Notes: generated by a model from the letters alone, not told the origin. A stretch of DNA of 64,000 bases from Rhodospirillales bacterium (GCA_965221855.1 CBDCSV010000010.1:67650-131649), one strand, 5' to 3'. Shown: positions 1 to 64,000, numbered from the stretch's first letter. Translations and numbers: made by a program.

Positions 1-542
1 AGCAGAATGCGTCCCTGGCGCGCATCGAAGCCGACCCGCCGGAGTATACCCGTCATTCCCCAGATGACACCGGCCTCGCTCACTTGGGTAATCAGACCGG
101 GATCGGATTGGGGGGCCGCCACGGCCGCCAACAGCCGGTTGAGCGCCCCGGCGGTGCCGTCGGCGTAGGCTTCCAATTCCGCCTCGTCGGCGACCGGCTC
201 TTCGGACAAATCGGCGTCCCGGCCGTCGATCAGGGCCTGGATCAGGCTTTCCGGCAGCCGGGCCCGGCGGATCAATTCGGTCAGCGGATCGAGCACCTGG
301 TGGCCGGTGGTCCGGACGTCGTCGGCATAGGCCGCGGTTACCGCGTCCCGCCACCATTGAAGGCGCATCTCGCCGAGAAGCGGCTCGCTCACCACCTCGC
401 GGGTCCGGGCGATTTCCAGATTGAAGGCGAGGACCGTGCAAAAATCCTCCCGCGCCGCGCCGGGGGCGAACAGCGTGGTCAGAAACCGGTCCCGGTCGTG
501 CCGGCGGACCTCCTCGGCGCAGTAGCTGAGACCTGCGGTCAT
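1..542 (-). CDS. Phytoene/squalene synthase family protein (NDUFAF6-like), N-terminal part; the gene runs off the left edge
   Basis: My translation of the minus strand from the ATG at 542..540 gives MTAGLSYCAEEVRRHDRDRFLTTLFAPGAAREDFCTVLAFNLEIARTREVVSEPLLGEMRLQWWRDAV..., which is typical of the alphaproteobacterial SQS/PSY-like family. The frame stays open to position 1. It is absent from the ORF track because it is incomplete. Confidence 0.6.
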   Translation of the reverse strand, partial: MTAGLSYCAEEVRRHDRDRFLTTLFAPGAAREDFCTVLAFNLEIARTREVVSEPLLGEMRLQWWRDAVTAAYADDVRTTGHQVLDPLTELIRRARLPESLIQALIDGRDADLSEEPVADEAELEAYADGTAGALNRLLAAVAAPQSDPGLITQVSEAGVIWGMTGILRRVGFDARQGRIL

Positions 543-626
543 TTGCCTCTCGTAAAGGGGTATCGCTGGCTTACGCCCCTGACAATGGGATATAGAGACC
601 AAATGGTTCCGGGGGCAAGTATCGGA

Positions 627-1925
627 ATGAACGATCAAGGGACGTCCGTGGACGGACGCGCGCTTCATGTGGTGGGCGCAGGCGTGGCCGGCCTCGCCGC
701 GGCGGTCGCCGGGGTCCGGGCCGGGCTCGGCGTCGCGCTGTATGAAGCGGCGGGGCAGGCGGGCGGGCGTTGCCGCTCGTTCCACGACGGCACCCTCGAC
801 CGGCTGATCGATAACGGCAACCATTTGATCGTCGGCGCAAACCGAAGCGTATTCGAGTACCTGGCCGATATCGGCGCGCCCGACGCCCTGTCCCCGCTGG
901 ACCCGCCCCGGTTCGACTTCCTCGACGCGGCGAACGGGGAGACGTGGACCCTCCAGCCGAAGGACGGGTTTCTGCCGTTCTGGCTGCTGGGTAAACAGGG
1001 GCGTGTGCCGGGCGGCGGCGTTGGCGATCTGATCGATGCGGGCCGGCTGGCGTTTGCCGGCCCGGATGCGACGGTTGCCGACTGTGTGGATACGGACGGG
1101 CCGCTATTCGAGCGCTTCTGGCAGCCCCTTGCCCGGGCGGTCCTCAACACCGACGCCACCGAGGGCTCGGCCCGGCTGCTGTGGCGGATGATCCGCAAGA
1201 CCTTCGCCAAGGGAGCCGCCGGGAGCCGGCCGTACCTGGCCCATAAAGGACTGTCCGCGGCGCTGGTCGACCCGGCCCTCGCCTATCTCGGCGGCCGCGG
1301 GGCGACGGCCGTATTCAACGAACGGCTGCGCGGTCTTCGGATTTCGGACGGCCGGGCGACGGGGCTCGATTTCGGCGACCGCACCGTGGGCGCCGGCAAC
1401 GCCCAGGTGGTGCTGGCCCTGCCGCCGTCCGAGATCGCCCGGCTGCTGCCGGACGTCAGTGTGCCCGAGGAAACCCGTCCCATCGTCAACCTGCATTACC
1501 GGCTGGACGGTGAAGCCGTCCTGCCGGGCGGGGGCGCGTTTCTGGGACTGGTGGGGACCGAGGCCCAATGGATTTTCCGCCGCGGCGATATTCTTTCCGT
1601 GACCATCAGCGCCGCCACCGAAATCGCCGCGAATCCGGCCGACGTCATCGCCGAACTCATTTGGCGGGAACTGGCGCCCATCCTCGATCGGCCCGGCGCG
1701 CCCCTTCCCCCGTGCCGGGTCATCAAGGAGCAGCGGGCGACCATCGCGCAGACCCCCGCCCAGGCCGCCCTGCGGCCCGGCCCGGCGACGGGAATCGCCA
1801 ATCTTTGGCTGGCCGGCGACTGGACCGGCACAGGCCTGCCGGCCACCATCGACGGCGCCATCCGATCGGGGCGGGAGGCCGTGAAACGCGCGCTCAGCGC
1901 CGGATTCCGGCCAGTTCCGGATTAA
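627..1925 (+). CDS. hpnE: FAD-dependent desaturase, HpnE-like (hydroxysqualene dehydroxylase family)
   Basis: The dinucleotide-binding motif VVGAGVAGLAAA is followed by GGRCRS and IDNGNHL motifs characteristic of HpnE-type amine-oxidase-fold enzymes. The track ORF 84..1925 has an R/G/P-rich N-terminal extension that overlaps the divergent gene, so the start was trimmed to the ATG at 627 (alternative ATG at 603). Confidence 0.6.
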   Translation: MNDQGTSVDGRALHVVGAGVAGLAAAVAGVRAGLGVALYEAAGQAGGRCRSFHDGTLDRLIDNGNHLIVGANRSVFEYLADIGAPDALSPLDPPRFDFLDAANGETWTLQPKDGFLPFWLLGKQGRVPGGGVGDLIDAGRLAFAGPDATVADCVDTDGPLFERFWQPLARAVLNTDATEGSARLLWRMIRKTFAKGAAGSRPYLAHKGLSAALVDPALAYLGGRGATAVFNERLRGLRISDGRATGLDFGDRTVGAGNAQVVLALPPSEIARLLPDVSVPEETRPIVNLHYRLDGEAVLPGGGAFLGLVGTEAQWIFRRGDILSVTISAATEIAANPADVIAELIWRELAPILDRPGAPLPPCRVIKEQRATIAQTPAQAALRPGPATGIANLWLAGDWTGTGLPATIDGAIRSGREAVKRALSAGFRPVPD

Positions 1926-2039
1926 CCCGCCATTAACCACAAAGATGTTTGGGTATACTTTCGCCGAATCATGGCATTACAATGGCCGTGAAACCCACCT
2001 TCGGATTCGTGGCATCGAGGAGCACAAAGGGGGAGTTTG

Positions 2040-2135
2040 ATGGGAAATCCACTCGACTCACTTACCGGTACTATCATTCTAGGTCTGGTCATCACCGTCG
2101 TGATGATCTTGGTTGTCAACGGCATTGGCGCTTAG
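2040..2135 (+). CDS. Possible 31-aa single-pass membrane peptide (MGNPLDSLTGTIILGLVITVVMILVVNGIGA)
   Basis: ATG at 2040 is preceded by GGGGGAG 5 nt upstream. It has a hydrophobic core and ends 20 nt before the next gene, which has its own GGAGG. It is too short to appear in the ORF track. Confidence 0.35.
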   Translation: MGNPLDSLTGTIILGLVITVVMILVVNGIGA

Positions 2136-2155
2136 GGCGCGGATAGGAGGCAACC

Positions 2156-2662
2156 ATGGAATTCGGATTTGAATTTTGGACTTTCTTCGTTCGCTGGCTG
2201 CACGTCCTCTCGGGCGTCATGTGGATCGGCCTGCTCTGGTACTTCAATTTCGTCCAGACGCCGACCGTTCCGACCATCCCCGAGGAGCTTCGCCCGGCGA
2301 TCCCGAAGCACATCATGCCCGTGGCCCTGTTCTGGTTCCGCTGGGCGGCCCTGTCGACGGTCCTTTGGGGCCTGATCCTGGCGTGGATGAACGGCTACCT
2401 GATCGAGGCGCTGGCCATCGGCCTGACCGACAACGTGGGCAAGCATGCGATGATCGGCATCGGCATGTGGTTCGGCCTGATCATGGCGTTCAACGTCTGG
2501 TTCATTATCTGGCCGAACCAGCAGAAGGTCATCGGCCTGGTGGAAGCCAGCGACGAGGAGAAGCCGAAGGCGGCCCGCGCCGCGGCGCTCGCGTCCCGGA
2601 CCAACACCATGCTGTCGATCCCCATGCTTTACGCCATGGTGGCGGCGCAGAACATCTTCTAG
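2156..2662 (+). CDS. Integral membrane protein, urate-oxidase N-terminal (PuuD N-domain)-like
   Basis: 168 aa with about 4 TM helices. The RWLHVLSGVMWIGLLWYFNF motif resembles the N-terminal membrane domain of PuuD-type urate hydroxylases. GGAGG RBS. The TAG stop (2660..2662) coincides with the IS630 insertion junction. Confidence 0.6.
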   Translation: MEFGFEFWTFFVRWLHVLSGVMWIGLLWYFNFVQTPTVPTIPEELRPAIPKHIMPVALFWFRWAALSTVLWGLILAWMNGYLIEALAIGLTDNVGKHAMIGIGMWFGLIMAFNVWFIIWPNQQKVIGLVEASDEEKPKAARAAALASRTNTMLSIPMLYAMVAAQNIF

Positions 2663-3713
2663 AGCGTTTCATATTTTGACGGAAGCGTATCCTGCGTTTT
2701 TGAAGTAGTTGGCGCATTGCTGTGGCTCGATGGTGTCGATGAGGCTCCCGAGATGGCGCCATAAGTCGTCGATCTCCCGCTTCTGGGCGTTTCTCATCCA
2801 GTGCTTGATTTGGGCAAAGGTCTGCTCGATGGGATTGAGGTCGGGGGAATATTTGGGCAGGAGCCACAGCTTGGCTCCGGCGGCACGGATGGCGTTTCGC
2901 ACGGCTTTTGACTTGTGGCTGCCGAGATTGTCCATGATGACGATGTCGCCGGGCACCAGGGTCGGCACGAGCAGCTGCTCGACGTAGGCGCGGAAGCACA
3001 CGCCATTGATGGGGCCGTCGAAGACGCAGGGCGCGGTGAACCGGTCGCAGCGCAGCGCGCCGATGAAGGTCAGGGTGTGCCACCGCCCATGGGGGGCAAA
3101 GCCGCGGACCCGCTCCCCTTTCGGCCCCCAGCCGCGCAGCGGGGCCATATTGGTCCGGATCCAGGTTTCATCAATGAATACCAGCCGTTCGGGATCAAGC
3201 TTTGCCTGCCACGCCTTCCAGCGCCTGCGATGGCGGGCGATGTCCGCGCGCGCCCGTTCAACGGCGAACAGGGTTTTTTTTAAAGCGCAGCCCTTCACGG
3301 CGCAGAAACAGCCATACCGTGCTGTGGGATACCCTGACACCCCGAGCGGCCAACTCGTCTCTCAACCGATGCAGCGTCAGATGCGGCTCCTGGTCGATCC
3401 GGCCGACAATGAACTCCCGATGGGGCTCAAGAACCCGGCGGCGGTGACCGCCCATCTTGCCGGGCGCAACACTCCCCGTCCGCCGGTAGCGCTGCGACCA
3501 CTTAACCACGCTCGAAACCGCAACCCCAAACCGAGCCGCTACAGCGCGGCAACTCTCCCCCGCCAAAACCGCCAAAACAACACGCTCTCGCAAATCAATC
3601 GAATAAGGTCTCGCCATGAATGCTGGCCTCCTTGCCCAGCATCCATCTTGAATCATGGTTCGCCCATACTTGGGAATCCCTAAAATGATTCAATCAATCT
3701 CAAATACGCTCTA
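2660..3713 (-). mobile_element. IS630-family insertion sequence, type A, copy 1 (1054 bp including flanking TA)
   Basis: Terminal inverted repeats begin TAGAGCGT at both ends and the element is bounded by TA within CTAG. It carries a two-frame transposase (orfA 3258..3656, orfB 2669..3340). A second copy lies at 41877..42930 in the opposite orientation. Confidence 0.9.
2669..3656 (-). CDS. IS630-family transposase (HTH orfA + DDE orfB, joined by frameshift or slippage at an A8 tract)
   Basis: orfA is 132 aa with an HTH. orfB contains LVFIDETW...DNLGSHK...YSPDLNPIE (DDE). The fusion reading ...FKK(K)TLFAVERARADI appears after a one-base shift at T8 3274..3281. Confidence 0.85.
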
Positions 3714-3739
3714 GAGGCGCCAGAGCCGATAACGCCGCC

Positions 3740-4796
3740 TAGAGAGTTTTCTGATCTGACGGAATCGTTAGGGATTCCCAAAGTCTCTGATTTCTGATTC
3801 AAGATGTGGGCTGGTGAAGGAGGCCAGCCTGCATGACGAGACCACTTTCGAATGATCTACGACATCGGTTGGTTGCGGCGGTGGACGGCGGGATGTCGCG
3901 TCGGTCTGCGGCGAAGGTTTTTGGGGTTGCGGCCTCGACGGCGATCAAATGGGTTGATCAGTGGCGGCAGCGGGGTGATGTGCGGCCCCGGCCGCAAGGC
4001 GGGGACCGCCGCTCTCACCGCCTTGAAGCGTATGCCGAGGAGGTTCTGGCGCTTGTCACGGAGACACCGGACATCACCCTGGCCGAGATCGCAGCCTGTC
4101 TGGAGGAGGTGCACGGGCTTCGGGTTGCCCCGAGCACGGTCTGGCGGCTGCTCGACCGCCACGGCATGACCTTCAAAAAAAACCGCGCACGCCAGCGAGC
4201 AGCAACGTCCTGATGTCTTGGCGCGCCGGCAGGCCTGGGCCGAGGCGCAGCCCGGCCTGATGCCGGAGCGGCTGGTCTTCATCGACGAGACCGGCACATC
4301 GACCAAGATGGCCCGGCGCTATGGCCGCGCGCCGCGCGGGCAGCGCTGCCAAGCCGCCATCCCTCACGGCCACTGGAAGACCACCACTTTGGTCGCTGCT
4401 CTCACGCTCGACGGCATCCTCGCCCCCATGACCATCGATGGGGCGATGACCGGGGCAGCCTTCCTTGCCTATGTCGAGCAAATCCTGGTCCCAACCCTCA
4501 AACCCGGAGACATCGTCATTATGGACAATCTGCCAGCCCATAAGCCCGCCAGCGTGCGTAAGGCCATCGAAGACGCCGGCGCCGAGCTCCGCTTCCTGCC
4601 GCCCTACTCACCCGACTTCAACCCAATCGAGATGGCCTTCGCAAAGCTCAAGGCCCTCCTCAAAAAGACCGCAGCCAGAACCGTCGACGACCTCTACGAC
4701 GCCATCGCAACCGCCATCGACACAGTCACCCAATCCGAGTGCCAAAACTACTTCACTGCCGCAGGCTATGACCGGGTGTGATCAGAAAATGCTCTA
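3740..4796 (+). mobile_element. IS630-family insertion sequence, type B, copy 1 (1057 bp including flanking TA)
   Basis: IRs are TAGAGAGTTTTCTGATC and the reverse complement of GATCAGAAAATGCTCTA. It has TA/CTAG junctions. An identical copy lies at 40822..41878, at an offset of 37082 bp. Confidence 0.9.
3833..4781 (+). CDS. IS630-family transposase (orfA 3833..4213 + orfB to 4781, shift at A8 4175..4182)
   Basis: HTH N-terminus. DDE region LVFIDETG...DNLPAHK...[10 protein letters not shown] one-base shift gives ...FKK(K)[12 protein letters not shown], the canonical IS630 junction sequence. Confidence 0.85.
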
Positions 4797-6509
4797 GTAA
4801 TCCGCGCCGCAGATCACGTTGAGCACGGCGGGCTTCCGGTCCACCGTCACCGCCTTGATGGCCCGGTCCAGCGCGCGCGCCAATTCAGCCGGATCGTCGA
4901 CCCGCTCGCCAAAGCCGTCCATCATGTCGGCCACCATCTCGAACTTGGGCGACGGCTCCAGGGTGGACATGGCCATGCGGTTGGATTGGACCGCCTTGCC
5001 CTGGGGATACATGGACATGGTCGCCCGCTGAACGGCGAACCACCGCGAGTTGTTGAGCACGATGGAGAGGATCGGCTTGTCGTAGGCGGCGCACACCTGG
5101 GTCGCCGGAACCGGGTTGGAGAACATGTACGATCCGTCACCCGTCGCGGAGACGCAAAGCCGGCCGTTGACGCCAAAACGCGCACCGATCGTCGCGCCGG
5201 TTCCCCAGCCCAGGCCGCCGGCGAGCGGCGTCCCGAAATGGGTGCGCGGTTTGGTGTTGCGCATGAACGGCAGCTGCAGGCCGTAGTCGTTGAAGACCAT
5301 CGCTTCGCCGCCCGTCGCCTGATCCAGGCAATGGGATACCCAGGCGGGGTGAATGGGCACGTCGGCCTTCGCCTTCCGGAGAGCGCCGTTCATCCGCTCG
5401 GCGCGGGATTTCTGAATTTCCCTTATCCGCTTCCGCCGGGCGCCGGCGCGTTTCTTCACGCCGTTTCTTCGCGCACCCAAGGCGTCGCCCAGCATGGGCA
5501 ACGCCGACTCCAGGGTGCTCGTAATGGCGAGCTCGCGCGGGAAGCCGCGGATGGGGTAATTCTCGAACAAGGGATCGGCGCCGATCTGAATAATCCGGCA
5601 ATCCTCGGCCGGCGGCGACTGCATCTGTTTGGTGAACGGCGCGTCCGTATCGAGGGTCACGATGACATCGGCCTCGCTGACGTGGGGTTTGGCATCGAAC
5701 CCCAGGTTCATCGGATGGTCGCCCGCGAGCCCATTGGTGCAAGGCCGGTATTCGAGGACGGGAATGGCGTAGGCGGACGCCAAGGCGTCCAGCGCGGCCG
5801 CGCTCTCGGCGCTGCGGCCGGCATTGCGCGAAACGATCAGCGGATTTTCGGCCCTGGAGAGAATGTCCGCCGCCTCGTCGATGGCGTTGGCGTCGGCGGC
5901 CGCCGGGACAGCGGGCCGGCGCAGGCTTCCGTCGCCGATTTCGGGCAACTCTACCTCCATGCCCAGCACTTCCCGCGGCAGCGAAAGATAGACCGGCCCG
6001 CTGGGCTCGCTCCGCGCCAGTTCCAGCGCCCGGTCGACCACCGAGGCGACCTGCGCCCCGTTGCGGAGTTCGTAGTCCCATTTGACCAGTTCGCGCAGCA
6101 TGCCCGCCTGGTCGAACATCTCCTGGGCCCAGTGAATGCCGGCATTTCGCGAGCCGTGAAGTTCAAACTCGGTGAGCGGGGTCCGGCCGGCGGTGAACAG
6201 GATCGGAACACGGTCCCGGCTGGCGTTATAGAGCCCACAGATCGCATTCGCGGTGCCCACCGTCACGTGCACCATGACCGCGGCCACCTTCCCGGTGGCG
6301 AGGTAGTAGCCATGGGCCATGGAAATGGCGACGTTCTCATGGGGAACGGTAATCGGCTCGGGCAGCTTGGACTGGTCCTTGACCGCCGCGTAAGCCTCGA
6401 TGATCGGGGCGAAGTCGGTGCCCGCGTTGGCGAAGATGTAATCCACGCCCCGGCTCTTCAGCAGCCGGAGATATACCTCGGCGACAGTGACCTTCCTTGA
6501 TTTCGGCAC
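4794..6509 (-). CDS. Thiamine-diphosphate-dependent enzyme (acetolactate synthase large-subunit-like family)
   Basis: 571 aa with an N-terminal PYR domain (GVDYIFANAGTDFAPIIEA, HENVAISMAHGY), a central domain, and a C-terminal PP domain with GDGSYMF...NN. Confidence 0.8.
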   Translation of the reverse strand: MPKSRKVTVAEVYLRLLKSRGVDYIFANAGTDFAPIIEAYAAVKDQSKLPEPITVPHENVAISMAHGYYLATGKVAAVMVHVTVGTANAICGLYNASRDRVPILFTAGRTPLTEFELHGSRNAGIHWAQEMFDQAGMLRELVKWDYELRNGAQVASVVDRALELARSEPSGPVYLSLPREVLGMEVELPEIGDGSLRRPAVPAAADANAIDEAADILSRAENPLIVSRNAGRSAESAAALDALASAYAIPVLEYRPCTNGLAGDHPMNLGFDAKPHVSEADVIVTLDTDAPFTKQMQSPPAEDCRIIQIGADPLFENYPIRGFPRELAITSTLESALPMLGDALGARRNGVKKRAGARRKRIREIQKSRAERMNGALRKAKADVPIHPAWVSHCLDQATGGEAMVFNDYGLQLPFMRNTKPRTHFGTPLAGGLGWGTGATIGARFGVNGRLCVSATGDGSYMFSNPVPATQVCAAYDKPILSIVLNNSRWFAVQRATMSMYPQGKAVQSNRMAMSTLEPSPKFEMVADMMDGFGERVDDPAELARALDRAIKAVTVDRKPAVLNVICGADY

Positions 6510-6636
6510 GATAATTCTCCCCTTTCGGCGAACTCCGCCGTTCGATTGTTCTTGGCGGCCCGGCCCTCACTATATCAGCCGCCGGGAACTGGCAAATCCG
6601 GTCAAACACCGTGTCCCGCAACCGGACAGGCGGGCG

Positions 6637-7293
6637 TCATTTCGAGATCAACATGCTCTCGTAATTGCCGCCCATGACCTCGCTCACCGGCTGGCCGGCC
6701 TCGACGGCCCGGGCCATGTCGGCTTCCTTGGCGGCTATTTCCTCGGCCTTTCGGACCACCTCTTCGGCCCGGTCCCGGGGCACGAAGACAACCCCCGATC
6801 CGTCGGCCAGAACCAGATCGCCGGGCCGGACGTTCACGTCACCGACGGTAATCGGGACGTCCCATTCCAGTTCGGCAATCCGCCCGCGGGCGGTGAACGA
6901 GGTCGCCTGCCGGGCAAACACCGGATAGCCGACCTCCCGGCTCTCATCCATATCCCGTGCCGGCCCGTCGACGATGGTCCCGGACAACCCCTTGGCGGCC
7001 GCGGCCCGGGAGAGGATACCCCCCCAGCCCGCGGCGATCTCGGTCGCGTGGTTTTCGATCACCACCACATCGCCGGGGGCGGCGGCATCGACCGCCGCGG
7101 TACAGAGGTGGCGTTTCGGGATATCCGGGCTCGGCGGTCCCAGCCGAACGGTTTGCACCTTCCCGCCGAAACGCTTGGTCACCGAATGGGCATCGAGCCC
7201 GATCACCGTTCCCGGCACCCCAAGCGCATCGCAGGCATCGGAAAGCGCACAGGTATCGACGGCTCGAAGTCTATCAGCAAGGCTGTCGCTCAT
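6637..7293 (-). CDS. RraA-family protein, likely 4-hydroxy-4-methyl-2-oxoglutarate / 4-carboxy-4-hydroxy-2-oxoadipate aldolase type
   Basis: 218 aa from MSDSLADRLRAVDTCALSDACDALG. It has the RraA/DMK-methyltransferase-like fold motifs (GDVVVIE, GGILS, IVDGPARD). It lies 11 nt downstream of an amidohydrolase in a LigJ-containing operon. The track start was trimmed. Confidence 0.65.
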   Translation of the reverse strand: MSDSLADRLRAVDTCALSDACDALGVPGTVIGLDAHSVTKRFGGKVQTVRLGPPSPDIPKRHLCTAAVDAAAPGDVVVIENHATEIAAGWGGILSRAAAAKGLSGTIVDGPARDMDESREVGYPVFARQATSFTARGRIAELEWDVPITVGDVNVRPGDLVLADGSGVVFVPRDRAEEVVRKAEEIAAKEADMARAVEAGQPVSEVMGGNYESMLISK

Positions 7294-7304
7294 GGCGCTG
7301 ACCT

Positions 7305-8282
7305 CTAAAGATTGAAGATGCGTTCCGCGTTCTTCGATTTGACGGCGTCGTGGGCGTCCGCCGGCAGGCTCTCGATGCGCGCCAGGCAGCCCTTCATGTC
7401 GCCCACGTTGTGCGGATAGTCGGACCCGTAGAGAATCCGGTCCTTGCCGGCCACCTTGTGGCACAGGTCCAGCCCGTCGCCGGTATAGGAAATCGAATCG
7501 AAATAGAGCTGTTCGAAATACTCGCTTGGATGCCGGTCGATTTTCTCGCGCGCCGGCGGCATGTTGTCCCAGGCGGTGTCCAGGCGGCCCATCAGGTAGG
7601 GCAACGCGCCCCCCGCGTGACAGACGATGATCTTGAGCTTCCGGTGGATATCGAAGAAGCCGTCGAAGATCATCCGCGAGATGGCAAGGGTGGTGTCGAA
7701 CATGAACCCGACCGAGAACACCAGATTGAACCGCTGCATGTCCATTTCCCCGACGCCGGGCGGCGCGCCGGGATGGACGAGCACGGGCAGCGCCTTGTCA
7801 TCGATCGCCTTCCAGACGGGGGCGTAAAGGGGATCCGTCAAGGACGTGCCGGCGACGCTCGCGGAAACGAACACGCCGACCGCCCCCAGCTCGAGCGCGC
7901 GCTCGAGCTCGGTCACCGCCGCATCCGGATACTGCCAGGGCAGCGTGGCAAAGAAGCGGATGCGGTCGGGCCAGCGTTTCTGCTGGGCCGCCATATCGTC
8001 GTTCATCATCCGCGCGGTCCCGGTGCTGATCTCCTCGCCGCCCCAGTAGCAGCTCGGACAGGTCAGGGACACGATGGCGACATCGACGCCGCATTCGTCC
8101 ATGTCCTTGATCCGCTGCTCATAATCGAACATGGGGTCCATGAGGGTCATGAACGGCGCGCCCGCCTCATGAATGACACGCTGCCCCATCAGTTCCTTGA
8201 CCGTGAAGCCGCCGCCGTACGCCAAAATACGGTCGAGCCACTCGTCGTTGAGCATATGGGTATGGACGTCGATGACGGTCAT
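7305..8282 (-). CDS. Amidohydrolase-2 family protein (ACMSD/LigW-type non-oxidative decarboxylase or hydratase)
   Basis: 325 aa from MTVIDVHTHML (metal-binding HxH). Later motifs are VHPG and YGSDYPH. The track start was trimmed to the ATG at 8282. Confidence 0.75.
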   Translation of the reverse strand: MTVIDVHTHMLNDEWLDRILAYGGGFTVKELMGQRVIHEAGAPFMTLMDPMFDYEQRIKDMDECGVDVAIVSLTCPSCYWGGEEISTGTARMMNDDMAAQQKRWPDRIRFFATLPWQYPDAAVTELERALELGAVGVFVSASVAGTSLTDPLYAPVWKAIDDKALPVLVHPGAPPGVGEMDMQRFNLVFSVGFMFDTTLAISRMIFDGFFDIHRKLKIIVCHAGGALPYLMGRLDTAWDNMPPAREKIDRHPSEYFEQLYFDSISYTGDGLDLCHKVAGKDRILYGSDYPHNVGDMKGCLARIESLPADAHDAVKSKNAERIFNL

Positions 8283-8313
8283 CTGGCGCCTCTCTCGATT
8301 CGCGGCCGGCCGG

Positions 8314-9336
8314 TCAGTTGATGTCGAGCTTGAACAGGTCGATGGCGTTCCGGCTGAGGATCTTGTTCTTGTCCTCGTCCGAGATGAAGTCGATGGCCTG
8401 CACCGAGGGCGCGACATCGTCCAGCAGCTTTCCGGTCACCGGGTGCTTCTGCGAGCCGACTCCCGGGCATTCGGCGCCGAACAGGCAATTTTCCGGGCCA
8501 ACGGTCTTGACCAGCAATTCGACCGCATCCTGGGTATAGAGCACCGTGTCGTAATAGAGCTTCTTCATGCGCTCGGAAAACAGCTTCGCCGGGTCTCCGC
8601 CGGCGCGGCGGACCGAACCCGCCTCGAAGCGGCCGAGCTGATAGGGGATGGCGCCGCCGCCGTGGGAGACCAGAATCTTCAGGTCCGGGAAGTCATCGAA
8701 AACCTGGGAGTTCACCAGCCCGAATACGGCCGTGGTCTCCTCGTTGATGAAGTGGAGGGTATAGGGCTCCCGCTCGGCCCGCGAGCCGGTGCCGTGAATG
8801 TGGGCGACGACATCGAGCTCACAGAGTTTCTCGTACAGCGGATACCAATACCGGTCGCCCATGGGCGGCGGCTGGACGCCCGAGTTCTCGAAGGGATCGG
8901 GATTCAGAAGACAGCCCTTGAAACCGAGTTCGTTTACGCAGCGCTCCAGCTCGGCGATGGCCATATCGAGGGGCTCGCCGGCACATTGCGGCAGCCCCGC
9001 GATGCCAAAAAACCGGTCGGGATAAATCTGGGTCTCCCGATGGATGATGTTGTTCACCTCTTCGTGGAACCACTGCACGATGCGCACCGGCTTCTCGGAA
9101 TGCATCAATTGGAACGGCCTCGGGCTGACCATCTGGCGGTCGGTCTTCACATGGTCGATATAGTCCATGTGCGAGAAGAGGCCGATCTCGGCATGCTCTT
9201 CGACCGCATGGCGAATTTGGTCGTCGGTAACCTTGACGCCGCCCCGCCCATGGGTCCCGCGGGACGCGATTTGCGACGCCTTGAAAGCCCAGAGCTCCGC
9301 CGGGGCGCTGACGTGTGCATGACAATCAATGATCAC
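8314..9336 (-). CDS. ligJ: 4-oxalomesaconate hydratase (LigJ/GalB-type amidohydrolase)
   Basis: 340 aa. The segments MIIDCHAH..., AELERCVNELGFKGCLLNPDP, RYWYPLYEKL and SHGGGAIPY match my recollection of Sphingobium LigJ. Confidence 0.65.
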   Translation of the reverse strand: MIIDCHAHVSAPAELWAFKASQIASRGTHGRGGVKVTDDQIRHAVEEHAEIGLFSHMDYIDHVKTDRQMVSPRPFQLMHSEKPVRIVQWFHEEVNNIIHRETQIYPDRFFGIAGLPQCAGEPLDMAIAELERCVNELGFKGCLLNPDPFENSGVQPPPMGDRYWYPLYEKLCELDVVAHIHGTGSRAEREPYTLHFINEETTAVFGLVNSQVFDDFPDLKILVSHGGGAIPYQLGRFEAGSVRRAGGDPAKLFSERMKKLYYDTVLYTQDAVELLVKTVGPENCLFGAECPGVGSQKHPVTGKLLDDVAPSVQAIDFISDEDKNKILSRNAIDLFKLDIN

Positions 9337-9584
9337 TGCCGTTCCTCCCGTTGCGCCGCGTTTGCGGCAATTTTATTGATTGATATCAGATGGTTACGCC
9401 TAAAGATGGTATAATTACATGCGTAGTCTCGCCGGTTATCTCCCAACCGTCAAGAAACATGGCCTTGCGCCGTTCCGGACACTTGGAGAATTCGGACACC
9501 GTCCTTTCAGTGGTTGAGGGCCGCTAGTCGATCTGCCAAAACTCCCTGCAACAAAAGCCATCCGATCAGCAGGGACCTGAATTC

Positions 9585-10652
9585 ATGCCCATCAAACCGC
9601 CGTCCGGCGTCTCGATCCACAACAAGTCCAAGGCACAGAAGGGCTTCACGCTTTTTGCGCCGATCAGGAAACCCACGGCCTACCTGATCGACATGCAGGG
9701 CAACCCGGTCCACCGCTGGAAGCTCGGGCGCGGCGGCATCAACCACGCCATGCTGCTCGACAACGGGAACCTGTTCATCGCCCAACACGGCGACGGCGGT
9801 CCGCCGCTCATCGCCGGCAAGGGCGGCCTGCTTCGCGAATATGACTGGGACGGAAAGGTCGTCTGGGAGCACTACGACGAGATGCAGCACCATGATGCGC
9901 GGCGGCTGAAGAACGGCAACGCCATCTACATTGCCTGGGAACCGCTGCCGAAGAAGCTGCATCGCCGGGTCAAGGGCGGCCTGCCCGGCAGCGAGGCCCC
10001 GGACGGTCATATATACGGCGACGTCATTCGCGAGGTGAACCCGTCCGGCGACATCGTCTGGGAGTGGCGCTCCAGCGAGCTCGAGATCGAGGACTATCCA
10101 ATCGTTCCGCTTTGGAATCGCGAGGAGTTCGCCCATGCCAATACGGTCGCGCCGATGCCCAACGGTGATCTTCTCCTGAGCTTCCGGGTGATCAACACCA
10201 TCATGATCATCGACAAGAAGACCCGGAAGGTGAAGTGGGAGATGCGGGACGAACGGTTCGGCGGCCAGCACGACTGCCATATGCTTCCCAACCGAAAAAT
10301 TCTGGTCTTCGCGAACGGGCAGCTCACCGGCTGGGAGCATCCCCATTCGCGGATCGTGGAAATCGATCCCAAAACCAAAAAGTGGGGCTGGCAGTACCGT
10401 GCCGAACGGGGCCTCGACTTCTTCAGTCCGCATATTTCCGGCGCGCAGCGCCTGCCGAACGGCAACACGCTGATTTGCGAAGGCGGATACGGCCGCCTGT
10501 TCGAGGTGACCCGCGAGGGAAAAATCGTCTGGCAGTTCGTCAATCCCCATCACTCGCCTCACCCGGTGCTCGGCGAGCACAACTGGGTGTTCCGGGCCTA
10601 TCGCTATACCGCCGACAGCAAACAGATCCGCCGCCGCGCCAAACAGTCATAG
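9585..10652 (+). CDS. Arylsulfotransferase (ASST)-like beta-propeller protein, paralogue 1, no signal peptide
   Basis: 355 aa with repeated NGN/DG blades and the motifs HHDA, AHANTV and GGQHDCH. It aligns end to end with the next gene. Confidence 0.6.
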   Translation: MPIKPPSGVSIHNKSKAQKGFTLFAPIRKPTAYLIDMQGNPVHRWKLGRGGINHAMLLDNGNLFIAQHGDGGPPLIAGKGGLLREYDWDGKVVWEHYDEMQHHDARRLKNGNAIYIAWEPLPKKLHRRVKGGLPGSEAPDGHIYGDVIREVNPSGDIVWEWRSSELEIEDYPIVPLWNREEFAHANTVAPMPNGDLLLSFRVINTIMIIDKKTRKVKWEMRDERFGGQHDCHMLPNRKILVFANGQLTGWEHPHSRIVEIDPKTKKWGWQYRAERGLDFFSPHISGAQRLPNGNTLICEGGYGRLFEVTREGKIVWQFVNPHHSPHPVLGEHNWVFRAYRYTADSKQIRRRAKQS

Positions 10653-10674
10653 CCACAGACAGGAAATCCCAACC

Positions 10675-11742
10675 ATGCCCGTCAAACCCGAACCCGGTGT
10701 CTCCGTTTGGAAGAAGAGCAAAGCCCAGCGCGGCTTCACCCTGGTCACGCCGATCACCGCCCCCTATACCCGATTGGTCGACATGGAAGGCAACGTGGTC
10801 CACGAGTGGCAGCTCAAATCGCGGGACGCCAATTACGGCCGCCTGCTGCCCAACGGCAATTTGTTCTCCAACGAGCGCGAAATGTCTCTCGGCCCGGAAC
10901 TGTGGGCGGGCAAGGGCGGCGCCATGCGCGAATACGATTGGGACGGCAATCTGGTCTGGGAGCATGTCGATGAGATGCAGCATCACGACGCCCGGATGCT
11001 GCCCAACGGCCACTGCATCTACATTGCCTGGAAGAAGCTGTCCAACAAGCAGGCCAAGAAGGTCAGAGGCGGCCTGCCGGGCACGGAAATGCCGGACGGC
11101 TCGATCCTCGGCGATGTGGTGCGCGAAGTCGACCGCAAGGGCAAGGTGGTCTGGGAATGGTTCGTCGGCGACCTGAAATTTAAGGATCACCCCATTGGAC
11201 CGTTCGCGCCCCGGCACGAATGGGCCCATGCCAACACCGTCGCGCCGATGAACAACGGCGACATCCTCGTGAGCTTCCGGGTCACCAATACCATCATCTG
11301 CATCGGCAAGAAGTCCGGGAAGGTGAAGTGGTTCATCCGGGACGACCAGTGGGGCGGACAGCACGACTGCCATCAGCTGGAGAACGGCAACATCCTGATG
11401 TTCGCCAACGGCAATTTCGCCCCGGGGCGCCACCCCTATTCCAGGGTGGTGGAGTTCAAGCCGAAGTCGGGGAAACCGGTCTGGGAATACAAGGACGAGA
11501 CCGCGCTCAACTTCCTGAGCCCGCACATCTCCGGCTGCCAGCGGTTGTCCAACGGCAATACGCTGGTCTGCGAGGGCGGCTATGGGCGGCTCTTCGAGGT
11601 GACGCCGGAGGGGGAACTGGTCTGGCAATATGTGTGCGACTACGAAGGCGCGCACCCGGCCGCCGGCAAAATGAACTGGATTTTCCGCACCTATCGCTAC
11701 ACGGCGTCTTCGCCGGAGATCCGGCGGCGGCTGAAACTTTAG
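10675..11742 (+). CDS. Arylsulfotransferase (ASST)-like beta-propeller protein, paralogue 2, no signal peptide
   Basis: 355 aa, the same length as paralogue 1 and gap-free against it, at roughly 55-60% identity by eye. It starts 22 nt after paralogue 1. Confidence 0.6.
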   Translation: MPVKPEPGVSVWKKSKAQRGFTLVTPITAPYTRLVDMEGNVVHEWQLKSRDANYGRLLPNGNLFSNEREMSLGPELWAGKGGAMREYDWDGNLVWEHVDEMQHHDARMLPNGHCIYIAWKKLSNKQAKKVRGGLPGTEMPDGSILGDVVREVDRKGKVVWEWFVGDLKFKDHPIGPFAPRHEWAHANTVAPMNNGDILVSFRVTNTIICIGKKSGKVKWFIRDDQWGGQHDCHQLENGNILMFANGNFAPGRHPYSRVVEFKPKSGKPVWEYKDETALNFLSPHISGCQRLSNGNTLVCEGGYGRLFEVTPEGELVWQYVCDYEGAHPAAGKMNWIFRTYRYTASSPEIRRRLKL

Positions 11743-11746
11743 CCGT

Positions 11747-12187
11747 TTACGCCGCCGGGCGCTTGCGCAGCATCACCGGGCGCCCGGCCTTGCCGGCGAT
11801 TTTCCAGCCGCTATCGGTGCGCACCAGTTTTTCCTGGTAGAGGAAGATGACGCCGGGCCCCTCCAAGGGCGCCGGGCCGTCCAGCTTTTCTTCGCCGATA
11901 TGCCGGTAGATGGTTACGTATTCGGCGCTCTCGGCGTTGTCCTCGTCGAGCACGCGGATATCCAAATTCGTGACGCAGTGCCGGATGACCATGCCCTCCT
12001 CGCGGTCCTGCATTGCCGCCATGATGGCATCCCGCCCCTCCAGCATCTCGCCCTGGCGCTTCCAGGTGCCGTTCTCGGCGAAGAGATCAACCAACTCGTC
12101 GTAACGGCCTGCATCAAGGCTATTGTAGAAGCGCGTGACGACCTGCGCGCAATCCCACTCGATTTGGCGTTCCTTCTCTCTTTCCAT
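11747..12187 (-). CDS. SnoaL-like / NTF2-fold protein
   Basis: 146 aa from MEREKERQIEWDCAQVVTRFYNSLDAGRYDELVDLFAENGTWKRQGE, a typical SnoaL_4/ring-hydroxylating beta-subunit-like N-terminus. The track start was trimmed. Confidence 0.6.
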   Translation of the reverse strand: MEREKERQIEWDCAQVVTRFYNSLDAGRYDELVDLFAENGTWKRQGEMLEGRDAIMAAMQDREEGMVIRHCVTNLDIRVLDEDNAESAEYVTIYRHIGEEKLDGPAPLEGPGVIFLYQEKLVRTDSGWKIAGKAGRPVMLRKRPAA

Positions 12188-12391
12188 CGGCCTTGTCCCC
12201 TGGTTAACCGGTGCGCTCACCGTACAGTTTTTCAAATATCCCATCGATACCAATTTTAGCCATTGAAAATGCGCGCGGGGTCCGGTTGACTATTTTCACA
12301 GGGAACGGGCTCGTGCCGCGCAGTGATTTCGGGAACAATCGGAACCGGCGCGGCTTTCAATGGGCCGGACATTTGGCATGGGAGGCATCCC

Positions 12392-13309
12392 GTGGCGCAG
12401 TTTCTGCTGCAACGGCTGACAATTTCTCTCCTGGTCGCGATCACCGTATCGATTATCGGTTTCAGCTTGCTGCGCCTCTCCGGCGATCTGGCGGCGGAAC
12501 TGGCGGGCGAGGATGCCACCCAGGAAGAGATAGCCCAGGTGGCCAAAGCCTACGGCCTGGACCGGCCATTTCACATTCAATACCTGGACTGGGTCGGCAA
12601 GGCCCTGCAGGGCGACTTGGGCCGCTCCCTGTTCACCAACGAGCCGGTTCTCGAGCTGATCACCACCCGGTTGCCGGTCACCGTGCAGCTCGCCACCTAT
12701 TCGCTGATCCTCGCCCTGCTGGTGGCGCTTCCGCTGGGTGTGCTGGCGGCAATGAAGCAGAATACCTGGATCGACCGACTATCCCTCTCCATTGCGGTTT
12801 TCGGTCAGGCCATTCCGAGCTTCTGGTTTGCCCTGCTGATGATCCTGTTCTTTGGCGTGATCCTGCAGTGGCTTCCCATTTCCGGCACGGACACATGGCG
12901 GCATTTCATTATGCCCACCATCACGCTCAGCACCTTCGCGATGCCCCAGTTCATGCGGCTCACGCGGACCGGCATGCTGGACGTTCTGGAATCCGATTTT
13001 ATTCGGACCGCCCGGGCGAAGGGCCTGAGCCCCGTAATCGTGCTGTGGAAGCACGCGCTCAGAAACGCGGTCCTGCCCGTCGTCTCGCTGGCGGCCGTGG
13101 CGTTCGGGTTTCTTCTCGGCGGATCGTTCATCGTTGAGTCCATTTTCGCCGTCAACGGCGTCGGCTTCCTCGCGCTCGAATCCATCATTCGACAGGATTT
13201 CCCCGTGGTGCAGTCCATCGTCGTCTTTATTTCCTTCGTCTACATCGTGTTGACGCTCCTCTCCGACCTGATCAACGCGCAGCTCGATCCACGCATTCGG
13301 CTGACCTAG
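12392..13309 (+). CDS. Opp/Dpp-type ABC transporter permease (DppB-like)
   Basis: GTG start with GGGAGG 6 nt upstream. It reads VAQFLLQRLTISLLV... and ends ...DPRIRLT. It has 6 TM helices and an EAA-like loop. Confidence 0.85.
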   Translation: MAQFLLQRLTISLLVAITVSIIGFSLLRLSGDLAAELAGEDATQEEIAQVAKAYGLDRPFHIQYLDWVGKALQGDLGRSLFTNEPVLELITTRLPVTVQLATYSLILALLVALPLGVLAAMKQNTWIDRLSLSIAVFGQAIPSFWFALLMILFFGVILQWLPISGTDTWRHFIMPTITLSTFAMPQFMRLTRTGMLDVLESDFIRTARAKGLSPVIVLWKHALRNAVLPVVSLAAVAFGFLLGGSFIVESIFAVNGVGFLALESIIRQDFPVVQSIVVFISFVYIVLTLLSDLINAQLDPRIRLT

Positions 13310-13319
13310 AGAGCGCGGT

Positions 13320-14249
13320 ATGGCACCTCAGGATCAGGCGACATCACAGACGGCAAACGGCTTCACCGCGGAGGAGTTCGAAGTCGAGGCGCCCTCCCCG
13401 CGCGAGGTGATGCGGCGGCGGGCCAAACGCCATTTCGGGCTGATCATCGGCGGCGGCGTCGTCTCCATCACCATCGTCTGTGCCGTATTCGCGCCGTTGA
13501 TAGCGCCGTTCGACCCGTATGAGCAGGACCTCACCCGCCGGCTGATTGATCCGGTGTGGGGCGAAGACGGCACCTGGACGCACCCGCTGGGCACCGACGG
13601 CTTTGGCCGCGACTTCCTCAGCCGGCTGATTTTCGGCGCCCGGATCTCTCTCACCATCGGATTTTTCGCCGCCAGTATCGCGGCGGTGGTCGGTTCCATC
13701 ATCGGGATGGTTGGCGGATACTTCGGCGGCCGGGTCGATGCGGTCGTCATGTACCTGATCAACAGCAAACTCGCTCTGCCGCCCATCCTCGTCGCGTTGT
13801 CGGTGGTCTCGGTATTCGGCGGCGCCATTCCGGTGCTCATCGCGGTCCTGGCCGCTCTCTTCTGGGATCGCTATGCCGTGGTCACCCGGAGCGTCACCCA
13901 GCAAATCCGCAATCAGGACTTCATCGCCGCGGCCCAGGCCGCCGGCTGCTCCAACGCACGGATCATTCTGTCCGAGGTGCTGCCCAACCTCGCCAACCAG
14001 ATCATCGTCATCGCCAGTCTGGAGATGGCGGTTGCCATTCTGGTCGAGGCCGTCCTGTCGTTTTTCGGCCTCGGCGTCCAGCCGCCGACCCCGTCCTGGG
14101 GCCTGATGGTCTCCGAGGGCCGGGATTTCATGTACTTCGACCCCTATCTGATTACCATCCCCGGACTTGCCATCTTCGTCCTTGTGATCGCCATCAACAT
14201 GATGGGTGACGGCGTCCGCGACATCACCGCCCCCGAGGGGCGGAACTAA
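13320..14249 (+). CDS. Opp/Dpp-type ABC transporter permease (DppC-like)
   Basis: 309 aa with the HPLGTDGFGRDFLSRLIFGAR motif and a C-terminal GDGVRD. Confidence 0.85.
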   Translation: MAPQDQATSQTANGFTAEEFEVEAPSPREVMRRRAKRHFGLIIGGGVVSITIVCAVFAPLIAPFDPYEQDLTRRLIDPVWGEDGTWTHPLGTDGFGRDFLSRLIFGARISLTIGFFAASIAAVVGSIIGMVGGYFGGRVDAVVMYLINSKLALPPILVALSVVSVFGGAIPVLIAVLAALFWDRYAVVTRSVTQQIRNQDFIAAAQAAGCSNARIILSEVLPNLANQIIVIASLEMAVAILVEAVLSFFGLGVQPPTPSWGLMVSEGRDFMYFDPYLITIPGLAIFVLVIAINMMGDGVRDITAPEGRN

Positions 14250-14258
14250 GGGGCGGAC

Positions 14259-15326
14259 ATGGTTGCCGACACCGCGGATATTCCCTACGGCGAAGACTCG
14301 ATCCTGGAGGTCCGGGGCATGAACGTGGATATCAGCGTTCCCGCGGGAACGCTGCACGCGGTCACCAACTCGATGTTTCACGTGAAACAAGGCGAGACCC
14401 TCTGCATCGTCGGCGAGTCTGGCTGCGGGAAATCCATCACCTCGCTCGCGGTGATGGGGCTGCTGCCGAGCAACGCCACGGTCACGGCGGATATGCTGAA
14501 GTTCGAGGGCCGGGATCTGCTGTCCATGAGCCAGAAACAGCTCTCCGAACTGCGCGGCAACCGAATGGGCATGATCTTCCAGGACCCGATGACGTCCCTG
14601 AACCCGGTCTACACCATCGGCAACCAGATACAGGAAATCTACGTCCGGCACGGCAAGGGCAACGCCGGCCAAGCCAAGGACCGGGCGATCTATCTGCTGG
14701 AGAAGGTGGGCATCACCGCCGCCGAAAGCCGGCTCGGCCAATACCCCCATCAGCTTTCGGGGGGTCTGCGTCAGCGGGTGATGATCGCCATGATGCTGAT
14801 GAACGACCCGGTTCTGATCATTGCCGATGAACCGACCACCGCGCTCGACGTCACGATCCAGGCGCAGATTCTCCATCTGCTGGCCGATCTGCAAAAAGAA
14901 TTCAACATGGCGCTGATCCTGATCACTCATGATCTGGGCGTGGTCGCCAGGATCGCCGATCGGGTGGCCGTCATGTACGCGGGCTACATGGTTGAAACCG
15001 GCTCTTCCGACGAAGTGTTCAATGCGCCCATGCATCCCTACACCCAGGGCCTGATCGACTGCATCCCCATTCCCGGCAAGACCGAGCGCGGCGCCCAACT
15101 CGGGTCCATTCCCGGGATCGTTCCGGCCCTGGTCGGCGACCAGGAAGGCTGCATGTTCCGGAGCCGCTGCGACTATGCCCAGGAGGTCTGCGGGACCGGC
15201 GTCATCGAGCGCCAGGCGCTCGGCGAACTTCGCGGCTATCGCTGCGTCATCGGGCCCGAACAGGCACAGGCCAATCTTCAAGCCAGCCGCGCGAAGGCGG
15301 CGGTGGCGGCGGGGGAACAAGGATGA
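14259..15326 (+). CDS. Opp/Dpp-type ABC transporter ATP-binding protein (DppD-like)
   Basis: Walker A GESGCGKS, signature LSGGLRQR, Walker B IIADEPT, and a C-terminal oligopeptide-type extension. Confidence 0.9.
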
Positions 15327-16303
15327 ACGCCGATGCGCCCGTCCTCGAATGCCGCGACGTCAGCCGCACCTTCATGATCGGCAAGGGCCCGTTCGTTCAG
15401 AAGAAGCCGCTTCGTGCGGTGCAGGATGTCAGCCTCAGTATCGAGCGCGGCGAGGTCCTGGCCGTCGTCGGTGAATCGGGATGCGGCAAGACCACGCTGG
15501 CGAAGATGCTGCTCGGCCTGCTGCCGCCGTCCGGCGGCGAAATCTTCTTCGAGGGCGTGCCGCTCAGCTCGGTCGACCGGCATGCTGTATCGCGGCGCAT
15601 CCAGCCGGTGTTTCAGGACCCCTACTCATCCCTCAACCCGCGGAAAACCCTGGCCTCGATCATCTCCCTTCCGCTCGACGTCCACAGGATCGGCACGCCC
15701 GACGAACGCAAGCGGCGGGTCGAGGAGATCATGGAACTGGTCGGCCTGCCGCGCCGGCTGCTCTACTCGTACCCGAGCCAACTGTCCGGCGGCCAGCGCC
15801 AGCGCGTGGCCATCGCCCGGGCGCTGGCCATCAAGCCGGAGATACTGGTCTGCGACGAGCCCACGTCGGCGCTGGACGTGTCGGTACAGGCGCAGATCCT
15901 GAACCTGCTCCAGGAACTTCGGGACGAACTCAACCTGACCTACGTGTTCATCAGCCACAATCTGGCCGTGGTCGAGCACATGTCCACCCGGGTGGCGGTG
16001 ATGTACCTGGGACGCCTGATCGAGTTCGGCACCGCGGCGCAGGTCTTCGACGACCCCAAACACCCCTATACCTCGGCATTGCTGGATTCGGTCCTGACGC
16101 CCGAACCCCAATACGGCCTGCCCGAAATCACCACCATGGGGCGGGAATTTCCCAACCCCCTCAATCCGCCGCCGGGGTGCGCCTTTCACCCCCGGTGCCC
16201 CAGGGCCATGGATGTCTGCAGTCAGGCGCAGCCCCGGCCGACCGATGAGAACGGCCGGCTGCTGGAATGCCATCTCTATGGCGAGGAAACCGCGGCGGCG
16301 TGA
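15323..16303 (+). CDS. Opp/Dpp-type ABC transporter ATP-binding protein (DppF-like)
   Basis: Walker A GESGCGKT, LSGGQRQR, LVCDEPTSALD. It has an ATGA overlap with the upstream ATPase gene. Confidence 0.9.
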   Translation: MNADAPVLECRDVSRTFMIGKGPFVQKKPLRAVQDVSLSIERGEVLAVVGESGCGKTTLAKMLLGLLPPSGGEIFFEGVPLSSVDRHAVSRRIQPVFQDPYSSLNPRKTLASIISLPLDVHRIGTPDERKRRVEEIMELVGLPRRLLYSYPSQLSGGQRQRVAIARALAIKPEILVCDEPTSALDVSVQAQILNLLQELRDELNLTYVFISHNLAVVEHMSTRVAVMYLGRLIEFGTAAQVFDDPKHPYTSALLDSVLTPEPQYGLPEITTMGREFPNPLNPPPGCAFHPRCPRAMDVCSQAQPRPTDENGRLLECHLYGEETAAA

Positions 16304-16358
16304 CATCCGGCCCGCATTTCAGGGTCATAGTCTGCGCGGCGTGGCAAAGGCCGGGCGT

Positions 16359-16381
16359 AAAAAAACCGCCGAAAACGGCGG
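16359..16381 (-). terminator. Candidate intrinsic terminator acting on the minus strand
   Basis: CCGCCG-AAAA-CGGCGG stem-loop (16366..16381). It is preceded on the plus strand by A7, which reads as a T7 tract after the hairpin on the minus strand. Confidence 0.5.
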
Positions 16382-16762
16382 CTGCGGGTCGAACGGCTGG
16401 AGCGATGCGCACGGCTCCCGATCCTAGGAAAAATATATACCATAACTGTCGCATATGTCGCAAGCTTTTTTTTAATTTTTTTCATAAAATCGTAGAATTT
16501 ACATAAAACCCAGGAAAACCAGTCGTTACGGCAAAAAAAAAGTTGCCGAGAGGCATGGGAGTCGTCGTCCATTGCGGCGTAAACGGTTGGTCTTGGAATT
16601 AAATCTTCAAAAAACGTGAATTCAACGGGTTGACAGAAGAACCCAGCCCCCGGGATGAACTCACGAAAAATCTTCCGGTCCGGCGTCGTCGGACGGGTTT
16701 CGGCGCGCCCGTGGACGCGCGGCGCGCGTCGCGCAGACCATGACCCTGGCGGGAAATGCGGG

Positions 16763-17644
16763 CTATTCGAAGCCGTAGAGGCGGTTGGGGTTGTCGACCA
16801 GCAGCTTTTGGCGAAGCTCTTCGTCAACGGCGAACTTGGGAATGATGTCGACCAGTTCGCCGTCATCCGGCACCTGCCCCGGTTTCATGTTGGGGTGCGG
16901 CCAGTCGGTGCCCCAGAGCACCCGGTCCGGCGCCTTTTCGACCAGAGCCCTGGCGATCGCCGCGGCATCGTCATAGGGCGAACCGGTCTTGGAGATTCTC
17001 TCCGAACCGCTCACCTTCACCCAAACGTTGTCGTATTCCATGAACTTCAGGAGCGTCTGCATGGGCGCGGCCTCGAGGCCCTGGGACGGGTCCACCCGGC
17101 CCATGTGATCGATGACGATGGGCAGGGGCAGCTTGGCGAACATGTCCTCGTAATCGACGATGTCCCGGTCATCCAGATGCAGCACCACGTGCCAGCCGAG
17201 TTCGGCGATGCGGGGGATGACGTTATGGAAAACGTCCAAATCCGGGGGTCCGCCGAGATGGCGGACGAAATTGAACCTGGCCGCCAGGACCCCGCCCGCG
17301 GTCAGGTCGGCCAACTCCTCGTCCGTGACGTCGTCGTCGACCATGCCGACGCCCTTGTAACGGCCGTTGCTGGTCCGGATGGCGTCAACCATCGCCGAAT
17401 TGTCGGTGCCATGGCAGCTCGCCTGAACGATCACGCAGCGCTCGATGCCCAGGTGGTCGTGAAGAGCCTTCAGGTCCGCCTTGGATGCGTCGGGCGGGGT
17501 GTAGCTGCGGTTCGGCGCGTAAGGGAACAGCGCGCCCGGGCCGAATACATGACAGTGGGCGTCGCAGGCCTTTGCCGGCATTTCAAAGCCCGGTTTGCGG
17601 GGGTCCGGGTGCGGGGCCAGGATATCCGGCACGAACTCGGTCAT
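16763..17644 (-). CDS. ligI: 2-pyrone-4,6-dicarboxylate lactonase (LigI-type amidohydrolase)
   Basis: 293 aa with DAHCHVFGP, HVVLHLD, IDHMGR and WGTDWPHPN, the LigI/amidohydrolase-2 pattern. It lies immediately downstream of galD. Confidence 0.75.
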   Translation of the reverse strand: MTEFVPDILAPHPDPRKPGFEMPAKACDAHCHVFGPGALFPYAPNRSYTPPDASKADLKALHDHLGIERCVIVQASCHGTDNSAMVDAIRTSNGRYKGVGMVDDDVTDEELADLTAGGVLAARFNFVRHLGGPPDLDVFHNVIPRIAELGWHVVLHLDDRDIVDYEDMFAKLPLPIVIDHMGRVDPSQGLEAAPMQTLLKFMEYDNVWVKVSGSERISKTGSPYDDAAAIARALVEKAPDRVLWGTDWPHPNMKPGQVPDDGELVDIIPKFAVDEELRQKLLVDNPNRLYGFE

Positions 17645-17662
17645 TCGTCGCTTCCTCTCGGG

Positions 17663-18778
17663 TTATTCGGCGGCCACTGGCCGGGATTGATGTCCGTCCC
17701 AAACCGATTTGGGGATCAGTACGCTGCCTTCGAAGAGGCGGCGCGCCGTCCTGAGCAGGGCGGCCCGCTTGATGACCGGACCGGCTTCCGAACCCTCCAT
17801 CTCCATTTCCACGGAGAACTCGCCCGTCGGGTGCTCGACGGACATGAGCTTCGGCGAGCCCTCCGGCAATCGCGCAACGTCGGCGGCCACCGACCCCTCG
17901 ACGGCGCACGCGGTTGCGACGGAAACGGCCGCGAACACGCCGATAGCGGCATGACAGTCATGAGGGATAAAGGACCGGGTGCAGACCGCGCCGCCCGCTT
18001 GCGGCGGTGCGACCAAAGTCATCTTGGGAACGGTCTTTCCGGCAACGTCGCCCAGATTCATCATCCCGCCGATCGCCAGCCTAATTTCCTCGAGCCGTTC
18101 CTTGAGCCGCGCATCTCCGTTCAACTCGTCGCGGCCTTCGTAACCGGTGCGGCCCAAGGATTCGGCATTGATGCAAGCCACGGGCATTCCGTTGTCGATC
18201 ATGGTGACGGGCACGCCCAGCACCTCGTCCCGCGCATTCCCGGTCGGGAGCAGCGCACCGCACAACGAGCCCGCCATGTCGAGGAAGTTGATCATCACCG
18301 GCGCGGCGGCGCCCGGTACGCCGTCGATCCGCGCCTCGCCGTCATATTGCGGCTGTCCGTCCGGCGACGGGAAGGTCACGTCGCACAAACTGTCCGAATT
18401 CGCCATGTAAACCCGAAGGGTGGTCTCCGGATCGCCGCCCTCGATCATCCCCGCTTCGATGGCGAATTGCCCGACCCCGGCCAGGATATTGCCGCAGTTC
18501 TGGAGCGTCGTGGCGCGCGGTTCATCGACCGCGACCTGGACGAACAGGTATTCGAGGTCGACGCCGTCGCGTTCCGACCGGCTGACCACGCCGACCTTGC
18601 TGGTCAGCGGGTTGGCCCCGCCCACGCCGTCAATCTGCCGGTCGTCGGGAGACCCCATCACCGAAAGCAGAACCGCGTCCCGGACGGCCGGGTCGGCCGG
18701 CAGATCCTCGGCGCGGAAATAGGCGCCCTTGGAGGTGCCGCCGCGCATCATGACGCAGGGGATGGCTGTCTGACTCAT
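17663..18778 (-). CDS. galD: 4-oxalomesaconate tautomerase (PrpF superfamily; GalD/LigU)
   Basis: 371 aa from MSQTAIPCVMMRGGTSKGAYF, then QIDGVGGANPLTSKV, NCGNILAGVG and RSFIPHDCHAAIGVF. This gives close collinearity with my recollection of Pseudomonas putida GalD. The track start was trimmed. Confidence 0.8.
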   Translation of the reverse strand: MSQTAIPCVMMRGGTSKGAYFRAEDLPADPAVRDAVLLSVMGSPDDRQIDGVGGANPLTSKVGVVSRSERDGVDLEYLFVQVAVDEPRATTLQNCGNILAGVGQFAIEAGMIEGGDPETTLRVYMANSDSLCDVTFPSPDGQPQYDGEARIDGVPGAAAPVMINFLDMAGSLCGALLPTGNARDEVLGVPVTMIDNGMPVACINAESLGRTGYEGRDELNGDARLKERLEEIRLAIGGMMNLGDVAGKTVPKMTLVAPPQAGGAVCTRSFIPHDCHAAIGVFAAVSVATACAVEGSVAADVARLPEGSPKLMSVEHPTGEFSVEMEMEGSEAGPVIKRAALLRTARRLFEGSVLIPKSVWDGHQSRPVAAE

Positions 18779-18859
18779 GGGCCGGATTATACTTGGACTG
18801 CGCCCGAGCGCCATTCCCGCCGAAATTCCCGGTCGCTTGGCGGACAATGGCGCGAAGGT

Positions 18860-18892
18860 AAAAAAGGCGGGACGGGCAAGGGCCCGTCCCGC
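18860..18892 (-). terminator. Intrinsic terminator on the minus strand
   Basis: Perfect 11-bp stem GCGGGACGGGC/GCCCGTCCCGC with a 4-nt loop (18867..18892). It is followed on the minus strand by T6 (A6 at 18860..18865 on the plus strand). It lies between the NMT1-like gene and galD. Confidence 0.75.
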
Positions 18893-18895
18893 GCC

Positions 18896-18959
18896 TAGAT
18901 CGGATCATGTTTTGACGGAACCACGGCGCGGTTTCGTCAAAACATGTGAATCCGATCTA
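18896..18959. mobile_element. MITE (about 64 bp) derived from IS630-type terminal inverted repeats, copy 1
   Basis: TAGATCGGATCATGTTTTGACGGAACC...GGTTTCGTCAAAACATGTGAATCCGATCTA. The arms match the IS630 type A right IR (TAGAGCGTTTCATATTTTGACGGAAGCG) at 22 of 28 positions by my alignment. It starts and ends with TA. Confidence 0.65.
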
Positions 18960-18970
18960 TTTCAATAGTG

Positions 18971-19034
18971 TAGAGCCGATTCACATGGTTTGTCGGCATC
19001 GCAAAGCGATTCCGACAATCCATGATCGGCTCTG
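18971..19034. mobile_element. MITE (about 64 bp) related to the adjacent element, copy 2, with a degenerate right terminus
   Basis: TAGAGCCGATTCACATGGTTTGTCGGCATCGC...GCGATTCCGACAATCCATGATCGGCTCTG. The arms are inverted repeats and resemble MITE 1 and the IS630 IRs. Confidence 0.55.
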
Positions 19035-19066
19035 GGGGGACCTACGGGGTCTATAGCGCGCCGCAC

Positions 19067-19954
19067 CTAGCCGGAAACGGCAGCGCTAAACTCGTACTCG
19101 GGGCGTTCGTCGAAAATGCCCCGTTCGTGAATCCAGTCCTGGGTCTTGGCGAAAGTTTCCTCCGTGTACGGCAGGAAAACGATCCGCTCGCCCGCATCGA
19201 AAAGCCGCACGTCGATCCTGTCCCGGTAGCGCTCGGGAATTTGCGGCTCGAAATGATGCTTGTACCTCTCCGGTTCCAGATCGATGTCCATCTGCGCCCG
19301 CTTGAGCGCGTTCATGTACTTTTGCACGTCGGCTTCGTCGACCTCGTGCGGGAACATGAAGGCGATCATGAAGCCGGTATCGGCGATCTTGCGGAGCCCC
19401 AGTTGCGCTCCCGTCTGGTAGGTCATGCCCCACAAGCTGGTCGCCGGCACATCGCGGTCAAGGCCGACATCCACCCGCTGCCATGGCAGCCCGACAAACT
19501 TGAGATTTATCTCGTCCCGCGGAAGGAACGGTTCCAGCGCCTGAATGGTCGAGAAATGGCTGCCCGAATGATAACCGACGGCGACTTCCCTGCCCGCCAG
19601 GTCTTCGGGCCGCCGAATATCCGAGTCCTCGGGCACCATGATGCCGCCGGGGGTCACGACGTAAGCGCCGCCCCACAGCCTCCCGACATCGCTCGCGGCC
19701 GCCTGGTTGACCGCCCAATGGCAGGCACAGCTGATATCGGATTTGCGGCCCTTGTTCCCTTTGCCGGCCTCGTAGGATTCGTACGCGCCCTGCTTGATCT
19801 CGACCACCTTCCCGGCCTCGTCGACCTTCTTCTCCCGGCCGGCGATCTCACCGCCCGTGATCTCGTAGTCGAGGCCTTCATCGGAAAAATACCCCTTCTC
19901 GTGAGCGACCGCTTCCTGCAGCCGGCCATGGGGTTGGATTACGAATTTTGGCAT
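19067..19954 (-). CDS. NMT1/THI5-like (periplasmic-binding-protein fold) protein with no signal peptide; function unknown
   Basis: 295 aa from MPKFVIQPHGRLQEAVAHEKGYFSDEGLDYEI. It has no N-terminal hydrophobic leader. It is divergent from a LysR regulator. The track start was trimmed to the ATG at 19954. Confidence 0.5.
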   Translation of the reverse strand: MPKFVIQPHGRLQEAVAHEKGYFSDEGLDYEITGGEIAGREKKVDEAGKVVEIKQGAYESYEAGKGNKGRKSDISCACHWAVNQAAASDVGRLWGGAYVVTPGGIMVPEDSDIRRPEDLAGREVAVGYHSGSHFSTIQALEPFLPRDEINLKFVGLPWQRVDVGLDRDVPATSLWGMTYQTGAQLGLRKIADTGFMIAFMFPHEVDEADVQKYMNALKRAQMDIDLEPERYKHHFEPQIPERYRDRIDVRLFDAGERIVFLPYTEETFAKTQDWIHERGIFDERPEYEFSAAVSG

Positions 19955-20057
19955 CCCACACACTCCCGCGAACAACATGGATTATTGAATTTGCGAAAGG
20001 ATATCACTTGGTCCATCATAAATGAAATTGATGTTTTTTATGCGGCACATTCAATAA

Positions 20058-20966
20058 ATGAATTTGAACTCCATAGATCTGAATCTGCTGACGGCGTTCG
20101 ACACCCTCATGCAACACCGCCAGGTGACCAAGGCCGGACAATCCGTCGGCCTAAGCCAGCCGGCGATGAGCAATGCTCTCTCCCGCCTGCGCAAGCTCTT
20201 CGGCGACCAGTTGTTGGTCCGATCCTCCCATGGCATGGAACCCACGCCCCGCGCCCTGGAACTTCATGAGCCCATTCGCGAGGCGCTCCAACAGTTGGAA
20301 ATCACTATCAGCGACGGCGGCGGGTTCGATCCGGCGACGGCGCAACGCTCCTTTACCATCGCCATGGCCGAAGATGCGGCGTTCTTGCTGTTGCCTCACA
20401 TCAAGAGCCGGCTGGCATCGGAGGCGCCCGGTATTTCGGTCGCGGTCATGAGCACCGCCTATGTACCGGGGGTCGATCTCGTCGAATCCGGTGAAGCCGA
20501 GCTGTCGGCGGCCCTTTTGCCGATCGACCTCTCTCCCCGCCTGCGGTCGCGGTTCCTGTTCGAGGAGAGACTTGTCTGCGTATTGCGAAAGGACCATCCC
20601 GCGCTGGACGGGGCATTTTCCCTCGAAGACTATCTCGCCTACCCGCATATCAGTCTCCAACCCAACGCGACCTCGGTGAGCCGAATCGACGTCAAGCTCA
20701 ACGAGATGGACCGGCGGCGGCGCGTCGCGGTGAGCGTTCCGCACATGCTGGTCATTCCGTTCCTATTGCCGGGAACCGAACTGATCGCCACCGTCGCGAG
20801 CCGGATTGCCGAACACTTTGCGCCCATCGCCGGCCTCGAGGTGCGCCGGCTGCCGGTGGATGTGACGCCGCACGAAGCGCACCTGGCCTGGCACTACAGG
20901 TTCGACCAGGACCCCGGCCACACATGGATGCGCGATCTGATCTCCGGCGTCGCGGCGAGGCTCTAA
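20058..20966 (+). CDS. LysR-family transcriptional regulator
   Basis: N-terminal wHTH LNLLTAFDTLMQHRQVTKAGQSVGLSQPAMSNALSRLR followed by a substrate-binding domain. The intergenic region shared with the divergent gene is AT-rich and contains ATTCA-N5-TGAAT at 20049..20063. Confidence 0.9.
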   Translation: MNLNSIDLNLLTAFDTLMQHRQVTKAGQSVGLSQPAMSNALSRLRKLFGDQLLVRSSHGMEPTPRALELHEPIREALQQLEITISDGGGFDPATAQRSFTIAMAEDAAFLLLPHIKSRLASEAPGISVAVMSTAYVPGVDLVESGEAELSAALLPIDLSPRLRSRFLFEERLVCVLRKDHPALDGAFSLEDYLAYPHISLQPNATSVSRIDVKLNEMDRRRRVAVSVPHMLVIPFLLPGTELIATVASRIAEHFAPIAGLEVRRLPVDVTPHEAHLAWHYRFDQDPGHTWMRDLISGVAARL

Positions 20967-20970
20967 ATCG

Positions 20971-21831
20971 CTAGTCGAATGTGGCGGAAGCCTCCATCGC
21001 GATTCCGCCGTCCGGCGTAACCGCCCAGAGTTCGCAGGAGTTTCCGTCTTCGCCCGGCCGGCCGAGGAGCCGGATCGGATTGCCGCCGAACAACGGCGCG
21101 CGGGCCCGTTGCCGAAAGGTCTTCATCGTTCCGCCCGGCATGTTGTCCATGGCGAGATTGAACAGGAGCGTCGCCGTCAGCGGTCCGTGCACCACCAGCC
21201 CCGGATAACCCTCGACCTCGGTCGTATAGGGAAGGTCGTAGTGGATCCGGTGAGGATTGAACGTACAGGCCGAGTAGCGGAACAGCATCACGGCATCGGG
21301 CGTGATGACCTGCTCCCATTCATAGTCATCGGACGCGGGTTCGGTCGGCGGCATTTTATTGTTTTCGCCGGGCTTCGCGGCCTCGCGAAAGACCAGGTCC
21401 CATTCGTCCTCGATAGCCAAGCCGTCGGCGCCCGAAATTTCCAGTCCATAGGCGGCGAATACCAACCGGCCCGAGCGGCCTTGCTTCACGTTCACGTCGC
21501 GGAGCGTCATCACCCGCCTCGCGTGATCGCCGACACGAAGGGGGCCGTGAAAAGTCATCCGGTTGCCGGCAAACATCCGTCTCGGCAGAGGGTCGTCGGG
21601 GCCGCCCTCGACCTCCACGGCCATGCCGTCGGGGCCGAGCTCGCCCGGCGGGCGAAGACGCGGGAAGAATATCTGATGCCAGGCCGGCGGGACCGGATCG
21701 CCTTCGGACAGAGGAGGATCACTCCGGCCCAGCGTGACGCTCAACCGGTGCGCCTGGTTCGCGGTAATCACGTCCTCGATCGCCGCGCTGTGGCCGATCG
21801 CCTTCTTGAACGCCTCGACAAGATCCGCCAT
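20971..21831 (-). CDS. MaoC-like double hot-dog (R)-hydratase (itaconyl/mesaconyl-CoA hydratase-like)
   Basis: 286 aa with an N-terminal FAS1-like dehydratase half and a C-terminal MaoC half (FNPHRIHYD, GYPGLVVHGPL). Confidence 0.65.
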   Translation of the reverse strand: MADLVEAFKKAIGHSAAIEDVITANQAHRLSVTLGRSDPPLSEGDPVPPAWHQIFFPRLRPPGELGPDGMAVEVEGGPDDPLPRRMFAGNRMTFHGPLRVGDHARRVMTLRDVNVKQGRSGRLVFAAYGLEISGADGLAIEDEWDLVFREAAKPGENNKMPPTEPASDDYEWEQVITPDAVMLFRYSACTFNPHRIHYDLPYTTEVEGYPGLVVHGPLTATLLFNLAMDNMPGGTMKTFRQRARAPLFGGNPIRLLGRPGEDGNSCELWAVTPDGGIAMEASATFD

Positions 21832-21847
21832 TTCCCCCTCGCCTCCT

Positions 21848-21869
21848 GATCAAAAAATGATCGTGATCA
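21848..21869. promoter_or_regulatory. Operator-like GATC-rich motif GATCAAAAAATGATCGTGATCA, copy 1
   Basis: 21 of 22 positions are identical to 28453..28474. It contains the palindrome TGATC-GT-GATCA and lies 17-38 nt upstream of the MaoC-like gene start. Confidence 0.5.
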
Positions 21870-21952
21870 TATTTTTTTGCGCCCCCGCGGTACACCGCTA
21901 TTATGGGCGAAACGGTACCCGCCGGGCTCTCGCCGGGGCGTCGGCCGGGCAA

Positions 21953-22594
21953 CTACGGGAGGTCAGGATTCGGAACCAAACCCTCAATCACCAGCCGGAG
22001 ATAGAGACGGAGGGTTTCGAGCCCTTCTTCGAGATCGGGATCGGGCCGGCGGAGCCATTCCCGGATTTGCGCCCGGTAGATGCTCCACAGAACGCCGAAT
22101 ACGGTTTCGGGCTCTTCGCCCTGAACGATCCGGCCTTGCTGCTGCATTTTGGAGATCATGTCGACGAACTGCCGCTCGATTCGGAGGACGCCGCCGTTGA
22201 AGCGATCGGCCTGCTCCCCGCCCTGGAAGAAGCTGACTTCGCGCAGCAAGTCGCGGGCGAGCTCCGGCCGCGCCGCGAAGAACTCATAGAAGTTGGCGAA
22301 GATCTGCATGAGTTGGTCGATCAGAGGCGCATCTTCGGTCCGTCCGGCAAACGCGGTATCGGCGAGGTCGTCAAAATCGTCGTTGTAGATTAGGAAGAGG
22401 AGATCCCGCTTGTCGCTCGCGTACCGAAACAGCGTACCAAAGCCGACGTCGGCCCGCTGGGCGATTTCGCGCGTGGTCGCCTCGTCGAAGCCCTTTTCGA
22501 TAAACAGCTCGCGCGCGGCCAGCTTTATCCGCCTGAGCTTGTCTTGCTTGTTTCGTTCGCGGACACTCAGGCCGACGGCCATTGGATCGCTCAT
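21953..22594 (-). CDS. TetR/AcrR-family transcriptional regulator
   Basis: 213 aa from MSDPMAVG. HTH region RRIKLAARELFIEKGFDEATTREIAQRADVGFGTLFRY. The track start was trimmed. Confidence 0.85.
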   Translation of the reverse strand: MSDPMAVGLSVRERNKQDKLRRIKLAARELFIEKGFDEATTREIAQRADVGFGTLFRYASDKRDLLFLIYNDDFDDLADTAFAGRTEDAPLIDQLMQIFANFYEFFAARPELARDLLREVSFFQGGEQADRFNGGVLRIERQFVDMISKMQQQGRIVQGEEPETVFGVLWSIYRAQIREWLRRPDPDLEEGLETLRLYLRLVIEGLVPNPDLP

Positions 22595-22679
22595 GCTACT
22601 CGTTCCTTCGGAATTTCTCGTCTTACGACCCAAGAAAGGTCGCTCCTAGGCCGATGTCAACCCCGGCAGGATACTGATT

Positions 22680-23579
22680 ATGCCTTACGAAAAGATTCTC
22701 TATGAGGTCGACGACCGGATTGCGACCATTACTTTGAACATGCCCGACAGGCGGAACGCCCTCAGCTGGCCGATGCTCGACGAGCTCGGCGATGCGCTCA
22801 AGACGGCGGAGACCGATACCGCAGTCCGGGTGATCATCATCAAAGGCGCCGGAACCTGCTTTTGCGCGGGCCACGAATTGAGCCCGGAAATGGGAAATTC
22901 GCCCAAGCATCTCGGACCCGGAACCTGGGACGAACTGGTGAAGAACCACGACGGCCCGGGGATCGGGGTCGGCGTTTGGGACAGCCGGGCACAGGTGCAG
23001 GGACATATCGAACGGTCCCTGGAGATATGGAACTGCTGGAAACCGGTCATTGCCCAGGTCCATAGCTACTGCCTCGGCGGCGGCACCGGCATTGCGCTCG
23101 CCTGCGACTTGCTGATCGCCGGCGAGGACGCCCGCCTCGGCTATCCCCCGGCCAGGTCCATGGCGCCCGGCGAGGAGATCGCCATCTTCTCGTGGCACGT
23201 CGGGCTCAAGAAGGCCAAGGAGCTGTCCCTTACCGGCGACTCGCTCACGGCCAAGGAGATGCTCCATTACGGAATGGCCAACCACGTGGTCGCCAACGAC
23301 AAGCTCGAGGAAACCACCCGGACCATCGCCAGGCGGATCGCCAACATCGATTCCGAACTGCTGTCCCTTTCGAAGACATTGGTCAACCGCATCTTCGACC
23401 AGATGGGATACTCCCATTCCCTGCGGGTCAGCGGCGAGTACATCTCCATTGCCCACCGGCTGAAGGCGCTTGGCGACTTCAACAAGAAAATAAAGGAAAA
23501 AGGCATCAAGGAAGCGCTGCGCGAACGGGACGAGCCTTTCGGCGGCGTGGTGGGCCGGTACCCCCCGGTGGACGACTAG
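22680..23579 (+). CDS. Enoyl-CoA hydratase/isomerase (crotonase) family protein
   Basis: It reads ILYEVDDRIATITLNMPDRRNAL...IIIKGAGTCFCAGHEL, a typical crotonase N-terminus with oxyanion-hole segments. Confidence 0.85.
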   Translation: MPYEKILYEVDDRIATITLNMPDRRNALSWPMLDELGDALKTAETDTAVRVIIIKGAGTCFCAGHELSPEMGNSPKHLGPGTWDELVKNHDGPGIGVGVWDSRAQVQGHIERSLEIWNCWKPVIAQVHSYCLGGGTGIALACDLLIAGEDARLGYPPARSMAPGEEIAIFSWHVGLKKAKELSLTGDSLTAKEMLHYGMANHVVANDKLEETTRTIARRIANIDSELLSLSKTLVNRIFDQMGYSHSLRVSGEYISIAHRLKALGDFNKKIKEKGIKEALRERDEPFGGVVGRYPPVDD

Positions 23580-23583
23580 GCCC

Positions 23584-25455
23584 ATGGACGGCGCGTCGGC
23601 ATCTCGGCCGATCAAGATTCGGACGCTCGCGGATATCGAAGCGCTCGAGCAGGGGCCGCTCGAAGACAAGATCGCTCTCTGGACCATCTATGATCTGGTT
23701 TGCCACGGGGCATCCCTCGACCCGGAGCGCCCGGCCATCCATTTCCTGCCGGCGGGATCGCCGGACGAGGAGCCGGAGACCCTCACCTTCGGCCGGTTCA
23801 TCGGCCGGGTCCGGCAGGCCGCCAACGCATTGAACGAACTCGGTGTCGGCCCGAAGGACGCCGTCGCGATCATGCTGCCCCTGGTCCCGCAAAACTATAT
23901 CTCGCTGATCGCCGGGACGGCCGCGGGTATCGCCGCGCCCGTCAACTGGATGCTGGAGCCTTCGCAGCTCACCGAGATCATCAACGCGACGCGCGCCAAG
24001 GTCCTGATCTGTCTCGGCCCGTCCCCCGACTTCGAGATCTGGGACAAGGTGACCGCCATGCGACCTTATCTCACCACGGTGGAACATGTGCTTCAGGTGC
24101 GGGCGCCGGGCGCGGCCCCCATCGACGACGGGCTGGATGAGCTCGCCGGCCGGCAGCCCGGCGACCGGCTGATCTCCGGACGTGAAATACGGGCCGGCGA
24201 CGTCGCCATATACGCCCATACCGGCGGCACCACGGGAACCCCCAAAATCGCCCAGCTTCAGCACAAGGGCTTCGCCTACAAATGCTGGGCCTATGAAATC
24301 CTGCTGGAACAGGAAGCGGGGCAGGCCGTGTTCGCCGTTCACCCCCTCTTCCATATCGGCGGCATGGTCTATCATACCGTCTCCGCGTTCGCCCGGGGCA
24401 TCACAAGCCTGGTTCCGGGCACGGTCGGCTTCCGGGACAAGGCGGTGGTGGAGAACTACTGGCGGTTCGTCGAGAAGTACCGCATCACCGATTTTTTCGG
24501 CGTCCCGACCACGCTCTCGGCGCTGGCCGGCATCCCGGTCGGCGACGCGGACGTCTCCAGCCTCCGGCCCTATTGCATGACCGGCTCGGCGGGCTTGCCG
24601 GTGGAGATCGCCGAAAAATTCGAGCGCGACATCGGCGTCCGGGTGCTCTGCAACTACGGCATGACCGAGAACACCGCAACCATCGCCGTCCCGCCCCGGG
24701 ACGGCGATCCGAGATTTGGTTCGGCCGGGTTTCGACTGCCCTATACGGAGATCCGGATTGTCGAACTTGACGGCGACGGCGGACTGCGGCGGGAGTGCGA
24801 AACGGACGAGGTCGGCCTGATCCTGGTCCGCAGTCCGGGCGTCATCCCGGGCTATCTCAACCAGGCCCTCGACGAAGGACTGTTCTTCGAGGACGGCTGG
24901 ATCAACACCGGCGATCTCGGCCGGCTGGACCCGGACGGCTACATCTGGATCACCGGACGGATCAAGGACGTCATCAACCGGAGCGGCCACAATATCGATC
25001 CGGCCGTCATCGAGGACGCCCTGCTGACCCATGAAGACGTCCAGCTTTCCGCGGCGGTGGGCAGGCCCGACGCCTATGCGGGAGAACTGCCCGTGGCGTA
25101 TGTCCAGCTCAAGCCCGGCGCTTCCGCCTCGGAGGCCGAGTTGCTGTCATTCGCCCGGGATCACGTACCGGAGAGGGCGGCAACCCCGAAATCCATCACC
25201 ATCATGGATGCCCTGCCGCTCACGGGTGTGGGCAAGATATTCAAGCCCGCGCTCCGCGACCGGGCGGCAATCGACTTCTTTGAAGAGCTGCTGGCCCCGT
25301 TGCTCCATCAGGGCGCCCATATGGAAATTACACCTAAGGACGATGCGCGCCGCGGGCACTACCTGAGCATCCGCATTACCGGGAGCGGGGACCGCGAGGG
25401 CGTCGAAAGCGCGCTTTCGGCCTTCGCGGTTCCGCCGGAGGTCATTTGGCGGTAA
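23584..25455 (+). CDS. AMP-forming acyl-CoA synthetase (long, about 620-aa class resembling feruloyl/hydroxycinnamoyl-CoA synthetases)
   Basis: AMP-binding motifs YAHTGGTTGTPK, GMTE, TGDLGRLDPDGYIWITGRIKD and the C-terminal lysine region GKIFK. Confidence 0.8.
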   Translation: MDGASASRPIKIRTLADIEALEQGPLEDKIALWTIYDLVCHGASLDPERPAIHFLPAGSPDEEPETLTFGRFIGRVRQAANALNELGVGPKDAVAIMLPLVPQNYISLIAGTAAGIAAPVNWMLEPSQLTEIINATRAKVLICLGPSPDFEIWDKVTAMRPYLTTVEHVLQVRAPGAAPIDDGLDELAGRQPGDRLISGREIRAGDVAIYAHTGGTTGTPKIAQLQHKGFAYKCWAYEILLEQEAGQAVFAVHPLFHIGGMVYHTVSAFARGITSLVPGTVGFRDKAVVENYWRFVEKYRITDFFGVPTTLSALAGIPVGDADVSSLRPYCMTGSAGLPVEIAEKFERDIGVRVLCNYGMTENTATIAVPPRDGDPRFGSAGFRLPYTEIRIVELDGDGGLRRECETDEVGLILVRSPGVIPGYLNQALDEGLFFEDGWINTGDLGRLDPDGYIWITGRIKDVINRSGHNIDPAVIEDALLTHEDVQLSAAVGRPDAYAGELPVAYVQLKPGASASEAELLSFARDHVPERAATPKSITIMDALPLTGVGKIFKPALRDRAAIDFFEELLAPLLHQGAHMEITPKDDARRGHYLSIRITGSGDREGVESALSAFAVPPEVIWR

Positions 25456-25461
25456 CCGCGG

Positions 25462-26769
25462 TCACATCAGCCCGGCCGCGCGGGGGAGCCAAAGGGTCAA
25501 TATGGGGAAGCTGACCAATATCGCCAGCCGGATCAGATCCGCGGTGAAAAACGGGATGATCCCGGCGAAAATTTTCTTCAGTGGTATGTCGGGCGCCATG
25601 CCGTGGAGGACGAATACGATCACCCCTATGGGCGGGGTGATCAGTCCGATCTCGATCACCATGATGTTGATGATCCCCCACCAAACGGGGTCGAACCCCA
25701 GGCCGGTAACCAACGGAAAGACGACCGGCAAGGTGATCACCATGGCGGCCACGGTATCGAAGATACTGCCCAACACCAGATACATGACGAGTAGCGCAAG
25801 GATGACGACCGCGGTCGGCAGTTTCATCTCGGCAATGCCGTCGACCAGGAATTCCGGCAGTTGGGTCAACGTGATGAAATTGGAAAAGATGCTGGCGCCG
25901 ATGATGATCACGAAGATCATGACCGTCGTCGCGGCGGTTTCGTTGAGCGCCTGAACGAATACCTCTTTCGACAGGTTTCCGGTCTGCCAGGTAAATATGA
26001 AGGATAGGCTGGCGCCGACGGCAGCCGCCTCGAGGACGGTGAAGAAACCGCCATAGATGCCGCCGCTAACAATCACCGCCAGCAAAATTACCCGCCAGGC
26101 GGAGAGGATGACCCGGCCGCGCTCGGCCCATTTCACCCGCTCGCCCGCCGGACCACTGCCCTTCTTCCAGCGGACGAAGACGGCGACGGTCAGAATGTAG
26201 ATGCCGATGGTCACCAACCCGGGAATGATCGCCGCGATAAACATGGCGATGACGAACTGCTCGGTCAGAATGGAATAGAGGATCATCAGGTTGGACGGCG
26301 GAATGAGAATGCCGAGCGTCCCGCCCCCGGCGATACAGCCGGCGGCCAACTCATCCGAGTATTTGCGCCGCCGCATCTCGGGTAGCGCCACCCGCATGAA
26401 GGTCGATGCGGTCGCCAACGAGGAGCCGCAGACCGCGCCGAAGCCGCCACAGCCGGCAACCGTCGCCATCGCCAGGCCTCCACGGAAATGTCCGAAAAAG
26501 ACGGAGAAAAGGGCGTACAGTTCCCGGGACAGGCCGGCGGCCGAAGCAAAGCTGCCCATCAGCAGAAACATGGGGATGGCGGCAAGGCTTTCGTTGGAGA
26601 TCAGTTCCGTCGGTACGCTGCCGAATAGGGACGCCGCGGTATTGAAATTGATCAGAATTCCGACGCCGAGAAACCCGGTAAAGGCCATCGCCATGCCGAT
26701 GGGAACATGCAATGCGATCAACGCGAACATGACGATGATTCCGAGGATGGCCAGCAGGATCGGATCCAT
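25462..26769 (-). CDS. dctM: TRAP transporter large permease
   Basis: 435 aa, about 12 TM helices, with typical DctM sequence (MDPILLAILGIIVMFALIALHVPIGMAM...). Confidence 0.9.
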   Translation of the reverse strand: MDPILLAILGIIVMFALIALHVPIGMAMAFTGFLGVGILINFNTAASLFGSVPTELISNESLAAIPMFLLMGSFASAAGLSRELYALFSVFFGHFRGGLAMATVAGCGGFGAVCGSSLATASTFMRVALPEMRRRKYSDELAAGCIAGGGTLGILIPPSNLMILYSILTEQFVIAMFIAAIIPGLVTIGIYILTVAVFVRWKKGSGPAGERVKWAERGRVILSAWRVILLAVIVSGGIYGGFFTVLEAAAVGASLSFIFTWQTGNLSKEVFVQALNETAATTVMIFVIIIGASIFSNFITLTQLPEFLVDGIAEMKLPTAVVILALLVMYLVLGSIFDTVAAMVITLPVVFPLVTGLGFDPVWWGIINIMVIEIGLITPPIGVIVFVLHGMAPDIPLKKIFAGIIPFFTADLIRLAILVSFPILTLWLPRAAGLM

Positions 26770-26781
26770 CGCCGCTCCCCC

Positions 26782-27303
26782 TTAGCCGCTTTCGTCGGCA
26801 GGCGCTGAGCGTCCCGTCACCGCCTGATACAGGCGGTCAGACAGGACAAAGAGCTGGACCGGCAGGCAGAGAATGAAAATGCCGCTCACCGCCCACCACC
26901 ACGGTGCCTGGGGCAATTCCAGGGTCAGGGTGGCCAATCCGTCCCGCGTGACGATGACCGTGAAGCCAAATACTTTCCACGCCAACAGGATGACGACGGT
27001 GAAGGTGATAACGGCGCCGAACACTTCGAGCCACAGCCCGGCCCGCTCGCCGAGCGCCTTGCCCAGGAAACGTATGGTGACGTTGTGGCCGGCGACCAGC
27101 CCGACAGGATAAAAACTGGCGATCACCACGGCGAAGGTGAATTTGGTAATGTCCCCCAGGCCTTCCAGGGGACTATTGAAGATGACCCGGAGCAATATAT
27201 CCAGGAGGATCGTGATCGAGACCACGAGTATCCCCGTGGCCCCGATCATCGCAACTAGATTGGTTCCGCGGCCGACACGGCTGCGGAGGTTGGACATCAT
27301 CAC
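26782..27303 (-). CDS. dctQ: TRAP transporter small permease
   Basis: 173 aa with 4 TM helices, directly upstream of dctM. Confidence 0.8.
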   Translation of the reverse strand: MMMSNLRSRVGRGTNLVAMIGATGILVVSITILLDILLRVIFNSPLEGLGDITKFTFAVVIASFYPVGLVAGHNVTIRFLGKALGERAGLWLEVFGAVITFTVVILLAWKVFGFTVIVTRDGLATLTLELPQAPWWWAVSGIFILCLPVQLFVLSDRLYQAVTGRSAPADESG

Positions 27304-27321
27304 AAATCCGCCGTCCGGGCG

Positions 27322-28356
27322 TCAGCTTCCAGCCCGGACCTCTTTGAGGATCTTCCGGAACGTCGCCATTTTCTTGGCGCCATCGGGCGTCTTTGCGACC
27401 CACTCATCGTGCATGCTCTTGAACATGGCGGCACGCTTGGCCTGATCGGCGGCGTTGAACTCGAAGATGGTGCCGCCCCGCTGCGCCCGGGCCCGTTCCA
27501 GGACTGCCGCGCTCTGCCGGTCGAAGACTTGACCCATGTTGCGGGCAAACTTTTCGCCGCCGTGGGCCATCATGGCATCCTTGGCCTTCCGGGACAGACC
27601 GTCGTAGACCTTCTTGTTGATGGCAATGATGAAGCTGCGAACACCCAACTGATCCCAGATGGAGCTCTTGGCCAGCGGCTCGAGACGGAAAGCCTGCAGG
27701 GCGCCCCATGTGGTCATGGTCCCATCGACGACTCCGGTATTGAGCGCCTGGGCGGTCTTGGTGATCGGCATGCCGACGGGTGTGCCGCCGAAAATCTTGA
27801 TGATCCCGGATTCGGCCGGGCCCGCGACCCGGATTTTGGCTCCCTTTATCGCATCGATGGATTTGACCGGCTTGCGGAAATGGATCAGCGAATTGTCATT
27901 CGTATAGAGAGTCACGACATGAACCCTGTCGAGACCACGCAGCAGGCCCGTCCGCCCGAGACGCCACAGCGCGACCGACCCCTCCTCCGCATTCTTGATG
28001 CCGAGATAGGGAAGCGAGAGCAGCGAAAAATCCGGGAACTGGGCGAGGACGTACGCAGGCACAATGATAGTCGCGTCCTGGACCCCGTTCTCGAGGATCT
28101 CATACTGCTTCAACGGGCTTCGGCTGAGCGAGCCGCCCCAGAATTGTTGGAATGACACTTCGCCGTTGGTCGCCTTCTCGACCTCCTTGATCCACGGAAC
28201 AATTCCGAATTTTACTTCATGCGCCTTGGGCGGAACGAATGATCCGATTTTGATGCTGGATTTCTGGGCCGCCGCGTCGCCAGCCCCGACTGAGCCGGCG
28301 ATGACGCCGGCGAGCGCCATGCATGAAAGACTACGAACGAACGATTTGATGAGCAT
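27322..28356 (-). CDS. dctP: TRAP transporter substrate-binding protein
   Basis: 344 aa from MLIKSFVRSLSCMALAGVIAGSVGAGDAAAQ (signal peptide), with DctP-type body sequence. The track start was trimmed. Confidence 0.85.
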   Translation of the reverse strand: MLIKSFVRSLSCMALAGVIAGSVGAGDAAAQKSSIKIGSFVPPKAHEVKFGIVPWIKEVEKATNGEVSFQQFWGGSLSRSPLKQYEILENGVQDATIIVPAYVLAQFPDFSLLSLPYLGIKNAEEGSVALWRLGRTGLLRGLDRVHVVTLYTNDNSLIHFRKPVKSIDAIKGAKIRVAGPAESGIIKIFGGTPVGMPITKTAQALNTGVVDGTMTTWGALQAFRLEPLAKSSIWDQLGVRSFIIAINKKVYDGLSRKAKDAMMAHGGEKFARNMGQVFDRQSAAVLERARAQRGGTIFEFNAADQAKRAAMFKSMHDEWVAKTPDGAKKMATFRKILKEVRAGS

Positions 28357-28452
28357 AGAAACCACCTCCCATGAGCAGTTTGGCGGGCCTGCGCATGCAG
28401 GACCGGCCATCCGATCCAAGGCGACGTCCAGTGGCGTTAACCGCCGCAATCA

Positions 28453-28474
28453 GATCAATAAATGATCGTGATCA
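28453..28474. promoter_or_regulatory. Operator-like GATC-rich motif GATCAATAAATGATCGTGATCA, copy 2
   Basis: 21 of 22 positions are identical to 21848..21869. It lies about 100-120 nt upstream of the dctP start. Confidence 0.5.
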
Positions 28475-28525
28475 CTTTTTTTCAGATTATTGGGCTCGGG
28501 GAGCCCAAGTCAAGGAATCCGTTCC

Positions 28526-28981
28526 CTATCCGGCCGCGGTGTGGATGGGCGCGAGCCAGCCGACCACGAGACCGTACATGCCGTGGACGATACCGCTCGA
28601 AAACCAGGCCATCGGGTGAATGTGGCTGAGGAAGAACCCTTCCTTGAGAATGAACGGCACGTAGAAAATGCCCGAGAGGAACCACAGGATGGCGCCCCAG
28701 ATCGCCCCCTTGACGATGGGCTCGCCCGGCAGGTATTGGGCGACCACGGTCGAATAAAGCAGCGCGAAGAGGATGCCGTTGAAATAGATGACGATCATTC
28801 CGGCGAAATAGGGCGGCTTGCCCTCGAACTGCTCGCCGTAGGTCAAATTCGCCATCGCGGTCGAGAAATCGAGGCGCGGCAGGCCAAGGCTTTGCAGCCA
28901 CAACGCGTTCGCCAGCAGCACATAACTTGCGAGGATACCCGCGATAATCGAGAGAAGAATGAATCCGAGATCGAGTTCCAT
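28526..28981 (-). CDS. Small integral membrane protein of unknown function
   Basis: 151 aa from MELDLGFILLSIIAGILASYVLL, with about 4 TM helices. I recognise no family. The track start was trimmed. Confidence 0.55.
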   Translation of the reverse strand: MELDLGFILLSIIAGILASYVLLANALWLQSLGLPRLDFSTAMANLTYGEQFEGKPPYFAGMIVIYFNGILFALLYSTVVAQYLPGEPIVKGAIWGAILWFLSGIFYVPFILKEGFFLSHIHPMAWFSSGIVHGMYGLVVGWLAPIHTAAG

Positions 28982-29105
28982 GAGAGCCTCCGCGTTGACC
29001 CGCCGGTTTGGTTTGGTGCCGCCCTTCGGCGGCGTGGTTGTCCGTAAATAGCAAAACGCGCCGGCATTGGCCACGCCGGCGCGCTTCGCCGCATCATATT
29101 GTCAG

Positions 29106-29891
29106 CTAGATGTACTTCGAAAATCCGCCGCACACCTCGACGACCGTACCGGTCTGGTAGCTGTTTTTCTCGGACACGATCCACGCCGCCGCATCGCCGA
29201 TCTCCTGGGGCTCCGCCCAGCGGCCGAGAAACGTCTGGGCCGATACGCCGTCGCGGATCTGGTCCGGAGTGACGCCCCGCATCTTGGCCATGCTCTCGGC
29301 CCTGGGCCCCCAGCTTTCGGTGTTGGTGAAGCCCGGGCAGATGGTGTTGACGGTGATCCCGTCCTTGCCGAGCTGTTCGGCCATCACCTTGGCGAAACCT
29401 TGGATCGCCGTGTTGGGAATGGTGGTGGTCAAGGCCCCCGGCAACAGTTGCTTGCCGGTAACGCCCGATACGTTGAGGACGCGCCCGGCGCCGGATTCCC
29501 GAAGGTGGGGAATCGCCGCCTTGGTGGTGTAGACGAACGACATCAGGTTCAGGTTCAAGACCGTGGCCCAGGTCGCCTCGTCGAGGCTGTCGATGGTGCC
29601 GGGGATCATCCCGCCGACATTGTTGACCAGGATGTCCAGGCCGCCGAGCGCATCGACGGCATCGTCGACGAACTTCTTGCAGCCGTCCTCGCTGGAGAGG
29701 TCGACCAGAATGCCGGCGGCCTTCACGCCCTTCGCTTCCATTTCCTTGACCGCCTGGTCGAGGCGGTCCTGGTTGCGGGCCGACAGCGCCACGTTGCACC
29801 CCTCATCGGCGAGCGAGCTGGCGATGGCATGGCCAATTCCCTGACTGGAACCGGTGATCGCCGCGTTCTTTCCTTTAAGACCCAAGTCCAT
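29106..29891 (-). CDS. Short-chain dehydrogenase/reductase (SDR)
   Basis: TGSSQGIG cofactor motif, NNVG, and a catalytic S...Y/K region. 261 aa. Confidence 0.85.
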   Translation of the reverse strand: MDLGLKGKNAAITGSSQGIGHAIASSLADEGCNVALSARNQDRLDQAVKEMEAKGVKAAGILVDLSSEDGCKKFVDDAVDALGGLDILVNNVGGMIPGTIDSLDEATWATVLNLNLMSFVYTTKAAIPHLRESGAGRVLNVSGVTGKQLLPGALTTTIPNTAIQGFAKVMAEQLGKDGITVNTICPGFTNTESWGPRAESMAKMRGVTPDQIRDGVSAQTFLGRWAEPQEIGDAAAWIVSEKNSYQTGTVVEVCGGFSKYI

Positions 29892-29916
29892 AGTTCAGTT
29901 CTCCTTCGAAGTCCGA

Positions 29917-30204
29917 TTAGTCTCTATTGTCCACGCGTGCGACGAAGTGCCGCACCTCGACCGATTCCCAGATATCCGCCCGGCAAAGCGGGTCATCCTC
30001 GAACATCCGGTCGATGACGCCGCGGTTTTCGGCATCCAGCATGTAAAGGCTGCCGATGATGTTCTCGCCCGCGTCATCCATCAGCGGTCCCGACATGACG
30101 TTCTTGAACGGCGCGCTCTCCAGGTACCGGCGGTGCGCATCCATGGCGGCGGCGCGGGTCTCGGCCATACCCGGCTTGTCGATTGCGAAGATGACGAACA
30201 GCAT
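29917..30204 (-). CDS. YciI-family protein
   Basis: 95 aa reading MLFVIFAIDKPG...RRYLE...GPL...DDP, a typical YciI-like ferredoxin-fold protein. Confidence 0.7.
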   Translation of the reverse strand: MLFVIFAIDKPGMAETRAAAMDAHRRYLESAPFKNVMSGPLMDDAGENIIGSLYMLDAENRGVIDRMFEDDPLCRADIWESVEVRHFVARVDNRD

Positions 30205-30256
30205 GATGTCCTCCCTGATGCAGGCCTGAGGTGGGCGGCGGTCCCGCCTCTCGAAT

Positions 30257-31453
30257 CTAGTTGATGAGTCCCGGCGGCGCGCCGGGATGTCCGGCGGCCT
30301 GACCCGCGGCGGCCGTCCTGGCCGCCACGCGCTCGATCAGGCCGAGGGTATCCTCGATGTAGGCTTTGTCGATGTCGCGGGTAATGAAGACGATACGGGT
30401 CCGTCGGTCATCGCTCGGCCATTCGGGCAGCCAGTCCAGCGAGTGGAATATCTGCTGGGCGCCCTGGATGACCGCCGGCTGACCGGGCTTCTCATCCACA
30501 CTGACGATTCCCTTCACCCGCAGCAGATCCGGGCCGGCCTCATTGGCGAGCCCTTCCAGGAAGTTCCGCAGCATGTCGAGGGACATGGGTTCGTCCCGGG
30601 TCAGGCAGAACGTATTGATGGACGAATCGTGGTTGTGATGCCGGTGGTGATGGTCTTCCGGCGTGTGGCCGTGTTCCCGGTAATAGGCGAGGGTCTCCTC
30701 GTCCATCTCGTCCTCGGACGGCTCGGCGATCATGAGGGCCTCGGTTTCATCGTATAGTTCGGGGTCGATCCAGCTCGCGAGGTCGATCTTCTTGGTTTCC
30801 GGATCGAACATGCCGGAGCCGAACAGATCGGACGGATCGATCTCCTCGGTCGCCGTCTTGACGATGGGCGCCGCGGGATTCAAAGACCGCAATTTGCCGG
30901 TCAGCGCATCCACCTTCTCCCGGCCCTCCGTATCGGTCACCAGATCCACCTTGGTGACGATGATCCGGTCGGCGACGGCCGCCTGTTTGACGCATTCCGT
31001 GAAGCGGTCGATGGAGGACAATCCATTGACGGCGTCCACGGTCGTCACGACGCCATCCAGCGAATAGTGGTTCACGACCATCGGATTGGTGAAGACGATC
31101 TGCAGGATCGGCATGGGGTCGGCGATGCCGGTGGTTTCGATCACCACCCGGTCGAAGTCAGGGATCGTCCCCGCATTCCGCTGGATATGAAGATCGCGGA
31201 ACGTATCGATCAGGTCGCTTTTGACCGAACAGCAGAGGCAGCCGTTGGCCAACTGCACGACCGAGTCATCCGCCCGTTCGATAAGGTCATAGTCGAGGCC
31301 GATCTCGCCGAACTCATTGACGATCACCGCAGCCTTGCTCATGGCGGAGTGGTGCAGCAGCGTATTGAGGAGCGTCGTCTTGCCGCTCCCCAGGAAACCG
31401 GTGATCAACGTGACCCAAATCTTGTCCATGGGGCGCCGGTCCTCCTCCGCCAA
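30257..31453 (-). CDS. COG0523-family metallochaperone GTPase (CobW/ZigA/YeiR-like)
   Basis: GFLGSGKTTLLN P-loop, CxCC motif (GCLCCSV), a His-rich stretch HTPEDHHHRHHNHD, and a CobW C-terminal domain. An alternative start is the ATG at 31429. Confidence 0.85.
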   Translation of the reverse strand: MAEEDRRPMDKIWVTLITGFLGSGKTTLLNTLLHHSAMSKAAVIVNEFGEIGLDYDLIERADDSVVQLANGCLCCSVKSDLIDTFRDLHIQRNAGTIPDFDRVVIETTGIADPMPILQIVFTNPMVVNHYSLDGVVTTVDAVNGLSSIDRFTECVKQAAVADRIIVTKVDLVTDTEGREKVDALTGKLRSLNPAAPIVKTATEEIDPSDLFGSGMFDPETKKIDLASWIDPELYDETEALMIAEPSEDEMDEETLAYYREHGHTPEDHHHRHHNHDSSINTFCLTRDEPMSLDMLRNFLEGLANEAGPDLLRVKGIVSVDEKPGQPAVIQGAQQIFHSLDWLPEWPSDDRRTRIVFITRDIDKAYIEDTLGLIERVAARTAAAGQAAGHPGAPPGLIN

Positions 31454-31462
31454 CCTCGCCGC

Positions 31463-32716
31463 CTAGTAGATCTCGCAGCCCGGCAGGCCGCACGAGATCA
31501 GGTGATCGGACGGGAAGTTCGTGATGATCTCGCAGCCGTCGTCGGTAACCACGACCTCTTCCTCGATCCGCGCCGCGCCCGAGCCGTCCTCGGCGCCCTT
31601 CCAGCACTCGACGGCGAAGACCATGCCCTTCTTGAGCTCGGTCTTCTGACCCATGTAGCGGCGCGAGATGATCGGCCGCTCCCACAGGCTCAAGCCGACG
31701 CCGTGGCCGAACTGCAGCAGGAAGGCTTCGTCTTCGTTGGCGTAACCGAACTCTTCGGCCTTGGGCCAGGCCAAGGCGATATCGTCGATGCTGGCGCCCG
31801 GCTTGATCTGTTCGATGGCCGCGTTCACCCACTGGGAGCAGATTTCGTAGGCTTCTATCTGCGCGTCGTTGGGCTGACCGCAGATGAAGGTGCGGTAGTA
31901 GCACGTGTGGTAGCCGTTGAAGCTGTGCATGATGTCCAGGAAGATCATGTCGCCCGGCTGGATCATGCGGTCGGAGAAGGTGTGCGAGTGCGGCGCGCCG
32001 CGCGGGCCCGCCACCGAATTCACGCACTCCACCCGCTCGGAGCCCATGGCATAGAGCTGATCGTTGGCGATGGCCACCAGGTCGCTCTCCTTGTTGCCGG
32101 GCCGGATGGCCTTGGCGATGTCGAGATAGACCGCGTCGACCATGGCCGCGGCGACCTTCAGGAGTTCGATCTCCTCTTCGGTCTTTATCTCGCGGGCATC
32201 CATCAGCGCCTGCTGGCCGTCCACCACTTCGACGCCTTCGGCCTCGAGGGCGCGCAGCATGGGCAGTTCCATGACATCGATCGCAAGCGGCTGTTTCTCG
32301 ATGCCCAGTTCGACCATCTTATCCTTGATCTGCTTTGCGAAGACGTCCTGCACGCCGTGCTCGGGCGGGATCGCGCCCTGCATGGTAGAAACCGGCGCGT
32401 CGATCCGGTTGCCGAGCCAGGGAGACGCCTTCTTCTTCGCCGGCGGCGCCGGATCCCAAAGGAACGGAGCGGAGTCCGTCGGCGCGAGGCAATAGCGGTC
32501 GAATTTGTCCCGGCCCCACTCGCCGATGTGCGTCGACGTGATGTAGCGGATATTGTCGAAGTTGAAGCACAACAGGGCGCCAAAACCGTGATCGGCGCAG
32601 GCGGCCTGGGCGCGCCCCAGCCGGTCCTCATGAAGTTTCCGGTAGTCGATCCCCGCTTCCCAGTCCTTGGCCATGGTGCCCCAGGTCGCGGTGGATCGTG
32701 GCGCGGTATAGTGCAT
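31463..32716 (-). CDS. M24-family metalloenzyme (creatinase/prolidase fold; DddP/DoeA-like)
   Basis: 417 aa from MHYTAPR. It has a creatinase-like N-domain and a pita-bread C-domain (GDMIFLDI, GHGVGLSLWE, EEVVVVT). The track start was trimmed. Confidence 0.7.
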   Translation of the reverse strand: MHYTAPRSTATWGTMAKDWEAGIDYRKLHEDRLGRAQAACADHGFGALLCFNFDNIRYITSTHIGEWGRDKFDRYCLAPTDSAPFLWDPAPPAKKKASPWLGNRIDAPVSTMQGAIPPEHGVQDVFAKQIKDKMVELGIEKQPLAIDVMELPMLRALEAEGVEVVDGQQALMDAREIKTEEEIELLKVAAAMVDAVYLDIAKAIRPGNKESDLVAIANDQLYAMGSERVECVNSVAGPRGAPHSHTFSDRMIQPGDMIFLDIMHSFNGYHTCYYRTFICGQPNDAQIEAYEICSQWVNAAIEQIKPGASIDDIALAWPKAEEFGYANEDEAFLLQFGHGVGLSLWERPIISRRYMGQKTELKKGMVFAVECWKGAEDGSGAARIEEEVVVTDDGCEIITNFPSDHLISCGLPGCEIY

Positions 32717-32897
32717 GACGTACCTCCGAGATATCGTTGGACGGCCGCCGTTTCCGGCGGCGCCGGGTTCCCCGTATTCAAGATGATGGCGGCAAATCCG
32801 TCCACCGGTATTTCGCTTCCGGCCTCGGGGGCTGCTTCCGCCAAAACGCCGGCCAAGCTTAGGCTTTTTCCCCGATCGCCAATTTATTCTTGAATTA

Positions 32898-32911
32898 TGC
32901 AATCGATTGCA
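32898..32911. promoter_or_regulatory. LacI-family-type operator palindrome TGCAATCGATTGCA
   Basis: Perfect 14-bp palindrome that fits the TGNNANCGNTNNCA pattern. It lies in the divergent M24 / E1-alpha intergenic region. A near-identical site is at 38531..38544, beside the LacI gene. Confidence 0.55.
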
Positions 32912-32913
32912 CA

Positions 32914-32951
32914 ATGATCGGGAAAATGCACCATGATCGGGAAAATGCACC
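32914..32951. repeat. Perfect tandem duplication, 2 x 19 bp (ATGATCGGGAAAATGCACC)
   Basis: Read directly from the sequence. It begins 3 bp after the palindrome. Confidence 0.9.
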
Positions 32952-33130
32952 ATGCGGGCTCCCGGGTCAAGATGCGAAACGGGGACCGCAAGAAATAAGA
33001 CGGAAATCCGTCGATTGGCTGAACCCGGGGAGAGGCCGCGAAAATTCCGTCAGCACCCAGTTCCCAATGGGCGTCCTAGAGACGCCACCCATGAGTTTCT
33101 TCCAGGCTCCACCAGGAGAGGACCGAACCA

Positions 33131-34216
33131 TTGGCACGAAAAACGAGAACCACCTCCCGATCGCCGGCGAAATCGTCGAGCCGATCCTCCAAGCCGGCCA
33201 AGGCCAAGCCGCGCGGCGCGGCGCGTCTGAACGACGATATCGGGGAAGAAAACCGGCTCGATATGTGGCGGCTGCAGCTCGAGGTCCGGCATGTGGAGCA
33301 GCGGGCCCATGACCTGTTCATGCAGAACCTGATCAAGGGGACGAGCCACCTCGCCGTCGGCCAGGAAGCCATCGCGGCCGGCTGCGCGACGGCCATGCGG
33401 CCGGGCGATTACACGTTCTGCACCTACCGCGGCCACGCGCATACCCTGGTCCGGGGCGCGTCCATGACCGGCGTGCTCGGCGAACTGATGGGCAGGGAGT
33501 GCGGCCTGCTGCAGGGCAAGGGCGGCTCCATGCACCTGACCGACGCCGAAAAGGGCGCCATGGGCTCATACGCGATCATCGGCGCCCACCTGCCGATCGC
33601 CGCCGGCGCGGCGTGGGCGGCGCAATACAACAAGACGGGCGCGGTTTCCTTCTGCTTCTTCGGCGACGGCACCACCAATATCGGCGCCTTCCACGAGGCG
33701 CTGAACTTCGCCGTGATCTGGAAGCTGCCGGTGGTCTTCGTCTGCGAGAACAACTTCTACATGGAATACACCCCCATCGGCGAGGTGACCGCCGTCGAAC
33801 ATCCGGCGGCGGACCGGGCCGGCGCCTATGGCCTGGAACCGATCATCGTCGACGGCAACGACGCCGACGCCGTGTACCGGGTCGCCAGGACGGCGGTCGA
33901 CAAGGCGGTCGGCGGCGGCGGCCCCTCGCTGATCGAGGCCGAGACTTACCGACACTACGGCCACTCCCGCGCCGACCCGGCGACGTACCGGCCCGACAAG
34001 GAGGTCGAGGAATGGATGGCGAAGGACCCGATCCCCATGTACCGCAGCCGCCTGCTGGAGTTCGGCGTGCCGGAAAAAGTCGTCGGCGATATCGAGAAAA
34101 GCGTCCTCAAGGCGGTTGACGACGCAACCGAGGAAGCGAAGGCCTCGCCGGTGCCTCGCGATGAACTTGCGCTTACGGACGTCTGGGCGGATGGAGGCTC
34201 GGCATGGCGGAACTAA
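33131..34216 (+). CDS. 2-oxoacid (pyruvate/acetoin-type) dehydrogenase E1 alpha subunit, TPP-dependent
   Basis: Motifs HLAVGQEA, YRGH, GSMH and GDGTTNIGAFHEALN (TPP motif). The start is uncertain: TTG at 33131 gives a Lys/Ser/Arg-rich extension, and an internal ATG lies at 33263. Confidence 0.8.
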   Translation: MARKTRTTSRSPAKSSSRSSKPAKAKPRGAARLNDDIGEENRLDMWRLQLEVRHVEQRAHDLFMQNLIKGTSHLAVGQEAIAAGCATAMRPGDYTFCTYRGHAHTLVRGASMTGVLGELMGRECGLLQGKGGSMHLTDAEKGAMGSYAIIGAHLPIAAGAAWAAQYNKTGAVSFCFFGDGTTNIGAFHEALNFAVIWKLPVVFVCENNFYMEYTPIGEVTAVEHPAADRAGAYGLEPIIVDGNDADAVYRVARTAVDKAVGGGGPSLIEAETYRHYGHSRADPATYRPDKEVEEWMAKDPIPMYRSRLLEFGVPEKVVGDIEKSVLKAVDDATEEAKASPVPRDELALTDVWADGGSAWRN

Positions 34217-35181
34217 CCTATCGGGAAGCGGTCGCCGACGCGATCGCCCAGGAAATGGAACGCGACGACAAGGTGGTGTTCCTCGGCGAGGACATCGCCA
34301 AGGCGGGCGGCGTGTTCAAGACCACCGTCGGGCTCTACGACAAATTCGGGCCCGACCGGGTGCGCGACACGCCGATCTCCGAGCAGGCCATTTTGGGAGC
34401 CGCCATGGGTGCGGCAATGACCGGCCTGCGTCCCATTGCCGAGATCATGTTCTCGGACTTCTTCGCGGTCTGCTGGGACATCGTCGTCAACCAGATCGCC
34501 AAGACCCGCTACATGACCGGCGGCCAGGTGACCATGCCCCTGGTCATCCGGAGCGCCAACGGCGGCGGCGTCCGGTTCGGCGCGCAGCACTCCCAATCCA
34601 TCGAGAACTGGGCGATGATGGTTCCGGGGCTCAAGGTCGTCGCGCCGTCGACCCCGGCCGACGTCAAGGGACTGCTGGCGGCATCGATCCGCGACCCCGA
34701 TCCGGTGATTTTCTTCGAACAGAAGTCCCTTTACGGCGACAAGGGGGAAATTCCCGACGGCGAGCATGTGGACGAACTCGGCACCGCGAGGGTGGTGCGG
34801 GACGGGACCGACGCGGTCATCTACGCGCTGGCCGCCATGGTGCCGCGGTCGATCAGGGCCGCGGCAAAGCTCGAGGCGGATCTCGGCATCAGGGTATCGG
34901 TGGTCGATGTCCGAAGCCTGGTGCCGCTGGATACCCGAACCATCTTTTCCGAGTTCAGGAAATCCGGCCGCGCCTTCACCGTCGAGGAAAATCCGCGCCT
35001 TTGCGGCTGGGGCGCCGAAATATCGTCCCTGATCACCGAGGAGTGCTTCTGGGACATGGACCTGCCCGTGACCCGGATCACGACGCCCCATATCCCGCTG
35101 GCGTCCGCCGACAACCTCGAGGATCAGATGATCCCGTCGGTGGACCGCATCTATGAAACCGTTCGCGCGGGGCTCGACTGA
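34204..35181 (+). CDS. 2-oxoacid dehydrogenase E1 beta subunit
   Basis: It reads LTYREAVADAIAQEMERDDKVVFLGEDI...DTPISE, a transketolase-like Pyr domain plus C-terminal domain. It overlaps E1 alpha by 13 nt. Confidence 0.9.
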   Translation: MAELTYREAVADAIAQEMERDDKVVFLGEDIAKAGGVFKTTVGLYDKFGPDRVRDTPISEQAILGAAMGAAMTGLRPIAEIMFSDFFAVCWDIVVNQIAKTRYMTGGQVTMPLVIRSANGGGVRFGAQHSQSIENWAMMVPGLKVVAPSTPADVKGLLAASIRDPDPVIFFEQKSLYGDKGEIPDGEHVDELGTARVVRDGTDAVIYALAAMVPRSIRAAAKLEADLGIRVSVVDVRSLVPLDTRTIFSEFRKSGRAFTVEENPRLCGWGAEISSLITEECFWDMDLPVTRITTPHIPLASADNLEDQMIPSVDRIYETVRAGLD

Positions 35182-35182
35182 C

Positions 35183-36436
35183 ATGGATGTGCTGATGCCC
35201 CAACTGGGGGAAACGGTCTCCGAGGGAACCGTCACCATGTGGCACAAACAGGTGGGGGACGAGGTCGAAGCCGACGAAGTGCTGCTGGAGATCGGTACGG
35301 ACAAGGTGGAGATGGAAATTCCCGCTCCGGTTTCCGGTGTTGTCGCCGAGATCCGTGTCGAGGCCGGTTCCACGGTCGATGTCGGAACGACGGTCGCCGT
35401 CATCGACGACGGCTCAGGCGCGTCGGAGGCGGCGCCCGCTCCCGCCGCCGAGCCGGAACCCGCGGCGGCTCCGGCGCCCCAACCCGCGCCCGCTCCCGGG
35501 GCGGCGGCCGGCGCGCCGTCCCGCAACCGCAACATGAAGCTTTCGCCGGCGGTCCGGAAACTGATCGGCGACAACGACCTGGATCCCGCGGCCATCGGCG
35601 GAACCGGCCGGGACGGCCGGATTACCCGCGCGGATGTCCTGTCGTACCTGAAGGGAGCGTCCGCGCCCGCGCCAGCGCCGGCCGCGCTGCCGACGCCCGT
35701 CCAGTCCCGCCCGCCCGCGGGACCCGGCGGCAAGACCGTCATTCCATTCGATTACCGGCGCAGGATGACCGCCGAACACATGGTTCGCTCGAAGGCGACG
35801 AGCCCCCACGTCCTGCAGGCGGTCGAAACGGACTTCTCGAACGTCGACAGGGCCCGCCGGTCGATGAGCGCCGAATGGAAGGCCAAGGAGGGATTCTCGC
35901 TGACCTTCATGCCGTTCATCGCCAAGGCGGTGTGCGAAGCCATCCGGGACTATCCCAATATCAATGCGCACGTCGAGGATGAGAGCCTCGTGGTCTACGA
36001 CGCCGTACATCTCGGCGTTGCCATCGACCTCGATTTCCAGGGGCTGGTGGCGCCGGTCGTCAAGGACGCGGAGCGGCGATCCGTCCCGGACCTGTCCCGG
36101 GCGTTCAACGACCTGGCCCAACGGGCTCGCGGCGACGGTCTCGGTCCCGAAGAGCTGTCGGGCGGCACCTACACCATCACCAACAACGGCTCTTTCGGAA
36201 CGCTGATTACCGCGCCGATCATCAATCAGCCCCAGGTGGCCATCCTGTCGACCGACGCCATCGCCAAGAAGCCGGTCGCCGTCGACGTGGACGGCGAAGA
36301 CATGATCGCCATCCGGCCGGTCGGCATGTTGGCGCAATCCTTCGACCACCGGGCCATCGACGGCGCCTATTCGGCCTCCTTCCTGAAACGGGTCAAGGAA
36401 ATCATAGAAGACCGTGACTGGCGCGCGGCGTTCTGA
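35183..36436 (+). CDS. Dihydrolipoamide acyltransferase (E2)
   Basis: It has a lipoyl domain with TDKVEMEIP, an Ala/Pro linker, a subunit-binding domain (LSPAVRKL...GTGRDGRITRADV), and a catalytic DHRAIDG. The start was trimmed to the ATG at 35183. Confidence 0.9.
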   Translation: MDVLMPQLGETVSEGTVTMWHKQVGDEVEADEVLLEIGTDKVEMEIPAPVSGVVAEIRVEAGSTVDVGTTVAVIDDGSGASEAAPAPAAEPEPAAAPAPQPAPAPGAAAGAPSRNRNMKLSPAVRKLIGDNDLDPAAIGGTGRDGRITRADVLSYLKGASAPAPAPAALPTPVQSRPPAGPGGKTVIPFDYRRRMTAEHMVRSKATSPHVLQAVETDFSNVDRARRSMSAEWKAKEGFSLTFMPFIAKAVCEAIRDYPNINAHVEDESLVVYDAVHLGVAIDLDFQGLVAPVVKDAERRSVPDLSRAFNDLAQRARGDGLGPEELSGGTYTITNNGSFGTLITAPIINQPQVAILSTDAIAKKPVAVDVDGEDMIAIRPVGMLAQSFDHRAIDGAYSASFLKRVKEIIEDRDWRAAF

Positions 36437-36498
36437 TTTGATCCGGCCGGGTTTGCCCTTCACCGTCGGCGGTGCCGGCTACACTCGAGGTGTGTCTG

Positions 36499-37437
36499 AT
36501 GAATGACGCGGTAAAAGGACATCGAATTGGATGGATCGGCGCCGGGCGCATGGGATTCCCCATGGCAACCCGGCTCATCGAAGCGGGAGCCGACGTCGCG
36601 GTCTGGAATCGAACGCGATCCAAGGCGGAACCCCTGGCCGGGAAAGGCGCCGCCATCGTCGACAGCATTCAGGACCTTGCCGACCGGGATATCGTCTTCA
36701 CCATGGTCACGGGACCCGAGCAGTTCATCGCCGTGACGCTGGGGGACGGCGGCCTGCTCACCGGCGGGACAACGCCCAAACTGCTCGTCGACTGCTCCAC
36801 CATCTCCGAGGAGGCGTCCTGGGAGGTCCGGGAAGTCGCGGACAAGGTCGGCACGGCCATGCTGGACTGCCCGGTGAGCGGCAACAACAAGGCGGTCGAG
36901 GCGGGCGCGCTGACGCTGGTCGCGTCCGGCGACGAGAAGGACTATGAAACCGCCCTGCCCTATCTGCAGGCGCTCGGCCGCGGCGTGACCTATGCCGGCG
37001 AGGGCAGCGGCGCCCGGATCGTCAAGATCTGTCACAACGTCTACCTCGGCGTGATGACCCAGGCGCTCGCCGAGGTGCTGATCATGGCGGAGAAAAACGG
37101 CGTCAAGCGAAGCGCCACCATGGAGTTCCTGAACAAGGCCTCGGTGGGATCGATGTTCACCCGCTACAAGACCGGCGCGCTGGTCAACCTGGATTTCACC
37201 CCGACATTCACCAACCCCCTGCTGTTGAAGGACCTGGACCTGGGCCTGTCGGCGGGCCGCAAGCACGCCGTGCCCATGCCGGTTTCGTCTCTCACCCGGG
37301 AGATCGTCCAGAACGCCATCGGCCGGGGCCATACGGAGGATGACTTCGCCTCCATTATCCAGGTACAGGCGGAAAACTCCGGCCACGAGCTGGTGTCGGA
37401 AAATCTTGAAAAGCTTCCCGGGATGACAGACGACTAG
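36499..37437 (+). CDS. NAD(P)-dependent 3-hydroxyisobutyrate/6-phosphogluconate dehydrogenase-like oxidoreductase, paralogue 1
   Basis: 312 aa with IGWIGAGRMGFPMA Rossmann motif, DCPVSGN, and a C-terminal NAD-binding_11 domain. Confidence 0.8.
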   Translation: MNDAVKGHRIGWIGAGRMGFPMATRLIEAGADVAVWNRTRSKAEPLAGKGAAIVDSIQDLADRDIVFTMVTGPEQFIAVTLGDGGLLTGGTTPKLLVDCSTISEEASWEVREVADKVGTAMLDCPVSGNNKAVEAGALTLVASGDEKDYETALPYLQALGRGVTYAGEGSGARIVKICHNVYLGVMTQALAEVLIMAEKNGVKRSATMEFLNKASVGSMFTRYKTGALVNLDFTPTFTNPLLLKDLDLGLSAGRKHAVPMPVSSLTREIVQNAIGRGHTEDDFASIIQVQAENSGHELVSENLEKLPGMTDD

Positions 37438-38456
37438 GCCGGCTTGCCGGTCGACTTGCGGAGGATCAGCTCGGGCGTCATCTTGACGGACCTGGGCGGG
37501 GTTTCGGGGTCCTCGATCCGTTCCAGGAGAATGCGGGCCGCCTCCGCGCCTATATCCAGCAGCGGCGAATGCATGGTCGTCAGCGGCGGATCGAACTTGC
37601 TCGAAAACAGCATGTCGTCATACCCGACGACCGAGATATCCTTGCCGCAAACCAGCCCCTTGGTTTGAAGTTCGTCGTAGATTCCGATGGCGACCATGTC
37701 GTTGCCGGCGACGATCGCCGTGAAGTCCCGTCCCGAAGCGAGCAGCCGGCTGGCCGCCCGCCGGCCTTCTTCCTCGGTGAACGCGTCACAGAACTCGACC
37801 AGCCCGGCATCGTACTCGAGATTGTTGGCGTCCAGTCCGCGCACGTAACCCTGGTGGCGCTCGAAGCCGGTCGACAGCTCCTGCGGCCCGGCAATGCAGG
37901 CAACCCGCCGATGCCCGAGCTGCGCCAGATGGGACACAATGGTCTCGCCGCCGGTCACCTCGTCGCTGACCACCGAGGATATGTCGGAATTCGTGGTCTT
38001 TCGGACCGCCAGGACCAGGGGCGTCCCCTCGGTGCGGCATTCATCGATCAGCGGGTCGTGGCGGCGCGCCGTGGCGATGACGAGGCCATCCACATGACGC
38101 TCGCGAAACTTGGCGACGTTCCTGCGTTCGCGCTCGGCGACATTGTCGGTATTGGCGACCATCACGCTGTAGCCCGACGCCTCGAGCACATTGTCGATGC
38201 CCTTGATGATGGGCGCGAACGCCGGGTTGGTGAGGTCCGGAACCAGGACGCCGACCGTGAACGACCGATTGGTCCTGAGGCTGTAGGCGAAGGGATTGGG
38301 CCGATAGCCCATCCGGTCCGCCGCCTCGGTGATTTGACGGGCGATTTCGCCGGTCACCATGCCGCGGGTCTTGGGATTGAGCGCGCGCGAGACCGTCGAT
38401 GGATTGACCCCCACCTCCTCGGCAATATCGCGAAGCGTCACCCGGCTCGATGCCAT
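37434..38456 (-). CDS. LacI-family transcriptional regulator
   Basis: It reads VTLRDIAEEVGVNPSTVSRALN (HTH) followed by a periplasmic-binding-fold domain. Its stop overlaps the convergent gene stop in a single CTAG. Confidence 0.9.
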   Translation of the reverse strand: MASSRVTLRDIAEEVGVNPSTVSRALNPKTRGMVTGEIARQITEAADRMGYRPNPFAYSLRTNRSFTVGVLVPDLTNPAFAPIIKGIDNVLEASGYSVMVANTDNVAERERRNVAKFRERHVDGLVIATARRHDPLIDECRTEGTPLVLAVRKTTNSDISSVVSDEVTGGETIVSHLAQLGHRRVACIAGPQELSTGFERHQGYVRGLDANNLEYDAGLVEFCDAFTEEEGRRAASRLLASGRDFTAIVAGNDMVAIGIYDELQTKGLVCGKDISVVGYDDMLFSSKFDPPLTTMHSPLLDIGAEAARILLERIEDPETPPRSVKMTPELILRKSTGKPA

Positions 38457-38530
38457 TGATCGTCAGCCCCCGGAAAAGCGGCCCATCTATAACGGTTTTC
38501 CTTCTATTCGGGAACCTATGGTATATGCTC

Positions 38531-38544
38531 TGCAATCGTTTGCA
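38531..38544. promoter_or_regulatory. LacI-family-type operator TGCAATCGTTTGCA
   Basis: It matches the 32898 site at 13 of 14 positions. It lies 75 bp upstream of the LacI start and 18 bp from the IS256 copy 1 end. Confidence 0.55.
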
Positions 38545-38561
38545 CAGGCTTTGCCGCCCGG

Positions 38562-39841
38562 GGTAACGTCAAGAGTTATGTGTCAGGGAGACTGGGGTAC
38601 TGATTCCCTGAGACTTGTTTTCGTGAATGAAGACCGCGAAGAGGATGCGGTCCATTGAGGTTTTATCCTTGAAGGTTCCCATGGGCCGGGTTCGTCTGCG
38701 AACCTCGCGGAACCTCCGTTCGATGGCATTGGTGGTCCTGACCTGCTTTCGCTCGGCGAGGTCCTTGTAGCGGAAGCAGGTGAGCAGGTCGTCGAGGTCG
38801 TTGCGCAGGCAGGCGACGGCCTTGGGGTAGGTATCTTCCCAGGCGTCGGCGAAGCGGCGGGCGGCGGTCTCGGCCTTGCGGCGGTTGGGGGCATTCATGA
38901 CGGCGTGGACGTCGGCCTTGACGGCCTGCTGGTCGGCTACGCGGACCTTGTTGAGGATGTTCCTGATTTTGTGCGCCCAGCACCTCTGAACGGGGATGCC
39001 GTGATAGACGATCGGCAAGGCGGCGAGCAGGCCTTGGCCGCCATCAACGCAGATCATCTCAAGGCCCTCGCCGGTGAGGCCGCGGCGGTGCAACGCGGTG
39101 AGGAAGCGCTCCCACTCCGCGGCGCTCTCGCTGGCGGCGAGTTGGAAGTCGATAATCTCCTTCTTGCCGTCGTGCCGTATGCCCAGCGCCACCAGGACCG
39201 GCCTCCTGAGCGCGCCGGCGCCGGTCTTGCAGGCCAGCACCACGCCGTCGAGCATCAGCGCCTTGTAGGCGTTCTTCAGCGGCCGGCGGTGGAATGCGGC
39301 GACCGACAGATCGAGGGTCTTGGCGACCCGGCTCACCGTCGCGGCCGAGACCGGACGCCCGAGCAGGGCAAGCAGGACCTCGCCGACCTTGCGGGTCGAG
39401 AGCCCCAGCACGAAGCCGGCCAGGATGGCGCGGTCGATCTCTGGAGCGCGCCTTGCGTAGCTCTTCAGAACCTCGGTCGGGCAGAAGTGCCGGGTGCGCG
39501 GCACGTTGAGCTCGATGTCGCCGAGCTCGCTGAGCAGGCGGCGCCGGTAGGTGCCGTTGCGCCGGTCGCGCATAGCGCTGCCATCGAGGCCGTCGAGCCA
39601 GCGATCCACCGCCTCGGCCATCCGGCCCTCGATGATCTCGGCCAGCGCCTGGCGGCCAAGCGGGCGATAACCCTCGCCCCAGTCCAATCCGCCTGCTTGC
39701 ATCTCCTTCACCACCTCAAAGGCTTGTGGTAGGTTCTCAATCGTTACAGCTTGCTGTGGCATCGGGGTGCTCCTTCTTGCGGTTGTCGTAAACCACAGGG
39801 AGTACCCCATTCCCAACTGACACATAAATTTTTACGTCACC
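38562..39841 (-). mobile_element. IS256-family insertion sequence, copy 1 (1280 bp)
   Basis: The ends are GGTAACGTCAAGAGTTATGTGTCAG and the reverse complement of GGTGACGTAAAAATTTATGTGTCAG. An 8-bp direct target duplication CCGCCCGG is present at 38554..38561 and 39842..39849. Confidence 0.9.
38569..39825 (-). CDS. IS256-family transposase
   Basis: 418 aa with mutator-type DDE sequence (RRNGTYRR..., VDGGQGL, QRCWAHKIRN). Confidence 0.9.
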   Translation of the reverse strand: MCQLGMGYSLWFTTTARRSTPMPQQAVTIENLPQAFEVVKEMQAGGLDWGEGYRPLGRQALAEIIEGRMAEAVDRWLDGLDGSAMRDRRNGTYRRRLLSELGDIELNVPRTRHFCPTEVLKSYARRAPEIDRAILAGFVLGLSTRKVGEVLLALLGRPVSAATVSRVAKTLDLSVAAFHRRPLKNAYKALMLDGVVLACKTGAGALRRPVLVALGIRHDGKKEIIDFQLAASESAAEWERFLTALHRRGLTGEGLEMICVDGGQGLLAALPIVYHGIPVQRCWAHKIRNILNKVRVADQQAVKADVHAVMNAPNRRKAETAARRFADAWEDTYPKAVACLRNDLDDLLTCFRYKDLAERKQVRTTNAIERRFREVRRRTRPMGTFKDKTSMDRILFAVFIHENKSQGISTPVSLTHNS

Positions 39842-39885
39842 CCGCCCGGCGTGAAGAGGGCGGTCCTTGGAGGAGGAATGGTGTG

Positions 39886-40824
39886 ATGGCCGGAGATCTG
39901 AAGGGCTACACGGTTGGCTGGATCGGGACCGGACGCATGGGCTTCGCCATGGCGAAACGCCTGCTGCAGGCGGGCGCGGACGTCTCGGTGTGGAACCGAA
40001 CGCGCTCCAAGGCGGAACCGCTCGAGGCGTTCGGCGCCACCGTCGTCGACAATCCCTCGGATCTGGCCGACCGGGATATCGTATTCACCATGGTCGCCGG
40101 ACCCCAGGACGTGATCAACATGACCATCGGCGACGGCGGCGTCCTGTCGGTCGAGGGCGCCGCGCCGAAGCTGCTCATCGACTGTACGAGTATTTCCGAA
40201 GAGGCCTCCAGGACCGTCCGCGAGGCGGCCGCCAAACTCGGCTGCAAGATGCTCGATGCGCCGGTGAGCGGCAATGCGAAGGTCGTCACGGCGGGCAAAC
40301 TGTCCATCGTGGCCTCCGGAGACAAGGATGCCTACGACATCGCCGAGCCGTTTCTCGGCGCCATCGGCCGGGGCGTGACCTATGTCGGCGAAGGCGAACT
40401 CGCGCGGATGGTCAAGATCTGCCACAACGTCCTGCTGGGCGTGGTCATCCAATCCCTTGCCGAGATCACCATCCTGGCGGAAAAGGGCGGCGTTCCCCGG
40501 CATGCCTTCCTGGATTTCATCAACAAGAGCGTCATGGGTTCCATGTTCTCCCGATACAAGACGCCGGCGCTGGTCAATCTCGACTGGACCCCGACGTTCA
40601 CGCCGGTCCTGCTGCGCAAGGATCTGGATCTGGGCCTGTCGGCGGCGCGCGAACAGGACGTGCCCATGCCGCTGGCGACGGCGACACGGGAAATCGTTCA
40701 GACGCTGATCGGCAACGGATACGTCGAGGAGGATTTCGCCACCCTGCTGGAACTGCAGGCCAAGGCCTCGGGGCTGGACCTCGAGCCCGAAAACGTCGAC
40801 GTATCGACGGGCCTCGAAGACTAG
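39886..40824 (+). CDS. NAD(P)-dependent 3-hydroxyisobutyrate/6-phosphogluconate dehydrogenase-like oxidoreductase, paralogue 2
   Basis: 312 aa, the same length as the protein at 36499..37437 and collinear with it. GGAGGAGG RBS. The TAG stop coincides with an IS630 junction. The track start was trimmed. Confidence 0.8.
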   Translation: MAGDLKGYTVGWIGTGRMGFAMAKRLLQAGADVSVWNRTRSKAEPLEAFGATVVDNPSDLADRDIVFTMVAGPQDVINMTIGDGGVLSVEGAAPKLLIDCTSISEEASRTVREAAAKLGCKMLDAPVSGNAKVVTAGKLSIVASGDKDAYDIAEPFLGAIGRGVTYVGEGELARMVKICHNVLLGVVIQSLAEITILAEKGGVPRHAFLDFINKSVMGSMFSRYKTPALVNLDWTPTFTPVLLRKDLDLGLSAAREQDVPMPLATATREIVQTLIGNGYVEEDFATLLELQAKASGLDLEPENVDVSTGLED

Positions 40825-41878
40825 AGAGTTTTCTGATCTGACGGAATCGTTAGGGATTCCCAAAGTCTCTGATTTCTGATTCAAGATGTGGGCTGGTGAA
40901 GGAGGCCAGCCTGCATGACGAGACCACTTTCGAATGATCTACGACATCGGTTGGTTGCGGCGGTGGACGGCGGGATGTCGCGTCGGTCTGCGGCGAAGGT
41001 TTTTGGGGTTGCGGCCTCGACGGCGATCAAATGGGTTGATCAGTGGCGGCAGCGGGGTGATGTGCGGCCCCGGCCGCAAGGCGGGGACCGCCGCTCTCAC
41101 CGCCTTGAAGCGTATGCCGAGGAGGTTCTGGCGCTTGTCACGGAGACACCGGACATCACCCTGGCCGAGATCGCAGCCTGTCTGGAGGAGGTGCACGGGC
41201 TTCGGGTTGCCCCGAGCACGGTCTGGCGGCTGCTCGACCGCCACGGCATGACCTTCAAAAAAAACCGCGCACGCCAGCGAGCAGCAACGTCCTGATGTCT
41301 TGGCGCGCCGGCAGGCCTGGGCCGAGGCGCAGCCCGGCCTGATGCCGGAGCGGCTGGTCTTCATCGACGAGACCGGCACATCGACCAAGATGGCCCGGCG
41401 CTATGGCCGCGCGCCGCGCGGGCAGCGCTGCCAAGCCGCCATCCCTCACGGCCACTGGAAGACCACCACTTTGGTCGCTGCTCTCACGCTCGACGGCATC
41501 CTCGCCCCCATGACCATCGATGGGGCGATGACCGGGGCAGCCTTCCTTGCCTATGTCGAGCAAATCCTGGTCCCAACCCTCAAACCCGGAGACATCGTCA
41601 TTATGGACAATCTGCCAGCCCATAAGCCCGCCAGCGTGCGTAAGGCCATCGAAGACGCCGGCGCCGAGCTCCGCTTCCTGCCGCCCTACTCACCCGACTT
41701 CAACCCAATCGAGATGGCCTTCGCAAAGCTCAAGGCCCTCCTCAAAAAGACCGCAGCCAGAACCGTCGACGACCTCTACGACGCCATCGCAACCGCCATC
41801 GACACAGTCACCCAATCCGAGTGCCAAAACTACTTCACTGCCGCAGGCTATGACCGGGTGTGATCAGAAAATGCTCTA
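40822..41878 (+). mobile_element. IS630-family insertion sequence, type B, copy 2
   Basis: Its ORF translations are identical to copy 1. It shares its terminal TA (41877..41878) with the abutting type A element. Confidence 0.9.
40915..41863 (+). CDS. IS630-family transposase (two frames, A8 at 41257..41264)
   Basis: The translations are identical to 3833..4781. Confidence 0.85.
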
Positions 41879-42930
41879 GAGCGTATTTGAGATTGATTGA
41901 ATCATTTTAGGGATTCCCAAGTATGGGCGAACCATGATTCAAGATGGATGCTGGGCAAGGAGGCCAGCATTCATGGCGAGACCTTATTCGATTGATTTGC
42001 GAGAGCGTGTTGTTTTGGCGGTTTTGGCGGGGGAGAGTTGCCGCGCTGTAGCGGCTCGGTTTGGGGTTGCGGTTTCGAGCGTGGTTAAGTGGTCGCAGCG
42101 CTACCGGTGGACGGGGAGTGTTGCGCCCGGCAAGATGGGCGGTCACCGCCGCCGGGTTCTTGAGCCCCATCGGGAGTTCATTGTCGGCCGGATCGACCAG
42201 GAGCCGCATCTGACGCTGCATCGGTTGAGAGACGAGTTGGCCGCTCGGGGTGTCAGGGTATCCCACAGCACGGTATGGCTGTTTCTGCGCCGTGAAGGGC
42301 TGCGCTTTAAAAAAAACCCTGTTCGCCGTTGAACGGGCGCGCGCGGACATCGCCCGCCATCGCAGGCGCTGGAAGGCGTGGCAGGCAAAGCTTGATCCCG
42401 AACGGCTGGTATTCATTGATGAAACCTGGATCCGGACCAATATGGCCCCGCTGCGCGGCTGGGGGCCGAAAGGGGAGCGGGTCCGCGGCTTTGCCCCCCA
42501 TGGGCGGTGGCACACCCTGACCTTCATCGGCGCGCTGCGCTGCGACCGGTTCACCGCGCCCTGCGTCTTCGACGGCCCCATCAATGGCGTGTGCTTCCGC
42601 GCCTACGTCGAGCAGCTGCTCGTGCCGACCCTGGTGCCCGGCGACATCGTCATCATGGACAATCTCGGCAGCCACAAGTCAAAAGCCGTGCGAAACGCCA
42701 TCCGTGCCGCCGGAGCCAAGCTGTGGCTCCTGCCCAAATATTCCCCCGACCTCAATCCCATCGAGCAGACCTTTGCCCAAATCAAGCACTGGATGAGAAA
42801 CGCCCAGAAGCGGGAGATCGACGACTTATGGCGCCATCTCGGGAGCCTCATCGACACCATCGAGCCACAGCAATGCGCCAACTACTTCAAAAACGCAGGA
42901 TACGCTTCCGTCAAAATATGAAACGCTCTA
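41877..42930 (+). mobile_element. IS630-family insertion sequence, type A, copy 2
   Basis: Same length and ends as copy 1 but in inverted orientation. orfA differs at one residue (RYRW versus RYRR). Confidence 0.9.
41934..42921 (+). CDS. IS630-family transposase (two frames, A8 at 42309..42316)
   Basis: orfA is 41934..42332 and orfB is 42250..42921. See copy 1. Confidence 0.85.
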
Positions 42931-43020
42931 GCTGTTGCGGGGTGACGCCCGGGCGCGGCCGAGGCATGGCCCCGTCCGGGCGGCATTTTCTTTGCGCCCG
43001 CCGCCTTGTACCCTGCTTTC

Positions 43021-43899
43021 ATGGCTGAACTATCCGTCCTGGGCGATGTCCGCGCCGAGCTTGGGGAATCACCGGTGTGGTCCGCCGGCGAAAACGCCGT
43101 CTATTGGATCGATATCCTGGGAAAGCTGATCCACCGGACCGATCCCGGTTCCGGCGGGACCCGGTCCTGGGACTTGCCCAGCCATCCCGGGATGATTTCG
43201 CTCCGCCGGAAAGGCGGGCTGGTGGTCGCCCTGGAGGACGGGATCCACGCCTTCGATCCCGCCACCGGAAATCTGGACTTGCTGGCGCCGCTGGAGACGG
43301 AAATTCCGGAGAACCGCCCCAATGACGGCAAGTGCGATACCGCCGGACGGCTGTGGGTCGGAACCATGAACAAGCACGATTCCGATCTGGCGACGGGCAA
43401 TTTCTACCGCATTGATCCCGGCCTGTCGGCGACGCTGATGGAAAGCGGTCTCAGGATTCCCAACGGCCTGGCCTGGTCGCCGGACGATGCCCGCATGTTC
43501 CGGACCGACACGCGCTCAGGTCTCGTGCGGGCATTTGGCTTCGACGTCCGGACGGGCGGCATATGGGGCGAGACGGAATTCTTCACCTTCGACCGCGCGC
43601 TCGACGGCGGGGTCGACGGCGCGGCCATGGACACGGACGGCGGCTACTGGACGGCCCAATATGGGGTTGGACGGCTGCGCCGGACGCTGCCGGACGGATC
43701 GGCCGGCATGGAAATCCCCCTCCCCGTCTCGCAGCCGACCATGCCGGCCTTCGGCGGCCCCGGGATGAAGACCCTGTTCGTCACCTCGGCGCGGCAGCGG
43801 CTGGGCGACGAAGTGCTGTCCGCCGAGCCGGACGCCGGCGCGCTGCTCGCCGTCGAGACGGAATTTACCGGCGTGCCGGTGGGCGAATTCGGGGGTTAG
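43021..43899 (+). CDS. SMP-30/gluconolactonase/LRE-family lactonase
   Basis: Motifs LGESPVWS, YWIDI, NDGKCD, PNGLAWSPD and DGGYW, the six-blade propeller signature. Confidence 0.85.
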   Translation: MAELSVLGDVRAELGESPVWSAGENAVYWIDILGKLIHRTDPGSGGTRSWDLPSHPGMISLRRKGGLVVALEDGIHAFDPATGNLDLLAPLETEIPENRPNDGKCDTAGRLWVGTMNKHDSDLATGNFYRIDPGLSATLMESGLRIPNGLAWSPDDARMFRTDTRSGLVRAFGFDVRTGGIWGETEFFTFDRALDGGVDGAAMDTDGGYWTAQYGVGRLRRTLPDGSAGMEIPLPVSQPTMPAFGGPGMKTLFVTSARQRLGDEVLSAEPDAGALLAVETEFTGVPVGEFGG

Positions 43900-43903
43900 G
43901 CAG

Positions 43904-45211
43904 CTACGCGCCCCGCTCGTACACTTTCGCCCCGTTCGCATAGGTCGCGCGGATCGCCCGGTCGTCGGCCAGCACGATCTGGGCGAACAGCAATTCCCCG
44001 AGAGTTTCGGCGCGGCTGGCGCGGTGGGCGATGAGATCGGTGGAGGCCGGGTCGATCACCGTCACATCGGCCTCGTAGCCGGGCGCCAGGCGGCCGATCC
44101 TGTCCCCCAGATGCAGCGCCCGGGCGCCGCCGAGGGTCGCCAGGTAAAAGCACTCGAAGGGCGAGACGGCGTCGTCGTGGAACCGCGCGATCTCGTGGGC
44201 AGCCTTCATGGTGGCGAAGGGCGACATGGAAGTGCCGCCGCCCACATCGGTGCCGAGCGCCACGGGAACGCCCGCCCCCTTCAGCTTGCGGAATTCGAAG
44301 AGGCCGCTGCCCAGGAACAGGTTGGATGTCGGGCAGTGAACGATTGTGGTGCCGGTCTCCGCGGCCCGCGCCGTCTCGGCGTCGGAGAAATGAATGCCGT
44401 GGCTGAACAGCGCCCGCTCGCCCAGCAGGCCGAACCGGTCATAGACGTCCAGATAGGAGCCGGCCTCCGGGAACAGCCGTTCCACCCACTCGATCTCGCG
44501 GACGTCTTCCGACACGTGGGACTGGACATAGACGCCGTCGTGCTCGGCGAACAGCGCCCCCGCCGCCTCCAGCTGTTCCGGCGACGATGTCGGCGCGAAC
44601 CGGGGCGTGATGCCGTAGAGGCACCGCCCCGCCCCGTGCCACTTCTCGATCAGCGCCTTGGAGTGGTCGTAGGCCTCGTCAGGCGTATCCAGCAGTTCGT
44701 CCGGCGCGTGGCGGTCCATCAGCACCTTGCCGGCGATAGTCCTGAGGCCCCGGCGGGCGGCTTCCTCGAAGCAGGCCTCCACCGACTGCGGGTGGGTGGT
44801 GCAATAGACCGCGGATGTGGTGAAGCCATTCCGCACCAGTTCATCGAAAAACAGCTTGGCGGCGGCGGCCGCCACGTCGCGGTCGGCGAACCTGGATTCC
44901 TCCGGGAACGTGTAGCTGTTGAGCCAATCGATGAGTTTGCCGCCGTAGGACGCGATCACCCCCAACTGGGGATAGTGGACATGGGCGTCGATGAAGCCCG
45001 CGGTGACGAGATGACCGGGATAGTGATCGACGTCGACACCGGCGGGGATGTCCGCCCCATCGAGCACCGAGGCAATCGTGCCGCCCTCGATCAGAACGGC
45101 GCCGTCTTCGAGGTAGGTATAGGCGGCGTCCCCCGCGGTTTCGGGATCGTCGTCGAAGCTCAGCACCCGGCCCCGAATGGCCAGCGCCGGCGCGTCACCG
45201 CCTGTGGTCAT
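43904..45211 (-). CDS. guaD: Guanine deaminase
   Basis: 435 aa with GFIDAHVHYPQ, PRFAPTSS, QSHVSE, HCPTSN and LGTDVGGG, the guanine deaminase subfamily pattern. Confidence 0.8.
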   Translation of the reverse strand: MTTGGDAPALAIRGRVLSFDDDPETAGDAAYTYLEDGAVLIEGGTIASVLDGADIPAGVDVDHYPGHLVTAGFIDAHVHYPQLGVIASYGGKLIDWLNSYTFPEESRFADRDVAAAAAKLFFDELVRNGFTTSAVYCTTHPQSVEACFEEAARRGLRTIAGKVLMDRHAPDELLDTPDEAYDHSKALIEKWHGAGRCLYGITPRFAPTSSPEQLEAAGALFAEHDGVYVQSHVSEDVREIEWVERLFPEAGSYLDVYDRFGLLGERALFSHGIHFSDAETARAAETGTTIVHCPTSNLFLGSGLFEFRKLKGAGVPVALGTDVGGGTSMSPFATMKAAHEIARFHDDAVSPFECFYLATLGGARALHLGDRIGRLAPGYEADVTVIDPASTDLIAHRASRAETLGELLFAQIVLADDRAIRATYANGAKVYERGA

Positions 45212-45280
45212 GGTCGCTGTTCAGGGAAGGCGGACGGCCGGCCCCGGGGTCGATCCGGAACCGGCCGCATCCGGCAATGC

Positions 45281-46366
45281 CTATTGCGGGATTTTGCCTT
45301 CGACCCCTTCCACATAGAAGTTCATGCCGAGCATGGTCTTGTCGTCCATGACCTCACCGGCCTTGAGGATGACCTTGCCCGACTGATCCTTGATCGGACC
45401 CGCGAAGGGATGGACGCTGCCGTCGATGATGCCCTTCCGGGCCTTCTCGGCCATCGCCACCACGTCCGCCGGAATGGCGGAGTTGTAGCTGGAGAGCTTC
45501 ACCATGCCGGACTTGAACCCGCCCCAGACGTCGCCCGACTTCCAGGTGCCGTCGAGAACCGCCTTGGTGCGCTCGATGTAGTACGGCGCCCAATCATCGA
45601 TGATGGCGGTCAGGTGGGCCTTGGGTCCGAAGGCCTTCATGTCGGAAGCCTGTCCCACGGCCCAGATGCCCCGGCGTTCGGCCGCCTGCACCGGCGCCGG
45701 CGAATCCGTGTGCTGCAGCATCACGTCGGCGCCCTGGTCGACGAGCGCCTTCGCGGCGTCGGCTTCCTTGCCCGGATCGAACCAGGACGAGACCCAGACC
45801 ACCTTCACGGTCACCTTGGGATTGACCGAACGGGCGGCGATGGCGACGGCGTTGATGCCCCGGATCACTTCGGGAATCGGGAACGACGCCACATAGCCGA
45901 GGACATTGGTCTTGGTCATCTTGCCGGCGATCAGGCCGATCACGTGCCGGCCTTCATAGAACCGGGCCGAGTAGGTCGCGACGTTGTCGGCCCGCTTGAA
46001 GCCGGTGGCGTGCTCGAACTTGACCTTCGGGAACCGCTTGGCGACGCGGACGGTCGGGTTCATGTAGCCGAACGACGTGGTGAAGATGAGACCGTGACCG
46101 GTCGAGGCCAGCCGGGTAATGACCCGCGTGGCATCGGCGCCTTCCGGCACGCTCTCGACGAACGAGGTCTTCACCCTGTCGCCCAGCGCCTTCTGGACGG
46201 CGATGCGGCCCTGGTTGTGCTCGTAGGTCCAGCCGTGGTCACCCACCGGGCCCACATAGACGAAGCCGACCTTCAACGGATCGGCGGCCTGCGCGAGGCC
46301 GGACGCGGCGAGCATGACGCCCGCGGCGAGGCCGGAGAGCAGGCCCAGTTTCTTGCCTAGTTTCAT
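45281..46366 (-). CDS. BMP-family (PnrA-like) ABC transporter substrate-binding protein, probably for nucleosides/purines
   Basis: It has a signal peptide (MKLGKKLGLLSGLAAGVMLAASGLAQA) and reads VGFVYVGPVGDHGWTYEHN. Confidence 0.85.
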   Translation of the reverse strand: MKLGKKLGLLSGLAAGVMLAASGLAQAADPLKVGFVYVGPVGDHGWTYEHNQGRIAVQKALGDRVKTSFVESVPEGADATRVITRLASTGHGLIFTTSFGYMNPTVRVAKRFPKVKFEHATGFKRADNVATYSARFYEGRHVIGLIAGKMTKTNVLGYVASFPIPEVIRGINAVAIAARSVNPKVTVKVVWVSSWFDPGKEADAAKALVDQGADVMLQHTDSPAPVQAAERRGIWAVGQASDMKAFGPKAHLTAIIDDWAPYYIERTKAVLDGTWKSGDVWGGFKSGMVKLSSYNSAIPADVVAMAEKARKGIIDGSVHPFAGPIKDQSGKVILKAGEVMDDKTMLGMNFYVEGVEGKIPQ

Positions 46367-46393
46367 TTGCGTATCCTCCCTTTCGATTGTGAC

Positions 46394-47329
46394 TTAACCG
46401 GTTGCGTGGAAACTCTTGCCGAGACAGGCCGGCGCGTTGAGACGGATCAAGGCGCTGTCCCGGGATATTATCACCAGGACCAAGATTGTCGCGAGATAGG
46501 GCGCGATTGCAAGGACCTGCGGCGGAATCTCGATCCCCAAACCCTGGGCGTGAAGCTGCATGATGGTGAGGCCGCCGAACAGATAGGCGCCGACGAACAC
46601 CCGGGCCGGCCGCCAGGACGCGAACACCACCAGCGCCAGCGCGATCCAGCCCCGCCCGGCGGTCATGTTCTCGACCCACAGCGGCGTATGGACCAGCGAC
46701 AGATAGGCGCCGCCGAGCCCGGCCATGGCGCCGCCGAACAGCACCGCCAGCAGACGCACCAGATTGACCGGATAGCCGATGGAATGGGCCGCGTTGTGGT
46801 TTTCGCCGACGGCGCGGAGCACCATGCCCGCACGGCTCCTGTTGAGGAACCAGCCGACGGCGATCATCAGGATCACCGAGAAGTAGACCAGAACGTCGTG
46901 CCCCAGCAGCAGGGTGCCGATCAGCGGCCCGACGACCGGGATCTGCTCCAGGAGAGGAAATTCCAGGTGGGGCAGGCCGGGGAACGTCTTGCCGACCATC
47001 CCGTGGCCCATCAGCGCGCTCAATCCCAGCCCGAACAGGGTCAGGGCAAGGCCGGTGGCGACCTGGTTGGAAAGCAGATAGAGGGTAAGGACGCCGAAGA
47101 TCAGCGCCATGGCCGCCCCGGCGAAAGCGCCGGTCAGCACGGCGAGGGCGCCGCTGCCGGTGGTGACGCCCACGGCGAAGGCCGAAACGGCGCCGACGAT
47201 CATCATCCCCTCGACGCCGAGATTGAGGACGCCCGACTTCTCGGCCACCAGTTCGCCGATGCCGGCAAAGACGAACGGCGTCGAGGCGGTCACCACCGAC
47301 AACAGGAAGGGAATGAACCATTCAGGCAT
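46394..47329 (-). CDS. ABC transporter permease (BMP/nucleoside type)
   Basis: 311 aa from MPEWFIPFLLSVV, multi-TM. The track start was trimmed. Its start overlaps the upstream permease stop (TGATG). Confidence 0.85.
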   Translation of the reverse strand: MPEWFIPFLLSVVTASTPFVFAGIGELVAEKSGVLNLGVEGMMIVGAVSAFAVGVTTGSGALAVLTGAFAGAAMALIFGVLTLYLLSNQVATGLALTLFGLGLSALMGHGMVGKTFPGLPHLEFPLLEQIPVVGPLIGTLLLGHDVLVYFSVILMIAVGWFLNRSRAGMVLRAVGENHNAAHSIGYPVNLVRLLAVLFGGAMAGLGGAYLSLVHTPLWVENMTAGRGWIALALVVFASWRPARVFVGAYLFGGLTIMQLHAQGLGIEIPPQVLAIAPYLATILVLVIISRDSALIRLNAPACLGKSFHATG

Positions 47330-48415
47330 CAGCCCGCCTCCTCCGCCGCTATGGTCGATGACGCCTTCGGGCCGCCGAATGTCACCCGGTACTTGATCAG
47401 CACGTCGGCGGCCAGCAGGAAGAACAGCAGCATACCCTGGAAGACGCCCGTGACCGCATTGGGCAGGTTCATCTCGATCTGGGCGTTTTCGCCGCCGAGA
47501 TAGGTCAGCGCCATGAGGAGCCCGGCGAACAGCACGCCCACCGGATGCAGCCGCCCGAGGAAGGCGACGATAATGGCGGTGAAGCCGTAGCCCGGCGAAA
47601 TGTTCGGCACGATCTGCTGGATCGGGCCCGAAACCTCGATCATCCCCGCAAGCCCCGCCGCGCCGCCGCTCATCAGCAGCGTAATCCAGATGATCTTCTT
47701 CTCCTTGAATCCGGCGAAGCTGGCCGCCATGGGCGCCATGCCGGTCACCCGGATCTGGAACCCGATGATGTGCCGCGCGATCAGTATCCAGCCGGTGGCG
47801 ACCGCCGCCAGCGCGAACAGCCAGCCGGCGTGCAGCCGCGTGGTCTCGATCATCACCGGCAGGATGCCGGCATCCGGGAACAGGCGGGACTCGGGGAAGT
47901 TCTGGCCCTCCGGGTCCTTCCACGGGCCGTGGATCAGGTAGCTCAGGAGCAGGAGCGCCACATAGACCAGCATCAGGCTGGTGAGGATTTCGTTAGTATT
48001 GTAGCGGGTCTTCAGGAACGCCGGGATCGCCGCCCAGGCCATACCGCCCAGGATGCCGGCGACCGCCATGGCCGGGAGCAGGAACAGGCTTTCGCTCTCG
48101 AAGAACAGCAGCGCAAGGCCGCCGCCGGCCAGCGCGCCGATGGTCAACTGCCCCTCGGCGCCGATGTTCCACACGTTGGCCTGAAAGCCGAAGGACAGGC
48201 CGACGGCGATGAGCACCAGGGGCGTGCCCTTGACGAACAGTTCGGCGAACCCGTCGAGGGTTGAAATGGGCTTGACAAAGAACGACAGGATGGCGTCGAC
48301 CGGATTGACGCCGAGGATGGCGAACAGGAACACGCCGGCGATCAGGGTAAGAACGACGGCGATGAACGGCGAGGCATAGACCATCGCCCGGGATATCTCG
48401 CCCCGGTTTTCCAGC

Positions 48416-48426
<11 letters not shown>
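47329..48426 (-). CDS. ABC transporter permease (BMP/nucleoside type)
   Basis: 365 aa, multi-TM. Confidence 0.85.
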
Positions 48427-49965
<1,539 letters not shown>

Positions 49966-49969
<4 letters not shown>

Positions 49970-50233
49970 GACCCGGCCGCCTTCGCCGCCCGGCTTTTCA
50001 CGTCTTCGGTGGCCGGCCGCGCCGGGACCGCCGGCATCGGCGTCGGCTCACCAATCGCTTTGGACCTGAGGATGGCCGGGACCATGTTTGGCGCGTCTTC
50101 CAGAATGTGAACGTTCAACTCCGGCGGGGCATCCCGGCTCCCCGGTATTTTGTACCTCGACGGCCCGAGGGTTTTGAGATGCTCCCCATCGTTCCAGACA
50201 AGTGACGCCGGCGTCAACCGTCCCTTGCCCCGG
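49966..50233 (-). pseudogene. C-terminal remnant of a xanthine dehydrogenase/aldehyde oxidase molybdopterin subunit (XdhB-like), split by IS256 copy 2; continues at 51523..51608
   Basis: With the IS and one TSD copy removed it reads ...GQSPNPAAHMGRIMRLHVRGKGRLTPASLVWNDGEHLKTLGPSRYKIPGSRDAPPELNVHILEDAPNMVPAILRSKAIGEPT. Compare the conserved XDH C-terminus as I recall it: NPAIDIGQIEGAFVQGMGW..EELVW....G.L.T.GPSTYKIP...D.P..F.V.L....PN......SKAVGEPP. The frame is closed upstream by the DUF3237 stop, and the position of the catalytic Glu (GQIEG) reads M. Confidence 0.6.
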
Positions 50234-51513
50234 GGTGACGTAAAAATTTATGTGTCAGTTGGGAATGGGGTACTCCCTGTGGTTTACGACAACCGCAAGA
50301 AGGAGCACCCCGATGCCACAGCAAGCTGTAACGATTGAGAACCTACCACAAGCCTTTGAGGTGGTGAAGGAGATGCAAGCAGGCGGATTGGACTGGGGCG
50401 AGGGTTATCGCCCGCTTGGCCGCCAGGCGCTGGCCGAGATCATCGAGGGCCGGATGGCCGAGGCGGTGGATCGCTGGCTCGACGGCCTCGATGGCAGCGC
50501 TATGCGCGACCGGCGCAACGGCACCTACCGGCGCCGCCTGCTCAGCGAGCTCGGCGACATCGAGCTCAACGTGCCGCGCACCCGGCACTTCTGCCCGACC
50601 GAGGTTCTGAAGAGCTACGCAAGGCGCGCTCCAGAGATCGACCGCGCCATCCTGGCCGGCTTCGTGCTGGGGCTCTCGACCCGCAAGGTCGGCGAGGTCC
50701 TGCTTGCCCTGCTCGGGCGTCCGGTCTCGGCCGCGACGGTGAGCCGGGTCGCCAAGACCCTCGATCTGTCGGTCGCCGCATTCCACCGCCGGCCGCTGAA
50801 GAACGCCTACAAGGCGCTGATGCTCGACGGCGTGGTGCTGGCCTGCAAGACCGGCGCCGGCGCGCTCAGGAGGCCGGTCCTGGTGGCGCTGGGCATACGG
50901 CACGACGGCAAGAAGGAGATTATCGACTTCCAACTCGCCGCCAGCGAGAGCGCCGCGGAGTGGGAGCGCTTCCTCACCGCGTTGCACCGCCGCGGCCTCA
51001 CCGGCGAGGGCCTTGAGATGATCTGCGTTGATGGCGGCCAAGGCCTGCTCGCCGCCTTGCCGATCGTCTATCACGGCATCCCCGTTCAGAGGTGCTGGGC
51101 GCACAAAATCAGGAACATCCTCAACAAGGTCCGCGTAGCCGACCAGCAGGCCGTCAAGGCCGACGTCCACGCCGTCATGAATGCCCCCAACCGCCGCAAG
51201 GCCGAGACCGCCGCCCGCCGCTTCGCCGACGCCTGGGAAGATACCTACCCCAAGGCCGTCGCCTGCCTGCGCAACGACCTCGACGACCTGCTCACCTGCT
51301 TCCGCTACAAGGACCTCGCCGAGCGAAAGCAGGTCAGGACCACCAATGCCATCGAACGGAGGTTCCGCGAGGTTCGCAGACGAACCCGGCCCATGGGAAC
51401 CTTCAAGGATAAAACCTCAATGGACCGCATCCTCTTCGCGGTCTTCATTCACGAAAACAAGTCTCAGGGAATCAGTACCCCAGTCTCCCTGACACATAAC
51501 TCTTGACGTTACC
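50234..51513 (+). mobile_element. IS256-family insertion sequence, copy 2
   Basis: Same ends as copy 1. A 9-bp target duplication TTGCCCCGG is present at 50225..50233 and 51514..51522. Confidence 0.9.
50250..51506 (+). CDS. IS256-family transposase
   Basis: The translation is identical to copy 1. Confidence 0.9.
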   Translation: MCQLGMGYSLWFTTTARRSTPMPQQAVTIENLPQAFEVVKEMQAGGLDWGEGYRPLGRQALAEIIEGRMAEAVDRWLDGLDGSAMRDRRNGTYRRRLLSELGDIELNVPRTRHFCPTEVLKSYARRAPEIDRAILAGFVLGLSTRKVGEVLLALLGRPVSAATVSRVAKTLDLSVAAFHRRPLKNAYKALMLDGVVLACKTGAGALRRPVLVALGIRHDGKKEIIDFQLAASESAAEWERFLTALHRRGLTGEGLEMICVDGGQGLLAALPIVYHGIPVQRCWAHKIRNILNKVRVADQQAVKADVHAVMNAPNRRKAETAARRFADAWEDTYPKAVACLRNDLDDLLTCFRYKDLAERKQVRTTNAIERRFREVRRRTRPMGTFKDKTSMDRILFAVFIHENKSQGISTPVSLTHNS

Positions 51514-51608
51514 TTGCCCCGGACGTGGAGCCGCATGATCCGGCCCATATGGGCAGCCGGGTTCGGGGATTGCCCCCATCCCGGGGGATATGGGCTTCGA
51601 TTAAGCCC

Positions 51609-52076
51609 CTACTCCACCACGTAGAGGCGCATCTTGACCCCGTCGGCCAGCCGCGCGCCGGTGCCGACGAACAGCATGTCGTTGACCCAGGCGTAGCGCT
51701 CGTCGCCGGTCTCGAGCCGCGCCTGGGTGCGCATGTAATAGTCCGCCGGATCGGCCTCCTCTCCCGCCGCGATGGCCCGGATGATTTCGGGCGGCCCGTG
51801 ACGGAAGCCGTAATTGACGATCTCGATCAGCGCCCCGTCATCGGTCTCCATGGCGTAGCGGGTATCGAGCTCCGCCGTGCCGCCCTCGAAGACGGTCTGC
51901 CAGTCGGCGCCGAGGTTGAGGATGGTCCCCTTGATGCCGGGCCCGTCCACCGTGCCGCCGATGATGGGAATGATGCGCCGCCTGCCGGCGCGGCCCTGGC
52001 CCATCTCCCGGGCGGGGCCCAGCTCCACCGAGAGATCGCAGAAATGCCGGAGCGCCGGGGCCGGAAGGTCCGTCAT
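51609..52076 (-). CDS. DUF3237 (UPF0311) family protein
   Basis: 155 aa from MTDLPAPALRHF, then IIPIIGGTVDGPGIKGTILNLGADWQ and DTRYAMETDDGALIEIVN. Its start overlaps the galA stop (ATGA). Confidence 0.75.
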   Translation of the reverse strand: MTDLPAPALRHFCDLSVELGPAREMGQGRAGRRRIIPIIGGTVDGPGIKGTILNLGADWQTVFEGGTAELDTRYAMETDDGALIEIVNYGFRHGPPEIIRAIAAGEEADPADYYMRTQARLETGDERYAWVNDMLFVGTGARLADGVKMRLYVVE

Positions 52077-53329
52077 TCGTCGGCCCCCGCGTTGGAGTAG
52101 TGCACGGCGACGTTCCGCGACTTCATGAACTCCTCGATGGTCTCGCCCCGGAACTGGGCGTAGACGTCCGGGTTGGACATGCCGAGGACCACCGCCAGTT
52201 TCTCGATGACGAAGAATATGACCCCGTAATGGATCAGGCCGATGAAATCCCTGGCCTCCAGGAGGTCGCGCTCCTCCCGGGTGATGCCGAACTCCTCGCA
52301 CAGGGCATCCCGGTCCTCCAAGAACCGCCGGCGGTGCTCCGACTCGGTCAGCCGGTGGAGGAAGCCGTTCAGCCGGAACGCCTTGTGGCTCCAGTCGAGG
52401 GTGAAGGGATAGGTGCCGGCGAGTTCATCGATACCGTCGAGCTGACGGGCCACCTTCGCCCGGTGTTCCTCGACCGCCTGGGGTTCGGTCTCCGATAGGT
52501 TTTCGTAGATCACCGTCGCGATGGTGGTCATGGACGGCAGCGTCAGGTCCCGGTGGACCCGCTTGACGTTGGCCGACAGCGCGCCCCGCATGATCAGCCA
52601 CATGATCACCTCGGCGCCCTCGAACCCGCCCCGCTTGGCGTATTCGGCGTGGGTGATTTCGGTGAGCGCGCGCGGGTCGTTCTCCAGCAGGTCGAGAAAC
52701 CGGTTGTCCCAGTCCAGGTCGTTGTAGCCCGCCCGCTCGCCGTGTACCTGGTGGGACAGGCCGCCGGTCGCGGCGATCACCACCTTCAAATCCTCGGGGT
52801 AGCTCTCGATGGCGCGCCTCAACGCCCGGCCGAGCCGGTAGCAGCGGTTGGCGGTCGGCACGGGGTATTGCAGCACGCCGACCTGAAACGGGATGACCGC
52901 CTCGTTCCACGCCTGGCCCCGGTCGGTCATCATGGAGAGCGGCGAGAACAGCCCGTGGTCCACCGGCCGCTTCTGAAAGAACGAGATGTCGAACTCGTCG
53001 GCGAACAGGGAGTGGCCGATGTGGCCCGCGAGTTCCGCATGTCCCTTCACCGGCGGGTATTCCCGCCGCCCGCCGCCCTCGTCCGCGGTCACGTATTCCG
53101 TGTCGATGCCCATGACGAAGGGCGAATAGTGATCCATGAAGAACGACGTGACGTGATCGTTGTAGATGTGAAAGATCACGTCCGGCTTGTTGTCGATCAG
53201 CCATCGCCGGACCGGATCGAACACCTGAAACACCGCCGCCCAGGCCGGATCGTCGGGCGAGGCGTTGTCCTTGGCGAAACCGATGGTCGGGGTGTGGGAT
53301 GCGCCGATGCCGGCGATGATGCGCGCCAT
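52073..53329 (-). CDS. galA: Gallate dioxygenase (fused LigB-like and LigA-like domains)
   Basis: 418 aa from MARIIAGIGASHTPTIGFA, then YNDHVTSFFMDHYSPF, VDHGLFSPL, TGGLSHQVHGERAGYN and a C-terminal LIHYGVIFFVIEKLAVVLG. It is collinear with my recollection of the about 420-aa P. putida GalA. The track start was trimmed. Confidence 0.85.
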   Translation of the reverse strand: MARIIAGIGASHTPTIGFAKDNASPDDPAWAAVFQVFDPVRRWLIDNKPDVIFHIYNDHVTSFFMDHYSPFVMGIDTEYVTADEGGGRREYPPVKGHAELAGHIGHSLFADEFDISFFQKRPVDHGLFSPLSMMTDRGQAWNEAVIPFQVGVLQYPVPTANRCYRLGRALRRAIESYPEDLKVVIAATGGLSHQVHGERAGYNDLDWDNRFLDLLENDPRALTEITHAEYAKRGGFEGAEVIMWLIMRGALSANVKRVHRDLTLPSMTTIATVIYENLSETEPQAVEEHRAKVARQLDGIDELAGTYPFTLDWSHKAFRLNGFLHRLTESEHRRRFLEDRDALCEEFGITREERDLLEARDFIGLIHYGVIFFVIEKLAVVLGMSNPDVYAQFRGETIEEFMKSRNVAVHYSNAGADE

Positions 53330-53473
53330 ATCACTGGTCCTGACATACGAACTGCCGTGAGTTTCCAATGGGGCGGCGCCCGCCGCAACAACTGAGATCG
53401 AGTTGTCCGATGTCGGGGGCTGGCGTCGGCAACCGGCCCGGGGCGGCGTAATTTTGGGCCCGACACTCGGGAC

Positions 53474-54753
53474 GGTAACGTCAAGAGTTATGTGTCAGGG
53501 AGACTGGGGTACTGATTCCCTGAGACTTGTTTTCGTGAATGAAGACCGCGAAGAGGATGCGGTCCATTGAGGTTTTATCCTTGAAGGTTCCCATGGGCCG
53601 GGTTCGTCTGCGAACCTCGCGGAACCTCCGTTCGATGGCATTGGTGGTCCTGACCTGCTTTCGCTCGGCGAGGTCCTTGTAGCGGAAGCAGGTGAGCAGG
53701 TCGTCGAGGTCGTTGCGCAGGCAGGCGACGGCCTTGGGGTAGGTATCTTCCCAGGCGTCGGCGAAGCGGCGGGCGGCGGTCTCGGCCTTGCGGCGGTTGG
53801 GGGCATTCATGACGGCGTGGACGTCGGCCTTGACGGCCTGCTGGTCGGCTACGCGGACCTTGTTGAGGATGTTCCTGATTTTGTGCGCCCAGCACCTCTG
53901 AACGGGGATGCCGTGATAGACGATCGGCAAGGCGGCGAGCAGGCCTTGGCCGCCATCAACGCAGATCATCTCAAGGCCCTCGCCGGTGAGGCCGCGGCGG
54001 TGCAACGCGGTGAGGAAGCGCTCCCACTCCGCGGCGCTCTCGCTGGCGGCGAGTTGGAAGTCGATAATCTCCTTCTTGCCGTCGTGCCGTATGCCCAGCG
54101 CCACCAGGACCGGCCTCCTGAGCGCGCCGGCGCCGGTCTTGCAGGCCAGCACCACGCCGTCGAGCATCAGCGCCTTGTAGGCGTTCTTCAGCGGCCGGCG
54201 GTGGAATGCGGCGACCGACAGATCGAGGGTCTTGGCGACCCGGCTCACCGTCGCGGCCGAGACCGGACGCCCGAGCAGGGCAAGCAGGACCTCGCCGACC
54301 TTGCGGGTCGAGAGCCCCAGCACGAAGCCGGCCAGGATGGCGCGGTCGATCTCTGGAGCGCGCCTTGCGTAGCTCTTCAGAACCTCGGTCGGGCAGAAGT
54401 GCCGGGTGCGCGGCACGTTGAGCTCGATGTCGCCGAGCTCGCTGAGCAGGCGGCGCCGGTAGGTGCCGTTGCGCCGGTCGCGCATAGCGCTGCCATCGAG
54501 GCCGTCGAGCCAGCGATCCACCGCCTCGGCCATCCGGCCCTCGATGATCTCGGCCAGCGCCTGGCGGCCAAGCGGGCGATAACCCTCGCCCCAGTCCAAT
54601 CCGCCTGCTTGCATCTCCTTCACCACCTCAAAGGCTTGTGGTAGGTTCTCAATCGTTACAGCTTGCTGTGGCATCGGGGTGATCCTTCTTGCGGTTGTCG
54701 TAAACCACAGGGAGTACCCCATTCCCAACTGACACATAAATTTTTACGTCACC
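53474..54753 (-). mobile_element. IS256-family insertion sequence, copy 3
   Basis: An 8-bp target duplication CTCGGGAC is present at 53466..53473 and 54754..54761. The transposase differs from copy 1 by S to I (RRITPMP). Confidence 0.9.
53481..54737 (-). CDS. IS256-family transposase
   Basis: 418 aa with one substitution relative to copies 1 and 2. Confidence 0.9.
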   Translation of the reverse strand: MCQLGMGYSLWFTTTARRITPMPQQAVTIENLPQAFEVVKEMQAGGLDWGEGYRPLGRQALAEIIEGRMAEAVDRWLDGLDGSAMRDRRNGTYRRRLLSELGDIELNVPRTRHFCPTEVLKSYARRAPEIDRAILAGFVLGLSTRKVGEVLLALLGRPVSAATVSRVAKTLDLSVAAFHRRPLKNAYKALMLDGVVLACKTGAGALRRPVLVALGIRHDGKKEIIDFQLAASESAAEWERFLTALHRRGLTGEGLEMICVDGGQGLLAALPIVYHGIPVQRCWAHKIRNILNKVRVADQQAVKADVHAVMNAPNRRKAETAARRFADAWEDTYPKAVACLRNDLDDLLTCFRYKDLAERKQVRTTNAIERRFREVRRRTRPMGTFKDKTSMDRILFAVFIHENKSQGISTPVSLTHNS

Positions 54754-54897
54754 CTCGGGACAAGTTGCTTGATCTCCGCGATCCGGCCTGCCATTTTTTT
54801 CCGATCACAACAAGGCCGGAGCTGGCGTTTCCCGCGTGCGGTATCCGGTTGTCATTTCTTGGCTCCCTGGAGCCACGAACAACAGGAGGCACCCCCC

Positions 54898-55887
54898 ATG
54901 AAATTCACCAACACCCTTGCCGCCGCGGCCGGCATCGTCATTCTCGCGGCGTCCGCGCAGGCGGCCGAGCAGTACCGCATCGGCGGCGGCCCGGCGGGCG
55001 GCGGCTGGCATCCGTCGGTGAGCGCCGGCGCCCAGCTTCTGAATGACGAAATCGGCAATAAGTTCAAGTTCAACTATTCGCCCTCCAACGGCTCCGTCGA
55101 CAACGTCCGCCGCGTCGGTTACGGCAAGTTCGATACGGCCTGGGGCCATGTCGGACAGGTCTTCCAGGCCTGGAACGGCGTCGGCCTGTTCAAGGAAGAC
55201 GGCAAGCTGCGGGACTTCCGCATTGTCGCCAACGTCCGCAAGCAGACCCAGATCATCGCGGTTCTCGCCGACAGCCCGATCAAGTCCTTCTCGGACATGC
55301 GCGGCAAGGTCGTGAACCTGCTCAACAAGGGCTCGGGTTCGAACGTGAACTGCCGCAACATCATGGCCGGCTCCGGCATCCTCAAGGACATCAAGGTCCG
55401 CAACCTGGGCTTCTCGGATTCGGCCCGCGCGCTGGGCGACCGTCAGATCGACGTTTTCTGCTCCGCCGGTGCGCCGTTCACCATTCCGGCCCTGACGCAG
55501 CTGTCGATCACCAAGCCGGTCCGCTACATCGGCCTCAGTGACAAGGAGCAGGCCGACATCATCAAGTCCAACCCGTTCTATGCCGCCGCGACGATCCCGG
55601 TGCAGCCGGACGTGAAGGGCATGAAGGCGCCGGCCAAGTCGATCGGCTACGACGTGTACTGGATCGCCTACAAGACGATGTCCGACGAGGCCATCGCGGC
55701 GATGCTCAAGGTGGTCGCCGATCCGGCGAATCTGAAGAAGCTGGTGGCCGTTGCGGGTTACTGGAAGACGCTGAACGGCGACTTCTCGAACCTCAAGGCG
55801 CTGGGCATTCCGGTGCATCCGGCCGCGGCCAAATATTGGAAAACCCGCGGGTTCAAGGTCCCTGACGAGACCGTCAAGGCGTTCTAG
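54898..55887 (+). CDS. TAXI-family TRAP transporter solute-binding protein
   Basis: It starts MKFTNTLAAAAGIVILAASAQA (signal peptide), then YRIGGGPAGGGWHP and NGSVDNVRRV, the typical TAXI (TIGR02122-like) pattern. The track start was trimmed. Confidence 0.8.
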   Translation: MKFTNTLAAAAGIVILAASAQAAEQYRIGGGPAGGGWHPSVSAGAQLLNDEIGNKFKFNYSPSNGSVDNVRRVGYGKFDTAWGHVGQVFQAWNGVGLFKEDGKLRDFRIVANVRKQTQIIAVLADSPIKSFSDMRGKVVNLLNKGSGSNVNCRNIMAGSGILKDIKVRNLGFSDSARALGDRQIDVFCSAGAPFTIPALTQLSITKPVRYIGLSDKEQADIIKSNPFYAAATIPVQPDVKGMKAPAKSIGYDVYWIAYKTMSDEAIAAMLKVVADPANLKKLVAVAGYWKTLNGDFSNLKALGIPVHPAAAKYWKTRGFKVPDETVKAF

Positions 55888-56059
55888 CCGGCAACATTGC
55901 CGGCGCGGCCGCCGGTCCTGTGGCGAGGCGCGAAGAAGGTTTCTTCTTCGTGCCTTGTCCGCATTCGCGGCCGCATGATTGAATTGGCGGCGTGAATTCA
56001 CTTGAATTCAGGCGCTTGGATGGCGTCCGGTTGCTCCTGAATTGTCGCGGGCAAGGCTC

Positions 56060-58558
56060 ATGAGCACGAATTCCGTACTGACCAAGATCGGCATTATCGC
56101 CGACGAAATGACCCCCCCGCGCGGAATGGCGCGGTACGTTCGCCCGTTCTTTTCGGCCGTCGCCGTCTGCTACGCCTATTTCTTCATCCATATTTCCTTC
56201 TTCGGACCGCCGGTCGAGGAAGTTTTCCGCGGCACCTTCGTCCTCGGCGTCGGCGTCATGTCCCTGCTGGCCTTCAAGAACCGGCAGCGTTCGTACCGCG
56301 ACAAAGCGGTCTGGCTCGACGAGATGTTCAGCATCGTCAACCTGATGATGCTCTGCGCCGCGATCGCGATCTGGATTCACTACCAGCTCGGCGATCACCC
56401 GAAACAGTGGTTCCGCTACTACGACGATACCGTGCTCATGGTCGGCTGGACCGGCGCCGCCGCGGGCTTCCTGATCTACCTGTTCGAAGGCTGGAAGCTG
56501 GAACAGGGCGACGGATTTACCATATCCGACACCCTGTTCCTGGTTTGCACGGTGCTGGGCGTTCTCTGGTACATCGACAACGTCCAGGACCTGCGTATCG
56601 CGACCGGCCGGCCCATCCCGGCCCTGCTGTTCATCTACGCCGCGATGCTGGTCGCCGCGAGTTTCGAGATTGCGCGCCGCATTGTCGGTCCGCTGATCCC
56701 GCTGCTCGGGTTTCTCTTTTTCATCTATTCGTTCGAGGATGTCGCCCAGGCGATGCCGGGGCTGCTCAACCACCCGGGCTATCAGGCCGAGGAGGTGATG
56801 GACTTCCTGATCGCGTCGACCGAGGGCATGTTCGGGCTGATCACGAACGTGTTCGCCACCTTCATCGTGATCTTCGTGATTCTCGGCGCGTTTCTCGAGA
56901 AGACGGGACTCGGCGCGGTCATCATCAACACCGCCTACCGTTTGACCGGCGCGAGGACCGGCGGCCCCGGCCTTACCGCCGTTATCAGTTCGGGCCTGTT
57001 CGGCATGATCTCGGGATCCGGCGTCGCCAACGTGATGACGACCGGCACCCTCACCATCCCGCTGATGAAGCGCGTCGGCTACCGCCCGGCATTTGCCGGC
57101 GGCGTGGAGGCGGCGGCTTCGACGGGCGGCGCGTACATGCCGCCGATCATGGGCGCGGGCGCGTTCCTGCTCGCCGAGCTCACCGAAACGCCCTACTTCA
57201 CGATCGTGACCATCGCCGTCATTCCGGCGATCCTCTACTACCTGTCGGTTGGCCTGATCGTGTTCTTCCGGGCCGTCAAGGACAAGCTTCACGGCGTTCC
57301 CGAGGAGGAACTGCCGAGCTGGAACGAAATCCTGCCGAAGCTGCACCTGCTGTTGCCGATCCCGGCGATGGTGTTCTTCCTGGTGGCGGGGGATTCACCG
57401 TTCCTCGCCGCGGCGAAGACCATCGTCCTGATCCTGATGCTGAAACTGATCGACCTGCTCGATTCCATGCCGACGCGCGTATCGCACAAGTCCTGGAGGA
57501 TTTACCTGCCGATCGCCATCGCCGTCGGCATCCTGGTCTACTTTTTCGGTGCCCAAATCGGTCCGCCGTTCATGTGGTTCGTCGTGGACTATGTCGGCAT
57601 CGGTTTCGGCGATGCGGGCTACTGGGTCGTGTTCACCTTCCTGGTCCTCAAGCTCGGCGAGATCGTCATCTGCGGGCGTGACGAGGCACTGGCCGAGGCG
57701 AAGGAAAAGGAGAAGGCGAAGAACGCGGAGAACATGATCGGCATCCCGGAAGACGAGAAGCCGATGCGCAGCCTCCGAGACGTATTCCTCGAGATGGTGC
57801 GCGTCACCTGGGCTTCCCTCGAAGCCGGTTCCCGCAACACGCTGGTCGTCAGCTGTATCGCGGGCGTTCTGGGCATTCTTCTGTCGGCCGCGACCAAGTC
57901 CGACCTGCCGGGCCGCGTCGCATCCCTGCTGGTCGAGGCGAGCGGCGGGATTCTGCCGATCACCATCATTCTGGTTATCGTTGCCGGCTATATCATCGGG
58001 ATGGGCCTGCCCATCGTGGCAAGCTACGTGCTGCTCGCGATCTTCGCGGTCGGCGCGCTCGTGGAGCTTGGCGTACCCAGCCTTGCCGCGCACATGATCA
58101 GCTACTGGGTGGCGGTGGTCAGCGCGGTGACGCCGCCGGTGGCGCTGGCCGCCTTCGCGGCGAGCTCCATATCCCAATCGGACCCGGTCTCCACCGGCAA
58201 TCAGGCGTTCAAGATGGCGTCGACGATCCTGATCATGCCGTTTCTGTTCGTCTACACGCCGCTGCTGCTCGACGGCCCGGCGATCAACATCGTGCTGACG
58301 ACCGCGGCCTGTGTCTTCGGCGTGATCGCGTGGGCCATGTTCCTCGAACGGTTCGGCGCGGGCGGCCTGATACGTCCGCTGGCGGGACTGGCCTCGGCCT
58401 GCCTGCTGTTGCCGACCGGCGCCGTCATCGGCGAGGTCTTCGGGTTCGACCCGGAGCTCCTGCTGCACGAACTCTACGCGGCCGGCGCGGCCGTCATGGC
58501 CGTTCTGTTCGTGCTTCTTTGGCGCGAACGCCGGTCCGCCGGAGCGCCGGCGGCCTGA
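56060..58558 (+). CDS. TAXI-type TRAP transporter fused DctQ/DctM permease
   Basis: About 830 aa with more than 16 TM helices. It is a fused-permease architecture directly after the TAXI binding protein. The start was trimmed to the ATG at 56060. Confidence 0.8.
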   Translation: MSTNSVLTKIGIIADEMTPPRGMARYVRPFFSAVAVCYAYFFIHISFFGPPVEEVFRGTFVLGVGVMSLLAFKNRQRSYRDKAVWLDEMFSIVNLMMLCAAIAIWIHYQLGDHPKQWFRYYDDTVLMVGWTGAAAGFLIYLFEGWKLEQGDGFTISDTLFLVCTVLGVLWYIDNVQDLRIATGRPIPALLFIYAAMLVAASFEIARRIVGPLIPLLGFLFFIYSFEDVAQAMPGLLNHPGYQAEEVMDFLIASTEGMFGLITNVFATFIVIFVILGAFLEKTGLGAVIINTAYRLTGARTGGPGLTAVISSGLFGMISGSGVANVMTTGTLTIPLMKRVGYRPAFAGGVEAAASTGGAYMPPIMGAGAFLLAELTETPYFTIVTIAVIPAILYYLSVGLIVFFRAVKDKLHGVPEEELPSWNEILPKLHLLLPIPAMVFFLVAGDSPFLAAAKTIVLILMLKLIDLLDSMPTRVSHKSWRIYLPIAIAVGILVYFFGAQIGPPFMWFVVDYVGIGFGDAGYWVVFTFLVLKLGEIVICGRDEALAEAKEKEKAKNAENMIGIPEDEKPMRSLRDVFLEMVRVTWASLEAGSRNTLVVSCIAGVLGILLSAATKSDLPGRVASLLVEASGGILPITIILVIVAGYIIGMGLPIVASYVLLAIFAVGALVELGVPSLAAHMISYWVAVVSAVTPPVALAAFAASSISQSDPVSTGNQAFKMASTILIMPFLFVYTPLLLDGPAINIVLTTAACVFGVIAWAMFLERFGAGGLIRPLAGLASACLLLPTGAVIGEVFGFDPELLLHELYAAGAAVMAVLFVLLWRERRSAGAPAA

Positions 58559-58566
58559 CGGGTTCC

Positions 58567-59846
58567 GGTAACGTCAAGAGTTATGTGTCAGGGAGACTGG
58601 GGTACTGATTCCCTGAGACTTGTTTTCGTGAATGAAGACCGCGAAGAGGATGCGGTCCATTGAGGTTTTATCCTTGAAGGTTCCCATGGGCCGGGTTCGT
58701 CTGCGAACCTCGCGGAACCTCCGTTCGATGGCATTGGTGGTCCTGACCTGCTTTCGCTCGGCGAGGTCCTTGTAGCGGAAGCAGGTGAGCAGGTCGTCGA
58801 GGTCGTTGCGCAGGCAGGCGACGGCCTTGGGGTAGGTATCTTCCCAGGCGTCGGCGAAGCGGCGGGCGGCGGTCTCGGCCTTGCGGCGGTTGGGGGCATT
58901 CATGACGGCGTGGACGTCGGCCTTGACGGCCTGCTGGTCGGCTACGCGGACCTTGTTGAGGATGTTCCTGATTTTGTGCGCCCAGCACCTCTGAACGGGG
59001 ATGCCGTGATAGACGATCGGCAAGGCGGCGAGCAGGCCTTGGCCGCCATCAACGCAGATCATCTCAAGGCCCTCGCCGGTGAGGCCGCGGCGGTGCAACG
59101 CGGTGAGGAAGCGCTCCCACTCCGCGGCGCTCTCGCTGGCGGCGAGTTGGAAGTCGATAATCTCCTTCTTGCCGTCGTGCCGTATGCCCAGCGCCACCAG
59201 GACCGGCCTCCTGAGCGCGCCGGCGCCGGTCTTGCAGGCCAGCACCACGCCGTCGAGCATCAGCGCCTTGTAGGCGTTCTTCAGCGGCCGGCGGTGGAAT
59301 GCGGCGACCGACAGATCGAGGGTCTTGGCGACCCGGCTCACCGTCGCGGCCGAGACCGGACGCCCGAGCAGGGCAAGCAGGACCTCGCCGACCTTGCGGG
59401 TCGAGAGCCCCAGCACGAAGCCGGCCAGGATGGCGCGGTCGATCTCTGGAGCGCGCCTTGCGTAGCTCTTCAGAACCTCGGTCGGGCAGAAGTGCCGGGT
59501 GCGCGGCACGTTGAGCTTGATGTCGCCGAGCTCGCTGAGCAGGCGGCGCCGGTAGGTGCCGTTGCGCCGGTCGCGCATAGCGCTGCCATCGAGGCCGTCG
59601 AGCCAGCGATCCACCGCCTCGGCCATCCGGCCCTCGATGATCTCGGCCAGCGCCTGGCGGCCAAGCGGGCGATAACCCTCGCCCCAGTCCAATCCGCCTG
59701 CTTGCATCTCCTTCACCACCTCAAAGGCTTGTGGTAGGTTCTCAATCGTTACAGCTTGCTGTGGCATCGGGGTGCTCCTTCTTGCGGTTGTCGTAAACCA
59801 CAGGGAGTACCCCATTCCCAACTGACACATAAATTTTTACGTCACC
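58567..59846 (-). mobile_element. IS256-family insertion sequence, copy 4 (no target-site duplication)
   Basis: The ends are the same as the other copies. The flanks are CGGGTTCC (left) and GTCCTATG (right), which do not match. The transposase has one substitution (GDIKLNVP). Confidence 0.9.
58574..59830 (-). CDS. IS256-family transposase
   Basis: 418 aa with one substitution relative to copy 1. Confidence 0.9.
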   Translation of the reverse strand: MCQLGMGYSLWFTTTARRSTPMPQQAVTIENLPQAFEVVKEMQAGGLDWGEGYRPLGRQALAEIIEGRMAEAVDRWLDGLDGSAMRDRRNGTYRRRLLSELGDIKLNVPRTRHFCPTEVLKSYARRAPEIDRAILAGFVLGLSTRKVGEVLLALLGRPVSAATVSRVAKTLDLSVAAFHRRPLKNAYKALMLDGVVLACKTGAGALRRPVLVALGIRHDGKKEIIDFQLAASESAAEWERFLTALHRRGLTGEGLEMICVDGGQGLLAALPIVYHGIPVQRCWAHKIRNILNKVRVADQQAVKADVHAVMNAPNRRKAETAARRFADAWEDTYPKAVACLRNDLDDLLTCFRYKDLAERKQVRTTNAIERRFREVRRRTRPMGTFKDKTSMDRILFAVFIHENKSQGISTPVSLTHNS

Positions 59847-60492
59847 GTCCTATGTGGTGGGTATCGCCATCGGGCTCCCGGTGGGGATCGTCTCGGCCCG
59901 GCACCAGTACGGATGGTTCGATCAGCTTGGAACCTTCGTCTCCATGGTCGGCTTCTCGGTGCCCACCTTCTTCAGCGGCGTGCTGCTGATCGTCGTCTTC
60001 TCCGTCGAACTCGGCTGGTTTCCGTCGATCTACGACACCACCCACCGGGTCACCGGCTGGGACAGCCTGCTGTTTCAGCTCCGGCAGATGGCGATGCCGG
60101 TCACGGTGCTGGCGCTCTACAACGCGGCTCAGATCAGCCGCTTCATGCGGGCCTCCGCGCTCGACAACCTCACCCTCGACTATGTGCGGACCGCCCGGGC
60201 CAAGGGCCTGTCGGAACGGAAGGTGATCTTCGTCCATGTGTTGCGGAACGCCGTCGGTCCCGTGGTGACGGTCGTGGCGCTCGGCGTTCCGGGCATATTC
60301 GGCGGCGCGATCATCACCGAGCAGATTTTCAAGGTCAATGGACTGGGACAGCTTCTGATCACGTCGATCCAGGCCAGCGACCTGCCGACGGTGCAGACCC
60401 TGACGTTCGTCTTCGCGGTTCTGATCGTCGCGTTCAACCTGCTGGCGGACCTCCTCCTCGGCATTCTCGATCCGCGGATCCGCTATGATTGA
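59847..60492 (+). pseudogene. 5'-truncated Opp/Dpp-type ABC permease (DppB-like); about the first 100 codons are missing at the IS256 junction
   Basis: The reading frame is open right from the IS end. The translation starts mid-protein (..VVGIAIGLPVGIVSARHQYGWFDQ..) and ends with the canonical ..ILDPRIRYD. The intact paralogue at 12392..13309 is 305 aa. Confidence 0.75.
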
Positions 60493-61396
60493 GATCGTTC
60501 CCATCCGTCACTTCCTCGAGCGCCACGTGGTGCGCCAATTCATGCGCCACAAGGGGGCGCTGCTCGGTTTCGCCTTCCTGATCTTCATTGTGGCGTTCGT
60601 CGCGTTCGGCCCGCTGATCTGGACGATCGATCCCCAGTTCATCGACATCCGGGCGCGGAATTCGGGGATGAGCCTTGCCCATCCGCTCGGCACCGACCAG
60701 CTCGGCCGGGACATGCTGGCGCGCCTGATGGCGGGCGGGCGCGCTTCGGTGGCCGTCGGCGCCGCGGCGATGCTGCTTTCGCTCCTCATCGGCGGCCTCG
60801 TCGGGCTCGTGGCCGGCTTCGTGCGCTGGCTGGACGGCCCCTTGATGCGCCTCACCGACCTGTTCCTGGCGCTGCCGCTCCTGCCCCTTCTGCTCGTCGT
60901 CATCCTGTTGTTCCGCGATGCGCTGCGGGCCGCGTTCGGACCCGAAGCGGGGATATTCATCCTCATGGTGGCCGTGATGGGCATCACCGGCTGGATGCAG
61001 ACCGCCCGCGTCGTCCGGGGCGAGGTCCTGACCGTGAAGGAGCGCGAGTTCGTGCTCGCGGCGCGGTCGGTCGGGGTTTCGGAGCGCCGGATCGCGCTCG
61101 GCCATGTCCTGCCGAACGTTCTCTCGCCCATAATGGTTTCGGCGACGCTGGGCATGGCCAACGCGATCATCACCGAATCGGCGCTCTCCTTTCTGGGGCT
61201 GGGCTTTCCCTCGGATTTCGCCACATGGGGCCGGCTGTTGTTCGATGCCACCGACTATCTGCAGCAATATCCGGGACGGGTTCTGTGGCCCGGACTGGCG
61301 ATTTCCCTCACCGTATTGTCGGTCAACTACATAGGCGACGGCCTCCGCGACTCCCTCGATCCGCGCTCGCGCTCGATGCACTCGGGCAGCCTGTAG
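60485..61396 (+). CDS. Opp/Dpp-type ABC permease (DppC-like)
   Basis: 303 aa with HPLGTDQLGRDMLARLMAGGR and a C-terminal GDGLRD. No ATPase or binding-protein genes follow. Confidence 0.8.
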   Translation: MIEIVPIRHFLERHVVRQFMRHKGALLGFAFLIFIVAFVAFGPLIWTIDPQFIDIRARNSGMSLAHPLGTDQLGRDMLARLMAGGRASVAVGAAAMLLSLLIGGLVGLVAGFVRWLDGPLMRLTDLFLALPLLPLLLVVILLFRDALRAAFGPEAGIFILMVAVMGITGWMQTARVVRGEVLTVKEREFVLAARSVGVSERRIALGHVLPNVLSPIMVSATLGMANAIITESALSFLGLGFPSDFATWGRLLFDATDYLQQYPGRVLWPGLAISLTVLSVNYIGDGLRDSLDPRSRSMHSGSL

Positions 61397-61420
61397 GAAT
61401 CCGCCGCAGGCCCGCGAGCC

Positions 61421-62206
61421 CTATCCGCCGCTCAGAAACGCCCGGACCACGTCATCGAAGGCGGCCCCGCATTCCAGGTGCGCGCAATGGGCGGCGTTGG
61501 GGAGGACGCACAGGCTGCCGTCCCGGACGCCCCTGGCAACCGCCGCCATCGCCTCGACGGTGAAGGTGTGATCCTTGTCCCCACCGATGACCAGCGTCGG
61601 CGGCGTGATTTCGCCCAGGCGGTCATGAATATCCCAGGACGTCATGTATCGGGGGCCGAGGCTGGCCGCCTCCGGCGATCCGCCGCGGCCGCAGGCGACG
61701 GTCTCTTCGAGGTAGGGGCTCGCGTCGCCGGCGGCGAACCAGTAGGGCGCCATCCACCGCCGGAGACCGTCCACGCCTTCCTTCTCCAGCACCGCCAGAC
61801 GCTCTTCGGGGCCGCGCGCCGAGGCCGCGCTCCCGCCCGGGCGGACGACGCCCGCGGACGAGGAATAGACGACCAGTTTCCGGATCCGGTCCCCGGCATC
61901 GAGGGCCATCTGCTGAACGATGCAGCCGCCCATGGAATGTCCGATGAGGTGAAAGGTCTCCAGGCCCCGATGGTCGGCGAAGCCGAGGACCGCCGCCGCC
62001 AGTTCCTCGATCGACCCGCAGGGCGGCAGTTGCCCGCTGCCGGCGAAACCCGGCAAATCCGGCGCGACGACGCGGAAACGATCCCGGCAGCCTTCGGCGA
62101 ACCGCCGCCAGAATCCGCCGCCCAGCAGAAACCCGTGCACCGCGAGCACCGGCTCGCCCGTGTTCCTTTCGTGGCCCCATTCGTGGAAATTCAGATCGCC
62201 GGCCAA
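61421..62206 (-). CDS. Alpha/beta-fold hydrolase
   Basis: HGFLLGG oxyanion region, GHSMGG nucleophile elbow, and a C-terminal His (AAHCAHLE). Confidence 0.8.
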   Translation of the reverse strand: MAGDLNFHEWGHERNTGEPVLAVHGFLLGGGFWRRFAEGCRDRFRVVAPDLPGFAGSGQLPPCGSIEELAAAVLGFADHRGLETFHLIGHSMGGCIVQQMALDAGDRIRKLVVYSSSAGVVRPGGSAASARGPEERLAVLEKEGVDGLRRWMAPYWFAAGDASPYLEETVACGRGGSPEAASLGPRYMTSWDIHDRLGEITPPTLVIGGDKDHTFTVEAMAAVARGVRDGSLCVLPNAAHCAHLECGAAFDDVVRAFLSGG

Positions 62207-62264
62207 GAAGCGCCCTCCCCTCGGACAACTATAGCCGCCGCGAGAGGCGGGAGATCAACGTACC

Positions 62265-62600
62265 TCACGCCGCCGCCGTTGCCAGTTCCCGCTTGGCCTG
62301 GATGATGGGCTTTATGTTTACCCGGCGCTTGGCATGCCATAGATCGTAGTTCTTCTGCATATTGATCCAGAAGTCCGGGCCGTTGTCGAAGAACGTGCCG
62401 AGCCGCACGGCCATATCGACGCTGATGGCATCGGGGTTCTTGTCTCTCGTAATGTTGTAGAGGGCCTGCCGGCTGACACCGAGCGCCGCCGAGACCTTCA
62501 CCATGCTGAGGCCCATCGCCTCGACGGACGCCCGGACGGTCTTGCCCGGATGGGATGGGGCCCGGGTTCTCTCGCGGGGTCTTACCGCATATTCAACCAT
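62265..62600 (-). CDS. higA: HigA-family antitoxin (XRE-type HTH), with no adjacent toxin gene
   Basis: 111 aa reading HPGKTVRASVEAMGLSMVKVSAALGVSRQALYNITRDKNPDAISVDMAVRLGTFFDNGPDFWINMQKNYDLW, the canonical HigA/VapI pattern. The longer track ORF overlaps the tRNA and was trimmed. Confidence 0.75.
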   Translation of the reverse strand: MVEYAVRPRERTRAPSHPGKTVRASVEAMGLSMVKVSAALGVSRQALYNITRDKNPDAISVDMAVRLGTFFDNGPDFWINMQKNYDLWHAKRRVNIKPIIQAKRELATAAA

Positions 62601-62633
62601 CAGTGATAATCGTCTAAGTCGTCCGGAAAAAAA

Positions 62634-62709
62634 TGGCGTCCCCAACGGGATTCGAACCCGTGTCGCCACCTTGAAAGGGTGGTGTCCTAGGCCTCTAGAC
62701 GATGGGGAC
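62634..62709 (-). tRNA. tRNA-Glu (anticodon UUC), CCA encoded
   Basis: The reverse complement reads GTCCCCATCGTCTAGAGGCCTAGGACACCACCCTTTCAAGGTGGCGACACGGGTTCGAATCCCGTTGGGGACGCCA. It folds as a cloverleaf with a 7-bp acceptor stem, a TTCGAAT T-loop, and the anticodon loop CTTTCAA. It is close to E. coli tRNA-Glu. Confidence 0.9.
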
Positions 62710-62778
62710 GCGGCCGGGCACGGGTCTACTTGCCGCCGGAGCGAAAATCAAGAGCTAACGAGTTTGAGCATCGCGGTT

Positions 62779-62873
62779 CACCCTCACCCCAACCCTCTCC
62801 CAGAGGGAGAGGGAGCTTGCCGTGCGTTCCCTCTCCCCCTTCTTCAGGGGGAGAGGGTCAGGGTGAGGGGGTG
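62779..62873. repeat. Nested GC-rich palindromic (REP-like) element
   Basis: The outer arms are CACCCTCACCCCAACCCTCTCC and GGAGAGGGTCAGGGTGAGGGGGTG. They enclose two internal hairpins, CCCTCTCCC-AGAG-GGAGAGGG and CCCTCTCCCCC-TTCTTCA-GGGGGAGAGGG. Confidence 0.7.
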
Positions 62874-62893
62874 CGAATGAACGGAGACCGCCG

Positions 62894-64000
62894 CTAGGTT
62901 GCCGCCGCCGCGTCGTCGAGCATCAGCTGCACGGTGGTCCGACCCTGCCAATGGTTGGGCCGCACCCGGCCAACCACATGGAGCGGCAGTCCGCCGTGAT
63001 TCAACAGCCGCTTGCCGAGTTCCGTATCCGCCGTCCGGAAGGAAATGGCGCTGAGCCGGGCCGAGCCGCCTTCGGTGAAGATGCACCGGACATGATCGGT
63101 TCCCACCACGTCGGCCTTCGCGACCCGGACCCCGGGCAGGGCGAAACGGGGCTCGGCGTTGCCGCTGCCGAAGGGCGCCAGCCGCTCCAGGTGCTCGGCC
63201 AGCTCCAGATTGGCGGCCTCGACGGTCAGGCTGCCGTCGACGGTGATCCGGGGCACCGCATCGCCCGCGGCGGCCTCCGCCGCGAGCCGCTCGGCGAGGA
63301 ACGCGCGCAAGTCGCCGATCCGGTCCGGATCGACGGTGAAGCCGGCGGCCATGGCGTGCCCGCCGCCATTGACCAGCAGGCCCTTCTGGCGCGCCGCGAT
63401 GATCGCCGCGCCGAGATCGATGCCGGCCATGGACCGCCCGGACCCCAGCCCCTTGCCGCCCTCGGTGGTGACCACGCAGGCGGGCAGGCCGAACCGTTCC
63501 ACCAGCCGCGCGGCGACGATCCCGATGACGCCCGGATGCCAGTCGCTGCCCGAGACCAGGAGGACGCCGTCGTGGCGGCCGGATTCCGCTTCCTCTATGG
63601 CGGCCTGGAGCACCCCCTCCTCGATGGCGCGGCGCTGCCGGTTGTATTCGTCCAGCGCGCCAGCGATCTCGGCGGCCTCGACGGCATCCTCGGTGCTCAG
63701 CAGGCGGGCGCCGAGATCGGAAGAGCCGAGCCGCCCCCCGGCATTGATCCGGGGTCCCAGCACGAAACCCAGGTGATAGGCGCTCGGTGTTTCATCCAAG
63801 CCGGCGGCATCGGCGAGCGCCGCGAGGCCGGTGTTCCCTCGCCCGGCCAGCACCTTCAGGCCCTGGCGGACGAAGGCCCGGTTGACCCCGGTCAGCGGCA
63901 CCACGTCGGCGACGGTGCCGAGGGCCACCATGTCGAGCCACCGGCGCAAATCGGGTTCGGGCCTGCCGGCGTAGTGGCCCGCCTCCCGCAGCGCCCGATT
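62894..64000 (-). CDS. recJ: Single-stranded-DNA-specific exonuclease RecJ, C-terminal part; the gene continues past the right edge
   Basis: It reads LGTVADVVPL, GPRINAGGR, DEYNRQRR and WHPGVIGIVAARL. The frame is open to position 64000. Confidence 0.85.
   Translation of the reverse strand, partial: NRALREAGHYAGRPEPDLRRWLDMVALGTVADVVPLTGVNRAFVRQGLKVLAGRGNTGLAALADAAGLDETPSAYHLGFVLGPRINAGGRLGSSDLGARLLSTEDAVEAAEIAGALDEYNRQRRAIEEGVLQAAIEEAESGRHDGVLLVSGSDWHPGVIGIVAARLVERFGLPACVVTTEGGKGLGSGRSMAGIDLGAAIIAARQKGLLVNGGGHAMAAGFTVDPDRIGDLRAFLAERLAAEAAAGDAVPRITVDGSLTVEAANLELAEHLERLAPFGSGNAEPRFALPGVRVAKADVVGTDHVRCIFTEGGSARLSAISFRTADTELGKRLLNHGGLPLHVVGRVRPNHWQGRTTVQLMLDDAAAAT

Follow-up and report, generated by a model that had tools for sequence, protein, structure and literature searches.

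Dispersed gallate-pathway genes and insertion sequences in an uncultured Rhodospirillales lineage

The gallate-pathway genes of this Rhodospirillales genome, analysed here in a window of 64 kb (the whole stretch of 64,000 nucleotides), have a dispersed layout that is inherited and not made by insertion sequences (ISs), and in this respect the finding is largely ordinary. We consider it likely that an uncultured Rhodospirillales lineage carries small, ancestrally unlinked aromatic-acid modules, that its genome was later invaded by ISs (~208 copies), and that IS recombination brought one of these modules (module B) nearer to galA. The original prediction had instead described a gallate/protocatechuate 4,5-cleavage pathway scattered across three loci by IS activity. 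The six ORFs that it named are present at the coordinates it gave, all on the minus strand (Table 1), and three of them, GalA, GalD/LigU and LigI, are confirmed as true members of the gallate/protocatechuate 4,5-cleavage route. Its account of the lower pathway was correct in that pathway genes are present, although two of five assignments were wrong at the subfamily level.

Gene content of the proposed modules A and B

GalA scored 674 bits against the curated equivalog model NF009904 (cut-off 412), which places it within that family, with the PF02900 domain at residues 8-271 and the C-terminal PF07746 domain at residues 320-405, so that its earlier identification was upheld. Its identity to the orthologues found in all six congeners is 96-98%, and the DUF3237 gene adjoins galA in congeners too, with 90-97% identity. 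The divergent TAXI-TRAP transporter (profile scores of 169 bits for TIGR02122 and 491 bits for TIGR02123) lies ~150 bp from galA in congeners G002, G003 and G005, with no IS in the gap, and is a candidate aromatic-acid importer. The original prediction, which saw no obvious gallate MFS transporter or porin in the window, had left this candidate gallate transporter uncounted; its statement that the window holds no LigAB or LigC agrees with our search of the window. We propose that galA, the DUF3237 gene and the divergent TAXI-TRAP transporter form module A, in which ring opening by GalA would convert gallate into 4-oxalomesaconate (OMA).

GalD/LigU scored 513.5 bits against NF033377 (equivalog cut-off 440) and only 212.5 bits as PrpF, in agreement with the tautomerase assignment. 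The best solved relative of LigI is the Sphingobium LigI structure 4d8l (260 bits, E 3e-76; runner-up 128 bits), and the gene adjoins galD/ligU, as in clusters of other species; this closest characterised relative and the ligU adjacency point to a LigI lactonase, as had been predicted. Together, LigI and GalD would turn PDC and keto-OMA into enol-OMA, the presumed substrate of the hydratase.

The ligI-galD pair and the three genes at 6637-9336 had been treated as separate loci. They form a single colinear cluster, kept in a second genus (g9), where the linking genes are colinear, the ACMSD-like gene likewise follows the LigY-like gene, and the order of the NMT1-like binding protein and LysR genes beside galD is identical. 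No full-length IS lies between the two supposed loci, only a 147-bp MITE-like repeat (18891-19037). Module B, as we envisage it, would comprise the LysR regulator, the binding protein, galD/ligU, ligI, the Dpp-type ABC importer, the ASST-like genes and the LigY-like, ACMSD-like and RraA-like genes. A Dpp-type importer is also found near LigY-like genes on other contigs.

Table 1 Features of the 64-kb window
Feature	Position	Strand	Basis or remark
Left breakpoint: ISX 2659-3716, 22-bp native spacer, IS630 3739-4797	2659..4797	+	ISX copy on C7 marks the reciprocal junction
36-kb block, colinear with G006 1771832-1807713	4794..40824	.	IS630-family elements at both ends
RraA-family class II pyruvate aldolase / decarboxylase candidate	6637..7293	-	Catalytic motif; not LigK equivalog
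ACMSD/LigW-family amidohydrolase	7305..8282	-	PF04909; ACMSD 145 bits, LigW 98-105 bits
LigY-type meta-cleavage-product C-C hydrolase (predicted)	8314..9336	-	5vn5 match; LigY clade in tree
Linking genes: two ASST-like beta-propellers, SnoaL-like protein (-), Dpp-type ABC importer without binding protein	9585..16303	.	Pfam
ligI, 2-pyrone-4,6-dicarboxylate hydrolase (predicted)	16763..17644	-	4d8l, 260 bits
galD/ligU, 4-oxalomesaconate tautomerase	17663..18778	-	NF033377
NMT1-like binding protein	19067-19978	-	Pfam
LysR regulator	20058-20966	+	Pfam
IS256 copy A, simple insertion within 36-kb block	38562..39844	-	TSD CCGGGCGG
Right breakpoint: IS630 40821-41879 (+) abutting ISX 41874-42931 (-)	40821..42931	.	
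IS256 copy B, simple insertion 3' of galA operon	50231..51513	+	Transposase_mut; TSD TTGCCCCGG on both sides
DUF3237 gene, immediately 3' of galA	51609..52076	-	PF11578, 168.6 bits
galA, gallate dioxygenase, intact	52073..53329	-	NF009904; fused LigB + LigA domains (PF02900 + PF07746)
IS256 copy C, simple insertion in galA / TAXI-TRAP divergent intergenic region	53474..54756	-	TSD GTCCCGAG on both sides
TAXI-TRAP transporter, divergent from galA	54769..58558	+	Binding protein 54769-55887 + fused permease 56042-58558
IS256 copy D, no TSD, 2.4-kb deletion alongside	58567..59849	-	Comparison with G002

The LigY-type protein, its neighbours and the LigJ gene elsewhere

The protein encoded at 8314-9336 had been described as a LigJ-like OMA hydratase. 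The two Amidohydro_2 proteins had no match in NCBIfam and were resolved by a PDB sequence search, in which this protein matched LigY (5vn5) with 480 bits versus 190 bits for LigJ. It shares 61% identity with LigY over 339 aa but only 29-36% with LigJ from canonical GalA-GalD-LigI clusters, and in the tree it falls in the LigY clade, which is split from the LigJ clade by a branch of ~1.5 changes per column. The LigY metal-site motifs are conserved, namely HxH (DCHAH), HIHGTGS, SHGGGAIPYQLGRFE and FGAECPG, with catalytic residues judged from motif conservation in the alignment alone. Sequence and metal-site motifs thus point to a LigY orthologue, and the LigJ assignment was rejected, orthology being to LigY and not to LigJ (6dwv / 2gwg); placement in another subfamily is the outcome that the original prediction had named in advance as counting against it.

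A true LigJ is encoded on contig C5 (C5:123112-124122; 494/473 bits to LigJ, 194 bits to LigY), is 59-64% identical to LigJ of the canonical clusters and adjoins an HpcH/HpaI-family aldolase. This LigJ-HpcH pair is kept in three genera and on two unrelated contigs, and LigJ is on a separate contig in every relative checked. We propose that the two genes form module C, supplying the true OMA hydratase and an aldolase that probably replaces the missing LigK. We also considered a hydratase of the GalB (PIG-L) family; the genome has a single gene of this family, likewise on C5 (C5:431291), and the clear LigJ was preferred.

The RraA-type protein, the only one of its type in the genome, scored 66.7 bits against the LigK model TIGR02798 (cut-off 304.5), and we rejected it as a LigK equivalog. 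Its orthologue was likewise under the cut-off in the five congeners where it was found, and no protein above the cut-off was present in the genome or its six congeners. Mazurkewich et al. (2014) reportedly describe the motif G-X20-R-D-X2-E/D for RraA-fold class II pyruvate aldolases. The protein carries G92-X20-R113-D114-X2-E117, with the RD pair aligned to the catalytic Arg-123 and metal-binding Asp-124 of 3noj (PMC5065237), which places it in this fold class. The original call of an RraA-type aldolase holds for the family and its motif, while the LigK result counts, at the equivalog level, against the original prediction by its own terms. The neighbouring amidohydrolase was correctly called ACMSD/LigW-type at the family level; it may be a decarboxylase or, possibly, a CHPD hydratase.

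No LigZ- or LigXa-type genes occur in the window, and candidates lie elsewhere in the genome (C1:227785, C10:233681 and C1:464305). LigY-like homologues on other contigs neighbour LigXa-like or LigB-type genes, and the LigY-RraA pair recurs on unrelated contigs with LigXa-like, LigB-type and Dpp genes. 5CVA and CHPD, the expected products of LigY, would be substrates for a decarboxylase and for an HMG aldolase (PMC6874591, PMC12673573), and CHPD has been connected through HMG to an aldolase (PMC12673573). Most likely, the LigY-like/amidohydrolase/RraA trio hydrolyses a carboxylated (biaryl-type) meta-cleavage product; the trio would then hydrate the CHPD fragment to HMG and split this by aldol cleavage into two pyruvates, and the aromatic fragment would be decarboxylated.

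Gene layout in relatives and probable IS-associated rearrangement

The separation of galA from ligI/galD is inherited. Both are unlinked in all six congeners, lying on different contigs or, in the complete genome G006, 1.4 Mb apart, and another genus likewise has them on separate contigs. Among 80 species sampled, GalD, LigI or LigJ lies within 10 kb of GalA in only 19 and the gallate genes are dispersed in the other 61; because dispersal is this common, it needs no IS explanation. Clustering in Sphingobium, which the original prediction had taken as its reference, does not apply to strain SYK-6, in which desB (SLG_03330) is distant from ligI/U/J/K (SLG_125xx) (PMC12997858).

The layout around galA had been correctly described, with galA 33 kb from galD and flanked by two IS256 copies. 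Each of these copies (B and C) has its own TSD of 8-9 bp, that of copy C (GTCCCGAG) reading CTCGGGAC on the plus strand, and G002 has an empty site for both, present in single copy for copy B. In a composite transposon only the outer ends of the pair should carry a TSD, and no matching duplications are expected at the inner ends; an IS256-galA-IS256 transposon was rejected by the TSD of each copy (TTGCCCCGG; GTCCCGAG) and by the gene order around galA, which is unchanged in IS-free congeners. The flanks of copy A are contiguous in G006. At the site of copy D, G002 has 2.4 kb absent from the window, and the permease gene beside it (59854-60492) retains 212 of 335 aa. The IS256 copies around galA are independent simple insertions; one of them splits the galA/TRAP control region and could alter expression, and another has the adjacent 2.4-kb deletion.

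The census counted 102 + 69 + 37 IS copies in the genome, eight of them in the window. ISX, as we call a second IS630-family element, is found at both breakpoints of the 36-kb block. The native flanks of this block are common to G006, G001 and G003. In the study genome these flanks are found next to ISX copies on three other contigs (C7, C3 and C6): C3:54951 now carries the native right flank, C6:690276 carries the partner of the galA-side flank, and an ISX copy adjoins both. An IS630-36 kb-IS630 composite transposon, which would be a unit inserted in an otherwise contiguous target, was rejected on these outer flanks and on the reciprocal junction, the IS630 TA duplication being uninformative here. 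The 22-bp spacer at the left breakpoint is native left-flank sequence and indicates recombination at ISX; the right-hand rearrangement appears to have been multi-step. Judged from these junctions, homologous recombination between copies of an IS630-family element has apparently carried the 36-kb cluster, with module B, to within ~11 kb of module A, the opposite of scattering. Ongoing assembly, one of the two histories originally offered, fits the direction of change better, with or without selection for proximity.

That IS transposition in the study genome split a once-clustered gallate/protocatechuate 4,5-cleavage operon into three loci is extremely improbable. The density of ISs in the window, the position of galA between two IS256 copies and the IS630 elements bounding the block would fit such a history, but galA and ligI/galD are just as separate in all six congeners and in two further genera without these IS copies at the sites concerned, copies B and C left their own TSDs and have empty sites in G002, the supposed loci 1 and 2 have no full-length IS between them, only the MITE-like repeat, and are colinear in g9, and the true LigJ is on another contig in all relatives checked. 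The juxtaposition itself might be an assembly artefact, with wrong flanks joined across identical 1-kb ISX copies and true ends resembling G006: every breakpoint coincides exactly with an ISX copy, these copies being 100% identical, the left junction is matched by a perfectly reciprocal partner on C7, the genome is metagenome-assembled with its rearrangement joins falling within 1-kb repeats, and a misresolved repeat would look the same as a real inversion. We nevertheless find this quite unlikely, because ~208 IS copies assembled into only 10 contigs imply reads that span 1-2 kb repeats, and because right-hand partners on two different contigs are not explained by a single swap.

If the junctions are real, the proximity of ligI/galD to galA could be adaptive, an IS-mediated gallate super-cluster being assembled. 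Of the seven genomes of the genus, the study genome alone shows the juxtaposition, which is a derived state, and a random move has a small chance of landing within ~11 kb of galA; however, ~208 IS copies should produce many rearrangements, some chance proximity is likely in a genome with six or more loci of LigB or Lig type, a distance of 33 kb occupied by unrelated genes does not amount to co-regulation, and LigJ is still on a separate contig, so we judge this very unlikely. Regarding function, the LigY-like protein might be the OMA hydratase and the RraA-like protein the CHA aldolase, so that module B would hold a complete lower pathway and the LigJ/HpcH pair on C5 would act on another substrate. 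LigI and GalD do occur together with homologues of LigJ and LigK in two genera, as the original prediction would have it, the cluster lacks LigZ and LigXa, and the sole RraA-type gene keeps its aldolase motif. Against this stand the 61% identity to LigY and clear LigY-clade placement, the bona fide LigJ orthologue with its own adjacent aldolase, and the LigY-like/RraA pairs found elsewhere with LigXa-like or LigB-type genes, as a DDVA-type module predicts, and we consider it unlikely. With the preferred reading of inherited, unlinked modules goes a bolder proposal, to which we give only a small probability: the genus would use a LigK-less 4,5-cleavage/gallate route shared between two non-canonical aldolases, with the HpcH-type aldolase beside LigJ acting on CHA and a distinct RraA subfamily, tied to LigY-type hydrolases, acting on HMG, and in the study genome alone IS recombination would be starting to gather the modules.

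Comparison with known systems

LigY and LigJ are sister subfamilies, as are LigK and other RraA-fold aldolases, and are easily mistaken for one another when only the sequence is read; the present assignments correct this annotation trap. The two-gene cassettes LigY-RraA and LigJ-HpcH are widespread in marine Alphaproteobacteria. Compared with the GalA-GalD-GalB-GalC system of P. putida KT2440, GalA and GalD pass the curated equivalog models here as well, whereas the genes are unclustered, no GalC/LigK-type aldolase exceeds the cut-off, the hydratase is LigJ-type, and a TAXI-TRAP transporter stands beside galA in place of GalT/GalP. As in the LigI-LigU-LigJ-LigK system of S. lignivorans SYK-6, LigI and LigU lie side by side next to a LysR gene, a LigJ orthologue exists in the genome, and the gallate dioxygenase is unlinked in that strain too (PMC12997858). 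Unlike in SYK-6, LigJ is on another contig beside an HpcH/HpaI aldolase, no LigK was found in the genome, and the LigAB-like genes are elsewhere (C3 and C10:432k).

The LigY-like gene, followed by an ACMSD/LigW-family gene, resembles the LigXa-LigZ-LigY-LigW module for DDVA (5,5'-dehydrodivanillate) in SYK-6, from which it differs in that LigZ and LigXa are missing from the cluster, genes for an RraA-type aldolase and a Dpp-type ABC importer have been added, and the putative decarboxylase resembles ACMSD more closely than LigW. Finally, the identical IS copies at all breakpoints, the reciprocal junction and the TSD-less copy with its deletion follow the textbook pattern of IS-mediated inversion/translocation in IS-expanded genomes, and not that of a composite transposon, with no difference noted; an IS-swamped genome and a clean, IS-poor congener make this a tidy example of such rearrangement.

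Identities of the pathway genes

All six open reading frames of the original prediction are real. When their identities were set with curated models (NF009904 and NF033377) and by comparison with solved structures, GalA, GalD/LigU and LigI were as predicted, as were the family of the ACMSD/LigW-type amidohydrolase and the layout of the four IS256 and two IS630 copies. The genes come from an uncultured lineage and add members to families already known.

Features of the window, and related genes on other contigs (C) of the same genome
Feature	Position	Strand	Remarks
RraA-type protein	6637-7293	minus	
ACMSD/LigW-family amidohydrolase	7305-8282	minus	family-level assignment
LigY-like protein	8314-9336	minus	
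LigI	16763-17644	minus	nearest solved structure Sphingobium LigI 4d8l, 260 bits; runner-up 128 bits
4-Oxalomesaconate tautomerase GalD/LigU	17663-18778	minus	NF033377, 513.5 bits; cut-off 440
147-bp repeat	18891-19037		MITE-like
3-Hydroxyisobutyrate-dehydrogenase-like paralogues	36472-37437; 39845-40824		
Gallate dioxygenase GalA	52073-53329	minus	NF009904, 674 bits; cut-off 412; LigB and LigA domains fused
TAXI-TRAP genes	54757-58566		
Permease gene	59854-60492		212-aa stump of a 335-aa protein
IS256-family copies A, B, C, D	38562-39844; 50231-51513; 53474-54756; 58567-59849		1283 bp
IS630, two copies			1059 bp
ISX (second IS630-family element), two inverted copies			1058 bp
LigJ candidate	C5:123112-124122		
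Second aromatic cluster	C5:120032-127911		locus L002 8032-15911
LigA/LigB-type class III extradiol dioxygenase genes	C3:97974-99241; C10:432347-433189		above NF009901 subfamily cut-off
LigI paralogues	C1:241235; C10:439620		
LigZ-like candidates	C1:227785-228801; C10:233681-234685		336-aa, LigB-type dioxygenases
LigXa-like Rieske oxygenase candidate	C1:464305-465561		

The protein predicted to be a LigJ-like 4-oxalomesaconate hydratase proved to be of the LigY type and was rejected as LigJ: it scored 480 bits against LigY, the hydrolase of the OH-DDVA meta-cleavage product in SYK-6 (structures 5vn5/6e6i), versus only 190 bits against LigJ, and shares 61% identity with LigY over 339 residues, with intact metal-site motifs. 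A whole-genome tblastn search located a better LigJ candidate on C5, the mirror image of the window protein (494 and 473 bits against LigJ structures, 194 bits against LigY). A maximum-likelihood tree places them in two clades about 1.5 changes per column apart, the window protein with SYK-6 LigY and the C5 protein with the LigJ of canonical GalA-GalD-LigI clusters. Identity to these canonical LigJ proteins is 59-64% for the C5 protein and 29-36% for the window protein.

The RraA-type protein, the only one encoded in the genome, is of the predicted type but was rejected as LigK (66.7 bits on the equivalog model versus a cut-off of 304.5), and across the genus (seven genomes) no protein passes this cut-off. 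Since R113-D114, the catalytic pair of Arg and Asp whose residue roles are described for RraA-fold aldolases (PMC5065237), is retained in the context G-X20-RD-X2-E, the protein is probably still a working class II pyruvate aldolase or decarboxylase. With LigK lacking, the CHA aldolase is most likely the 287-aa HpcH/HpaI-family aldolase that follows the C5 LigJ, a pair kept in three genera and also found beside extradiol dioxygenases on unrelated contigs.

The C5 cluster also encodes a LigB-type dioxygenase, a 729-aa aldehyde:ferredoxin-oxidoreductase-family protein, a VOC/glyoxalase, an Amdase-like protein and an aldehyde dehydrogenase. The class III dioxygenase genes on C3 and C10, outside the window, are candidates for protocatechuate or methylgallate 4,5-dioxygenases. 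Two side results are of moderate interest: the lack of LigK throughout the genus, and the cassettes that pair LigY with RraA and LigJ with HpcH.

One cluster with a putative DDVA-like operon

The tautomerase and lactonase genes had been placed at a locus separate from the LigY-like, ACMSD-like and RraA-like genes, but the two form a single cluster. Between them there is no full-length IS, just the MITE-like repeat, and the order is fully colinear in a member of a different genus (LysR, binding protein, GalD, LigI, four ABC genes, ASST-like, LigY-like, ACMSD-like, RraA-like). In the complete congener G006 the repeat occurs at several places (94-95% identity), an additional 1.5 kb lies where the window has the copy downstream of galD, and the stretch of approximately 455 bp that separates ligI from the ABC ATPase gene in the window (16308-16762) lacks a counterpart. 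A LacI regulator lies between the two dehydrogenase-like paralogues, which share about 72% nucleotide identity, and IS256 copy A is immediately upstream of the second paralogue.

On unrelated contigs, homologues of the LigY-like protein (71-76% identity) directly adjoin RraA-type genes whose products are 52-72% identical to that of the window, and further neighbours there are a Rieske oxygenase with LigXa_C, a LigB-type dioxygenase of 336 aa or an ABC importer of the Dpp type, the set of genes that a DDVA-like route would call for. The products of LigY are 5-carboxyvanillate and 4-carboxy-2-hydroxypentadienoate (CHPD; PMC6874591); CHPD should undergo hydration to HMG, followed by cleavage by an RraA-family HMG aldolase (PMC12673573). 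Given this chemistry, the best reading of the operon is that the LigY-like enzyme would be a hydrolase, the ACMSD-like protein would act as decarboxylase or hydratase, and the RraA-like protein would perform the aldolase step. The LigZ-like and LigXa-like genes on C1 and C10, all unlinked to the LigY-like gene, are possible upstream partners; the Rieske oxygenase is 66% identical to one beside LigY/RraA on another contig.

Insertion sequences and the position of galA

galA does lie between two IS256 copies, as predicted. Copies A, B and C each have their own 8-9 bp duplication, the empty sites for B and C are single-copy in the IS-free congener G002, and the order there is identical (ABC genes, DUF3237, galA, divergent TAXI-TRAP genes); a composite transposon was therefore rejected. 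Copy C splits the 280-bp divergent galA/TAXI-TRAP control region, while copy D, which has no duplication, replaces 2.4 kb present in G002 and abuts the permease stump. TAXI-TRAP genes adjoin galA in the window's genome, G002, G003 and G005, and were not found at that site in G001, G004 and G006; a different gene, of 480-580 aa, takes that place in G006 and G001. At the position of copy D, G006 and G001 have an unannotated ORF of about 480-580 aa, judged only by its position likely a binding protein, and the 5' part of the permease gene.

The genome (4.19 Mb) holds about 102 IS256, 69 ISX and 37 IS630 copies; in G006 these elements are represented only by diverged relatives. A 36-kb block (4794-40824) is colinear with G006 1771832-1807713, and the native flanks beyond both its ends, common to G006, G001 and G003, here sit on C7 and C3; the sequences that once adjoined the outer segments of the window now lie on C7 and C6. 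Every displaced flank adjoins a 100% identical ISX copy. At the left end, where a 22-bp spacer is native left-flank sequence and the junction on C7 is exactly reciprocal, the joins fit an inversion by way of two ISX copies in opposite orientation, each at CTAG; at the right end a single event does not suffice. Since each join lies inside a 1-kb repeat of a MAG, the new joins may instead reflect an assembly swap, although an assembly of 10 contigs despite 208 IS copies argues that long reads were used.

The distance from the ligI/galD cluster to galA is now 33 kb, and in relatives the two are on different contigs or 1.4 Mb apart: this is convergence, not scattering. Proximity by chance is plausible in a genome so rich in IS copies that also has at least six Lig-type loci, and we claim no selection.

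The proposal that IS activity scattered the gallate genes is not supported. Each of the six congeners has GalA, conserved at 96-98%, on a contig other than that of the LigY/GalD cluster; in the complete genome galA lies at 0.38 Mb, ligJ at 1.02 Mb and galD/ligI at 1.78 Mb, and in the other genus galA and galD are on separate contigs. In a set of 80 species that carry a GalA homologue, GalD, LigI or LigJ lies within 10 kb of it in only 19, leaving 61 without. The separation of galA from ligI/galD in the congeners resembles that in SYK-6, where desB is distant from the lig genes (PMC12997858).
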